Part shown: piece by piece, positions 1 through 30,733 of the stretch
Numbering within the stretch: the first letter of the stretch is position 1
Layout: the number at the start of each line of letters is the position of its first letter
NCBI GenBank assembly: GCA_017434685.1
Contig: JAFREV010000099.1
Coordinates: 1 to 30,733 of the forward strand
Length of the DNA: 30,733 nt
Source: Mogibacterium sp.
GTDB taxonomy: Bacteria > Bacillota > Clostridia > Peptostreptococcales > Anaerovoracaceae
Direction of reading: 5' to 3'
Notes under the pieces: generated by a model
The model's database searches: none
The model's input: only the letters and a program-made list of their open reading frames with translations
Told to the model about the DNA's origin: nothing
Made by a program: the position numbers and the translations under genes

Positions 1-4
1 GTAC

Positions 5-1120
5 ATGAATACCGGGTATAAGGCAATAGATGAGTACGCAACACGGAACGAGCTTTACAACGACGTATTTGATGATTCGCACAAGACGACTTCGGTCAGC
101 GACAATATGACATACTACTTGATTTGGGCAAAGCCATATAAAAAGCTTGATTTGGACAACGGCAATCCGACCTGCGGTAATGAAATGTGGAAAGCGTTCC
201 CGACGGTTCCAGATGGTTTCATGGTGGATCAGGAAGACTCCGTCTGGAGAGATGAAAACGGAGAGCGCGTAAGGACCTTTGAAGGTGGCAAGACATACAC
301 CTTTAGCGGCATGATTTACCTGCGTCCCTACGGGGCCCTCTGGAATTACTTCCTCGATAAGGATAACTTCACGCTGACGGTAAAGGATGGCAAGGACTTA
401 AAATATGAAGTCGATGGCGACAGGATAATTTTGAGCTATAAGGCCACAGCCGGCCACGACTGGGATGAAGGCACAGTGACAAAAGAGCCGACCGAAACAG
501 CCGATGGCGTGAAGACTTTCAAGTGTAAGCACTGCGATGCCACAAAGACAGAAGTCATTCCTAAGAAGGGATCGAAGACAAACGCTCCAAAGGTAACAAC
601 CACAGCAAAGACATCCGCAAGAGCGATGACGGTCAAGTGGACCATGAAGTGGGGCAAGGTAAATGGAGCTAAGAGCTACAAGGTAGCATACCGCAAGGTA
701 GGAAGCAAGAAGTGGACATACAAGAAAACAAAGAAGACCCAGTACGTGGTAAAGGGCCACAAGATGAAAGGCCTTTATGAATACAAGGTGGCTGCAGTAT
801 CCAAGAAGGGATCGACCTAGTCGAACACTAGCCGCCGCTATTTCAGCCGCGTCAGTGACAAGGCCAAGGCAGGCAAAGGTTCCATCAAGGTAAGCTGGAA
901 GAAAGACAAGACAGCGACCGGATACCAGGTATTTGTAGCAACCAACAAGAACATGAAGAACTCCAAGAAGTTCGAAGTTGGCAAGTCTGCTAAGTCTTAC
1001 AAGATAAAAGGACTTAAAAAAGGAAAGAGATATTATGTCAGTGTGAGACCTATGAAGACTCACGGAGGAGTCACATACAAAGGCATCCTGAGCAAGGTTA
1101 AGAGAGTCAGGGTGAAATAG
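5..1120 (+). pseudogene. Cell-surface protein, 3' part (His/Cys 'HDW..C..C' module, then two Lys-rich fibronectin-III-like domains), interrupted by an in-frame TAG at 818-820; 5' end lies outside the window
   Basis: The frame is open from position 2. After TAG 818-820 the same frame continues for 99 codons (SNTSRRYFSRVSDKAKAGKGSIKVSWKKDKTATGYQVFVATNKNMKNSKK...VRVK) to TAG 1118-1120, which is followed by a terminator. The continuation looks like a second FN3-like domain. Confidence 0.75.
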
Positions 1121-1163
1121 GCGATATGCTGAATGAACCTTGACAGGGGGATGAAACAGGAGG

Positions 1164-1191
1164 CACCGCTTCTACGGAGGCGGTGTTTTCT
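1164..1191 (+). terminator. Rho-independent terminator
   Basis: CACCGCTTC-TACG-GAGGCGGTG stem (cUACGg tetraloop) followed by TTTTCT. Confidence 0.85.
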
Positions 1192-1194
1192 GTA

Positions 1195-1223
1195 TTGTGG
1201 TTTCTTTTGGTCTGTGATAGAAT
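1195..1223 (+). promoter_or_regulatory. Putative SigA promoter for the TM1266-type regulator and downstream cluster
   Basis: TTGTGG (1195-1200), 17-nt spacer, TAGAAT (1218-1223) with an extended -10 TG. Confidence 0.5.
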
Positions 1224-1266
1224 CCCTTTTGACAATTAAATAACTCTTTTGAACAGGAGATTTGAT

Positions 1267-1512
1267 ATGGATACGAGAGTCGCCGTGATAAGCATTATTG
1301 TCACGGAGGCATCCCAGGTGGAAGTGCTGAACAACCTCCTCCATGAGTACTCCAAATACATCCTCGGAAGGATGGGAGTTCCTTATAGAGAGAAGAATCT
1401 GAACATCATCAGCATAGCCATTGACGCACCGATGGATGAGATCAATTCACTCACAGGTGCGCTCGGACGCCTCGAGGGCATAAATGCCAAGGTGACCTAC
1501 GCCAAGTCATAA
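1267..1512 (+). CDS. TM1266-family 'iron-only hydrogenase system regulator' (ACT/NikR C-terminal-like)
   Basis: 81 aa, MDTRVAVISIIV...NNLLHEY..YILGRMGVPYREKNLNIISIAIDAP..EINSLTGALGRLEG, matching this family by eye. RBS AGGAG lies upstream of ATG 1267. Confidence 0.88.
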   Translation: MDTRVAVISIIVTEASQVEVLNNLLHEYSKYILGRMGVPYREKNLNIISIAIDAPMDEINSLTGALGRLEGINAKVTYAKS

Positions 1513-1529
1513 TCTCACCTGTATAACAG

Positions 1530-1670
1530 CTGATGCTGCGGACTGCCGCAGCAGAGCATCCCTGAGACCGAAACTTAGACTTGAGGCCGAAGACGATGGA
1601 AAGTTGCTGCAAATTAGCGAAAGAACCATTGGATATGCAGGCCTTGTTCCGGACCGGGGACAGGGCTTTT
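1530..1670 (+). promoter_or_regulatory. Structured leader ending in an intrinsic terminator (candidate riboswitch/attenuator) before the permease
   Basis: Hairpin TGCTGCGG-ACTG-CCGCAGCA (1534-1553); several GNRA-like loops; terminator GCCTTGTTCC/GGGACAGGGC followed by TTTT (1641-1670), 21 nt before the start codon. Confidence 0.5.
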
Positions 1671-1691
1671 AGATTTTAATAAAGGAAACAG

Positions 1692-2717
1692 GTGAGAATG
1701 AGACGGGACGGCAGGTTGCCGAATTACTGGAAATTAATACTGATAGTGCTGCCGTTTGCGGTAGCGCTGATTGCACTCGGAATCGGGAGGATGAGCATAA
1801 GTCCTGCCGAGGTTATTGAGGTGCTGAGGGCGAAGTTTTTCGGCGGCGGATATGCCGGAAGCGAGCTTACGGAAAAGACCGTGATGCAGCTTAGGCTGCC
1901 GAGGATAATCCTCGCGGCACTCGTGGGTGCGGGATTATCCGTGTCCGGCACGGCTTTTCAGAGCCTGTTTGCGAATCCTCTGGCTACGCCGGACACGCTC
2001 GGCGTAGCGAGCGGAGCGAGTTTCGGAGCCGCGCTCGGCATCCTGCTGGGCTTCGGTCTCATCGGGATTCAGATAATGGGGCTCTTTATGGGAGCCGCCG
2101 CAGTCACACTGACTTGGCTTGCGGGCTCGGGCAAAGACAGAGGAGGCCTCAGCTACATAGTCCTCTCGGGCATCATGATAGGCTCACTATTCTCTGCGCT
2201 CGTTTCGCTGATTAAATACGTAGCGGACGAAGAGTCGCAGCTTCCGGCCATCACATACTGGCTGATGGGAGGCCTCGACAGAGCAAACTACAAAACGCTT
2301 GCCCTCGGAGCACCTGTCATCATCGCGGGCATCATCATATTCTGCCTGATCAGGTGGCGCATGAACATACTCCCGCTTTCGGACGACGAAGCAAAGGCAA
2401 GCGGGGTAAACATTAGGCTGCTAAGGGGAGTCAGCGTGGTTTCCGCTACGGCAATTACCGCATCATGCGTATCTATGTGCGGACAGGTCGGCTGGGTTGG
2501 CCTCATAATACCGCATATGTGCCGCATGCTATTTGGAAGCAATCACCTGGCGCTCGTGCCGGCATCGATTAGCTTGGGAGCAGTCTTCATGATAATAGTC
2601 GACACTTTGGCGAGGACAATCTCAGCATCCGAGATTCCCGTTTCAATACTCACGGCCATAATAGGTGCGCCGTTCTTCGTGGTACTTATGAGACGATCGG
2701 GAGGCTGGCGCATATGA
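1692..2717 (+). CDS. Iron-chelate/cobalamin-type ABC transporter permease (FecCD/BtuC family)
   Basis: RLPRIILAALVGAGLSVSG, QSLFANPLATPDTLGVASGA, EAKASGVN and GWVGLIIPH motifs; multiple TM segments. The start is GTG 1692 or ATG 1698. Confidence 0.93.
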   Translation: MRMRRDGRLPNYWKLILIVLPFAVALIALGIGRMSISPAEVIEVLRAKFFGGGYAGSELTEKTVMQLRLPRIILAALVGAGLSVSGTAFQSLFANPLATPDTLGVASGASFGAALGILLGFGLIGIQIMGLFMGAAAVTLTWLAGSGKDRGGLSYIVLSGIMIGSLFSALVSLIKYVADEESQLPAITYWLMGGLDRANYKTLALGAPVIIAGIIIFCLIRWRMNILPLSDDEAKASGVNIRLLRGVSVVSATAITASCVSMCGQVGWVGLIIPHMCRMLFGSNHLALVPASISLGAVFMIIVDTLARTISASEIPVSILTAIIGAPFFVVLMRRSGGWRI

Positions 2718-2745
2718 TGAGGAAAACAAAAGGAGGCGGCCTCGC

Positions 2746-3525
2746 ATGAGCTTACTTAAAATAGAAAACGGCTCATTTGCATACAAAGGCGGGCCGCAGA
2801 TTCTCAATAATATAAATGTAGAAGTTGAGCCGGGAGAAATACTGGCTGTACTCGGCCCGAACGGCGCCGGAAAGACCACTTTGCTGAGGTGCATGATGGA
2901 CATGCTCCATTGGCAGGAAGGCAGGAGCCTTTTGGACGGCGAAGACATCAGAACCATGCCGGCATCCACACTCTGGCGCAGGATGGCTTACGTGCCTCAG
3001 GCGAGGTCGGCGGGGACTACATTCACGGCCTTTCAGACCGTGCTGCTCGGCCGAAGCAGCAGGATAGGTGCGTTCTCCGCTCCGTCGGAAGAGGATATGG
3101 AGATTGCGGACAGAATGATGAAGACTCTCGGCATCGATTATCTGGCGGACAAGCCTTGCCATGCGGTGAGCGGCGGAGAGCTTCAGATGATTCTTATCGC
3201 GCGCGCTATGGCGGCGGAGCCTGAAATCCTCGTACTCGATGAACCTGAGTCGAACCTTGATTTCAAAAACCAGCTCATAGTACTCGACACAATGTCCAAA
3301 CTCGCAGAGTCCGGAATGGCATGCATATTCAACACGCATTATCCGGCGCACGCACTTCAGAGGGCGGACAAGTCGCTCATGCTTACCAAGGGCGGCATGA
3401 ATATTTACGGGCGCACGAAGTATGTCATAAGCGAGGACGACATAAGAAGCATATTCGGAGTGAACGCCGTCATCGATGATGCCGGCGAAGTTCAAAACAT
3501 CACGCCGATCAGTATTGTTAAATAG
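2746..3525 (+). CDS. ABC transporter ATP-binding protein (FecE/BtuD-like)
   Basis: Walker A GPNGAGKT, signature VSGGELQ, Walker B ILVLDEP, H-switch THY; RBS AAGGAGG. Confidence 0.93.
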   Translation: MSLLKIENGSFAYKGGPQILNNINVEVEPGEILAVLGPNGAGKTTLLRCMMDMLHWQEGRSLLDGEDIRTMPASTLWRRMAYVPQARSAGTTFTAFQTVLLGRSSRIGAFSAPSEEDMEIADRMMKTLGIDYLADKPCHAVSGGELQMILIARAMAAEPEILVLDEPESNLDFKNQLIVLDTMSKLAESGMACIFNTHYPAHALQRADKSLMLTKGGMNIYGRTKYVISEDDIRSIFGVNAVIDDAGEVQNITPISIVK

Positions 3526-3571
3526 AGAGTAGTTATAGCTCGTCAGGGACGTTCGCACTATAACTACCCTC
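3525..3571 (+). other. Intercistronic stem-loop without a U-tract
   Basis: GAGAGTAGTTATAG (3525-3538) and CTATAACTACCCTC (3558-3571) pair at 13 of 14 positions around a 19-nt loop. Confidence 0.6.
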
Positions 3572-3582
3572 CTCCAATAATT

Positions 3583-4629
3583 ATGAAAAACAAGGAAATA
3601 ATATTAAAACTACAATCAAATCGCGCGCTCGAGGAGGGCGAATGGATTCAGATCTTCGATACTTTCGATGATGAAGATCTCCGTTTTGCAATGGATTTGG
3701 CGCGTGAAATAACCATAGAGCGTTTCGGTAAGAAGATATATTTCCGCGGAATAGTCGAATTTACGAATGTTTGCAAGAACGACTGCTATTACTGCGGAAT
3801 ACGTGCGGGTAATTCGAATTGTGCGAGATACAGGCTTGATGAAGAGGATATTCTCGCCTGCTGTGAGGATGGCTACGCGCACGGCTTCAGGACTTTCGTA
3901 CTGCAGGGCGGAGAGGATCCGCACTATACGAAAGAAAAGATGTGTCACATAGTCAGGAGCATCACGGAGCGCTATCCGGACTGCGCGGTGACCATGTCTA
4001 TAGGCGAACTGGACCGAGATTATTATCAGGCGCTCTACGATGCGGGTGCCGTGCGCTATCTGCTTAGGCACGAGACCGCAGATGCAGAGCATTATGCTCT
4101 GCTGCATCCTGCATCGCAGACTTTGGAGAGCAGGATGCGCTGTCTGAAAGATTTGAAGGAGATAGGCTTTCAGACAGGCTGCGGGATCATGGTGGGAAGC
4201 CCTCATCAGACGAACCTGCACTTAGCCAAAGATATGATGTTTATGGCGGATTTCAAACCTGAGATGGTAGGCCTCGGCCCCTTCATCCCGCACAGGGATA
4301 CGCCGTTTCGGGATGAAGCCGCAGGATCTGTGGATAAAACACTGATGGTAATCGCACTCACACGGATCATGCTGCCCAACGCGCTCATACCATCGACCAC
4401 AGCGCTCGGGACGGCCGAGGCCGAAGGGCGCCAGAAAGGCGTTCTGGCCGGCTGCAATGTCGTAATGCCGAATCTCTCGCCGCTCGAGGTGAGAAAGAAA
4501 TACATGCTCTACGACGGCAAGGTCGGCACTGACATGAGTGCGGAGGCCGGCATCAGAACGCTGAGGGCGCAGATGGAAGAAATAGGATACGAAGTAATTG
4601 TCGCACGCGGCGATTTTAAGAGGAGATAG
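3583..4629 (+). CDS. hydE: HydE-type radical SAM enzyme ([FeFe]-hydrogenase maturase HydE family)
   Basis: [20 protein letters not shown] (CX3CX2C), [38 protein letters not shown], and VVMPNLSP...KKYMLYDGK (HydE YxLY motif). Confidence 0.85.
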
Positions 4630-4631
4630 AA

Positions 4632-5384
4632 ATGGTAAAAATTGCAGTGTATGGAAAGGGCGGAATAGGAAAGTCGACCACAGTATCGAATGTTTCTGCA
4701 GCCCTTGCAGATATGGGATATAAGGTTATGCAGATAGGCTGCGATCCGAAGGCTGACTCCACATCCGCCCTGCACGGTGGACAGGATATTACGACCGTGC
4801 TGGATCTGGTCAGAGAGCACAAGAACGATTTCGAGCTCTCGGACATGGTTCGCGAGGGCTACGGCGGAGTCATCTGCGTAGAGGCAGGCGGGCCGACGCC
4901 GGGACTCGGATGCGCAGGCCGCGGCATTATCGCAGCCCTAGATAAGCTCAAAGAAAAGGTCGCATACGAAACCTACGAGCCGGACGTTGTAATCTACGAC
5001 GTACTCGGTGACGTGGTCTGCGGAGGTTTCTCCATGCCTATGAGAGGCGGCTACGCAGACAAGGTATTCGTCATCACGTCCGGCGAAAACATGGCCATCC
5101 ACGCTGCGGCCAATATCGCGGTCGCAATCGATGGCTTCAAGGACCGCGGATATGCGTCCCTTGGCGGCATCATCCTTAACCACAGAAACGTAAAGGACGA
5201 AGATGCCAAGGTACGCGAGCTCGCATCAGACATAAACAGCGAGATAGTAGGCGAGCTCAGCCGCAGCGAAACAGTAACAGATGCAGAAGACCTCGGTAAG
5301 ACAGTAATCGAGGCATTTCCGAATAGCGAAATGGCAGAGCAGTACAGAAAGCTCGCCAAAACGCTTCTCGAAAGCTGCATTTAA
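4632..5384 (+). CDS. nifH: Nitrogenase iron-protein-like reductase (NifH/CfbC/BchL family, divergent 'group IV'-like)
   Basis: [36 protein letters not shown] and [12 protein letters not shown]; both [4Fe-4S] Cys are present; RBS GAGGAG. Confidence 0.88.
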
Positions 5385-5387
5385 AAG

Positions 5388-5580
5388 GAGTTTTTAAATA
5401 TTTCATACATTTAGAGATTATTTAGAAGAAATATGTATGAAATAATAAAAAAGCAGAAGTGAAAAGTTAACGATAACCATGATTTAAGCAGTTATTGTAT
5501 ATAAGAGTATAGAAACAAGAAGGGATTTCATACATTTATGGTTTTTATTGTTTAAATATGTATGATTTTTTAAAAAACTC
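5388..5580. repeat. MITE-like element, copy A (193 bp, 23-bp terminal inverted repeats, two internal inverted pairs)
   Basis: Ends GAGTTTTTAAATATTTCATACAT and ATGTATGATTTTTTAAAAAACTC; inner half-sites ATGTATGAAA (5433-5442) and TTTCATACAT (5526-5535); both spacers are 22 nt. Confidence 0.75.
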
Positions 5581-5610
5581 GTGCTTCAGATAGTTGTGAA
5601 AGAAAAAGGA

Positions 5611-6972
5611 ATGCTAAAGAAAGTAAATGCAAATGAGAATAGGAATAATGTAGAAATACCGCAGGTGAGAATAGGAGATGCGGAATTTCCACAGCCTTTC
5701 AGATCGGGCCTTGAGTACGCCTCACCGGCACGCGGCACCTGGAACATAGTTCATACGGGAATGCTCATTCCTGAGGCGCACGAGATATTCGTGTGTGCTT
5801 CGTGCTGCCTGCGCGGCGTTGTGCTCACGGCAGCCGAGATGGGCGCCATGGACAGGTTCTCAACGGTCGAAATTCGTGAGCACAACCTCCTCGATGGCGA
5901 CATGGAAGAACTCGTCATCGAGGGCGTTTCGGACATAATCAACAAACTTCCGAAACGGCCTCCGGCAGTCCTCGTATACACAAGTTGCGTCCACCATTTC
6001 ACGGGCGTGGACCTGGATATGATTTACGAAAGACTGCGCGAGCGCTTCCCGGATATAGACTTCACGGATTGCTATATGAATCCGATTATGAGAAAGAGCG
6101 GAATGACTCCGGATCAGTTAATGCGCTCGCGCCTCTACACTATGCTCCATGAGCGAGAGATAAATCCTAGGGCGGTCGCCATCATAGGAAACGACTTGCC
6201 TACCGATGAGGACAGCGAGCTTATGTACATATTGAAGTCAAACGATTTCATCGTGCACGAGATCACTTCCTGCAAATCCTACGAGGAATACCAGGAGATG
6301 GCCGAGAGCGCATACTACATCTCATACTATCCGGATGCGGTGCCGGGCGGAGATATGCTTGCAGACAGGCTCGGCGGCAAACACATAAAGATGGATTTCA
6401 GCTTCGACTACGAAGAGATAGACGAGACATTTGCCGAACTCGCCGGTGCGCTCGGCATCAATCCGAGAAAGCCGTCAGATATCTCAGATGCAAGACGCTT
6501 ATGTGAAGAGGAACTCGTAGCCACAAAAGAGCTCGTGGGGGACACGCCAATTGCCATTGACTATACATACTGCACCAGGCCGCTCGGGCTTGCCAAAATG
6601 CTGCTCACGCACGGCTTCAATGTGCAGAGAGTCTACCTGGATGCGGTGTCCGGAGGGGACAAAGATGCATTTGATTACCTCAAGAGAAAGTATCCGGATC
6701 TGATACTTTCACCTACAGTGCATGCAGGCATGAGGTTTGCTCAAACGGCAAACAGCGGGGCCGGTAGCAAAGTTCTCGCCCTCGGTCAGAAAGCCGCATA
6801 TTTTGAGAACACGAATCATTTCGTCAACCTCGTCGAGGGAGGCGGCATGATGGGCTACGAAGCCATATACAGAACTGCCCGCCTGATGCGCGAAGCTTTC
6901 GAGACGGAGAAAGATATGAAGGAACTGGTCGGAATCAAAGGCCTTGGCTGTGAAGGAGGATGCTGCTCATGA
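5611..6972 (+). CDS. Nitrogenase component-1-like oxidoreductase, alpha-like subunit (NifD/NifE/BchN/CfbD superfamily)
   Basis: VCASCCLRGV and YTSCVHHFTGVDL align with NifD HGPVGC and SECxxxxIGDD. It follows the nifH-like gene and has a Cys-rich C-terminus (GLGCEGGCCS). ATG 5611 is preferred because GTG 5581 abuts the repeat element. Confidence 0.85.
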   Translation: MLKKVNANENRNNVEIPQVRIGDAEFPQPFRSGLEYASPARGTWNIVHTGMLIPEAHEIFVCASCCLRGVVLTAAEMGAMDRFSTVEIREHNLLDGDMEELVIEGVSDIINKLPKRPPAVLVYTSCVHHFTGVDLDMIYERLRERFPDIDFTDCYMNPIMRKSGMTPDQLMRSRLYTMLHEREINPRAVAIIGNDLPTDEDSELMYILKSNDFIVHEITSCKSYEEYQEMAESAYYISYYPDAVPGGDMLADRLGGKHIKMDFSFDYEEIDETFAELAGALGINPRKPSDISDARRLCEEELVATKELVGDTPIAIDYTYCTRPLGLAKMLLTHGFNVQRVYLDAVSGGDKDAFDYLKRKYPDLILSPTVHAGMRFAQTANSGAGSKVLALGQKAAYFENTNHFVNLVEGGGMMGYEAIYRTARLMREAFETEKDMKELVGIKGLGCEGGCCS

Positions 6973-8339
6973 AGCAAACTTCAAGAATTACATCTACATA
7001 TTCGGCAGATACCATGGGCGTGTGCTCGGCTCTCTTTGAGCTGGGCGGCATGACCATAATGCACGATGCCTCAGGCTGCAACTCGACATATACGACTCAC
7101 GATGAACCGCGTTGGTACGACATGGACAGCATGGTGTACATCTCCGCGCTTACTGAAATGGAAGCCATAATGGGAGATGATGAAAAACTGTTGGGAGATA
7201 TCGAAGATGCAGTAAGAGAACTACATCCTAAGTTCGTGGCAATTGCCGGCACGCCGATACCGACCATGACAGGTTTTGATTTCGAGGCGGTGGCAGCTGT
7301 CGCAGAGCAGAGGACGGGCGTGCCGTGTTTCGGCTTTGCAACTACGGGCATGAACACCTACATTCACGGTGTATCGATGGCCTTCGAAACCCTGGCAAAA
7401 CGCGTAGTTAAAGATATTAAAACAGAAAAGAAAAAAGAATTGCCGTCAGATAACGAGAGGCAAGATGTACAAGAAGAAAGTTTCTCAAAACATACAGATA
7501 GCAATCAGTACGGCAGCCATTCAACAACTCCCAAAAAACTAAAGGTCAACATCATCGGCCTGACACCGCTCGACTTCTCAGTCAACGGGCAGGACTCTTC
7601 GATAGCATCATGGCTCGAGTCCGAAAATTTCGAAGTAGTCTCGCGCTGGGCCATGGGCTCAACGCTTGAAGAAATCGCCATGGCCGGCGAAGCCGACGTC
7701 AACCTCGTCGTCTCCGCCTCAGGCCTCGCCGCGGCGAAAGTCCTTTTTGAAAGATTCGGCATGCCTTATGCAGTCGGACTTCCAATCGGCCATGAGCTTC
7801 CAGGGGCTTTCGCGGACCTGATCAAAACCAAGGTACGGGAATTCAAAGAGGCGGATGCTTCGGCGGCCACATTCGAATCCCGCGAGATCAGCATCCACTC
7901 CGGCATATTCCTCGCCGGTTCCGATTCTCAAAACTCTGCTGCTCAGAACGCAACAGCGGAGAGAAAAAACACAACAGACAGTGTGCAACCATACAAGAAA
8001 GGTTTCACCGCCATAATAGGAGAGGGCGTTGCATCGTTCTCACTCGCGAACGCTGTTGAGCTCGATCTCGGCATTCCTGCCAAAGTGCTCTGCACTACGG
8101 AATGCCCGGAGGATATGCTCCGCGAGTGCGACCGCATTACGCCGGACGAAGACGACATAATCCCGGAACTTGAAGGCGCGGCATACATAATCGCAGATCC
8201 GCTCTACAAACCGATCTGCCCGCCGGAAGCCAAATTCATTCCGCTTCCGAGCGAAGGTTTTTCCGGCCGCCTCTACAGAGACGAAATCCCAAATTTGATA
8301 ACAGACTTTGAGGACTTTTTAAAGAAAAGATGCATATAA
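6969..8339 (+). CDS. Nitrogenase component-1-like oxidoreductase, beta-like subunit (NifK/NifN/BchB superfamily)
   Basis: MHDASGCNSTY matches the HGxxGC motif; AGTPIPTMTGFDF occupies the TCxxxxIGDD position. ATGA overlap with the upstream gene; GGAGG lies ~9 nt upstream of ATG 6969. Confidence 0.85.
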   Translation: MKQTSRITSTYSADTMGVCSALFELGGMTIMHDASGCNSTYTTHDEPRWYDMDSMVYISALTEMEAIMGDDEKLLGDIEDAVRELHPKFVAIAGTPIPTMTGFDFEAVAAVAEQRTGVPCFGFATTGMNTYIHGVSMAFETLAKRVVKDIKTEKKKELPSDNERQDVQEESFSKHTDSNQYGSHSTTPKKLKVNIIGLTPLDFSVNGQDSSIASWLESENFEVVSRWAMGSTLEEIAMAGEADVNLVVSASGLAAAKVLFERFGMPYAVGLPIGHELPGAFADLIKTKVREFKEADASAATFESREISIHSGIFLAGSDSQNSAAQNATAERKNTTDSVQPYKKGFTAIIGEGVASFSLANAVELDLGIPAKVLCTTECPEDMLRECDRITPDEDDIIPELEGAAYIIADPLYKPICPPEAKFIPLPSEGFSGRLYRDEIPNLITDFEDFLKKRCI

Positions 8340-8537
8340 CCTCAAAAATACGCATGCTATGCATCTTTTTGCGACACGACCTCCCGCTGAAGGATGAGAG
8401 ATGCCGAAAAAGCGGACGATAATCTCGTTTTCTATGTTTATCGTAAAGTTGTAAAAATCCCGAGAGTCCGCGACTTTCAAAAATGATGCATAAAGGCATA
8501 AAAAATGCAGTCAAATGCATCATTTGCTGAAAAACTC
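8313..8537. repeat. MITE-like element, divergent copy C (225 bp); overlaps the last codons of the beta-like gene
   Basis: Ends GACTTTTTAAAGAAAAGATGCAT and ATGCATCATTTGCTGAAAAACTC (23 bp each); inner half-sites ATGCATC (8359-8365) and GATGCAT (8485-8491); both spacers are 23 nt. Confidence 0.6.
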
Positions 8538-8757
8538 CTTCAGCAAAAGTATTCAGTCCCAAATTCAGGTGAGAAAAAGGGAAATATAAATCTTCTAAGC
8601 TCTCATCCAAACGGGACAATGAAGAATACAGCTTTGCCAATATTCAGAAGTGACAGCGCCAAAAAGTTTAACTGAGATGTGCGGTTGCCTTAAATAAGAT
8701 TGTTCCCTGCCCTAGGCGGGACAATATATAAAATATTAAAAAAGGAGGACTCTGAAT

Positions 8758-9930
8758 ATGAAGATCGAGAATCTGAGTATGAAGACGAAGATAATTATTG
8801 CACTTATGATGGCTATGGCCCTGGCACTCTCTTGCCTTGCGGCCTGCGGCGCAAAAGGCGAACCTGCAACTGAGGATGCGGGCGGCAGCGACGCAAATGC
8901 CGGAACGATCACCATCACCGACCATGCCGACAAACAGGTCGAGGTACCTACGGAGATCAACAGAATCGCTGTTTGCGACATATTCCCGATTCCGAGTGTA
9001 CTCGCCGTGTTCTTTGATTCGGCAGACAAAATCGTGGGCATGCCTGAACCGAGCAAGACAGCCGCTGAGAACGGACTGCTCGGACAGCTCTATCCTGAAA
9101 TCCTGAACGCGGAGACAGGATACATCGACGGCAGCAATGTTAACATGGAGGAGCTTGCCAAACTCGAGCCGGATGTTGTTATCTACAGCGCGTCCAGCCC
9201 AGAGCTCGGAGAGCAGCTCACAAATGCGGGTTTTGCGGCAGTAGCCATCTCCGTTAATAAATGGAACTACGACTGCATCGAAACCCTGAACAACTGGATC
9301 GACCTGCTGAGCCAGATGTTCCCTGACAGCGACAAGGCTGAACTCGTAAAGACAAGATCCAACGAGATGTACGACATGGTGCAGGAACGCGTCAAAGACA
9401 TTCCGGATGAAGAGAAAGCCAATGCTTTCTTCCTCTTCCAGTACGATGACACAACGCTCCTGACTTCCGGCAAACAGTTCTTTGGTCAGTGGTGGGCTGA
9501 TGCCATCGGTGCCAAGAACGTCGCTGTCGAGCTCGAGAACGACAACTCGGTGCCTGCCAACATGGAGCAGATTTATACATGGAATCCGAATCTCATATTC
9601 ATAACCAACTTCAACAAGTACTATCCGGATGACCTCTACAACAACACGGTGGAAGGTTATGACTGGAGCCCGGTTGAGGCTGTTAAGAACCAGAGAGTTT
9701 ACAAGATGCCGCTCGGCATGTACAGAAGCTACACCCCTGGTGTTGACTGTCCGGTTACTCTGCTTTGGATGGCAAAGACAGCTTATCCGGAAAAATTCGA
9801 GGATGTTGATGTAATCAAAACAACCAAGGATTATTACAAAGAAGTATTCGGTATCGACCTGACTGACGACCAGGCCAAATCCATATTCGAACCGGCACAG
9901 AGTGCAGGCGGCGGCTTCGCGTATCAGTAG
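8758..9930 (+). CDS. ABC transporter substrate-binding lipoprotein, iron-siderophore/cobalamin type (helical-backbone, TroA-like superfamily)
   Basis: Signal peptide with lipobox LAAC; ITITDHADKQVEVPTEINRIA, NMEELAKLEPDVV, NMEQIYTWNPNLIFI and VEAVKNQRVY motifs; RBS AAGGAGG. Confidence 0.9.
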   Translation: MKIENLSMKTKIIIALMMAMALALSCLAACGAKGEPATEDAGGSDANAGTITITDHADKQVEVPTEINRIAVCDIFPIPSVLAVFFDSADKIVGMPEPSKTAAENGLLGQLYPEILNAETGYIDGSNVNMEELAKLEPDVVIYSASSPELGEQLTNAGFAAVAISVNKWNYDCIETLNNWIDLLSQMFPDSDKAELVKTRSNEMYDMVQERVKDIPDEEKANAFFLFQYDDTTLLTSGKQFFGQWWADAIGAKNVAVELENDNSVPANMEQIYTWNPNLIFITNFNKYYPDDLYNNTVEGYDWSPVEAVKNQRVYKMPLGMYRSYTPGVDCPVTLLWMAKTAYPEKFEDVDVIKTTKDYYKEVFGIDLTDDQAKSIFEPAQSAGGGFAYQ

Positions 9931-10037
9931 AGAAAAGGCCATCAGCAAAGGCCTGTCCAAATAGAAGGACAAAGGCAAAGGCCGGCGCAGATTAAAAACC
10001 AATAGTCATCTACAAAGACTAAGGCAAATATTCAAAG

Positions 10038-10070
10038 AGAAAGAGGCGGATATAACGCCTCTTTCTTGGT
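10038..10070 (+). terminator. Rho-independent terminator
   Basis: AGAAAGAGGCG-GATATAA-CGCCTCTTTCT, an 11-bp perfect stem downstream of the SBP gene. Confidence 0.75.
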
Positions 10071-10202
10071 ATTAGTATTTGTAATATCAAGCATGAAAAA
10101 CTCCCATTTTACAGGCTCTGCGGTGTGTGTTAATTTGTTGTCAGAAACAAACAGCAGTACAAACTGCAATTTCAAATACACATTCTAACAGGAGGAATAG
10201 TC

Positions 10203-10286
10203 ATGTTATACGTAGTAGGAATCGTAGTAGTAACCGGTATCATCACATATTTCTATGAGACACACACACCGGATTCAACAAAATAA
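10203..10286 (+). CDS. Small hydrophobic peptide (27 aa, one predicted TM), absent from the ORF track
   Basis: AGGAGG ends 7 nt before the ATG; MLYVVGIVVVTGIITYFYETHTPDSTK; a similar sORF lies at 29894. Confidence 0.6.
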   Translation: MLYVVGIVVVTGIITYFYETHTPDSTK

Positions 10287-10339
10287 GCATCTCCTTACTT
10301 AAGAGAAACTCATTACAAAAACTAAAGTAAAGATTGAAG

Positions 10340-10369
10340 AAAAAACCCGCTTGTAGAAGCGGGCCTTTT
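10340..10369. terminator. Bidirectional terminator between the sORF and LysR
   Basis: AAAAAA-CCCGCTT-GTAG-AAGCGGG-CCTTTT. Confidence 0.75.
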
Positions 10370-10371
10370 CT

Positions 10372-11238
10372 TTATTTGATATTCTCTTTTATATACTTGA
10401 TTACGAATCTCGTCAGCGGCCCCGCATCAGCGAGGGACTTTAAGGCTATGCCCATAGTCCTGTATGAGTCAGGCTCGAGCTTCCTGGCTTCGTACTTGCC
10501 CGGGAACTCGCTGATTGTAAGCTGAGGTATAATGGCCAGTCCCAAACCTTTTTGCACCATCGAGAGGACGGCGAAGTCGTCTCTTGAGAAGTATTTAACC
10601 TCAGGTATAAAGCCCGCTTTCTCAAATATCCTATACGGGTCCAGGTCGTAGCTTTCATAGGTCATAATGAAAGGCTGCTTCTTGAGTTTGCTGATCGGAA
10701 CGGATTCGAGGCGTGCCAATTTATGTCCGGGTGGCATAACCACCAGCATAGGATCTTCGAGTATAGGAATGAAGTCAATGTTCGGTTTTCTGGGATCGCT
10801 CATAAGTGCCATATCCAGAGAGCCGTCCATAATACCGTGAAGCATCTCCTCATGCCCGATCTCTTCTATACGAAATACCACATCGGGATAGTTGTTCTGA
10901 AAGTACTGCAATATTTGCGGCACCCAGTAAACCGACGTACTCGGAAAGGAGCCTATTCTGAGATTGCCCTTGCGCAGGCCCTGTATTTCGGCCATTTCCT
11001 GATTGAGCTTCTCTTCGCATCTTATGAGTTCTCTCATGGCGGGCAGGAGAATCTTAGCTTCGTTTGTAGCCTCCACGCCCCTGTTGGTTTTGACCAGCAA
11101 AGGAAATCCTATCTCTTCCTCGTAGGCTTTCATGGCCTGGGTGAGATAAGACTGTGTATAGCCGAGCATTTCTCCGGCCTTGGTGAGGCTTCCCTGCTCA
11201 ATTGCAGTTATTAGGACTTTAATTCTTTGTGTATTCAA
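10372..11238 (-). CDS. LysR-family transcriptional regulator
   Basis: N-terminal HTH (GSLTKAGEMLGYTQSYLTQAMKAYEEEIGFPLL), then GNLRIGSFPS and MVQKGLGLAIIP; TTG start with a GGAG RBS. Confidence 0.95.
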   Translation of the reverse strand: MNTQRIKVLITAIEQGSLTKAGEMLGYTQSYLTQAMKAYEEEIGFPLLVKTNRGVEATNEAKILLPAMRELIRCEEKLNQEMAEIQGLRKGNLRIGSFPSTSVYWVPQILQYFQNNYPDVVFRIEEIGHEEMLHGIMDGSLDMALMSDPRKPNIDFIPILEDPMLVVMPPGHKLARLESVPISKLKKQPFIMTYESYDLDPYRIFEKAGFIPEVKYFSRDDFAVLSMVQKGLGLAIIPQLTISEFPGKYEARKLEPDSYRTMGIALKSLADAGPLTRFVIKYIKENIK

Positions 11239-11361
11239 GTTTTTCTCCGTTCGATTTTAAGCTGTGTTGTTATTCAGATTGTACTTTTATTGTGCGATGC
11301 AGTCAAAACAAGATATGCAGAAATCGCAAAACCATATTTGCTTTTGTGCTAAAATATATCC

Positions 11362-11736
11362 ATGGTAGATATAGACAGATTCTTTGAATTGCTGACCGAG
11401 GTATGCGAGGAGCTGCCGGATGAATTCTTTCGCGAGCTGCACCAGGGAGTGTTGCTTTCGGAAGCGCTTAAGATATCTCCTTATGCGAGAAGCGAGGACC
11501 TCTATATAATGGGTGAATACAGGCGCGCGTACTACGGCAACCAAATTACGATATATTACGGCTCGTTCGAAAAAGCGTATGTACATATTGATGAAGAGGC
11601 TCTCAAAGACAAACTACGCGAGACTGTGAGGCACGAGTTCCGACATCACATGGAGCACCTCTCCGGCATGTACGGAGCTGACTCGCTCGAGCGCGAAGAC
11701 CGGATTCAGATGAGACGTTATCTCAGAGGGGAATAG
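11362..11736 (+). CDS. Minimal zincin-like metallopeptidase-family protein
   Basis: 124 aa with LPDEFF..L, ITIYYGSF and TVRHEFRHH (HEXXH). Confidence 0.8.
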   Translation: MVDIDRFFELLTEVCEELPDEFFRELHQGVLLSEALKISPYARSEDLYIMGEYRRAYYGNQITIYYGSFEKAYVHIDEEALKDKLRETVRHEFRHHMEHLSGMYGADSLEREDRIQMRRYLRGE

Positions 11737-11749
11737 GAATTCCATTAGT

Positions 11750-13315
11750 ATGAAAGCACTTAAGGCAAATTGCAGAATCGCAAAGATGAATCGCCGCATC
11801 AAATATGCTGCGTTGCTTGTTGTGCTCATTGCGCTGGCGCTGTCGCTTTCGACCTGTGCAAATAAAAAAGAAGCGATTACTTCCGTATCGCAGCTTAATG
11901 ATCCGAACATTACAATCGGAGTAGCGCAGGACACAGCTGAGGGGAAACTGGTCGAAAAAGATTATCCGAAAGCCAATATCCAATATATAAGAGGAGAGGT
12001 AGAAGCTTACACCTCTGTTTCTCAAGGAAAGATAGACGCCTTTATTTTCAATAAGGTGACCATGCAAACAGCGATGGTCAATGGCCTTACCGGAGTCAGA
12101 ATTCTGGATGAAAGCGTGGGGGAACCTGTCTACAGTGGAGTGGCATTCTCACCTGTGACCAAGGTCCCGGACCTGGAGAACAGTGTAAATGCTTTTGTTG
12201 ATGAGCTTACTGCCGACGGCACGCTTGATGAAATGACTAAACGCTGGATAGGTACTGCAGACGCGAAAATGCCGAACATACCGAAGCCGAGTAATCCCCA
12301 AAAGCATGTCGTAATCGGAACTACGGGTGCAAACATGCCGTATACTTACTACTCCGGAACCGATCTTACGGGATATGACATAGAGCTCGCTTACAGATTT
12401 GCACTTTGGTTTGATGCGTCAATCGAGTTTAAAGTATATGATTACAGCGGAATTGTCCCGGCGGCACAGAGTGGAGACATAGATTGCATATTTGCGAACA
12501 TGTTTATAACTCCGGAGCGTCAGGAAGCATTGCATTTCTCGCATCCTACCAGCAAAAGCGATATCGGCGTGATGGTAAAAGATGACAGCGCAGCCAATCC
12601 GATTGGAAATATTCGAAACAGCTTCTACAAGACCTTTGTACGCGAAGGCAGGTACAGGCTTTTCATAAAAGGAATAGGCATGACTTTATTGATAACCATT
12701 CTGGCTGTCCTTTGCGGCAGTATACTGGGGTTTTCAATATTCATGGCCTGCAGGCGCGGCAACCGGATAGCAAACGGATTTGCCCGTACATTTAATTGGC
12801 TGATGAACGGAATGCCTATAGTTGTGCTGTTGATGATACTGTACTATATCGTTTTTGCATCGACGGATATACCGGGATCGATTGTTGCGGCGTTAGCATT
12901 CACCTTGACTTTTGGCGCTGAGGTTTACAGCATGTTGAGAACCGCTGTCGGTACTATTGACATTGGTCAGACAGAAGCCGCTTACACTCTCGGATACACA
13001 GACTTGAAGGCGTTTTTCAGACACATATTGCCGCAGGCGATGCCGCATTTTATGCCTCCGTATAAGGCCGCTTTGGTCAATCTCGTAAAAGCCACATCGA
13101 TAGTAGGATACGTAGGGGTGCAGGATTTGACAAAGGTGGCAGATATCGTAAGGAGCAGAACTTACGAAGCATTCTTCCCGCTTATTGCAATTGCCGTAAT
13201 CTATTTCATACTGGCCGGCATACTTGTGTTCTTTATAGATCGCCTCATGAACAAGCTCGATCCTACAAAGCGCAAAGCAGAGGATATTTTGAAAGGGGTC
13301 AGAACTCATGATTGA
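11750..13315 (+). CDS. Polar amino-acid ABC transporter: substrate-binding domain fused to permease (GlnP-like)
   Basis: SBP_bac_3 motifs (GYDIELA, ITPERQEALHFS, GTLDEMTKRW) and a HisM-type TMD with the EAA loop GQTEAAYTLG. Alternative start ATG 11786. Confidence 0.92.
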   Translation: MKALKANCRIAKMNRRIKYAALLVVLIALALSLSTCANKKEAITSVSQLNDPNITIGVAQDTAEGKLVEKDYPKANIQYIRGEVEAYTSVSQGKIDAFIFNKVTMQTAMVNGLTGVRILDESVGEPVYSGVAFSPVTKVPDLENSVNAFVDELTADGTLDEMTKRWIGTADAKMPNIPKPSNPQKHVVIGTTGANMPYTYYSGTDLTGYDIELAYRFALWFDASIEFKVYDYSGIVPAAQSGDIDCIFANMFITPERQEALHFSHPTSKSDIGVMVKDDSAANPIGNIRNSFYKTFVREGRYRLFIKGIGMTLLITILAVLCGSILGFSIFMACRRGNRIANGFARTFNWLMNGMPIVVLLMILYYIVFASTDIPGSIVAALAFTLTFGAEVYSMLRTAVGTIDIGQTEAAYTLGYTDLKAFFRHILPQAMPHFMPPYKAALVNLVKATSIVGYVGVQDLTKVADIVRSRTYEAFFPLIAIAVIYFILAGILVFFIDRLMNKLDPTKRKAEDILKGVRTHD

Positions 13316-14411
13316 ACTTGTGCACCTCGAGAAAAAATACGAACAGACGACGCCTCTGAAAGATGTAAACACAGTCATTAACGATGGGGATGTTATCTCA
13401 ATCATCGGTCCGTCCGGAACCGGAAAATCGACTCTTATCCGATGCATAAATCTTTTGGACAGGCCGACCGGCGGCAAAATCATTCTGAATGGCGAGGAGA
13501 TAACAGCTCCCGGGTATCCAGTGGAGAAGGCTCGCAGAAAGATGGGAATGGTTTTCCAGTCGTTTAACCTGTTCGGACATCTCACCGTAATAGAGAACTT
13601 GATGGCGGCACCGATGGATATATTGCGCAAATCGAAACAGGAGGCTTATGACACGGGAGTCGAACTTTTGAAACGAGTCGGACTCTCGGGAAGGGAACTC
13701 CGGTACCCGCACCAGCTTTCAGGCGGACAGAAACAGAGAGTTGCAATTGCCAGGACTCTTGCGATGGACCCTGAAATCATATTGTTCGACGAGCCTACGA
13801 GTGCTCTCGACCCCGGCATGGTGGGCGAAGTGCAGTCTGTTATACGAGATTTGTCGCAGACGGGCAAAACCCTGATGATAGTCACCCATGAGATGAGCTT
13901 CGCACGTGCGATATGCAACCGCGTTTTCTACATGGATCAGGGTGGAATCTATGAGGACGGAAGTCCGGAGCAAATCTTCGACGATCCGAAAGGAGAACTG
14001 ACGAGGAGATTTATCAGAAAACTCAAGCTTCTGGAGCTTGAGATCGACAGCACGGAATTTGACTTCGCGCTTGCAAGCGGAGAAATCGATAAATACTGCC
14101 TGCAGAATGACGTCCCTCCACGCACAAAATACAGAATCAGGCTGGCATTTGAGGAACTGGTGCAGCAATTGCTGATGCCTGTATTAAAAAGGACCGCTGT
14201 TCATGTGACCGTCGAGTACTCTCCCGTGGAAATGCAGACGAGAGTGACTGCATCCTATGGTGGGGAGCGCTTCGATCCCGCAGAGGGCGGTAACGATCTC
14301 TCGTACAATGTGCTGAAATCTTCCGTGGAGGATCTGAGCTATGAGTACGACCTGAATGAAGAGAAGTCCAATATCGTAAATCTTGTTATTAAGGAATCAA
14401 AGGATATGTAG
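13308..14411 (+). CDS. Polar amino-acid ABC ATPase (GlnQ-like) with an extra ~125-aa C-terminal domain
   Basis: GPSGTGKST, LSGGQKQRVAIAR, ILFDEPTSALDP and VTHEM; 8-nt overlap with the permease gene. Confidence 0.92.
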   Translation: MIELVHLEKKYEQTTPLKDVNTVINDGDVISIIGPSGTGKSTLIRCINLLDRPTGGKIILNGEEITAPGYPVEKARRKMGMVFQSFNLFGHLTVIENLMAAPMDILRKSKQEAYDTGVELLKRVGLSGRELRYPHQLSGGQKQRVAIARTLAMDPEIILFDEPTSALDPGMVGEVQSVIRDLSQTGKTLMIVTHEMSFARAICNRVFYMDQGGIYEDGSPEQIFDDPKGELTRRFIRKLKLLELEIDSTEFDFALASGEIDKYCLQNDVPPRTKYRIRLAFEELVQQLLMPVLKRTAVHVTVEYSPVEMQTRVTASYGGERFDPAEGGNDLSYNVLKSSVEDLSYEYDLNEEKSNIVNLVIKESKDM

Positions 14412-15278
14412 CTACTTCTTGCAGGCCTCGCAAAGCGACGGCGACACCGCGCAGCCGCCGCGTCCTGTCTCACGAAGGCTCGAAGGAAGAGCGTGGCCCA
14501 CATCCGTCACTATTTCAGTCATTTCATCGAGCGGTATGCTTATACCGGCATCCGCAAGAGCGAGCTCCGCGGCTGTATATGCGCCGACGGCACCTATCGC
14601 ATTTCTGGTCTGGCACGGCACTTCAACAAGTCCGCGCACCGGGTCGCATACCAGACCTAGGAGATTTGAAAGGGCGATGCTCGCAGCCTTGCAGCATTGC
14701 TCCGGCGTACCGCCGATCATCTCCACAAGGGCGGAGGCCGCCATGGCCGACGCCGATCCGACCTCTGCCTGGCATCCTGCCTCGGCACCCGAGACCGAGC
14801 CGTTTCTGGTCAGTATATATCCGATTGCGCTCGCGTTTAAGAATCCGCTTCTGATGGTTTCCACGCTGACGTTATGCTCCTGAAAATATGAGAGCAAAAC
14901 CGCCGGCAGCACTCCGGCAGATCCCGCCGTCGGAGCGGCTATGATCTTACCCATGCTGGCATTTGTCTCAGACACCGCAAGAGCGGCGACTATGGCCTTG
15001 TGAATGGCCGGGCCACATACTGCCCTGGACTCATCGAGCTCATAGACTTTCTTGGCCTCTCCGCCAAGAAGTCCTCCCATCGAGGGGACTGGATCCGAAA
15101 CAGCCTTGTCCACTGCGACATCCATAACGCGCAGGCTCTCGTCCACATGTCTCAGAATATATTCTCTTCCGACCTGACCAAGCTGCATCTCACGCCTGAT
15201 CATGACTTCGGATATGGGCAGATCGTGCTTGCTGCAGAGTTTAAGTAATCCTTCCGTATTTTTAAAATCCCAGCTCAT
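14412..15278 (-). CDS. sdaA: L-serine dehydratase, Fe-S-dependent, alpha subunit
   Basis: IIAAPTAGSAGVLP, SGAEAGCQAEVGSASAMAA, LGLVCDPVRGLVEVPC..RN and SLRETGRGG; RBS AAGGAGG. Confidence 0.95.
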   Translation of the reverse strand: MSWDFKNTEGLLKLCSKHDLPISEVMIRREMQLGQVGREYILRHVDESLRVMDVAVDKAVSDPVPSMGGLLGGEAKKVYELDESRAVCGPAIHKAIVAALAVSETNASMGKIIAAPTAGSAGVLPAVLLSYFQEHNVSVETIRSGFLNASAIGYILTRNGSVSGAEAGCQAEVGSASAMAASALVEMIGGTPEQCCKAASIALSNLLGLVCDPVRGLVEVPCQTRNAIGAVGAYTAAELALADAGISIPLDEMTEIVTDVGHALPSSLRETGRGGCAVSPSLCEACKK

Positions 15279-15289
15279 TACATTCCTCC

Positions 15290-15964
15290 TTACAGCTCTA
15301 TCATATCCACGTCTTTTACGGTTTCGTACTGCGTGACTTTCTCGACGACATCATCGGGGATAAAGCCCTCGGTCTCAACCACCGTGATCGCAGTTTTTCC
15401 ATCGTCCTCGCGGAAACTCCTGAGATTGGCAATATTGACCTTTTGCTCTGCAAGGCAGGTGGTGATATATGCGATAGTGCCCGACTTGTTGAGGTGGCTG
15501 ACTATCATGGTGCAGAATTCCCCTGTGAAGTCAACGTCGATATTGTTCATCCGGACGATTCTGACACGGCCGCCCCCGACGGACTCTCCGCGGATGAGCA
15601 GGCTCTTTCCGTCCTCTGATTCCATCAGAATATCCACGGTGTTCGGATGGCTTACTTCCGTCTTTTTGTCGATGATGAAGTCGACCGTTAGACCCTCATT
15701 TTTTGCATCCTCATAAGCATTCCTTATGCGTGCATCGTTGGATCTGTATCCGAGCATACCTCCGATAAGAGCTCTGTCCGTTCCGTGCCCTTTATAGGTT
15801 TCGGCAAACGAACCATAAAGCGTATAATTGACTTTAACCGGCCTGGCCGAAAAAACCTGCCGCGCCATCCATGCGATGCTGGCAGCTCCCGAGGTGTGGG
15901 AACTGGACGGTCCGATCATTGCAGGACCCATAACGTCGAAAATTCCGATATAATTCTTGGGCAT
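15290..15964 (-). CDS. sdaB: L-serine dehydratase, Fe-S-dependent, beta subunit (with C-terminal ACT domain)
   Basis: FDVMGPAMIGPSSSHTSGA, YGSFAETYKGHGTDRALIGG, HPNT and GESVGGG. The start was moved to ATG 15964 because GGAGG lies within the first codons of the track ORF. Confidence 0.93.
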   Translation of the reverse strand: MPKNYIGIFDVMGPAMIGPSSSHTSGAASIAWMARQVFSARPVKVNYTLYGSFAETYKGHGTDRALIGGMLGYRSNDARIRNAYEDAKNEGLTVDFIIDKKTEVSHPNTVDILMESEDGKSLLIRGESVGGGRVRIVRMNNIDVDFTGEFCTMIVSHLNKSGTIAYITTCLAEQKVNIANLRSFREDDGKTAITVVETEGFIPDDVVEKVTQYETVKDVDMIEL

Positions 15965-16090
15965 ACGCACCTCCATCAGTTACTACATCATTATTATACA
16001 CACTGCCGGCAGTATATGTAGTCTTTTTAAGTTCATATAAGGAAACGGCGCTATCATCCACTTAGCAAGTAACAGGAAGGAGATATAATA

Positions 16091-17548
16091 ATGAACTTCA
16101 GACTGAAAAAAGGAAAAAGATTACTGGCTGCGGGTACCGCAGCGATGATGATATTCTCAATGACGGCATGCTCGGGGGCGGAGACTGCGCAGGAAGCGGC
16201 AGAAAAGGCCGCTGAATATCTCAGCAAGGAAGACATCACGGTCAATGAAACTTTTGAGAACAGCGCTGACGGCGGGCACGCCATTGAGGTAAGCGGAGAA
16301 GAAAAGGAATATGCCAACATAGGCGTTACCAAGACGGGCGAAGCCGACGGAGACGAAGCAGATTTCTACGGTGAAAACTCCGCGGTGTTCACAACAGAGA
16401 AAGGAACTCTGACCGTCAAGGACTCTCTCATTGAGACAAACGGCACACACGCAAATGCAGTCTTCTCATACGGAGAAGGGACGACCGTAAACATTTCGGA
16501 TTCCGTAATAGAGACGCAGGGCAATTGCTCGGGCGGCCTGATGACAACAGGCGGTGGCACCATGAATGCAAGCAATCTGACCATCAACACCTCAGGCAAC
16601 TCATCGGCTGCCATCAGATCCGACAGAGGCGGCGGGGATGTCAACGTCAGCAAGGGATACTACAAGACCACGGGCAAGGGTTCGCCGGTCATCTATTCGA
16701 CAGCGGACATCACAGTGGATGATGCATACCTGGAGTCCGCATCCTCGCAGGGCGTTGTGGTCGAAGGAAAGAACTCGGTAACGCTCAACAACGACACGCT
16801 GGTTGCCGACAACAACTCAAAAAACAGCGACAAATCCGACTACTACCAGGCAGTCATGATCTACCAGTCGATGTCGGGAGATGCGGCAGAGGGCACATCG
16901 TCATTTACGGCAAACGGCGGCAGCATCACCAACAAGAACGGGGATATATTCTTTGTAAACAATACCGCGACCGAGATTTCGCTCAGCGGCGTTGAGATAA
17001 CAAACGAAGACAGCGAAGGAAACTTCCTCAGAGCCGAAGCAGCAGGCTGGGGAAACGAAGGCTCAAACGGCGGCAAGGTTAACCTAAATGCAAGCGGGCA
17101 GATCATCGAGGGAAATATCATCGTGGATGATGTATCGACGCTTAATATGTACCTGAAGGATAAATCGGCATACACCGGCGCCATCAATACCGACGGACAA
17201 AAGGGCGATGTCTATGTCGAGATAGAGGACGGCAGCACATGGATGCTGACTGCGGACTCTTATGTAAGCGGACTGACAGTATCCAAGGGATCCGCCATCA
17301 ATCTGAACGGACACAAGCTCTATGTGGACGGAAAGGAATATACAGAAGGCTCTACGTCAACAGGCACTGCCTTTGAAATAAAGAGCGAAAGCAGCGGAAA
17401 CGGCGGAGCACCTGACGCCACTCCGGGAGAAGGCAGCGGCGGCACGGGAGGAGAAAAGCCTAGCGGCACCCCGCCTGAAAAACCAGGCGGTGACAGCGCA
17501 GGCGGAAGCAAACCAAGCGGCGCTCCGCCCGAAAAACCGGCTTCATAA
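16091..17548 (+). CDS. Uncharacterised lipoprotein with probable right-handed beta-helix repeats and a Pro/Gly-rich tail
   Basis: Lipobox MTAC; recurring I.T.G..S/A.A/G turns (ANAVFSYG, SGGLMTTGGG, SAAIRSDRGGG); C-terminal KPSGxPPEKP twice. Confidence 0.7.
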   Translation: MNFRLKKGKRLLAAGTAAMMIFSMTACSGAETAQEAAEKAAEYLSKEDITVNETFENSADGGHAIEVSGEEKEYANIGVTKTGEADGDEADFYGENSAVFTTEKGTLTVKDSLIETNGTHANAVFSYGEGTTVNISDSVIETQGNCSGGLMTTGGGTMNASNLTINTSGNSSAAIRSDRGGGDVNVSKGYYKTTGKGSPVIYSTADITVDDAYLESASSQGVVVEGKNSVTLNNDTLVADNNSKNSDKSDYYQAVMIYQSMSGDAAEGTSSFTANGGSITNKNGDIFFVNNTATEISLSGVEITNEDSEGNFLRAEAAGWGNEGSNGGKVNLNASGQIIEGNIIVDDVSTLNMYLKDKSAYTGAINTDGQKGDVYVEIEDGSTWMLTADSYVSGLTVSKGSAINLNGHKLYVDGKEYTEGSTSTGTAFEIKSESSGNGGAPDATPGEGSGGTGGEKPSGTPPEKPGGDSAGGSKPSGAPPEKPAS

Positions 17549-17576
17549 TGCAGAAAACATAACAAATCCAAAAGGT

Positions 17577-17612
17577 AAGGAGTCTGAGGGCATAGCCCGC
17601 AGACTCCTTTTT
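17577..17612 (+). terminator. Rho-independent terminator
   Basis: AAGGAGTCTG-A-GGGC-ATA-GCCC-G-CAGACTCCTT followed by T-run. Confidence 0.85.
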
Positions 17613-17766
17613 CATCCTCATAATATATAAAGTTATCAATTAGGGAGAAGGACAGTGTTATGACTTATGATAAAGAATAACCGCTCTGTAACCATCATGA
17701 GAATACAATTCATAATGTAAAAAAAGGATATTGAGTGATATTCAATTCTTTTTCGGAGGACAGAAA

Positions 17767-20700
17767 ATGAATAGCATGAAGGGTAAATTGGCAACTGCAT
17801 TGATATCGGCAGCTGTGGTAATCGGCATGATGCCGTTATTTGCATCGCAGGTGCATGCGACGGACGGCGTGCAGTACCTCTATCGAAGCTGGGACTCAGA
17901 CAGCAAGAAGGTAGTCACGGAAACGAGAACCGCTAACTGCGTGGATTACAACGGCAGCATGAAAGACCTCCACCAGGGATGGTACTACGTGAACGGCTAT
18001 CACACGGTAGAAGATAGGGTGAACGTCTCCGGCGAGGTCAACATCATCATCCTGGACGGTTCCACTCTGTACCTGAAGGACGGCATCCATGTCCCTGCCA
18101 GCTCAACGCTCAACATCTACAATACACCGGGTGGCGAAAACGGGCTTTTTAATGCTGTGGTTGACACCAACAACTATGCTGCCATCGGTGGAAACGATGG
18201 TGAGGCTGCAGGTAATATCAACATACATAGTGGAAAGGTAATCGCAAATGCCTATAACGACAACAAAGGTGACGATGCAGCCGGCATAGGCGGTGGTTGC
18301 AACGGTAACGGCGGTACGGTCAGGATCTACGGCGGCACTGTCATGGCTCAGGGGGCCAACGAGTCCTCTTCTGGCGGCGCCGGCATCGGCGGCGGCGATA
18401 AAGGCACTGGCGGTGAAACATTTATCTACGGAGGCACGGTTACGGCCACGGGCGGTCCGGACGGCGCCGGCATCGGTGGCGGAAATGGGGCCAGCGGCGG
18501 CGGTGTTTATATACACGGCGGAAAGGTCATAGCTAATGGTGGCAACTACGCCGCAGGCATCGGCAGCGGCGACGCTGACGGAGACAATATCCATGGTGGC
18601 AATGTAGGGATATATGGTGGTGACGTGACCGCAGCAGGAGGCTGCGATGCAGCCGGTATAGGCGGCGGCGAGGATGGTGCAGGAGGAAATATCCATATTT
18701 CTGCTGGCACGGTTAAGGCGACCGGTGGAGTAAATGGCGCCGGAATTGGCGGCGGCGACTGCGGTGATGGAGGAACCATAACGATAAGTGGCGGTGATAA
18801 GATCACAGCCACAGGCGGCGCTAATGGAGCCGGTATTGGTGGCGGCAACGACCGCGTCTTTACAAAGATCGAAATCTCAGGCGGCACGATTGAGGCCACA
18901 GGCGGTGACTACGCGGCCGGCATCGGAAGTGGCGACAGAGATACCTCCACTGACGGCGGAACTATAAACATCAGTGGAGGAAATGTCACGGCAAAAGGTG
19001 GTACCGACGCTGCCGGAATCGGCGGCGGCGAGTGCTGCTCTGGCGGCACCATCAGCATCACTAACGGAGAAGTGATCGCAACCGGCGGCGTCGGCGGCGC
19101 GGGGATTGGCGGCGGCGACAGCGGCAATGGCGGAACAATCACAATAGAAAACGGTGTTGTTAAAGCCAAAGGCGGCCTGGAGATAGATAAAGACAACAAC
19201 AAACCTACAACAAACAATAGCGGCGCGGGGATCGGCGGCGGCTATGACGGCAATGGCGGAATAATAACAATAAAAGGCGGTGCCGTTGAAGCACGTGGCG
19301 GTGATTCTGCTGCGGGCATCGGCGGCGGAAGTGCCGGCGATGGCGGTAAGATTACCATAAGCGGAGGCACAATCACAGCCTCAGGTGAAATAAACGGAGA
19401 GCGTATTGAAGGCGTTTATGATGAAACTACCGGCGGTGCGGGGATCGGCGGCGGTCGAAATGATAACGGCGGCGAGATCATTATTACCGGAGGCACTATC
19501 GATGCAAGAGGCGGTCATGCCGCTGCCGGAATCGGCGGCGGAGTCGAAGGTAACGGCGGCACTATAACGATAAAAGGAGGCACAATCAAAGAAGCCAAGG
19601 GCGGATTCTATGCTGATTATAGTATAACAACTAGACAGCGCTGGGATGAAGGCGGGGCCGGTATCGGCGGCGGCGGAGACGGTGGCTCCGGCGGCACTAT
19701 CACCATTGATGGCGGCACCATCAATGCTCATGGGGGATGTCTGGGCGCTGGCATTGGAGGAGGAAGCGATGGTGCGTCCGGACAGATCGTAATAAATGAC
19801 GGGGAGATCAAAGAGGCAAAGAGCGGAAACGGCGGTGCAGGCATAGGCTCGGGCTCCACATGCACAAAAGATAACGCTGTGAATGTAACGATTAACGGCG
19901 GTAAAATCAGGGCGGTGGCCAGCGGGGCTCATCTTGCTACTGAAGGTTTATTTTCCTTTGCATTCAATCCCGGAGCAGCGATAGGAGCAGGAGGACCTTA
20001 TTATAAAACTACAGCGCTCGATCCGCCTGAACTTGTTGACGAGGCATATTTCAACGGGACGATCGATTTAAAATGCGGCGATGTGACTGTTGAAACCAAG
20101 GGAGTAGTTCCTATCGGAGGAACTGAAGAAGCCTGCGTCAATGATAGTAACGGAAAAGTAATATTTAATGGAGCGACCGTGCGCAGGCACAACATCGGCA
20201 CGCAGTACTGCAGGATGGTTTATGCAAAGGAGTTCCAATTCGGTGACTTGAGTCAGAGCGTAAGCTGCTATACATCAGCAAAGAACTACAACGAAGGTAA
20301 AACCACTTTGATTGTTCCAAAGAACGAAAGGGCTAACAAGATCCAGTCAAGCGATATGCCTTTCGAATATGTAGTGGTAGACAAATGCAATCATTCTGAC
20401 AGCACCTATAATGACAATGACAGTGACCATGACAGCACGCATTCACAGGAGTGCAACAGCTGCAATTACATCATAGATGCAGCAGAGCATAACTATGGTG
20501 ATCCTGAATGGACATGGGCTAAAGACTGCAGCTCTGCGACAGCTGAGTTCAAATGCATCCATTGCGGGCATGGCGAAGAGGTAACCGCAGAAATCACAAG
20601 CGACAAACCTGCTGAAGGCGGTGAAACGCAGGAGAAGACTGTCTATACGGCAACTGTGACCTTCAGGGGTAAAGAATACATAGATAAAAAAACTAAGGTC

Positions 20701-23166
20701 TTCAGCAAAGAAGCAGAAGTAATTGAAGCACCGAAAGCCCAATCTCTTACCTACAACGCGGAAGAGCAGGCTCTGGTAACCGCCGGAGTGGCCAGTAACG
20801 GTAAGATGCTTTACGCTCTCGGTGAAAGCGGGAACACAGCTCCTGCTGAGGAGAAATTCAGCGAAACCATCCCGACCGGTATCAACGCGGGTAGTTACAG
20901 GGTGTGGTACATGGCCAAAGGGAATGAAGGATACAACGATACTGATCCGAAGAGCCTTACTGTTACTATAGCCAAGCTGGCCTCAGCGAATTTAGTTTTA
21001 AAAATGGATCCGGAGGAGAACGAATATACCGGAAACGAGATCAAACCTGCGATTGTCGCAACATGCAATGGAAAAGAGATACCCCTGCAGCAGTTCGATT
21101 ACACAATATTTGGGTACGAAAAAAATATAGAGGTCGGACAAGCCTCAGTAACTGTAGTGTATAATTCGGATAATTCGAATAATATCGCTATTGACATGCT
21201 ACATTTGATGGTATTTGTGCCCTTCAAGATCGTACAGGCAACGAACAATGTCAGTGTTGCACTGGAAGACTGGACAGTTAATGAGGAAGCGAAAACTCCA
21301 CAGCTTACTGCAGATTTCGGGGCAGATACCGCAGCCTTTGTATATAAGAAAAAAGATGCCGAAGACAGCACCTACACAGATGCTGTCCCGAGCGAAGAAG
21401 GCGAATATACCGTAAAGGCGACCATCCCGGAAACTAAAAACTATGCCGGAGCAGAAGCCACCTGCGACTTCGAGATCACCCATGAGCATGGATGGGGCGA
21501 ACCGTCTTACGAGTGGGCAGAGGATAACAGTACCGTCACAGCTACCCGAGTCTGCACGGTAGAAGGAAAGCACACGCAGACGGAAACGGTTAACACGACC
21601 AGTGAGGTGACCACGGAGCCGACCTGTGAAAACAAGGGAGAAGCGACCTACACAGCAACTTTCAAAAACGAGGCGTTTGCAACACAGACCAAAACAGCAG
21701 AAGTACCGGCACTGGGACACGACTGGAGTGAACCTTCTTATGAGTGGGCGAAGGACAACAGCACAGTCACTGCTACAAGAGTTTGCACATTGAACCCGAA
21801 GCACGTGCAGACTGAAACTGTTAACACGTCCAGTAATGTGACAACAGAACCGACTTGTGAAGACGAGGGAGCTGCGACATATACTGCAGCTTTCGAAAAT
21901 GCGGCGTTCGAAACACAGACTAAAACAGCAGACATACCGGCACTGGGCCACGACTGGAATGCGGCGACATACGAGTGGTCTGATGACAACAAATCTGTCA
22001 CGGCAACCAGAGTTTGCAAACGCGATGCATCGCACAAGGAAACCGAGACGGTCGAGGCTTCAGAAGAAACAAAACCTGCAACGTGTACAGAAAATGGCAA
22101 GACCACGTACACTTCGGGCGCTTTCGAAAACGAAGCGTTTGATGTTCAGACAAAAACAGAAGCCAATATCGATGCTCTCGGTCATGACTGGGGCGAGGTA
22201 ACATATGAGTGGGCAGATGGCAACAAATCTGTCACAGCTACCAGAGCTTGCAACCACGATGCAGAGCACAAAGAGTCAGAGATTGCGGAAGTAATTGTTG
22301 AAATTACAAAGCATGCAACATGCACATCCAAGGGAGAAACCACCTATACAGCAAGCTTTGAAAATGAGGCATTCAAGACGCAGACCAAGACTCTTGAAGA
22401 TGTAGCCATAGATCCTGATGCTCATACCTGGGATGAAGGCAAGGTCACAAAAGAAGCAACAGAGTCTGAAGAAGGAGAAATGACATACACCTGCACATTG
22501 TGCGGTGAAACCAGGACGGAAACAATTCTAAAGGTGAAACCTACTCCTGAACCAACTCCGGCACCTACGCCTGCAAAGAGCACTGCAAAACCGGTGCTCG
22601 TGGCCAAGGGAATCGCCAGCGGCAAGACATCTGTCAATATCTCATGGAACAAGGTCGCAGGTGCAGACAGGTATGCGATCTACCTCGCCAAGTGCAACTA
22701 CAAGGGCAAAAAGTACTCCTTCAAGCGAGTCAAGGTCGTAAATGCAAACACCCTGAAATGGAAGAAGACCAAGCTCAGCAAGAAGACTGCATACAAGTTC
22801 TACGTAGTAGCTGAGAAGAAGCAGGGCAGTACATACAAGACACTGGCCAAGAGCATAGACGGGCACTTCCTGACAGGAAACCTCAGGGGCAAATACACCA
22901 ACCCGAAGAGCCTCAAGCTTTCGAAGAGTGCGTACACCCTGAAGAAGGGCCGGAGCGCAACCATTAAGGGAAGCGTGAGCAAGGTCAGAAAGGGCAAGAA
23001 GCTCACCACGAGCCACGCAGCTACCTACAGGTACACCAGCAACAACCCATCGGTTGCGACAGTAAACTCGAAGGGCAAGATCACAGCCAAGGGTCAGGGC
23101 ACAGCAGTGATCTATGTCCAGACCATCAACGGTATCTGGAAGACCTGCAAGGTGACCGTTAAGTAG
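17767..23166 (+). CDS. Large secreted/cell-surface repeat protein (1799 aa): Gly-rich AGIGGG repeats, Ig/MBG-like domains, His/Cys repeats, Pro-Thr linker, basic FN3-like and Ig-like (Big_2-type) C-terminus
   Basis: GGAGG precedes ATG 17767; signal peptide ending ..QVHA; repeats visible in the translation; C-terminal TYRYTSNNPSVATVNSKGKITAKGQGTAVI is a Big_2-like motif. Confidence 0.88.
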   Translation: MNSMKGKLATALISAAVVIGMMPLFASQVHATDGVQYLYRSWDSDSKKVVTETRTANCVDYNGSMKDLHQGWYYVNGYHTVEDRVNVSGEVNIIILDGSTLYLKDGIHVPASSTLNIYNTPGGENGLFNAVVDTNNYAAIGGNDGEAAGNINIHSGKVIANAYNDNKGDDAAGIGGGCNGNGGTVRIYGGTVMAQGANESSSGGAGIGGGDKGTGGETFIYGGTVTATGGPDGAGIGGGNGASGGGVYIHGGKVIANGGNYAAGIGSGDADGDNIHGGNVGIYGGDVTAAGGCDAAGIGGGEDGAGGNIHISAGTVKATGGVNGAGIGGGDCGDGGTITISGGDKITATGGANGAGIGGGNDRVFTKIEISGGTIEATGGDYAAGIGSGDRDTSTDGGTINISGGNVTAKGGTDAAGIGGGECCSGGTISITNGEVIATGGVGGAGIGGGDSGNGGTITIENGVVKAKGGLEIDKDNNKPTTNNSGAGIGGGYDGNGGIITIKGGAVEARGGDSAAGIGGGSAGDGGKITISGGTITASGEINGERIEGVYDETTGGAGIGGGRNDNGGEIIITGGTIDARGGHAAAGIGGGVEGNGGTITIKGGTIKEAKGGFYADYSITTRQRWDEGGAGIGGGGDGGSGGTITIDGGTINAHGGCLGAGIGGGSDGASGQIVINDGEIKEAKSGNGGAGIGSGSTCTKDNAVNVTINGGKIRAVASGAHLATEGLFSFAFNPGAAIGAGGPYYKTTALDPPELVDEAYFNGTIDLKCGDVTVETKGVVPIGGTEEACVNDSNGKVIFNGATVRRHNIGTQYCRMVYAKEFQFGDLSQSVSCYTSAKNYNEGKTTLIVPKNERANKIQSSDMPFEYVVVDKCNHSDSTYNDNDSDHDSTHSQECNSCNYIIDAAEHNYGDPEWTWAKDCSSATAEFKCIHCGHGEEVTAEITSDKPAEGGETQEKTVYTATVTFRGKEYIDKKTKVFSKEAEVIEAPKAQSLTYNAEEQALVTAGVASNGKMLYALGESGNTAPAEEKFSETIPTGINAGSYRVWYMAKGNEGYNDTDPKSLTVTIAKLASANLVLKMDPEENEYTGNEIKPAIVATCNGKEIPLQQFDYTIFGYEKNIEVGQASVTVVYNSDNSNNIAIDMLHLMVFVPFKIVQATNNVSVALEDWTVNEEAKTPQLTADFGADTAAFVYKKKDAEDSTYTDAVPSEEGEYTVKATIPETKNYAGAEATCDFEITHEHGWGEPSYEWAEDNSTVTATRVCTVEGKHTQTETVNTTSEVTTEPTCENKGEATYTATFKNEAFATQTKTAEVPALGHDWSEPSYEWAKDNSTVTATRVCTLNPKHVQTETVNTSSNVTTEPTCEDEGAATYTAAFENAAFETQTKTADIPALGHDWNAATYEWSDDNKSVTATRVCKRDASHKETETVEASEETKPATCTENGKTTYTSGAFENEAFDVQTKTEANIDALGHDWGEVTYEWADGNKSVTATRACNHDAEHKESEIAEVIVEITKHATCTSKGETTYTASFENEAFKTQTKTLEDVAIDPDAHTWDEGKVTKEATESEEGEMTYTCTLCGETRTETILKVKPTPEPTPAPTPAKSTAKPVLVAKGIASGKTSVNISWNKVAGADRYAIYLAKCNYKGKKYSFKRVKVVNANTLKWKKTKLSKKTAYKFYVVAEKKQGSTYKTLAKSIDGHFLTGNLRGKYTNPKSLKLSKSAYTLKKGRSATIKGSVSKVRKGKKLTTSHAATYRYTSNNPSVATVNSKGKITAKGQGTAVIYVQTINGIWKTCKVTVK
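18178..19995 (+). repeat. Coding repeat array: ~19 copies of [AG]A[GA]IG[GS]G...GG.I.I.GG.V.A.GG
   Basis: Counted by eye in the translation, from AAIGGNDG to GAAIGAGG. Confidence 0.85.
21487..22530 (+). repeat. Coding tandem repeats: four 77-80-aa units (H.W....YEW..DN..VTATR.C.....H...E......PTC...G..TYTA.F.N.AF..QTKT) plus one short HTWDEG..C..C unit
   Basis: Unit-start His codons at 21487, 21718, 21949, 22183 and 22423 (periods 231, 231, 234 and 240 nt). Confidence 0.9.
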
Positions 23167-23265
23167 ACAAACAAATTTATAGAATCTGAATTAACTCGAA
23201 CGAAAGAATTCCCGGTGCTATTATTGGGTATGGCAATGGGACAGAATAATTCAGAAAATGCAAAG

Positions 23266-23315
23266 AAAAAAAGAGAATTGCGGCATGCTGGATGGTGTGC
23301 GCAGTTCTCTTTTTT
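23266..23315. terminator. Strong, probably bidirectional terminator
   Basis: A7-GAGAATTGCG...CGCAGTTCTC-T6 with an inner GCATGC/GTGTGC extension. Confidence 0.85.
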
Positions 23316-23347
23316 ATGCTTTTTCCGTTCTTGTGATGACGGCTAAG

Positions 23348-23533
23348 ATGAAGCTTTCAGACAGGAATCGCAGGATCCTTTCAGTTGTATTCTGGGCATT
23401 TATCGGCTCGCAGTGCGCTGCATTTTTCAGAAGGCCTGTTGCCGAAGACGGCACGGTAAAGAAATCGCAGACCCCGGTTATTCTCATACTGGCAGCGGTA
23501 ATTATAGGATTACTGATGAATACAATGATATAG
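23348..23533 (+). CDS. Possible small two-TM membrane protein (61 aa)
   Basis: MKLSDRNRRILSVVFWAFIGSQCAAFFRR...VILILAAVIIGLLMNTMI. The longer track ORF runs through the terminator, so a later start was chosen. No clear RBS. Confidence 0.4.
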   Translation: MKLSDRNRRILSVVFWAFIGSQCAAFFRRPVAEDGTVKKSQTPVILILAAVIIGLLMNTMI

Positions 23534-23537
23534 CTGA

Positions 23538-24023
23538 TTAGTTATTGTATGTGCCCGGGGCCTCGGCTACTGCGAGCACATGGCCTTCCATGGCATGCAT
23601 CAGCTCGTTGTAGAAGAAACCTCTCTCAAGATCAAGCTCGCAATCCAGCGCGTACACTTTCAGAGTATATACGTGCGGCTCGTTCGGTGGTGCCATACCA
23701 ATATATCCGACTGAGTTCTCTCTGCCGTTTGAACCGAAGCAGCTGTTGACTCCCTGCACGAAATCGGCATTTGCACTTGCTCCTTCAGGAATGTCCGTGC
23801 TCTTGATGTTTGCGGCAATCCAATGAATCCACACGAAACCGCATACCGGAACCGAGTCGATATCGTCCAGTACGAGCGCATAAGAAACAGTGCCCGCAGG
23901 TGCATCCTCGATCTTGAACGGAACCGAGAGGCAAGGGTTGCCGAAACCGTCTTTGAGTTCACCGTGTTTGCCGTACTTGTCCGGAATCATTCCGCCGTTC
24001 ATAGCTTCACTTACTATCTTCAT
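23538..24023 (-). CDS. YbhB/YbcL family Raf-kinase-inhibitor-like (PEBP) protein
   Basis: IPDKYGK, APAGTVSYALVLDDIDSVPVCGFVWIHWIAANI, YIGMAPPNEPHVYTLKVYALD; RBS AGGAGG. Confidence 0.9.
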   Translation of the reverse strand: MKIVSEAMNGGMIPDKYGKHGELKDGFGNPCLSVPFKIEDAPAGTVSYALVLDDIDSVPVCGFVWIHWIAANIKSTDIPEGASANADFVQGVNSCFGSNGRENSVGYIGMAPPNEPHVYTLKVYALDCELDLERGFFYNELMHAMEGHVLAVAEAPGTYNN

Positions 24024-24085
24024 ATTATTATCCTCCTAATATCTATGCTTATGCTAATTTGAATTTTACAACAGTTCACCCGCGA

Positions 24086-24114
24086 TTGCATCTATATCAC
24101 CACAGTGATATAAT
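24086..24114 (+). promoter_or_regulatory. SigA promoter with a palindromic operator between -35 and -10
   Basis: TTGCAT (24086-24091), 17 nt, TATAAT (24109-24114) with extended TG; TATATCAC-N4-GTGATATA palindrome at 24093-24112. Confidence 0.75.
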
Positions 24115-24141
24115 ACCGAAAACAAAGCAAAGGACACGAAC

Positions 24142-24822
24142 ATGGAACTGTATCACGGATCGACAAAGGTAATCAGAAAGCCGGAGTACGGAGCAGGCCG
24201 AAAACACAACGACTACGGCCTTGGTTTCTACTGCACGGAGCATATCGAACTGGCCGGTGAGTGGGCCTGCTCTTCAATTGAAGACGGAATTATCAATCAC
24301 TACGATCTGGACGATAAAAATCTGAATATTCTAAGGCTTAACAGCGAGGACTTCTCAATACTCAATTGGATGGCCGTGCTCGTGACAAACAGACTGTTCA
24401 GACCGAGCGCTCCTGTTGCGACAAAGGCCAGGCGATACCTCGAAGAGAATTTCCTCGTAAACGTAAACGCATACGATGTTGTAATAGGTTACCGCGCAGA
24501 CGACAGGTACTACGATTTTGCGGATGCCTTCCTAAACAACACGATTACTGTCGAGCAGCTTGCCGGAGCGATGAGGCTCGGCAAACTCGGAGAGCAGGTA
24601 GTGATCAAATCCGAATACGCTTTCGACAAACTCTCCTTTGTTGACAGCCTAGCAGCGGATAAAGAAATCTATTACCCGAGGAGAAAAGCCCGAGATGAAA
24701 AGGCAGATGCCGGGTTCACAAAAATATGCGAAGGCGAAACGGACGGCCTGTTCATGATAGATATAATGAGAGGTGGAATCGGAAATGACGATGCACGCAT
24801 ACCAAGAAACATACCTGAATAG
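24142..24822 (+). CDS. DUF3990-family protein (putative ADP-ribosyltransferase-fold toxin)
   Basis: MELYHGS, NDYGLGFYCT, A.EWA, YDVVIGYRADD and LGEQVVIKS. Confidence 0.8.
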   Translation: MELYHGSTKVIRKPEYGAGRKHNDYGLGFYCTEHIELAGEWACSSIEDGIINHYDLDDKNLNILRLNSEDFSILNWMAVLVTNRLFRPSAPVATKARRYLEENFLVNVNAYDVVIGYRADDRYYDFADAFLNNTITVEQLAGAMRLGKLGEQVVIKSEYAFDKLSFVDSLAADKEIYYPRRKARDEKADAGFTKICEGETDGLFMIDIMRGGIGNDDARIPRNIPE

Positions 24823-25429
24823 CGCGATGAAAAACATAGGAGATATGTTCGACTTTGCGATTAACGACTTCGGTATTCCTATGGAAGATTTTTCTGTGAT
24901 GTTCACGACATCTGTCGTTTGTCGAAAGATTGAAAACGGCGAGCCGAAATATCTGGTAGGCAAGAGCGGCATTGAGCTTGCTGTAGAAGTAATTGAAGAA
25001 AAGACAGGAGTTGCTCCGGAGTCGGAAACAGATGTGATGCCTGACAGAACGCCGGACTATTGGTGTGGCTGGGCTCTTTGCTACTACCAGTGGCTGAGGG
25101 CAATTCCGTATAGAAAGCTCCTGGAGGCGATGCCATATGAAGACTTAAGAGGCCTGTATCCGACTCTGCACGAAGCCGACCTCAGCAAATTTGCCGAAAC
25201 GATGGATAAGATCATCGGAAAATCAGCGAAGGATACCAACCTCAAAAGAATCAGAAGCGCTTACGGATACTCACAGAGCGGACTTGCAGATAAAAGCGGG
25301 GTCTCTCTCAGATCGATCCAGATGTATGAACAGCGCAACAAAGACATTAACAAGGGACAGTCGGAGACATTGTTGAGGCTGGCCCGAGCGCTGGGCTGCA
25401 GCATGGAGGATCTGCTCGAACCGGCATAA
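24785..25429 (+). CDS. Protein with a C-terminal XRE/Cro HTH (putative antitoxin/regulator)
   Basis: C-terminal NLKRIRSAYGYSQSGLADKSGVSLRSIQMYEQ..KDINK...TLLRLARALGCSMEDLL; overlaps the DUF3990 gene; GAGGTG lies upstream of ATG 24785. Confidence 0.82.
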   Translation: MTMHAYQETYLNSAMKNIGDMFDFAINDFGIPMEDFSVMFTTSVVCRKIENGEPKYLVGKSGIELAVEVIEEKTGVAPESETDVMPDRTPDYWCGWALCYYQWLRAIPYRKLLEAMPYEDLRGLYPTLHEADLSKFAETMDKIIGKSAKDTNLKRIRSAYGYSQSGLADKSGVSLRSIQMYEQRNKDINKGQSETLLRLARALGCSMEDLLEPA

Positions 25430-25506
25430 GCAACTTGTTTGCAGCGGCGTGAAGGAATAGAATGCAAGCATCTAAAGATAAAGATGAAAGGATATATCAG
25501 CGGACA

Positions 25507-26601
25507 ATGAAAGAGAAATTTGATCTTCAGCAATACCTGTCAGATGGGGTAGAGCAGGTAGTAAAGGATGCGATGAAAGCCACTCTCAAAGATCCGAGGG
25601 AGAGTGCTTTTATTGCGAAGTTCGCCGTCGCAAGCGCGAAAGCAAATATAAAGAGAATCAAAGAGGAGAAGGAAGGACTTCACGTGCCTTCTTATCTTAT
25701 TGCAAGTATAACTTCGAGCTGCAACCTTCACTGCGCGGGCTGCTACTCAAGAGCGAATAATGCCACAGTAGACTGCGAGCCGAAGAAACAGCTGACGGAC
25801 GAGGAGTGGCTTTGCATATTCAAAGAAGCCGAGGAACTCGGCATCAGCTTCATACTGCTTGCCGGAGGCGAGCCTATGCTGAGATGGGATGTGCTGCAAG
25901 CGGCGGGAAGCGTTCCGAACATACTCTTTCCGATTTTTACAAACGGCACTTTCATGAGCGAAAAATACATGGAGCTTCTGGACAGCTGCCGCAACCTCAT
26001 ACCGGTCATAAGCATTGAAGGCGATCGCAGCGAGACTGACAGGCGTCGTGGCGAAGGTGTTTACGACACCGTAATATCCAAAATGGATGAACTGCACAGG
26101 CGCGGCCTTATATACGGAGTGTCGGTTACCGTCACAAAGGAGAACCTGCATGAGGTATATTCAGATGAATTCCTCGACCTAATGATACAGCGCGGATGCA
26201 AAGCCGTATTCTACATTGAATATGTGCCTGTGACAGATGAGAGCAAGGAACTTGCGCCTGACGATGCCGACCGCGATTATATGACTGAGAAGATGGACAG
26301 CTTGAGGGCAAATCACCAGGATATGATGTACGTTGCATTCCCGGGGGATGAAAAAAGCTCCGGTGGATGCCTTGCAGCGGGACGCGGGTTCTTTCACATC
26401 AACTCGCATGGTGGAGCGGAGCCTTGCCCGTTCTCGGCATATTCAGATATCAATGTAAAGGACACCTCAGTAAGAGAAGCGATGGGCTCAGGCCTTTTCA
26501 CCGCACTTCGAGACGGTGGCGTGCTCTCGGGCGAACACATCGGCGGCTGCGTCCTTCACGAAAAACGCGACCAAGTCGAAGCAATACTCAGGGGAGAATA
26601 A
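25507..26601 (+). CDS. Radical SAM protein with a SPASM/twitch-type C-terminal domain, function unknown
   Basis: ITSSCNLHCAGCYS, LAGGEPMLR, FTNGT, SIEG and GGCLAAGRGFFHINSHGGAEPCPF. Start uncertain (25462 or 25507). Confidence 0.85.
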   Translation: MKEKFDLQQYLSDGVEQVVKDAMKATLKDPRESAFIAKFAVASAKANIKRIKEEKEGLHVPSYLIASITSSCNLHCAGCYSRANNATVDCEPKKQLTDEEWLCIFKEAEELGISFILLAGGEPMLRWDVLQAAGSVPNILFPIFTNGTFMSEKYMELLDSCRNLIPVISIEGDRSETDRRRGEGVYDTVISKMDELHRRGLIYGVSVTVTKENLHEVYSDEFLDLMIQRGCKAVFYIEYVPVTDESKELAPDDADRDYMTEKMDSLRANHQDMMYVAFPGDEKSSGGCLAAGRGFFHINSHGGAEPCPFSAYSDINVKDTSVREAMGSGLFTALRDGGVLSGEHIGGCVLHEKRDQVEAILRGE

Positions 26602-26607
26602 TATACA

Positions 26608-26995
26608 CCAGTTATGCAGTTATGGATAACTGGCACAGTGCCATGAATAAGTGCATGCACAGCATAAAATGAAACGCTGCACACACACTTATTCACAGCC
26701 TGCTTTGAAGCCAGTTACCCACAGCCTGCACAACTGCTACTACGAACGTTTAATAATAACAACAATACAGATTGTTATTATTTCTCATTACTAATATCCC
26801 GTCGTAGTCGAGGCGGTGGATTATGTTGATAAGCGACGCTGATTATTAGGGAGCGGTGGATAAGTCGGTGGACAGAGCGTCTCTGTCCATGGACTTATCC
26901 ATGGCTCCTCGCTTATCCACGTAATCCATGGCCTTTCCAGTGGGTTCTCGAAAATAAGACATATAATCTAAAGCGCGATTTAGGGAGTTGGATAA
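26608..26995. other. DnaA-box-like cluster with a DnaA-trio-like motif and long hairpins
   Basis: TTATTCACA 26689 (perfect TTWTNCACA). One-mismatch boxes: TTACCCACA 26715, TTATCCACG 26913, and reverse-strand TTATCCATA 26621, TTATCAACA 26824, TTATCCACC 26855. Several 2-mismatch boxes are also present; CTACTACGA at 26737. Confidence 0.6.
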
Positions 26996-27002
26996 TAAAT
27001 AG

Positions 27003-27181
27003 GAGTTTTTTTAATTTTCATACATCTTGAGGGGAAAAATTGATATATGTATGAAAATCATCAAAAATGCCCTGGGAAAGTTTGATAATGAGCAACTTTT
27101 GAGAAAAAAGACAAGAAAAACTGCACTTTTCATACATATATGAAAAAAATTGGCGCAAATTTATGAAATATTCAAAAACTC
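27003..27181. repeat. MITE-like element, copy B (179 bp), upstream of the nuclease-like gene
   Basis: Ends GAGTTTTTTTAATTTTCATACAT and ATTTATGAAATATTCAAAAACTC; inner half-sites ATGTATGAAA (27047-27056) and TTTCATACAT (27128-27137); both spacers are 21 nt. Confidence 0.75.
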
Positions 27182-27247
27182 CCATGAGGGACTTTCTTTG
27201 ATGAAATGTGCAGATGAAATATGTATGTTGATTGAAGTGGAGAGCTT

Positions 27248-28042
27248 ATGATTCACAGAGAAGAACTATTACGAATCAGATCCGTAATGACTGACAGCAT
27301 CAAAGATTTTAAAAATGAACTCAAAACCTTGCCGGAGGGAGAATTGCTTTGCGTGAATAATCGTGGTCGACACATCTATTATGAGCGCTTTCCGAAAAAG
27401 GGCAATAGAAAGAAAGAGAAACGTGTTGGCATCACAAAAGATATCGACAAAGTTTTTGCTCTTGTGCGCAAAGAGTATTTAACTAAAGCCATTGCTATAA
27501 TTGAAAAGGACATAAGAATTATAGATATGGCAATTAAGCACTACGCCAACTATGACGAGTCATCCGTAATGGCAAGATTTCTCAGCAAACATCCGGAACT
27601 GAATGAAGGTGTGAATTACAGAAAACAAAGTGATGAAGAATGGGCCGATGCATACACGAGGCAGGAAGGCTTCCATGAAGAGAGTCGTAAGCACATAGCT
27701 TCCGACGGAGTAAAGATGAGATCTAAGAACGAAGTGTATATCGGGTCACGACTTGCTCACTATAAAATCCCTTACAGATATGAAGCCCCGATTCCTCACC
27801 CGGATGTGAATAGAATCCCGGATTTTACAATTAAGCGACCAAGAGATGGCAAGATTATTTATTGGGAGCATCTTGGAATGATAGAAAGTGATGCATATAT
27901 GCAAGGCAATGACAGGAAGTTTATTGAGTACAATGAGATTGGCATTGTGCCATGGGACAATCTAATAATTACCTATGATATGAGTGGAGGAAACATCGAT
28001 GCGAAGATAATCGATGCGATGATAAATGGCTGGTTACTCTGA
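27248..28042 (+). CDS. Hypothetical protein with a C-terminal PD-(D/E)xK/Vsr(DUF559)-like nuclease fold
   Basis: RSKNEVYIGSRL..YKIPYRYE...IPDFTI...YWEHLGM...Y...KF..Y..IGI...NLIITYD; N-terminal LPEG.L...YY basic region; visibly AT-richer than the flanking genes. Confidence 0.65.
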   Translation: MIHREELLRIRSVMTDSIKDFKNELKTLPEGELLCVNNRGRHIYYERFPKKGNRKKEKRVGITKDIDKVFALVRKEYLTKAIAIIEKDIRIIDMAIKHYANYDESSVMARFLSKHPELNEGVNYRKQSDEEWADAYTRQEGFHEESRKHIASDGVKMRSKNEVYIGSRLAHYKIPYRYEAPIPHPDVNRIPDFTIKRPRDGKIIYWEHLGMIESDAYMQGNDRKFIEYNEIGIVPWDNLIITYDMSGGNIDAKIIDAMINGWLL

Positions 28043-28060
28043 TGAGATAATAAAACGAGT

Positions 28061-28759
28061 ATGAAGGAAACGATGATGGAAACAATCAGAAAAGAACTGT
28101 TCGAAAGGCAGGATATAAAGTACGGAGAGTTTCAGGCGAAGCTCATGCCGACAGTCGATCCCGAAAAGATGATAGGCGTGAGGACACCGGAACTACGCAA
28201 ACTTGCAAAGCAGTTGATAAAGAATGGGGATGCGGCAGAGTTCATCAAGGAACTTCCGCACGAGTACTTCGATGAGAATCAACTGCATGCGTTTATTATT
28301 TCTGAAATGAAGGATTATGAGGAATGCATCGCTGAGGTGAATCGCTTTCTGCCGTATGTAGATAACTGGGCAACCTGCGATCAGCTTTCGCCGAAAGTGT
28401 TTAAGAAGCACAGGGCGAATCTGCTCGGGGAAATCAAAGAGTGGATTAGGTCCGAAGAGACTTACACAATCAGATTCGGGATTGGTATGCTGATGCAGCA
28501 TTATCTGGATGAGGACTTCAAAGCGGAGTATCCGAAAATGGTGGCTGACGTTAAATCAGATGAGTACTATGTCAATATGATGATTGCATGGTACTTTGCA
28601 ACTGCGCTTGCAAAAAAGTATGAAGAGGTCCTACCGTTCATAGAAAACAAGGTGCTGGACAAGTGGACTCACAATAAAGCCATACAAAAGTCTGTAGAGA
28701 GTTACCGCATCACGCCGGAACAAAAGGAATATCTAAAGGGACTGAGAATTCCCAAGTAA
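28061..28759 (+). CDS. DNA alkylation repair protein (AlkD-like HEAT-repeat family)
   Basis: IGVRTPELRKLAK, LPHEYFDENQLH, PYVDNWATCD, YYVNMMIAWYFATAL and HNKAIQK..ES.RI. The real start may be 28073 or 28076. Confidence 0.9.
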   Translation: MKETMMETIRKELFERQDIKYGEFQAKLMPTVDPEKMIGVRTPELRKLAKQLIKNGDAAEFIKELPHEYFDENQLHAFIISEMKDYEECIAEVNRFLPYVDNWATCDQLSPKVFKKHRANLLGEIKEWIRSEETYTIRFGIGMLMQHYLDEDFKAEYPKMVADVKSDEYYVNMMIAWYFATALAKKYEEVLPFIENKVLDKWTHNKAIQKSVESYRITPEQKEYLKGLRIPK

Positions 28760-28773
28760 TAGTTATATTAAAA

Positions 28774-28812
28774 TACTTTCCCCATTGCAGAATAAGCGGA
28801 AGAGGGAAAGTA
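28774..28812. terminator. Probable bidirectional terminator between convergent genes
   Basis: TACTTTCCC ... GGGAAAGTA inverted repeat with A/T-rich flanks. Confidence 0.55.
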
Positions 28813-28835
28813 AACAGAAAATTCAATGAACAACT

Positions 28836-29705
28836 TCACTTAACATTTTGTTTAAGGAAGTCGATTACGAAGCGGGCAAGTGGGCCTGCTTCTTTTTCTG
28901 AACGAATACCTACACCGAGGGTTCTGTATGCCTCGGGCTTCAGCATACGGCAGTCGTAGTCGCCCGGAAATTTTTCAATTATGAGCTCCGGCAGAACCGC
29001 GATGCCTAGGCCGTACTGGACCGTGGTGAGCACTGCGAAGTCATCTTTGAAATAGTATTTAACATCGGGCTCAAAGCCGGCATTATCGAATATCTTACGA
29101 ACATCGCGGTCATACGACTGATAGGTCAGTACCATCGGGTGCTTGGCCAGTTCCTTTACAGGTACGTAGTCAAAAGAACTAAGGTCGTGATTTTCTGAAA
29201 AGACCACCATGAGCGGATCTTCGAGCAGCGGTATGAAATCTACACTGTCTGCATCGGGCTGACTCATCAGTGCTATGTCGAGGGAACCGTTTTGTATGCC
29301 TCTCAGCATCTCGTCTTGACCGCTCTCCTCGATCTCAAATACGACATTCGGATAATTCGCCTGAAAGAACGAGAGCAGCTGAGGAAGCCATGAGGTGGAA
29401 GTGCTGACAAAGGTACCTATCCTGATGGTTCCTTTGTGAATTCCTCGTATGCTGTCGATTTCCTGATAGAACTTCTCCTCCTGCGCCATTATGGCTCGCA
29501 TTGACGGAAGGAGCTCTTTGCACTCCTCTGTCGGCTCAACTCCTCGCTTGGTTTTTATCAGCAGGGGAAATCCGATCTCTTCTTCAAACGCCTTAACCAT
29601 CTGAGTCAGATTTGACTGTGTGTATCCGAGTATCTCTCCGGCCTTTGTCAAACTGCCGCTGTCTATTGAAGTCAGCAGCACGCTTACCATCTTGTTTGTG
29701 TTCAT
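28836..29705 (-). CDS. LysR-family transcriptional regulator (paralog of 10372-11238)
   Basis: GSLTKAGEILGYTQSNLTQMVKAFEEEIGFPLL, GTIRIGTF and DDFAVLTTVQYGLGIAVLP. Confidence 0.95.
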   Translation of the reverse strand: MNTNKMVSVLLTSIDSGSLTKAGEILGYTQSNLTQMVKAFEEEIGFPLLIKTKRGVEPTEECKELLPSMRAIMAQEEKFYQEIDSIRGIHKGTIRIGTFVSTSTSWLPQLLSFFQANYPNVVFEIEESGQDEMLRGIQNGSLDIALMSQPDADSVDFIPLLEDPLMVVFSENHDLSSFDYVPVKELAKHPMVLTYQSYDRDVRKIFDNAGFEPDVKYYFKDDFAVLTTVQYGLGIAVLPELIIEKFPGDYDCRMLKPEAYRTLGVGIRSEKEAGPLARFVIDFLKQNVK

Positions 29706-29893
29706 AAGATCACCTCTTTCATGTACATTTTATACATTAAGAAAATTAATGACAAGCATTTTAACTGTTAATTTTTCATATGAGCAAAACCGCGCTATAT
29801 TATAACCAGGAAGAGGAAGCCAAAAGGCCAATCTGAAATACCAACTTACAATTACTTATCACCAATATATAAATGGAAAAGGAGGACGGAAAG

Positions 29894-29983
29894 ATGTTAT
29901 TCGCAATATTCTACGTAGCAGTTATGACATTCATTTGCACCAAAGTGGTAGAGCACGTTCCTACCGAGAAGAAGAGCAGATAA
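29894..29983 (+). CDS. Small hydrophobic peptide (29 aa), absent from the ORF track
   Basis: AAGGAGG ends 8 nt before the ATG; MLFAIFYVAVMTFICTKVVEHVPTEKKSR; resembles sORF 10203. Confidence 0.6.
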   Translation: MLFAIFYVAVMTFICTKVVEHVPTEKKSR

Positions 29984-30012
29984 AGAATGCACATAAAATA
30001 CTCAGCCCGAGG

Positions 30013-30039
30013 GCGGTGGCAGTACTTGTCACCGCTTTT
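30013..30039 (+). terminator. Intrinsic terminator/attenuator between the sORF and the brnQ-like gene
   Basis: GCGGTGGCA-GTACT-TGTCACCGC-TTTT. Confidence 0.7.
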
Positions 30040-30087
30040 AGCGGATTGTAAAATGGACGAAATATGAAACTGTAAAATAGGTGAGCT

Positions 30088-30733
30088 ATGAAAAAGGATC
30101 TGGGGATAAAAGAATTAATGGTAATGGGCGGCGGACTTTTCTCGATGCACTTCGGTGCTGCCTGCATGCTCTTTCCGGTGCAGTGGGGCAAAGACGCGGG
30201 AACTGCACTTATTCCCGTGTTTATAGGCGTGCTGCTCTCCGGCGTGATACTTCCGTACTTCGGTTACCTCGCACTCGTAAAAGCGGATTGCACCTTCTCC
30301 GAGATGAGCATCAAGATAGCTCCGAAATTCGGTGCGTTCTTCGTTGCGCTTACCATATTCGTCATCGGGCCTCTATACATGGTCCCGAGGATGAGCGCTG
30401 CGGCATGGGCGGCAATAGTCCAGATTACGGGGCTTGAGACAGAGAATATGCTGCCTGTAATTCTCTTTTCCGTCGTCTACTATCTTGTTACGTATTGGTT
30501 TGTGGCAAACCCGGGCACGGTAATAGATAAGGTAGGAAAGATACTCTTTCCCGTACTGCTCGTTGTAGTCACTGCGGTCATCACAAAGAGCATAATCTCG
30601 CCTATCTCTACGGAGTGGGCGGCGCCGTCCTTCGATCAGAATCCTGTTGTGCACGGATTCCTCGAAGGATATGCGACGGCGGACCTACAGTGCGCCCTCC
30701 TGTTCGGAATAATAGTAATACACGGAATCAGGA
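30088..30733 (+). CDS. brnQ: Branched-chain amino acid:cation symporter (LIVCS/BrnQ family), truncated at the window end
   Basis: Translated by hand from ATG 30088 (RBS AGGTG): MKKDLGIKELMVMGGGLFSMHFGAACMLFP...IGPLYMVPR...IDKVGKILFP...GFLEGYATAD...LFG; the frame is open to the end. Confidence 0.8.
   Translation, partial: MKKDLGIKELMVMGGGLFSMHFGAACMLFPVQWGKDAGTALIPVFIGVLLSGVILPYFGYLALVKADCTFSEMSIKIAPKFGAFFVALTIFVIGPLYMVPRMSAAAWAAIVQITGLETENMLPVILFSVVYYLVTYWFVANPGTVIDKVGKILFPVLLVVVTAVITKSIISPISTEWAAPSFDQNPVVHGFLEGYATADLQCALLFGIIVIHGIR

What the first reader, a model, noticed from the sequence alone, without database searches (positions are those of the whole stretch)
1267..9930. Candidate undescribed system: a non-N2-fixing nitrogenase-like H/D/K module packaged with a HydE radical SAM enzyme, a hydrogenase-type regulator and a metal-chelate importer
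Seen: co-oriented, tightly spaced genes in the order TM1266-type regulator, FecCD permease, ATPase, HydE-like, NifH-like, NifD/E-like, NifK/N-like, chelate-binding lipoprotein. No nifB, nifEN pair, PII or ammonium genes occur in the window. Established: nitrogenase-fold H/D/K systems do other chemistry, including DPOR/COR (chlorophyll), CfbCD (F430) and MarBHDK (methylthio-alkane reductase). FecCD/BtuC transporters import metal chelates and tetrapyrroles. Inference: the cluster imports a metallo-chelate or tetrapyrrole-like substrate, for example a corrinoid, heme or an F430-related compound scavenged in a gut habitat, and reduces it in an ATP-driven step. I know of no characterised pathway with this gene combination.
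Basis: partly seen in the sequence, partly recalled or inferred. Interest (0 to 1): 0.85.

Follow-up and report, generated by a model that had tools for sequence, protein, structure and literature searches.

The report
Nitrogenase-like operon tied to hydrogenase maturation
This rumen bacterium's nitrogenase-like gene cluster does not look like a nitrogen-fixing or pigment-reducing system: it is a widespread, unstudied gene set that travels with the [FeFe]-hydrogenase assembly genes HydE and HydF in bacteria that lack the third assembly enzyme HydG, so it probably offers an unknown way of building the hydrogenase's iron centre.

Summary
All eight genes are present, co-oriented and in the stated order. 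Relatives occur in at least 288 species genomes, and the gene order is conserved in 80 fetched loci from rumen and gut Clostridia.

The interpretation (reduction of an imported chelate or tetrapyrrole) is not what the evidence favours.
- The "HydE-like" gene is the genome's only HydE.
- Every cluster-bearing genome tested also has [FeFe]-hydrogenase HydA (46/46), and nearly all have HydF (44/46).
- HydG was found in only 2 of 58 such genomes. It is present in 75/119 sampled Clostridia and 46/100 sampled family members, none of which carry the cluster.
- HydF directly follows the binding-protein gene in 20 loci.
- The TM1266 gene and a leader RNA (window 1556-1676) are shared with canonical hydE-hydG operons.
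- Where the ABC importer is missing (9 genomes), a second nitrogenase-like trio fused to HypFCDE is present (9/9, against 1/37). Nine of the 10 genomes carrying that module lack a [NiFe] hydrogenase.

Best reading (about 0.55): a NifH/NifEN-like, ATP-driven machine takes HydG's place in H-cluster assembly.

Dos Santos et al. 2012 mentioned the association in one sentence, and a 2026 review of nitrogenase-like systems omits it. This scan found the same system earlier on other DNA.

The parts
1215..1223 (+). Extended -10 promoter box (TGaTAGAAT), about 45 nt before the TM1266 start codon
   Evidence: The same TGTGATAGAAT-type box aligns just upstream of TM1266 in Anaerovoracaceae-type loci. The upstream terminator-like hairpin at 1156-1193 closes the preceding unit. 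The promoter is inferred from consensus only.
1267..1512 (+). TM1266-like small ACT/NikR-C-like protein, first gene of the operon
   Evidence: TIGR03959 108 bits against a cutoff of 60.8. PDB 2NZC, E 5e-11. Present at the cluster in 43/43 genomes. Homologues at 43-62% identity lie directly upstream of hydE in 10 of 15 canonical hydE-hydG loci.
1556..1676 (+). Leader RNA: conserved 5' motif (1556-1602) followed by an intrinsic-terminator hairpin and T-run (1639-1676), placed before the importer genes
   Evidence: The motif occurs in 24 other cluster loci, always on the sense strand. RNAalifold predicts a short helix with one covarying pair, followed by a covarying terminator. Covariance model R1 also hits two canonical TM1266-hydE-hydG operons, L120 at 46 bits and L115 at 28 bits. 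Terminator scan. No Rfam family matches.
1692..2717 (+). FecCD/BtuC-type permease of a type II ABC importer
   Evidence: Pfam FecCD 275 bits. All NCBIfam equivalog models score below cutoff. Found in 55 of the 80 loci.
2746..3525 (+). ABC importer ATPase
   Evidence: ABC_tran 107.7 bits. Syntenic in the loci.
3583..4629 (+). HydE, radical SAM [FeFe]-hydrogenase maturase; the only HydE copy found in this genome
   Evidence: TIGR03956 518 bits against a cutoff of 254.6. It is the only hit over cutoff in G000. 41 of 43 cluster genomes have a single HydE hit and two have a second, located inside the cluster or elsewhere.
4632..5384 (+). NifH-like ATP-dependent Fe protein (NflH)
   Evidence: Fer4_NifH 297 bits. 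nifH 326 and CfbC 322 bits are both below cutoff, and BchL scores only 201 bits. The best PDB hit is MarH, 9FMG_D, at 258 bits. Walker A GKGGIGKS and cluster cysteines C94/C130 are present and invariant in the family.
5386..5590 (.). Strain-specific AT-rich inverted-repeat insertion between nflH and nflD (not part of the system)
   Evidence: Absent in L006, where the gap is 20 nt. It carries two copies of AAATATGTATGA, which is also found at 27043-27228.
5581..6972 (+). NflD, a very divergent nitrogenase component-1-fold subunit rich in conserved Cys/His (likely true start M11 = 5611)
   Evidence: Oxidored_nitro 66.5 bits, and no NCBIfam family above E 1e-4. No PDB hit by sequence. AF2 pLDDT 80, with Foldseek top hits NifN/AnfK/NifK at TM 0.60-0.64 and 12-15% identity. 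Invariant or near-invariant residues: C72, C76, C136, H138, H139, C164, H226, C231, H268, H381, C457, C462. The family profile finds only 999 proteins at E<=1e-3 among 1.84 billion.
6960..8339 (+). NflK, the partner subunit, NifE-like by sequence and fold; overlaps nflD by 13 nt
   Evidence: Oxidored_nitro 106.9 bits and NifE 66 bits against a cutoff of 505. PDB NifE E 2.4e-8, MarD only 0.003. Foldseek top hit NifE, TM 0.52-0.58. Conserved C22, H35, C40, H47, C378. It carries strain-specific in-frame insertions relative to L006.
8758..9930 (+). Peripla_BP_2 substrate-binding lipoprotein of the importer
   Evidence: Pfam 68.9 bits. Lipobox LAAC. PDB: 4OVK 1e-47 (ligand unknown), MolA HI_1472 8e-22 (entry titled 'protein HI_1472'; its identity as the molybdate/tungstate-binding MolA is recalled, not tool-given), and a chain titled nickel(II)/iron(III) ABC-transporter periplasmic binding protein (4INO) 1e-15, recalled as H. 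pylori CeuE.
10346..10364 (+). Terminator-like hairpin closing the operon, shared with the convergent LysR gene

Best explanation
The cluster is the 'importer-type' form of a widespread, uncharacterised accessory system for assembling the [2Fe] part of the [FeFe]-hydrogenase H-cluster in Clostridia that lack HydG.

Shown:
- The nitrogenase-like trio is genomically coupled to HydE, HydF, the TM1266-like protein and the hyd-operon leader RNA.
- It occurs in genomes that have HydA and almost never in genomes that have HydG.

Inferred mechanism:
- NflH is an ATP-hydrolysing [4Fe-4S] electron donor.
- NflDK is a NifEN-like scaffold. It probably carries an interface [4Fe-4S] cluster (NflD C72/C76/C136 plus NflK C40) and a second Cys/His-rich site in NflD.
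- On that scaffold an iron precursor is reduced or assembled and handed to HydE, then HydF, then apo-HydA. This supplies what HydG's Fe(CO)2(CN)(Cys) synthon supplies in the canonical pathway.
- The FecCD/ATPase/lipoprotein importer feeds this step with a small metal species or precursor.
- In lineages without the importer, the same input is probably made internally by a second nitrogenase-like trio fused to HypF-HypC-HypD-HypE, the Fe-CN/CO machinery of [NiFe] hydrogenases.
- The leader RNA with its terminator places the importer and downstream genes under the same control as ordinary hyd maturase operons.
For: 1. HydE is single-copy in 41/43 cluster genomes, whether inside the cluster or elsewhere.
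2. HydG is over cutoff in only 2/43 of these.
   - In an even sample of 119 Clostridia at least 90% complete, the three NflD+ genomes are HydE+ HydG-, while 75 HydG+ genomes are all NflD-.
   - In a 101-genome family sample, 13 are NflD+ and 46 are HydG+ with no overlap.
3. HydA is present in 46/46 cluster genomes and 5/5 further ones. HydF is over cutoff in 44/46. G000 itself has HydF and HydA.
4. HydF directly follows the SBP gene in 20 loci. A distant lineage keeps the same parts in another order, NifH-NflD-NflK-SBP-FecCD-ATPase-HydE (L097).
5. TM1266 homologues head canonical hydE-hydG operons, and the leader motif is shared with two of them.
6. NifB is absent in 43/46 genomes. NflK is NifE-like and NflD NifN/K-like by fold, that is, closest to a cofactor-maturation scaffold.
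7. HypD is present in 9/9 importer-less genomes and 1/37 importer-type genomes. It always lies in a block NifH2-D2-K2-HypF-HypC-HypD-HypE. 9/10 of these genomes have no [NiFe] large subunit.
8. Dos Santos et al. 2012 (PMC3464626) independently remarked that such NifHEN-like proteins sit with hydrogenase maturation proteins.
9. Contigs from bovine and gut RNA libraries cover pieces of every gene of the operon except the ABC ATPase, for which only depth was seen. This is weak evidence.
Against: - No biochemical or genetic data exist. Everything rests on gene context and phyletic patterns, and related genomes are not independent.
- Two cluster genomes (G005, G033) also have HydG.
- The importer-type form, including this window, shows no obvious source of CO or cyanide.
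- The importer/Hyp alternation rests on only 4 phylogenetically independent contrasts (sign test p = 0.125).
- HydE plus HydF alone can give about 1% activation of HydA in vitro with trace diatomics (discussed in PMC9431212), so lacking HydG need not demand a replacement.
- The window's own genome is only 59.6% complete, so HydG is 'not found' there, not absent.
- G109 and G116 are HydE+ HydG- with no nitrogenase-like genes. That shows HydG can go undetected, or be missing, without this system.
- One earlier follow-up of this scan judged that nothing yet shows replacement of HydG.
Confidence: 0.55

Rival explanations
1. The importer brings in a metal chelate or tetrapyrrole (corrinoid, heme, F430-like, siderophore), and NflHDK reduces it in an ATP-driven step for salvage or iron release. 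HydE modifies the same substrate.
For: Characterised nitrogenase-like enzymes (DPOR, COR, CfbCD) reduce tetrapyrroles; this is established knowledge and is covered in the review PMC13474568. The FecCD/Peripla_BP_2 family usually imports chelates. IsdE (heme) is the best NCBIfam hit of the SBP, at 53.6 bits. The importer is kept in most loci.
Against: - The trio persists without any importer in 11 loci.
- It tracks HydE, HydF, HydA and the absence of HydG, not tetrapyrrole genes.
- The IsdE hit is far below its cutoff of 298.
- The closest solved SBP relatives with named ligands bind molybdate/tungstate or nickel.
- NflH is NifH/MarH-like rather than BchL-like, 326 against 201 bits.
- No tetrapyrrole gene lies in the window.
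Confidence: 0.1
2. NflDK is itself a new enzyme whose active site is an Fe-CO/CN or other organometallic cofactor. That cofactor would be built by HydE, HydF and (in other lineages) HypFCDE. On this view the maturases serve the nitrogenase-like protein, not HydA.
For: NflD has an unusually rich set of invariant Cys/His residues beyond what an electron-transfer cluster needs. The maturases are encoded inside the cluster. The Hyp genes occur without a [NiFe] hydrogenase.
Against: - All carriers have HydA and would then have no complete route to mature it.
- The strict anticorrelation with HydG is not explained.
- HydE and HydF are single-copy, so they would have to serve both clients.
- An earlier scan entry proposing a nitrogenase-like client of HypCDEF was later marked as failed. 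I did not re-test that.
Confidence: 0.15
3. The system acquires or supplies metal. The importer takes up Fe, Ni, Mo or W as a small complex, and NflHDK reductively releases or stores it for Fe-S and hydrogenase biogenesis in general. It has no specific role in making CO/CN ligands.
For: SBP relatives bind molybdate/tungstate and nickel complexes. Dos Santos et al. suggested coupling of metal transport to cofactor assembly for nitrogenase-like genes lying next to ABC transporters.
Against: This does not explain why the alternative to the importer is a HypFCDE-bearing module. It also does not explain why HydG in particular is missing.
Confidence: 0.1
4. The co-location is accidental or merely regulatory. 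Hyd maturase genes and an unrelated nitrogenase-like reductase happen to share an operon in some lineages, and HydG is missed or replaced by something else.
For: HydE lies outside the cluster in most Anaerovoracaceae-type genomes, and its position changes at least 12 times on the NflD tree. Two HydE+ HydG- genomes have no nitrogenase-like genes.
Against: Co-occurrence holds even when the genes are unlinked: HydE in 43/43 and HydF in 44/46 genomes. It holds across at least three families and in two different gene orders. The leader RNA and TM1266 are shared with canonical hyd operons. There is zero overlap with HydG in two even samples.
Confidence: 0.07

Closest known systems
Canonical [FeFe]-hydrogenase maturation operon (TM1266-like, HydE, HydG, HydF)
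   Same: It shares the TM1266-like first gene (43-62% identity to those heading hydE-hydG operons), a bona fide HydE, HydF (adjacent in 20 loci and elsewhere in this genome) and the same leader RNA motif.
   Different: HydG, the source of the Fe(CO)2(CN) synthon, is missing. In its place are a NifH-like ATPase, two nitrogenase-fold subunits and an ABC importer, or in other lineages a second trio plus HypFCDE.
NifH + NifEN, the FeMo-cofactor maturation scaffold of nitrogenase
   Same: It is a two-component layout of an ATP-dependent Fe protein plus a heteromeric component-1-fold pair. NflK's best sequence and fold matches are NifE, and NflD's best fold matches are NifN, AnfK and NifK. The likely role is cofactor assembly rather than catalysis on a free substrate.
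   Different: Identity is only 12-18%. NifB and NifDK clients are absent. NifE scores 66 bits against a cutoff of 505. The Cys pattern is reduced, and NflD has extra invariant Cys/His residues.
'NifHEN-like' Firmicutes clade of Dos Santos et al. 2012 (Coprococcus catus GD/7, Dorea longicatena; BMC Genomics 13:162, PMC3464626)
   Same: The paper describes the same Cys arrangement: two conserved Cys in the D/E-like subunit and one in the K/N-like subunit. It notes association with hydrogenase maturation proteins and, for other clades, with ABC transporters.
   Different: The paper gives one speculative sentence. It reports no HydG anticorrelation, no importer-versus-Hyp alternation and no leader RNA. 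I could not compare sequences with those named strains directly.
HypCDEF Fe(CN)2CO assembly machinery of [NiFe] hydrogenases
   Same: In importer-less relatives, HypF, HypC, HypD and HypE equivalogs sit in one block with a second nitrogenase-like trio. This implies Fe-CN/CO chemistry in the pathway.
   Different: None of these genes is in this window or was found in this genome. In the relatives they occur without a [NiFe] large subunit.
Methylthio-alkane reductase MarBHDK (Group IV-C nitrogenase-like)
   Same: NflH's best solved relative is MarH, 9FMG_D at 258 bits.
   Different: NflD has no detectable sequence match to MarD, and NflK matches only at E 0.003. There is no MarB/NifB and no sulfur-metabolism context.
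DPOR/COR and CfbCD (tetrapyrrole-reducing nitrogenase-like enzymes)
   Same: They share the ATP-driven Fe protein plus component-1-fold partner that lacks FeMo-co ligands. A 3+1 ligand set for a single interface [4Fe-4S] is plausible, as in DPOR.
   Different: BchL, BchN, BchB, BchY and CfbD models are far below cutoff. There are no tetrapyrrole biosynthesis neighbours. The gene context is hydrogenase maturation.
Type II ABC importers with small-ligand binding proteins (recalled as MolBC-A and H. pylori CeuE/FecDE)
   Same: It has a FecCD permease, an ATPase and a Peripla_BP_2 lipoprotein. HI_1472 (8e-22) and the nickel(II)/iron(III) ABC-transporter binding protein 4INO (1e-15) are the closest solved relatives with named ligands. 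Their identities as MolA (molybdate/tungstate) and H. pylori CeuE rest on my own knowledge, not on the tool output.
   Different: The best solved relative overall, 4OVK, has no assigned ligand. The substrate here is unknown.

Membership tests
N2-fixing nitrogenase (NifHDK / Vnf / Anf) | NifD and NifK reach the curated family scores; the FeMo-co ligands Cys275/His442 and six P-cluster cysteines are present | tested here: not met
   nifD scores 36.5 bits (cutoff 653) and nifK 21 bits (cutoff 427), for NflK only. NflD hits no Nif model. The conserved Cys pattern is reduced to about 3+1. The mapping onto Nif numbering is approximate.
N2-fixing nitrogenase (NifHDK / Vnf / Anf) | NifB and NifEN are present in the genome (minimum gene set of Dos Santos 2012) | tested here: not met
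   No NifB in G000, where the best hit is 23.5 bits. NifB is absent in 43/46 cluster genomes. G000 has only one Oxidored_nitro pair.
Methylthio-alkane reductase MarBHDK (Group IV-C) | MarD/MarK homology plus an associated MarB/NifB maturase | tested here: not met
   NflD has no hit to 9FMG_A/9D9U_A and NflK hits at E 0.003. NifB family is absent.
DPOR / COR (Group V) | BchL/BchX-type Fe protein with BchN/B or BchY/Z partners at family score | tested here: not met
   BchL 200.7 bits (cutoff 345), BchX 172 bits (cutoff 331), BchY 19.9 bits, BchB 38 bits.
CfbCD (Group IV-B, F430 synthesis) | CfbC and a single homomeric CfbD at family score | tested here: not met
   CfbC 321.9 bits (cutoff 402). 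CfbD (methan_mark_13) 24.7 bits (cutoff 268). Two different subunits are present.
Group VI nitrogenase-like (Elusimicrobia type, Meheust et al. 2020) | NifH branching beside Group V; many radical SAM neighbours with B12-binding or HemN_C domains; no NifB | tested here: inconclusive
   No reference sequences were available for a tree. NflH scores much closer to NifH/CfbC (326/322 bits) than to BchL (201 bits). The only radical SAM neighbour is HydE. The lack of NifB is shared. The family description was read.
NifEN-like maturation scaffold | Heteromeric component-1 fold closest to NifE/NifN, working with a NifH-type Fe protein | tested here: met
   Foldseek: NflD to NifN 9IAN_C, E 8e-16, TM 0.60. 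NflK to NifE 9ONK_A, E 4e-14. phmmer: NflK to NifE, 2.4e-8. This holds at fold level only; identity is 12-18%.
NifEN-like maturation scaffold | Receives a NifB-made L-cluster and delivers a cofactor to NifDK | tested here: not met
   No NifB and no NifDK client were found.
Canonical [FeFe]-hydrogenase maturation system | HydE, HydF and the TM1266-like protein are present together with HydA | tested here: met
   HydE 518 bits, TM1266 108 bits. In G000, HydF scores 550 bits and HydA 339 bits. The same holds in 44-46 of 46 related genomes.
Canonical [FeFe]-hydrogenase maturation system | HydG present | tested here: not met
   HydG was not found in G000, which is 59.6% complete. It is over cutoff in 2 of 58 NflD-bearing genomes.
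Firmicutes NifHEN-like clade associated with hydrogenase maturation proteins (Dos Santos 2012) | Two conserved Cys in the D/E-like subunit, one in the K/N-like subunit, and neighbouring hydrogenase maturation genes | tested here: met
   NflD C76 (with C72) and C136, and NflK C40, are invariant. HydE is inside the cluster and HydF adjacent in relatives. The paper text was read. No direct sequence comparison with the named strains was possible.
Type II (FecCD/BtuCD-like) ABC importer | FecCD permease, ABC ATPase and Peripla_BP_2 binding protein encoded together | tested here: met
   275, 107.7 and 68.9 bits respectively. Lipobox present.

The most novel reading that the evidence does not exclude
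Some anaerobes build the CO/cyanide-bearing di-iron site of [FeFe] hydrogenase without HydG.
- They would use a nitrogenase-like ATP-driven reductase and a NifEN-like scaffold together with HydE and HydF.
- The iron-ligand input would come either from a HypFCDE-linked second nitrogenase-like trio or, in importer-type organisms such as this one, from something taken up from the rumen or gut environment.
- This would be a new physiological function for the nitrogenase superfamily and a second biosynthetic route to the H-cluster.
Probability: 0.45. Interest if true: 0.92.

Novelty: new variant of a known kind. Interest (0 to 1): 0.8.

Why it matters
H-cluster biosynthesis is taught as a three-enzyme pathway (HydE, HydF, HydG). 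A large set of abundant rumen and gut hydrogen producers appears to lack HydG and instead carries this cluster.

If the cluster fills that gap, three things follow.
- It reveals a second route to an organometallic cofactor.
- It gives a function to one of the uncharacterised nitrogenase-like groups. [quoted passage not shown]
- It may bear on the unsolved anaerobic origin of the CO ligand in Hyp-type maturation.

The idea is directly testable by heterologous maturation of HydA in E. coli. It is also relevant to rumen hydrogen and methane budgets and to engineering hydrogenases.

Tried and rejected
- **Rfam** at permissive threshold on 1-12000: nothing in the leader, only chance-level leader hits near LysR.
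- **Sequence search of PDB with NflD**: only spurious TAL-effector repeats and NifE at E 0.07.
- **Naming the nitrogenase-like group (IV-D, IV-E, VI)**: not possible.
  - No named reference sequences could be brought in.
  - The mBio 2026 paper has no held supplement.
  - Hits in the protein collections are named only 'nitrogenase'.
  - A deep tree at 12-18% identity was judged unreliable and was not built.
- **Context of unlinked HydE copies**: not conserved across families.
- **Independent-contrast test of importer against HypD**: same direction in about 4 of 4 pairs, but underpowered (p = 0.125).
- **Covariance model of the leader**: does not detect the long TM1266-FecCD spacers of most Anaerovoracaceae loci, so those may hold a diverged or different element.
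- **Protein atlas look-up of the SBP**: only generic names.
- **Literature searches** for HydG-independent maturation, nitrogenase-like plus Hyd/Hyp, and TM1266: no paper describes the system.
- **RNA-library contigs**: they show pieces of the genes in bovine and gut samples but cannot prove transcription or co-transcription.
- **Rejected idea**: that HydE here is a specialised paralogue standing in for NifB. It is the only HydE in the genome and scores as a full equivalog.

Full report
**Observation**

- TM1266-like protein, 1267-1512: TIGR03959 108 bits, cutoff 60.8.
- FecCD permease, 1692-2717.
- ABC ATPase, 2746-3525.
- HydE, 3583-4629: TIGR03956 518 bits, cutoff 254.6.
- NifH-like Fe protein, 4632-5384.
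- Two very divergent Oxidored_nitro proteins, here called NflD (5581 or 5611 to 6972) and NflK (6960-8339).
- Peripla_BP_2 lipoprotein, 8758-9930, with an LAAC lipobox.

The genome is a 59.6%-complete MAG of 1.27 Mb. The closest loci come from rumen MAGs labelled uncultured Clostridiales, and more distant ones from Anaerovoracaceae and Mogibacterium MAGs.

Two larger gaps, 5385-5610 and 8340-8757, are strain-specific insertions. They are missing in the 96%-identical locus L006 and in a contig of run X8.

**Conservation**

A scan of one genome per species found 288 genomes encoding an NflD relative. In the 80 best loci the order TM1266 / FecCD / ATPase / (second TM1266 copy) / (HydE) / NifH / NflD / NflK / SBP recurs across Anaerovoracaceae/Mogibacterium, Lachnospiraceae and Oscillospiraceae MAGs.
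- HydE lies inside the cluster in about 29 loci.
- The importer is missing in 11 of the 72 loci that could be judged, which keep only TM1266-NifH-NflD-NflK.
- A distant lineage (L097, 45% NflD identity) has the same parts in another order: NifH-NflD-NflK-SBP-FecCD-ATPase-HydE.

**What the nitrogenase-like proteins are**

NflH is a complete Fe protein.
- It has Walker A GKGGIGKS and cluster cysteines C94 and C130.
- It scores like NifH (326 bits) and CfbC (322 bits), below both cutoffs, and far above BchL (201 bits).
- Its best solved relative is MarH of R. rubrum, 9FMG_D.

NflD and NflK lie outside every curated family.
- NflD hits no NCBIfam model better than E 1e-4 and no PDB chain by sequence.
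- NflK hits NifE at 66 bits against a cutoff of 505, and MarD only at E 0.003.

AlphaFold models (pLDDT 80 and 73) have the component-1 fold at TM about 0.6 and 12-18% identity. NifN, AnfK and NifK lead for NflD, and NifE leads for NflK.

An NflD profile finds only 999 proteins at E<=1e-3 among 1.84 billion, some of them NflD-NflK fusions of 850-1010 aa.

Invariant residues:
- NflD: C72, C76, C136, H138, H139, C164, H226, C231, H268, H381, C457, C462.
- NflK: C22, H35, C40, H47, C378.

This fits the '2+1 Cys' pattern that Dos Santos et al. described for a Firmicutes NifHEN-like clade. It suggests one interface [4Fe-4S] cluster plus a further metal site in NflD.

NifB is absent in 43 of 46 cluster genomes and was not found in G000.

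**The turn: HydE is not a borrowed paralogue**
- 41 of 43 cluster-bearing genomes have exactly one HydE, and two have a second hit. It lies inside the cluster or elsewhere.
- Only 2 of 43 have HydG.
- All 46 genomes tested have an [FeFe]-hydrogenase catalytic domain, and 44 of 46 have HydF over cutoff.
- G000 itself has HydF (550 bits) and HydA (339 bits) on other contigs.

Two even samples show the same pattern.
- In 119 Clostridia at least 90% complete, 81 have HydE and 75 have HydG. The only three NflD-positive genomes (G140, G062, G105) are among the six that are HydE+ HydG-. None of the 75 HydG+ genomes has NflD.
- In a 101-genome sample of the family of G008 (a MAG labelled Lachnospiraceae), 13 are NflD+ and 46 are HydG+, with no overlap. 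The uncorrected hypergeometric p is about 2e-4, by my own arithmetic. Five of those NflD+ genomes were checked, and all have HydE and HydA.

**Physical linkage**
- HydF follows the SBP gene directly in 20 loci.
- TM1266-like genes with 43-62% identity to the window's sit immediately upstream of hydE in 10 of 15 canonical hydE-hydG loci.

**A shared leader RNA**

A conserved leader lies at window 1556-1676, between TM1266 and FecCD. It consists of a motif of the form TCTGACACCGAAAT..CATTGAGGYGAAAGAYAC, a variable hairpin and an intrinsic terminator.
- The motif precedes TM1266 or FecCD in 24 other cluster loci.
- A covariance model of it also hits two canonical TM1266-hydE-hydG operons.
- Rfam has no match.

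**The alternative module**

In G105 and G062 the cluster reads NifH2-D2-K2-HypF-HypC-HypD-HypE, followed by TM1266-NflD-NflK-HydF in G105 and by NifH-NflD-NflK in G062.
- HypE, HypD and HypF pass their equivalog cutoffs. HypC matches PF01455 over its Pfam cut-off (85.8 against 28.5 bits) and begins with the classic MCVGLP N-terminus.
- Across 46 genomes, HypD is present in 9 of 9 whose cluster lacks the importer and in 1 of 37 that have it.
- In every case examined, HypD sits in the same NifH2-D2-K2-HypFCDE block.
- Nine of the ten HypD-positive genomes have no [NiFe] large subunit.
- On an NflD tree the importer state changes at least six times. Four independent contrasts all go the expected way, but that is too few for significance (p = 0.125).

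The SBP's closest solved relatives are 4OVK (no assigned ligand), HI_1472 (which I recall as the molybdate/tungstate-binding MolA) and a chain titled nickel(II)/iron(III) ABC-transporter periplasmic binding protein, recalled as H. pylori CeuE. So a small metal species is at least as likely a substrate as a chelate or tetrapyrrole.

**Interpretation**

The most economical reading is that the trio, with TM1266, HydE and HydF, forms a HydG-independent branch of H-cluster maturation.
- NflH would drive low-potential electrons into a NifEN-like scaffold, NflDK.
- The iron-ligand input would come from a Hyp-linked second trio or, in this window's type, through an importer.

Gene coupling and phyletic complementarity are shown. 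The chemistry, the imported substrate and the direction of hand-over are inferred. The weak points are listed in the Against line. The main one is that the importer type has no visible CO/CN source.

Contigs from bovine and gut RNA libraries cover pieces of TM1266 plus the leader, FecCD, HydE, NifH, the NflD/NflK junction, NflK and the SBP at 93-99% identity. The ABC ATPase stretch shows depth only. This does not prove transcription.

**Literature**
- Dos Santos et al. [quoted passage not shown]
- The main text of the 2026 Chem Rev review of nitrogenase-like systems contains none of the terms 'hydrogenase maturation', HydE, HydG or HypF.
- No paper in the searchable library describes the HydG anticorrelation or the module alternation.

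**Earlier notes of this scan**

I reached the HydG/HydE/HydF/Hyp pattern, before consulting the scan's notes. Those notes show that the same system was found earlier on other DNA, with similar readings and one cautionary verdict. They also supplied the Dos Santos lead and the shared-leader idea, both of which I then checked myself.

Noticed in passing
window 5386-5590 and 27043-27228: An AT-rich inverted-repeat element carrying AAATATGTATGA half-sites. There are 5 matches in the window against 0.15 expected. One copy is inserted between nflH and nflD and is absent from the 96%-identical locus L006. It looks like a small mobile (MITE-like) element.
   Followed up: partly
window 8340-8757 and in-frame stretches of nflK (about 7400-7540 and 7930-7985): About 440 nt of extra sequence after nflK, plus two in-frame insertions inside nflK relative to L006. 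A contig of run X8 joins 8301 to 8741 with 72 other letters between, so the insertion is strain-specific. The inserted NflK segments have low model confidence.
   Followed up: partly
L095 (G105:C17) and L096 (G062:C4); also L099-L104: A second, more divergent nitrogenase-like trio (NifH2-D2-K2; D2 is 23-24% identical to NflD) is always fused to HypF-HypC-HypD-HypE. Most of the genomes carrying it lack a [NiFe] hydrogenase.
   Followed up: yes
G109 and G116 (class sample): These two nearly complete genomes have HydE (and G116 has HydF next to it), but no HydG and no Oxidored_nitro protein at all. Missing HydG is therefore not always accompanied by this system. Unexplained.
   Followed up: partly
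P0139, P0158, P0186, P0210: NflD-family representatives of 850-1010 aa, probably natural NflD-NflK fusions. These are reminiscent of the fused NifEN in PDB 9I0G.
   Followed up: no
most loci, between the ATPase and HydE/NifH genes: A second, diverged TM1266-like paralogue (31-47% identity) is present in most clusters. It is missing from the window and its four closest relatives.
   Followed up: no
window 17731-23166: An 1811-aa protein with Beta_helix_3 repeats and a C-terminal Big-like domain, probably a surface protein. It is unrelated to the cluster.
   Followed up: no
window 25462-26601: A further radical SAM protein (Radical_SAM plus Fer4_12) of unassigned family, 15 kb from the cluster. 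It does not hit NifB.
   Followed up: partly
window 1244-1627 (RNA-library contigs of X1 and X3): Two contigs from RNA libraries cover TM1266 and the leader motif and stop at 1590 and 1627, just before the terminator stem at 1639. This would fit attenuation, but the depth is very low.
   Followed up: no

Follow-up and report, generated by a model that had tools for sequence, protein, structure and literature searches.

In the canonical maturation operon of [FeFe]-hydrogenases, found in Thermotoga maritima and in Clostridia, the genes are arranged as TM1266-hydE-hydG-hydF. The HydG route makes an organometallic iron synthon from tyrosine, and the product of HydG is [Fe(Cys)(CO)2(CN)]. HydG is generally regarded as essential wherever the CO and CN ligands of an [FeFe]-hydrogenase are made. 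Two groups of nitrogenase relatives are also relevant here. The NifEN scaffold, which operates with NifH, matures a cofactor for another enzyme, and the methylthio-alkane reductase MarBHDK and other group IV reductases (CfbCD, DPOR, and COR) combine an H component with a D/K pair for the ATP-driven reduction of a substrate other than N2. The only literature that we found on the operon described below is one sentence, given without analysis, in Dos Santos et al. 2012 (PMC3464626), in which such a nif-like cluster is linked to hydrogenase maturation proteins and, as a distinct association, to ABC transporters, and a role in active-site cluster assembly is suggested. The C. catus cluster of that study is apparently of the same kind. 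That sentence covers neither the missing HydG nor the order of the genes, the phylogeny of HydE, or the leader RNA described here.

Organization of the operon

The window analysed here is the entire 30.7-kb contig (30,733 nucleotides) of a 1.27-Mb metagenome-assembled genome (MAG) of Mogibacterium sp. with a completeness of 59.6%. Its plus strand carries an operon in the order TM1266-like gene, FecCD permease, ABC ATPase, HydE, NifH-like protein, two NifD/K-like proteins (NflD and NflK), and binding lipoprotein, with the following features.

1156–1193, + strand: intrinsic terminator of the preceding gene (17-pair stem, then a T-run), which sets the 5' operon boundary
1267–1512, + strand: TM1266-like small protein of 81 amino acids, first operon gene (TIGR03959, PF21699, PDB 2nzc)
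1556–1599, + strand: conserved structured RNA motif (covariance models R1 and R2)
1639–1668, + strand: attenuator terminator in the interval between the TM1266 and FecCD genes (12-pair stem and T-run)
1692–2717, + strand: FecCD/BtuC-type permease of a type II ABC importer (PF01032, 275 bits)
2746–3525, + strand: ABC importer ATPase (PF00005)
3583–4629, + strand: HydE, radical SAM H-cluster maturase (TIGR03956, 518.3 bits)
4632–5384, + strand: NifH-like ATP-dependent reductase, Fe protein homologue (PF00142, 297 bits)
5385–5580, no strand: AT-rich insertion without coding sequence, which carries inverted AAATATGTATGA half-sites and is lacking in the sister genome G024
5611–6972, + strand: NflD, divergent nitrogenase component-1-like subunit (alpha/E-like; PF00148, 66.5 bits)
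6960–8339, + strand: NflK, second component-1-like subunit (beta/N-like; PF00148, 106.9 bits)
8758–9930, + strand: substrate-binding lipoprotein of the importer, class III PBP (PF01497)

The first-pass annotation of this DNA placed the TM1266-type gene first in the cluster and HydE 2 nt before the nifH-like gene. Both positions are correct: the ATG at 1267 is the true start, and the HydE stop codon ends at 4629, followed by the NifH-like ATG at 4632. The automated ORF call lengthens the TM1266-like gene to a TTG at 1249. The AT-rich insertion splits the operon, and positions 5380–5609 correspond to only 17 nt in G024. The AAATATGTATGA half-sites lie at 5429 and 5554, and the same half-sites occur again at 27043–27228. 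Profile scores support the earlier statement that HydE is the sole radical SAM gene within the operon. A second radical SAM gene on the contig, of the SPASM type (25462–26601), is 16 kb away and unrelated.

The contig has no match to HydF, HydG, or Fe_hyd_lg_C, as the annotation had also noted. The lack of HydF holds for the window but not for the organism, in which HydF is encoded on contig C110 (550 bits). A group A [FeFe]-hydrogenase with intact L1–L3 motifs is located on contig C202, and a second hydrogenase-like gene on contig C84. Of the second hydE with hydF and hydG for which the annotation had suggested a search, only HydF was found; the profile search of this 59.6% complete assembly gave neither a HydG nor a second HydE. 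Because HydG might be unassembled at this completeness, the case for its absence leans on the relatives.

HydE is an ordinary-looking maturase

HydE exceeds the curated equivalog cut-off of TIGR03956 (254.6 bits) by a wide margin with 518.3 bits, and it is the sole match above the cut-off in its genome. The runner-up models, PylB with 141 bits and BioB with 90 bits, both stay far under their own cut-offs. The radical SAM CX3CX2C motif (C64/C68/C71) is intact, and the match to T. maritima HydE has an E value of 7e-77. In an alignment of 38 HydG-linked HydEs, 112 columns reach a conservation of 95% or more; the Nfl-clade HydE keeps 105 of them, and the other seven differ mostly by conservative changes. 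The position that maps by offset to the auxiliary-cluster Cys311 of T. maritima HydE is occupied by Gly in the Nfl clade, and by Cys in only 17 of the 38 HydG-linked HydEs. The genome that encodes this HydE also encodes HydF (contig C110) and an [FeFe]-hydrogenase (contig C202). Judged by its sequence, the HydE of the window is a genuine, ordinary-looking H-cluster maturase.

In the phylogenetic tree, this HydE is nested amid canonical HydG-linked HydEs on a short stem. The HydEs encoded between the ABC ATPase and nifH-like genes form their own subclade (SH-aLRT 95), which answers in part the earlier question of whether nif-linked HydEs group together. A tree with all 23 Nfl-linked HydEs as a single clade was rejected (AU test, p 0.0005), indicating that the linkage between HydE and Nfl arose repeatedly. 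Each of the 20 genomes with an Nfl-linked HydE has one HydE (20/20).

Nitrogenase-like proteins and the importer

The three nitrogenase-like proteins belong to the Fer4_NifH and Oxidored_nitro superfamily, as indicated by their PF00142 and PF00148 scores, the cluster cysteines of the NifH-like protein (C94 and C130, invariant in 31 sequences), and the component-1 fold. The NifH-like protein is under the cut-offs of the nifH (326.2 versus 394.35 bits) and CfbC (321.9 versus 402) models, and NflD matches no Nif model. The structure model of NflD (pLDDT 84) is matched to component-1 proteins with a Foldseek probability of 1.00, and its matches to NifN, VnfK, NifK, AnfK, Mar, and BchN all have a TM score of about 0.6 with 11–16% identity. 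The best NCBIfam model for NflK is NifE (66 bits versus a cut-off of 505); the scores against nifD (36.5 versus 653.55) and nifK (21.2 versus 427.3) are lower, and the PDB sequence matches are NifE and NifN (E 2e-8 to 3e-4).

Numbered from the GTG at 5581, NflD has seven residues that are invariant in 31 sequences (C72, C76, C136, C164, H58, H67, and H138). C231 is present in 30 of these, and the C-terminal C457 and C461 in 27 and 29, respectively. C40 is the sole invariant cysteine of NflK. With approximately three cysteines in NflD and a single one in NflK, this pattern is less like a P-cluster than like NifEN, where one [4Fe-4S] cluster lies between the subunits, and by this analogy NflDK probably carries one such cluster.

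The likeness to the NifH/NifEN scaffold extends to the ATP-dependent Fe protein homologue, the heteromeric component-1-like pair, and the best matches of NflK. However, the identity is only 11–16%, all Nif equivalog cut-offs are widely missed, NifB and a nitrogenase are lacking, and the structure of NflD resembles NifE/NifN no more than it does NifK, VnfK, Mar, or BchN. A nitrogenase proper (NifHDK with NifB) was rejected because the nifH, nifD, and nifK cut-offs are missed and the best NifB match in the genome has only 23.5 bits (cut-off 343.65); the annotation's statement that no NifB-type radical SAM enzyme is present thus extends from the cluster to the genome. MarBHDK and other group IV reductases share the superfamily, the H and D/K architecture, and ATP-driven reduction, but the operon has HydE instead of a MarB/NifB partner and lies in a hydrogenase-maturation context. 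MarBHDK was rejected because there is no NifB-like gene and the similarity to Mar structures is at the superfamily level (TM 0.57–0.65, 14% identity), no better than that to NifN, NifK, or BchN. CfbCD (F430 biosynthesis) was also rejected, since the NifH-like protein is under the CfbC cut-off and NflK is far under that of CfbD (TIGR03282, 24.7 versus 268.4 bits).

The permease (PF01032) is of the FecCD type used for metal chelates. The nearest NCBIfam models for the ATPase are F420-0, corrinoid, and heme ATPases, all under their cut-offs. In the binding lipoprotein, the lipobox Cys30 is invariant, and the structure model (pLDDT 84) has its nearest solved folds in an uncharacterised Veillonella PBP (30% identity), MolA (molybdate/tungstate), Helicobacter pylori CeuE (Ni-His), and YiuA (Fe chelates). 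Because these folds bind molybdate, Ni-histidine, and Fe chelates, a supply of metal for an NflDK cofactor fits them equally well.

Gene order and distribution of HydG

Among the 80 nearest HydE loci, 16 show the order of the window, (TM1266)-FecCD-ABC-HydE-NifH-NflD-NflK-PBP, some of them ended by contig edges, and in 10 of the 16, hydF directly follows the last gene. They are from Lachnospiraceae, Oscillospiraceae, Erysipelotrichaceae, Eubacteriaceae, Anaerovoracaceae, and unclassified Clostridia MAGs, and all share the ABC-HydE-NifH point. In 37 other loci, HydG adjoins HydE, mostly as TM1266-HydE-HydG-HydF. Compared with this canonical operon, the window-type operon has the same TM1266-like first gene, the same HydE family, and, in ten relatives, hydF as the last gene. 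It lacks HydG, and three nitrogenase-like genes and a three-gene ABC importer fill the hydG slot between hydE and hydF; in the species of the window, hydF is on another contig. The linkage of HydE/TM1266 with nif-like genes is spread over many families and takes the form of at least four gene orders, including separate arrangements that tie HydE or HydF to Nfl (L024, L058, L085, and L100). Versions without the importer also exist (L031, L033, L058, and L100). The association is therefore meaningful, as the annotation had held, given this recurrence and the HydE subclade. The annotation named as contrary evidence a sole hydE that groups with canonical HydE, complements H-cluster maturation, and has no conserved linkage to nif-like genes; the first two features were found, and the linkage recurs.

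The full HydEFG set was not found in the genome of the window. HydG was found in none of the 24 genomes of the genus (several 94–99% complete), whereas 13 of 16 genomes from elsewhere in the order have it, and it was not found in 17 of the 20 Nfl-linked genomes (present in 3). In a survey of 398 scored Clostridia genomes with a completeness of at least 90%, NflD (at least 40% identity) was found in 10 of the 18 HydE-positive, HydG-negative genomes versus 0 of 380 others (Fisher p 1.8e-15), with the reservation that related genomes are not independent samples. The ten belong to seven genera in seven families. None of the 246 HydG-positive genomes in the survey has NflD. The Nfl module is missing from the remaining 8 of the 18, seven of which have no NifH-like gene at all, so HydG is lost or not assembled without Nfl as well. 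Blautia SUG660 and one Clostridiales MAG carry HydG together with an Nfl operon.

Within the genus, every HydE-bearing genome has one HydE, either in the operon (G000 and its sister G024) or stand-alone. At least 15 other species have hydE on a different contig from the Nfl cluster; these relatives have an Nfl operon without hydE and a single stand-alone HydE from another lineage. In four genomes, HydE, HydF, and the Nfl operon are all missing, a co-loss of what are three separate loci in relatives. [FeFe]-hydrogenases with intact L1–L3 motifs are present in all 24 genus genomes and in 19 of the 20 Nfl-linked genomes. The four maturase-less genomes still hold intact hydrogenase genes, showing that a hydrogenase gene is no proof of a working maturation. 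HypD was not found in five genus genomes that were searched. The operon is a widespread, uncharacterised one of gut and rumen Clostridia without HydG. Enterocloster citroniae DSM 19261 is a cultured example of a carrier that lacks HydG.

A possible maturation system without HydG

We consider it slightly more likely than not, from sequence and genomic context, that the operon is an H-cluster maturation system for [FeFe]-hydrogenases that works without HydG, and that positions 1267–4629 are its front half. The gene order, the single canonical HydE per genome, the missing HydG, the class survey, and the co-loss argue for it, as do the repeated linkage, the presence of hydrogenases, the lack of HypD and NifB, and the shared RNA motif. 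The Nfl module would take over the task of HydG, providing a CO- and CN-ligated iron synthon for HydE to process and HydF to deliver to the hydrogenase. The NifH-like protein would pass ATP-driven low-potential electrons to an NflDK heterotetramer, which may build or reductively process an iron complex in a role similar to that of NifEN, and the importer may supply its metal or a ligand precursor. Several observations stand against this proposal: the two genomes with both HydG and Nfl, the eight HydE-positive, HydG-negative genomes without Nfl, the four genus genomes with a hydrogenase but no maturase, the operons without an importer, and the binding-protein folds, which suit a metal supply for NflDK equally. 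Moreover, we know of no chemistry by which a nitrogenase-like enzyme makes Fe-CO or Fe-CN, which also counts against it.

The first-pass annotation had proposed the opposite direction, in which half of a hydrogenase-maturation module was co-opted for the DK-like protein. In its wider form, HydE, HydF, and TM1266 would make a metallocofactor for NflDK or pre-process its substrate, Nfl would be unrelated to hydrogenase, and the importer would bring a metal or the substrate. The 2-nt gap between HydE and the nifH-like gene, the cysteines and histidines of NflD in excess of the needs of one [4Fe-4S] cluster (C164, C231, C457, and C461), the lack of a NifB-type enzyme, and the resemblance of the binding protein to molybdate, Ni-His, and Fe-chelate binders are in its favor; because maturase-less genus members keep their hydrogenases, HydE and HydF also need not be explained by a hydrogenase. 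We nevertheless regard it as rather unlikely. An enzyme requiring only HydE and HydF would be expected in HydEFG genomes, which is contradicted by its absence from all HydG-positive survey genomes. The sole HydE (in this genome and in 20/20) has a canonical sequence, and in-operon and stand-alone HydEs substitute for each other within one genus, where relatives have an Nfl operon minus hydE. Both genomes with HydG and Nfl have only an Nfl-linked HydE, which must serve HydG if the hydrogenase is matured. HydF is present in the genome and in the operon of ten relatives, hydrogenases are intact, and HydG is consistently the missing gene; co-option would leave the hydrogenases of dozens of fermentative gut species without a cofactor. 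The direction is thus probably the reverse, the simpler view being that the Nfl module was recruited into H-cluster maturation at the place of HydG.

Improbable in our view is a third explanation, in which Nfl and the importer acquire or process iron or a metal chelate and are merely co-regulated with the iron-hungry Hyd maturases, with no specific hand-off to HydE. The importer type (FecCD with a class III PBP) is of the metal-chelate kind, metal transport coupled to cofactor assembly was proposed by Dos Santos et al. 2012 (PMC3464626), and the common leader RNA and TM1266 would be enough for co-regulation. However, it predicts neither the restriction to HydE-positive, HydG-negative genomes (10/18 versus 0/380) nor the exact slot between hydE and hydF, the co-loss with HydE and HydF in the genus, or the operons that keep NifH, NflD, and NflK but not the importer. 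A chance or recent local rearrangement that placed an ordinary hydE beside a nif-like cluster in one lineage, which would suit the restriction of in-cluster hydE to G000 and G024 within the genus, is highly implausible because the same insertion point recurs in 16 loci of several families and the HydEs at this point form a clade, and independent orders (L024, L058, L085, and L100) link HydE or HydF to Nfl.

Maturation without HydG would be a second, undescribed route to the H-cluster, to which the pattern points, and would give a large orphan branch of the nitrogenase superfamily its first function. HydG appears to be missing from dozens of Clostridia of the gut and rumen that have HydE, HydF, and hydrogenases that look active, and these always carry a nitrogenase-like module in its position. 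The question bears on gut hydrogen turnover, hydrogenase engineering, and the chemical range of nitrogenase-like enzymes.

TM1266-like protein and leader RNA

The TM1266-like protein is a member of its family, above the cut-off of TIGR03959 (108.4 versus 60.8 bits) and encoded beside hyd maturase genes, as the first gene in Nfl-type and canonical operons alike; it also matches PF21699 (104 bits) and PDB 2nzc (E 5e-11). The fold is of the ACT/NikR-C-like type without a DNA-binding domain, and "regulator" is the annotation name of the family.

The RNA motif consists of CCCUGArGCCGAAA, a variable hairpin, and UUGAGGCYGAAG..GAUG, and it matches no Rfam family. Covariance models R1 and R2 gave 24 matches in 1.6 Mb, all on the operon strand and adjoining a TM1266 gene. 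In the alignment, 92.5% of cells pair, compensatory changes occur at 7 of 11 pairs, and the score was reached by 0 of 500 shuffles. Besides Nfl-type operons, at least one canonical hyd operon (L099) has the motif next to TM1266, a further likeness to the canonical arrangement, as is the presence of [FeFe]-hydrogenases in Nfl hosts. In other loci it lies 5' of the TM1266 gene, unlike in the window. Across 12 loci, the helix of the attenuator terminator is conserved and shows covariation. The 179-nt spacer between the TM1266 and FecCD genes has a folding z of −4.26, and its minimum free energy structure pairs CCCUG with CAGGG; the CAGGG of the terminator 3' arm is able to pair alternatively with the CCCUG of the motif. 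From these sequence features, the motif is a candidate riboswitch or protein-binding leader. The terminator would gate expression after the TM1266 gene, and the motif may control it by itself or jointly with the TM1266-like protein, similarly to Bacillus subtilis hutP. In this genus, as in hutP attenuation, a small regulator gene is followed by a structured RNA with a terminator and then by structural genes. HutP, however, has no sequence relation to the TM1266-like protein and the motif lies 5' of TM1266 in other loci, and the likeness is an analogy only.

A more specific version of the HydG-less proposal, which we regard as a long shot, is that the carriers are natural HydG auxotrophs. The importer would take up an iron complex from the gut or rumen community, either bearing CO/CN or readily converted, and Nfl would reductively process it into the HydE substrate. 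The TM1266-like protein would sense a ligand and bind the leader motif in the RNA as an attenuator. Such cross-feeding, if true, would account for the genus members with an intact hydrogenase but no maturase. Through the leader RNA and the TM1266-like protein, the signal that governs hydrogenase maturation becomes accessible to study.

Organization of the operon

The TM1266-like gene, the importer genes, HydE and the nitrogenase-like (Nfl) genes form an operon in which every gene, from the TM1266-like gene through the substrate-binding lipoprotein (PBP), points the same way on the + strand.

Features of the operon (coordinates, strand, description)
1267-1512, +, TM1266-like gene (TIGR03959, 108 bits; PDB 2nzc, E 5e-11)
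1692-2717, +, FecCD permease
2746-3525, +, ABC ATPase
3583-4629, +, HydE (TIGR03956, 518 bits against a cut-off of 254.6)
4632-5384, +, NifH-like gene
5380-5609, AT-rich non-coding insertion with inverted AAATATGTATGA half-sites, interrupting the operon
5611-6972, +, NflD, Oxidored_nitro protein
6960-8339, +, NflK, Oxidored_nitro protein
8304-8735, second non-coding insertion, interrupting the operon
8758-9930, +, class III substrate-binding lipoprotein

As the first-pass annotation had stated, 2 nt separate the end of HydE from the nifH-like ATG, and the contig (C137), which the window spans in full, gave no match to HydF, HydG or a hydrogenase. The operon of the sister genome (G024) is uninterrupted, with 17 nt in place of the first insertion and 63 nt in place of the second. 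The insertions could be polar on nflD, nflK and the binding-protein gene. The half-sites of the first are seen again at 27043-27228, 5' of an unannotated ORF (27248-28042). Repeated mobile elements were rejected as their identity because no further copy of either turned up in the assembly by blastn, the recurrence being confined to the 12-nt half-sites.

A LysR-family regulator gene (10372-11238, minus strand) faces the operon end in convergent orientation. The gene 3' of the binding-protein gene is LysR in this species, not hydF. The window holds a second LysR-family gene (28836-29705, minus strand). A SPASM-type radical SAM gene (25462-26601) was considered as a HydG substitute and rejected as a generic enzyme. 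The 1811-aa product of 17731-23166, with many Beta_helix_3 repeats, and that of a partial gene at the window start, which carries an fn3 domain, look like large surface proteins and have no bearing on the operon.

Sequence and phylogeny of HydE

The window HydE does not look special by its motif, its alignment with T. maritima HydE or its conserved columns. The CX3CX2C motif is present, the alignment has an E value of 7e-77, and of the 112 columns conserved to at least 95% among HydG-linked HydEs (encoded beside hydG), 105 are kept. Few changes mark the clade: Glu319 to Ser/Thr/Asp, Ala291 to Cys, and Gly at 315. From the alignment offset, we take the Gly315 position to be that of the non-essential auxiliary-cluster Cys311 of the T. 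maritima enzyme.

In the maximum-likelihood tree, a clade of 20 rows (SH-aLRT 95) gathers the in-operon HydEs and sits inside the HydG-linked HydEs on a short stem (0.098). The suggestion that Nfl-linked HydEs (adjoining Nfl genes) have a clade of their own holds for the 18 that belong to this group; five others are placed outside it, and a single clade of all 23 was rejected (constrained tree, AU p 0.0005). The linkage of HydE to Nfl genes therefore arose, or was reshuffled, repeatedly.

HydE loci in other genera

We compared the 80 closest HydE loci drawn from 185,579 species genomes. The gene order of the window occurs in 16 of them, from Lachnospiraceae (Blautia, Lachnoclostridium), Oscillospiraceae, Eubacterium, Erysipelotrichaceae, Mogibacterium and unclassified Clostridia, and hydF lies directly 3' of the binding-protein gene in 10 of the 16. 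HydG is beside HydE in 37 of the 80, mostly as TM1266-HydE-HydG-HydF. When the two arrangements are compared, the Nfl genes and the importer occupy exactly the place of hydG. Three further loci, including that of Enterocloster citroniae DSM 19261, a cultured isolate that lacks HydG, join HydE to Nfl genes in different orders.

Other versions were also found. G035 has two HydEs, one in the order NifH-NflD-NflK-PBP-FecCD-ABC-HydE and the other linked to HydF, here too with HydG missing (L024, L025). G279 has one HydE close to NflD on contig C5 and a second on C4. G006 and G007 have a two-set version lacking the importer, TM1266-NifH-(fused NflDK)-NifH-NflD-NflK.

Among the genomes counted as having an Nfl-linked HydE, it is the sole HydE in 20/20, a hydrogenase is present in 19/20 and HydG is absent in 17/20. 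The three HydG-positive genomes include G060 (L077), where the Nfl linkage is unclear, and the true Nfl carriers with HydG number two. Because the Nfl-linked HydE is the only HydE in these two, it must partner HydG there.

Maturation genes in the source genome and its genus

The source assembly (1.27 Mb in 209 contigs, 59.6% complete) encodes HydF on contig C110 (550 bits, unrelated neighbours), a group A [FeFe]-hydrogenase on C202, which is truncated by the contig end but has intact L1, L2 and L3 motifs, and a second hydrogenase-like gene on C84. Of a possible second hydE accompanied by hydF and hydG, only HydF was present; neither another HydE nor HydG or NifB was found in this incomplete assembly, and relatives were therefore examined instead.

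Across 24 species of the genus, with several genomes 94-99% complete, HydE is present in 20 (exactly one copy each), HydF in 18, an NflD orthologue in 19 and an [FeFe]-hydrogenase in all 24, and no HydG exceeded the cut-off in any. Outside the genus, HydG is found in 13 of 16 genomes of the order. The usual operon of the genus is TM1266-FecCD-ABC-NifH-NflD-NflK-PBP, and hydE stands between the ATPase and nifH-like genes only in the source genome and its sister; each HydE-bearing genome has either the in-operon or the stand-alone kind. The window HydE shares only 50-58% identity with the stand-alone HydEs of congeners; for most of its operon neighbours the identity is 72-90%, and for NflK it is lower, 55-66%.

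Four species (G013, G014, G018 and G020, up to 96% complete) lack HydE, HydF, HydG and the Nfl operon, although HydE, HydF and the operon are three separate loci in their relatives. G013, G014 and G020 have group A hydrogenase genes with intact L1-L3 H-cluster motifs (L121, L134, L135). HypCDEF as a source of CN and CO was rejected, as HypD was not found in five genomes of the genus.

Distribution of NflD across Clostridia

NflD, counted at ≥40% identity, was surveyed in 398 scored Clostridia genomes, each at least 90% complete. It occurs in 0 of 246 with HydG, 10 of 18 with HydE and without HydG, and 0 of 134 without either. The ten carriers span 7 genera and 7 families. The contrast of 10/18 with 0/380 gives a Fisher p of 1.8e-15, a value that is too strong, since relatives do not count as independent samples. 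Seven of the eight HydE-positive, HydG-less genomes without NflD have no NifH-like gene, so HydG is also absent where there is no Nfl module.

Properties of the Nfl proteins and the importer

The NifH-like protein keeps both [4Fe-4S] cysteines. NflD has four invariant cysteines (C72, C76, C136 and C164), together with C231 (30/31 sequences) and the C-terminal C457 (27/31) and C461 (29/31); C40 is the sole invariant cysteine of NflK. This pattern fits one predicted inter-subunit [4Fe-4S] cluster like that of NifEN or DPOR, not a P-cluster. The cysteines of NflD exceed those of that cluster.

None of the Nif, Cfb and Bch equivalog cut-offs was reached, by wide margins, and a PDB sequence search with NflD was discarded because it gave spurious TALE-repeat matches only. 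The AlphaFold model of NflD (pLDDT 84) matches NifN, VnfK, NifK, AnfK, Mar and BchN about equally (TM near 0.6, 11-16% identity). Judged from this model, NflD is a deep branch of the nitrogenase superfamily outside the assigned subfamilies. Because the fold singles out no subfamily, it does not decide between a scaffold and a reductase.

Among solved folds, the binding lipoprotein comes nearest to an uncharacterised Veillonella protein, MolA (molybdate/tungstate), H. pylori CeuE (Ni-histidine) and YiuA (Fe chelates). The fold search singles out no cargo; by these likenesses, a small metal species is likely.

Possible role of the Nfl module

The window encodes a genuine HydE, the only one found, and its association with Nfl genes is both conserved and recurrent; the Nfl module is restricted to HydE-positive, HydG-less genomes except for the two carriers with HydG. 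From gene content and order, we lean slightly towards the Nfl module performing the job of HydG, in which case it would supply an Fe-CO/CN synthon to HydE and HydF. We know of no chemistry for such a step; the canonical route takes its CO and CN ligands from tyrosine. Against this reading stand the two genomes that hold both HydG and Nfl, the operon versions missing the importer, and the four genus members that keep intact hydrogenase genes with zero maturases.

The first-pass annotation had instead proposed that half of the Hyd maturation module was co-opted, to build or modify a cofactor for the D/K-like protein or to pre-process its substrate. In the version weighed here, HydE and HydF build a cofactor for NflDK. 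This explains neither the avoidance of HydG-positive genomes by Nfl nor how a single canonical HydE can be enough, and we consider it rather unlikely. Mere co-regulated metal supply by Nfl and the importer seems less probable still, and chance adjacency is scarcely credible.

On such clusters, the literature that we found comes down to a single sentence of Dos Santos et al. 2012 (PMC3464626); searches on HydG independence, HydG absence, TM1266 and the E. citroniae hydrogenase gave nothing relevant beyond it.

A conserved leader RNA

The spacer 3' of the TM1266 gene in the genus and in L062, L058 and L111 holds a conserved RNA motif, CCCUGArGCCGAAA, a variable hairpin and then UUGAGGCYGAAG..GAUG. 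The motif is followed by a terminator whose 3' arm has the CCCUG of the motif as an alternative pairing partner. Covariance models gave 24 matches in 1.6 Mb, all on the operon strand and adjoining a TM1266 gene. The match lies 5' of that gene in most Nfl operons of Lachnospiraceae and Oscillospiraceae, as it does in one canonical Roseburia hyd operon. Covariation supports the putative helix: 92.5% of cells pair, 7 of 11 pairs are compensatory and 0 of 500 shuffles reach its score, counts that are biased towards structure because the alignment was fitted to the model.

A search of Rfam to E 0.1 matched no family to the leader. With plain blastn, the 179-nt spacer found almost nothing in other TM1266 regions, that of the sister genome included, and the motif emerged only through alignment and covariance models. 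Between the source and sister genomes, blastn recovers only a 26-nt core of the spacer, a divergence far above that of the flanking genes. A GC-rich hairpin (GCUGCGG...CCGCAGC) 5' of the motif occurs only in the window (1513-1555) and is missing from the sister genome. A small regulator gene, then a terminator, then the structural genes: this arrangement resembles that of hutP, and our guess is that the TM1266-like protein might bind RNA.

The L1 motif of the hydrogenase

The textbook form of the L1 motif is TSCCPxW. The main hydrogenase of the source genome (C202, L015:3908-4939, minus strand) has TSCSPGW, with Ser at the fourth position. In the comparison with loci L120-L135, every HydG-less genome examined has this form as well. 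This form was ruled out as a hallmark of HydG-less genomes because the HydG-positive G025 shares it; two other HydG-positive genomes have TSCCP.

What the first reader, a model, noticed from the sequence alone, without database searches (positions are those of the whole stretch)
5388..27181. Three copies of an unnamed element with exactly spaced 23-bp terminal inverted repeats and doubled internal palindromes
Seen: copies at 5388-5580 (A), 8313-8537 (C) and 27003-27181 (B). Each begins GA(G/C)TTTTT-N8-(C/G)AT(A/G)CAT and ends in the near reverse complement ...AAAAACTC, always spanning 23 bp. Inside, each end is one half of an inverted pair. Within a copy the two spacers have identical length (A 22/22, B 21/21, C 23/23, about two helical turns), while spacer and central sequences have diverged. 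Copy C carries a covarying core (GATGCAT for CATACAT) at all four sites, which points to selection on symmetry. No target-site duplication or transposase is visible. Inference: a non-autonomous mobile/REP-like element or a four-site protein-binding array.
Basis: partly seen in the sequence, partly recalled or inferred. Interest (0 to 1): 0.75.

Follow-up and report, generated by a model that had tools for sequence, protein, structure and literature searches.

The report
Palindrome modules tied to a nuclease family
The three repeats are real, recently inserted copies of a roughly 200-bp palindromic DNA module that belongs with a large, unnamed family of nuclease genes in gut and rumen bacteria, and its protein-binding half-sites all sit on one face of the DNA helix.

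Summary
Observation confirmed. Copies A (5386-5582), C (8311-8539) and B (27001-27183) share one architecture. Each has AGGAS-T4-6 termini and two outer palindromes (nnnnnTRCAT, about 23 bp, ATGYAnnnnn). Most also have a central palindrome, TTGACRATAAC...GTTATYGTCAA.

All three are absent from the orthologous sites of the closest relative. They are also present or absent independently in related strains in other metagenomes. A covariance model finds 352 half-units in 38 of 67 genomes of the genus, and almost none elsewhere in the family.

The main new result concerns copy B. It lies 65 bp upstream of a 264-aa gene (27248-28042) with no Pfam, NCBIfam or PHROG match. Its C-terminal domain has a Vsr/I-Bth0305I-like PD-(D/E)xK nuclease fold. 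The gene family is multicopy, and homologues fall in over 3000 clusters at 50% identity. Most close homologues carry their own module upstream, and the module's core sequence follows the protein tree. Gene plus module is itself a 1.5-kb insertion. A and C are gene-less copies.

Distances between palindromes are quantised at 10.45 bp. This points to a looped protein-DNA complex rather than an RNA structure.

How the module moves is unresolved: there is no target-site duplication and the flanks are ragged.

The scan noted the same gene and palindrome pairing once before in another genome (e1-4263954), without follow-up.

The parts
5386..5582 (.). Copy A, a gene-less ('solo') module between the NifH-like (4632-5384) and NifD-like (about 5611-6972) genes. 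Termini: AGGAG 5386-5390 and AAAAAACTC 5572-5580. Outer palindromes: TTTCATACAT 5401-5410 / ATGTATGAAA 5433-5442, and 5526-5535 / 5558-5567. Central palindrome: ACGATAAC 5470-5477 / GTTATTGT 5491-5498.
   Evidence: Sequence. Model R1 hits at 5386-5449(+) and 5519-5582(-). The region 5380-5609 is replaced by 17 bp in G024 and is absent from strains in runs X3, X5 and X7.
8311..8539 (.). Copy C, a solo module with a different core class. GATGCAT 8329-8335 / ATGCATC 8359-8365, and 8485-8491 / 8515-8521. Central palindrome ACGATAA 8417-8423 / TTATCGT 8438-8444. Its left terminus supplies the last codons and the stop of the NifK-like ORF (6960-8339).
   Evidence: Sequence. R1 hits at 8311-8375(+) and 8475-8539(-). 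The region 8301-8735 is replaced by 67 bp in G024. It is absent in run X7 and present in X3 and X5.
27001..27183 (.). Copy B, the gene-linked module of the same core class as A. CATACAT 27019-27025 / ATGTATG 27047-27053, and 27131-27137 / ATTTATG 27159-27165.
   Evidence: Sequence. R1 hits at 27001-27063(+) and 27121-27183(-). The orthologous module in G026 has CATGCAT at all four half-sites.
27248..28042 (+). 264-aa gene (P0001). It has an N-terminal helical hairpin with a beta-hairpin carrying GNRKKE, and a C-terminal Vsr/I-Bth0305I-like PD-(D/E)xK nuclease domain. It is the proposed cognate protein of the CATACAT-class modules.
   Evidence: No Pfam, NCBIfam, PHROG or PDB sequence match. AF2 model with pLDDT 86.6. 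Fold matches. Multicopy family.
26594..28082 (+). A 1.49-kb insertion unit: an AT-rich leader with TTATCCAC-like boxes (26602-27000), then module B, then the nuclease gene. It lies between a radical-SAM gene (25462-26601) and a DNA-alkylation-repair gene (28061-28759).
   Evidence: In G024 the two flanking genes (94% and 91% identical) abut with an overlapping stop and start. Blastn places 20 bp there against 1489 bp in the window.
27217..27227 (+). An extra single half-site (AAATATGTATG) about 20 bp upstream of the nuclease start codon.
   Evidence: Motif listing. Other gene-linked loci mostly lack such a fifth site, so its meaning is uncertain.

Best explanation
A, B and C are copies of a modular, genus-restricted DNA element of about 160-290 bp. 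It is the cognate site array of an uncharacterised family of 264-aa nucleases. These proteins have a Vsr/EDxHD-like PD-(D/E)xK C-terminal domain and a fast-evolving N-terminal reader domain.

Shown:
- One module sits 50-550 bp upstream of most close family genes.
- The module's class-specific half-site (nnnnnTRCAT) follows the protein phylogeny.
- Gene plus module is a 1.5-kb insertion.
- Gene-less modules of the same classes are separately inserted in unrelated intergenic spacers and outnumber the genes.
- All half-sites lie on one helical face. Arms within a palindrome are about 31 bp apart, and palindromes are whole turns apart with a period of 10.45 bp.

Inferred: a nuclease dimer occupies each roughly 50-bp palindrome, as the homodimeric homing endonuclease I-Bth0305I occupies its roughly 60-bp site. 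Two dimers then bridge the outer palindromes into a small DNA loop. The central palindrome or the A/T tracts may help bend the DNA. This complex probably autoregulates the gene. It probably also drives spread of modules and genes through nuclease-induced breaks and recombinational copying (homing or gene conversion). Gene-less copies would be non-autonomous passengers, analogous to REPINs with their RAYT.

The chemistry of insertion is not resolved.
For: Reality and architecture. In 49 aligned half-units, G2 G3 A4 T6-9 and the T.CA of the arm are invariant.

Covariation of arms: 93.7% of positions are complementary, against 70% in shuffles. There are 102 double changes against 36.5 expected, matched by 0 of 500 shuffles.

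Insertion polymorphism: the NifH|NifD gap is 13-30 bp in about 20 of 30 genomes, including G024 (98% and 96% aa identity), and 229 bp here. C and the B unit are absent in G024. Strain-level presence and absence is seen. The frr|uppS copy of G016 is absent from 95%-identical relatives.

Unrelated flanks.

Gene link:
- Model R1 hits 24 of 30 loci of close homologues, always on the upstream side.
- 40 of 80 family loci across Bacillota have repeated palindromes within 900 bp upstream, against 2 downstream, 1 far upstream, and 1 of 80 shuffled loci.
- Core 7-mers occur almost only in the module.
- Core class fits the protein tree with the minimum number of changes, matched by 0 of 200 shuffles.
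- Two 87.5%-identical paralogues with different cores differ mostly in residues 1-51 (18 of 33 changes). Only 3 changes fall in the nuclease domain.

Co-occurrence: 30 of 33 genus genomes with a close gene have modules, against 8 of 34 without. There are 352 half-units against 51 close genes.

Helical phasing: Rayleigh R is 0.77 at 10.45 bp (n=83; null maximum 0.37). Module lengths give R 0.70 at 10.5 bp (n=49; null maximum 0.53).

The dimer and roughly 60-bp footprint of I-Bth0305I are taken from PMC3239194.
Against: There is no biochemical evidence that the protein binds or cuts these sites.

The fit of core class to the protein tree is also what simple linkage of a gene to its upstream DNA would give.

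No target-site duplication was found. Every filled and empty pair shows replacement of the whole spacer with ragged extra DNA. The primary insertion event is therefore never seen.

Some genomes hold many modules but no close gene, for example G016 and G025 with 11 half-units each. The C and D class has no cognate gene in this 60%-complete assembly.

The conserved AGGAS-T termini are the same across classes and are not explained by class-specific recognition.

The PDB Foldseek matches alone are weak (E about 0.1).
Confidence: 0.65

Rival explanations
1. The module is only the promoter and operator cassette of the nuclease gene. Gene-less copies are relics left after the gene was deleted, not independently inserted DNA.
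For: The module always lies upstream of the gene, with its last half-site typically 54-206 bp before the start codon. There is no target-site duplication, and the flanks are ragged.
Against: Solos sit in spacers with no room for, or trace of, an 800-bp gene. Examples are NifH|NifD, frr|uppS and HgdB|activator, where ancestral gaps are 14-63 bp. A 71-bp mini copy has one palindrome and both termini. There are about 175 modules against 51 close genes. Different classes have entered the same NifH|NifD junction in different genomes.
Confidence: 0.13
2. The copies are ordinary MITEs moved in trans by a classical (DDE or HUH) transposase encoded elsewhere. The nuclease gene merely captured one as its upstream region.
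For: The copies have terminal inverted repeats, small size, no coding capacity, intergenic dispersal and patchy distribution.
Against: No target-site duplication was found. No pair of termini was seen enclosing a gene in the listed hits. Y1 transposase is not found in G000, G024 or G019, although each has 15-19 half-units. The association holds across about ten core classes, and also in distant family members whose arrays lack these termini. Helical phasing of internal sites is not a MITE property.
Confidence: 0.1
3. The element works as RNA, as a structured intergenic hairpin cassette acting as a terminator, insulator or stabiliser.
For: The arms covary like stems and are flanked by A and T runs. 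Copies lie inside operons or after genes. In 11 contexts, none lay between divergent genes.
Against: The element is symmetric on both strands. Distances are quantised at the DNA helical repeat. The stems are 10 AT-rich pairs with 23-nt loops. There is no Rfam match, and no terminator-like sites above chance.
Confidence: 0.05
4. The element is an operator array of a host transcription factor that controls a regulon, for example the nitrogenase-like cluster.
For: It has four phased palindromic half-sites. Two copies lie in one gene cluster.
Against: The flanking genes are functionally unrelated. The sites are absent from orthologous loci of close relatives. Several core classes coexist in one genome.
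Confidence: 0.03

Closest known systems
REPIN/RAYT systems (REP-associated tyrosine transposases and their dispersed palindromic doublets)
   Same: An enzyme gene is flanked by its own class of palindromic repeat. Many gene-less copies of the same class sit in intergenic DNA. Several enzyme and repeat classes can share one genome.
   Different: The enzyme here is a PD-(D/E)xK (Vsr-like) nuclease, not an HUH Y1 transposase. The repeats are 160-290-bp modules of widely spaced inverted arms on duplex DNA with helical phasing. They are not 20-40-bp hairpins with GTAG or CGTC heads. The gene is multicopy and is itself inserted, whereas RAYT is single-copy.
Free-standing homing endonuclease genes, especially the EDxHD family (I-Bth0305I)
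   Same: Both have a Vsr-like nuclease fold in a C-terminal domain with an N-terminal DNA-reading region. I-Bth0305I is a homodimer on a roughly 60-bp pseudo-palindromic site, comparable in size to one outer palindrome here. Here too, a small selfish gene is inserted between conserved genes with patchy presence.
   Different: Homing endonuclease genes split or remove their target and do not keep intact site arrays beside the gene. They are not known to spawn gene-less site modules. They occur mostly in phage introns and inteins, whereas no full-length homologue was found in phage or plasmid records.
Bacterial MITEs (Correia, RUP, BOX, bcr1 and similar)
   Same: They have terminal inverted repeats, are under 300 bp and non-coding, are dispersed in intergenic DNA, and show insertion polymorphism between strains.
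   Different: There is no target-site duplication and no parent IS with the same ends around a transposase. Within a class only the binding motifs are conserved, while the spacers have diverged.
Looping nucleases and repressors that need two phased sites (type IIF enzymes such as SfiI and NgoMIV; LacI, AraC, NrdR and DeoR operators)
   Same: Palindromic sites are separated by whole helical turns, which implies one protein assembly touching both.
   Different: Here the sites are packaged in a mobile module with conserved termini. No methyltransferase partner lies in the unit.

Membership tests
REP/REPIN-RAYT | The associated enzyme is an HUH Y1 transposase (Pfam Y1_Tnp) flanked by the repeats | tested here: not met
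   PF01797 is not found in G000, G024 or G019, which have 15-19 half-units each. It is present in G016 and G078. The linked gene has a PD-(D/E)xK fold.
REP/REPIN-RAYT | The repeat is a 20-40-bp imperfect palindrome with a GTAG or CGTC head | tested here: not met
   The arms are 10 bp and separated by about 23 bp, and the termini are AGGAS-T4-6.
REP/REPIN-RAYT | Class-specific pairing of enzyme and dispersed gene-less repeats in one genome | tested here: met
   A shares its core with gene-linked B. The C75 mini copy shares its core with the gene-linked C1 copy. Core class follows the protein tree.
MITE of an insertion sequence | Terminal inverted repeats, small size, no ORF | tested here: met
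MITE of an insertion sequence | Target-site duplication of fixed length | tested here: not met
   Four filled and empty comparisons were made: A, C, the B unit and G016 frr|uppS. All show replacement of the spacer and no clean direct repeat.
MITE of an insertion sequence | A parent element with the same termini enclosing a transposase gene | tested here: not met
   The associated gene lies outside the termini. Paired R1 hits are 161-291 bp apart in the listed matches. Only 150 of the 352 hits were listed.
EDxHD / Vsr-like homing endonuclease | Vsr-like PD-(D/E)xK catalytic fold | tested here: met
EDxHD / Vsr-like homing endonuclease | The E-D-x-H-D catalytic motif | tested here: inconclusive
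   E162, D192 and E207-H208 are invariant. No residue-level superposition was obtained, and profile searches against PDB sequences find nothing.
EDxHD / Vsr-like homing endonuclease | Cleaves the gene-less allele at or near its own insertion site | not testable with these tools
   This needs an in vitro cleavage assay. The computational finding is that the radical-SAM|alkylation-repair junction is occupied in G000, G026 and G069 and empty in 27 other loci.
Type II restriction-modification | A cognate methyltransferase gene beside the nuclease | tested here: not met
   The 1.49-kb unit holds only the nuclease ORF.

The most novel reading that the evidence does not exclude
This is a previously unrecognised class of bacterial selfish element. 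A Vsr-like PD-(D/E)xK nuclease, whose N-terminal reader re-specifies quickly, assembles on helically phased palindrome modules. It propagates both itself and gene-less modules. That would make it a duplex-DNA, nuclease-based counterpart of REPIN/RAYT. The more than 3000 divergent clusters would form a natural library of long-site nucleases with a readable protein-DNA code.
Probability: 0.35. Interest if true: 0.88.

Novelty: new variant of a known kind. Interest (0 to 1): 0.8.

Why it matters
The finding links a dispersed repeat to a very large protein family with no annotation in any library searched. That family has 5242 clusters at 50% identity with E<=1e-3, and 3071 with E<=1e-10.

It gives a concrete, testable pairing of each protein clade with a DNA word (nnnnnTRCAT). 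The site geometry, quantised at 10.45 bp, predicts a looped complex.

If the nuclease binds or cuts these sites, three things follow:
- It would be a new way for bacterial DNA to be mobile.
- It would be a source of strain-level variation inside conserved operons of rumen and gut Anaerovoracaceae.
- It would be a candidate scaffold for nucleases with long, re-programmable sites.

For annotation, it explains why assemblies of these genomes break at these loci. It also explains why short intergenic spacers differ between near-identical strains.

Tried and rejected
(1) Metal-regulator or NikR-like operator, or a regulon. Rejected because the flanking genes are unrelated and the sites are absent from orthologous loci.

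(2) A small ORF starting at the ATG of AATGATGCAT behind the AGGAG. Rejected because the other core classes have no ATG there.

(3) Known RNA families. There are none in the window.

(4) Sigma-70 promoters or intrinsic terminators in the modules. They are not above the shuffled expectation. The central palindrome has a -35-like TTGACA but no convincing -10.

(5) Target-site duplications. None was found. Short direct repeats near B (GAGAATAATA / GAGATAATAA) and C (TCCCAAATT) are imperfect or misplaced.

(6) Y1 transposases. There is no consistent association.

(7) TTATCCAC (DnaA-box-like) clusters as a general part of the unit. Only 5 of 80 loci have three or more.

(8) Naming the protein by sequence. 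Pfam, NCBIfam, PHROGs and PDB sequences gave nothing. The homologous helicase C-terminal domain is also uncovered by Pfam.

(10) Literature searches for Vsr-like or DUF559 selfish elements, and for REPIN-like elements in Firmicutes, found no description of this system.
Full report
WHAT IS THERE

The three copies are real. Each starts with AGGAG or AGGAC followed by a run of T. About 8 bp further on, a 10-bp arm ends in TRCAT. A spacer of 21-23 bp follows, and then the inverted arm. The same arrangement, reverse-complemented, closes the element.

B's last arm has one mismatch.

Between the outer palindromes, A and C carry a third palindrome, ACGATAA...TTATYGT. It recurs at a fixed offset in 12 of 22 modules from relatives, against 3 of 22 shuffled centres.

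The window lies in a 1.27-Mb, 60%-complete assembly. Its relatives are rumen and gut MAGs labelled Anaerovoracaceae or Mogibacterium.

NOT CHANCE

A regex for one palindrome hits 8 places in the genome, and 7 of them lie in four elements. First-order Markov genomes give 0-2 hits.

A detector that ignores the core sequence looks for any 9-bp inverted arms with an 18-27-bp spacer, repeated 90-230 bp away with the same arm. It gives 14 hits against 0 in shuffled contigs.

A pattern search in 61 genomes found the unit only in the genus. The reversed control gave 0 hits.

Forty-nine half-units from many genomes align over 67 columns, with AGGAS-TTTT and the T.CA of the arm invariant. The arms are 93.7% complementary, against 70% in shuffles. 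There are 102 double-sided changes against 36.5 expected, matched by 0 of 500 shuffles.

A covariance model (R1) finds 352 half-units in 38 of 67 genomes of the genus, up to 23 per genome. It finds 7 loci in this genome. Outside the genus it hits only 2 of 150 genomes sampled from the rest of the family. This also shows a low false-positive rate.

INSERTED, NOT ANCESTRAL

The closest relative, G024, is collinear with the window at 83-94% nucleotide identity but lacks all three copies:
- A: 5380-5609 in the window against 17 bp in G024.
- C: 8301-8735 against 67 bp.
- The B unit: 26594-28082 against 20 bp.

The NifH-like|NifD-like gap is 13-30 bp in about 20 of 30 genomes. In G077, G085 and G021 the same junction holds modules of other core classes.

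Contigs from independent metagenomes carry related strains. One strain lacks A but has C (runs X3 and X5). One lacks both (X7). One matches the window (X2).

A fourth solo, between frr and uppS in G016, is absent from relatives whose Frr is 95% identical. Those relatives have a 63-bp spacer instead.

Flanking genes across a dozen solos are functionally unrelated. They include GltD-like|CoaBC, PNP|Udk region, UppS|Frr, RlmN|IleRS, HgdB-like|activator and dUTPase|oxidoreductase. This rules out a regulon.

No clean target-site duplication appears in any filled and empty pair. The whole short spacer is replaced, and extra DNA of 30-200 bp accompanies the module.

THE GENE BESIDE COPY B

Copy B ends 65 bp before a 264-aa ORF (27248-28042). 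The ORF matches nothing in Pfam (even at E<=10), NCBIfam, PHROGs or PDB sequences.

Conserved residues and fold:
- An alignment of 40 homologues shows invariant S159, E162, P191-D192 and W206-E207-H208-G210, plus an N-terminal GNRKKE.
- An AlphaFold model (pLDDT 86.6) has a long helical hairpin with an inserted beta-hairpin, followed by an alpha/beta domain.
- That domain matches C-terminal domains of UvrD/RecD-like helicases and DUF559 proteins in AFDB. E ranges from 1e-9 to 1e-4, with 33-37% identity for the best matches.
- Foldseek against PDB gives only weak hits to other PD-(D/E)xK nucleases.
- tblastn confirms sequence homology of the domain to helicase C-termini on plasmids (E 5e-13).
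- No full-length homologue was found in phage or plasmid records.

I-Bth0305I is a Vsr-like homodimer that footprints about 60 bp (PMC3239194).

Size of the family:
- Homologues fall in 5242 clusters at 50% identity with E<=1e-3, and 3071 with E<=1e-10.
- All are unnamed, and many are on short contigs.
- In the genus, 59 of 67 genomes have matches, up to 9 or more per genome.

GENE AND MODULE GO TOGETHER

R1 hits 24 of 30 loci of close homologues, always on the upstream side. The core-blind detector finds paired palindromes upstream in 17 of 30 of these loci, each with its own core.

Across 80 family loci from many Bacillota, 40 have repeated palindromes within 900 bp upstream. Only 2 have them downstream, 1 far upstream, and 1 of 80 shuffled loci has any.

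Core 7-mers occur almost only as the four half-sites of the module. The last one typically lies 54-206 bp before the start codon.

Core class maps onto the protein tree with the minimum possible number of changes. The GTTA and TGCG clades have 100/100 support, and 0 of 200 shuffles do as well. Linkage alone would also give this result, so it is supporting evidence rather than proof.

Three further observations are more telling:
- Solos share cores with gene-linked modules elsewhere in the same genome. A matches B, and the C75 mini copy matches the C1 locus.
- Two paralogues that are 87.5% identical but have different cores differ mainly in residues 1-51 (18 of 33 changes). Only 3 changes fall in the nuclease domain.
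- 30 of 33 genomes with a close gene have modules, against 8 of 34 without. Relatedness among genomes inflates any test of this.

The gene with its module is itself mobile. In G024 the radical-SAM and alkylation-repair genes abut. The same junction is occupied by diverged family members in G026 and G069 and is empty in 27 other loci.

HELICAL PHASING

Centre-to-centre distances between palindromes range from 50 to 239 bp (n=83, many loci and classes). They fall on multiples of 10.45 bp. Rayleigh R is 0.77. The best R over periods 7-16 bp in 2000 random sets had a mean of 0.22 and a maximum of 0.37.

Total lengths of 49 modules found by R1 cluster at 197, 208, 219, 229, 239, 250, 270, 280 and 291 bp. 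R is 0.70 at 10.5 bp, with a null maximum of 0.53.

Arms within a palindrome are about 31 bp apart, which is three turns. Spacer centres carry an A or T tract.

Some points are not independent, because they come from orthologous loci or from non-adjacent pairs in arrays. Even so, about 18 different multiples are populated.

This is what a protein assembly touching all sites from one side of duplex DNA would select for. An RNA structure would not.

HOW IT MOST LIKELY WORKS

Shown: the module is a discrete DNA unit, inserted at many places, that travels with a nuclease family and has phased, class-specific inverted half-sites.

Inferred:
- The N-terminal region reads the outer part of each arm.
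- A dimer spans one palindrome, as I-Bth0305I spans its site.
- Two dimers bridge the outer palindromes into a 110-210-bp loop.
- The complex represses the adjacent gene.
- By cutting, it provokes recombinational copying that spreads modules and genes.

The conserved termini, the role of the central palindrome and the insertion chemistry remain unexplained.

Genomes with many modules but no close gene (G016, G025) may hold orphans or unassembled genes.

COMPARISON WITH KNOWN SYSTEMS

The system behaves most like REPIN/RAYT, in that an enzyme is paired with its own dispersed repeat class. It fails the defining tests for that family: there is no Y1 transposase and no GTAG-type REP.

It resembles a MITE but lacks a target-site duplication and a parent IS.

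Its nuclease fold and gene-level behaviour resemble free-standing homing endonuclease genes of the EDxHD family. Those do not keep intact site arrays or spawn gene-less modules.

Literature searches found no description of this system.

I therefore rate it as a new variant of a known kind (enzyme-associated non-autonomous repeats). There is a real chance that it is a new class of mobile element.

Noticed in passing
G000 contigs C155:13250-13560, C174:2520-2740, C182:3990-4230, C96:4980-5150, C49:1840-2110, C101:2360-2560, C206:1490-1710: Tandem arrays of palindromes with other cores (TTGGTCC/GGACCAA, ACTTAC/GTAAGT, GGGGGTAC/GTACCCCC). Spacers are 18-26 bp and the period is about 63 bp, roughly six turns. 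The C182 array lies just downstream of a distant paralogue of the nuclease (C182:~2818-3630). Distant family members in other taxa have similar arrays at periods of 52, 62, 72 and 83 bp.
   Followed up: partly
window 26602-27000: The leader of the B unit holds several TTATCCAC/TGGATAAG (DnaA-box-like) words. Similar words flank the C155 array and precede the C182 paralogue. Across 80 family loci they are mildly enriched upstream, at about 0.4-0.5 per kb against about 0.1. Only 5 loci have three or more.
   Followed up: partly
window 11842-23538: An 11.7-kb block is replaced by 115 bp in the closest relative G024. It holds an amino-acid ABC transporter, serine dehydratase subunits and an 1811-aa ORF at 17731-23166.
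   Followed up: no
window 8290-8320 (left end of copy C): Strains in runs X3 and X5 carry a 20-bp tandem duplication (ACAGACTTTGAGGACTTTTT) of the flank-plus-terminus junction.
   Followed up: no
window 8301-8339: Copy C's left terminus encodes the last residues and the stop codon of the NifK-like ORF. The C-terminus differs from that in G024, which ends ...DNPEAILGQLK.
   Followed up: partly
L045 (G032), L059 (G084), L047 (G036): NifH-like|NifD-like junction: The same junction holds unrelated inserts in other genomes. One is a 210-bp element with ATATGCATAGATGC termini, one is a tandem repeat of about 70 bp, and one is a 159-bp spacer. The junction is a hotspot.
   Followed up: no
L001 = G000:C187:1395-1504 and 3620-3700: A SAM riboswitch lies upstream of metK. 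A 25-bp tandem repeat (CGGATAGCGATCACTGATGCAGGTC) lies just after copy D.
   Followed up: no
L206 and L207 (G019, G025) frr|uppS spacer: The empty spacer holds a GC-rich hairpin (GCGGCGTGGC...GCCACGCC) that the module replaces in G016. G004, G008 and G028 have other, non-module inserts of 187-261 bp at this junction.
   Followed up: partly
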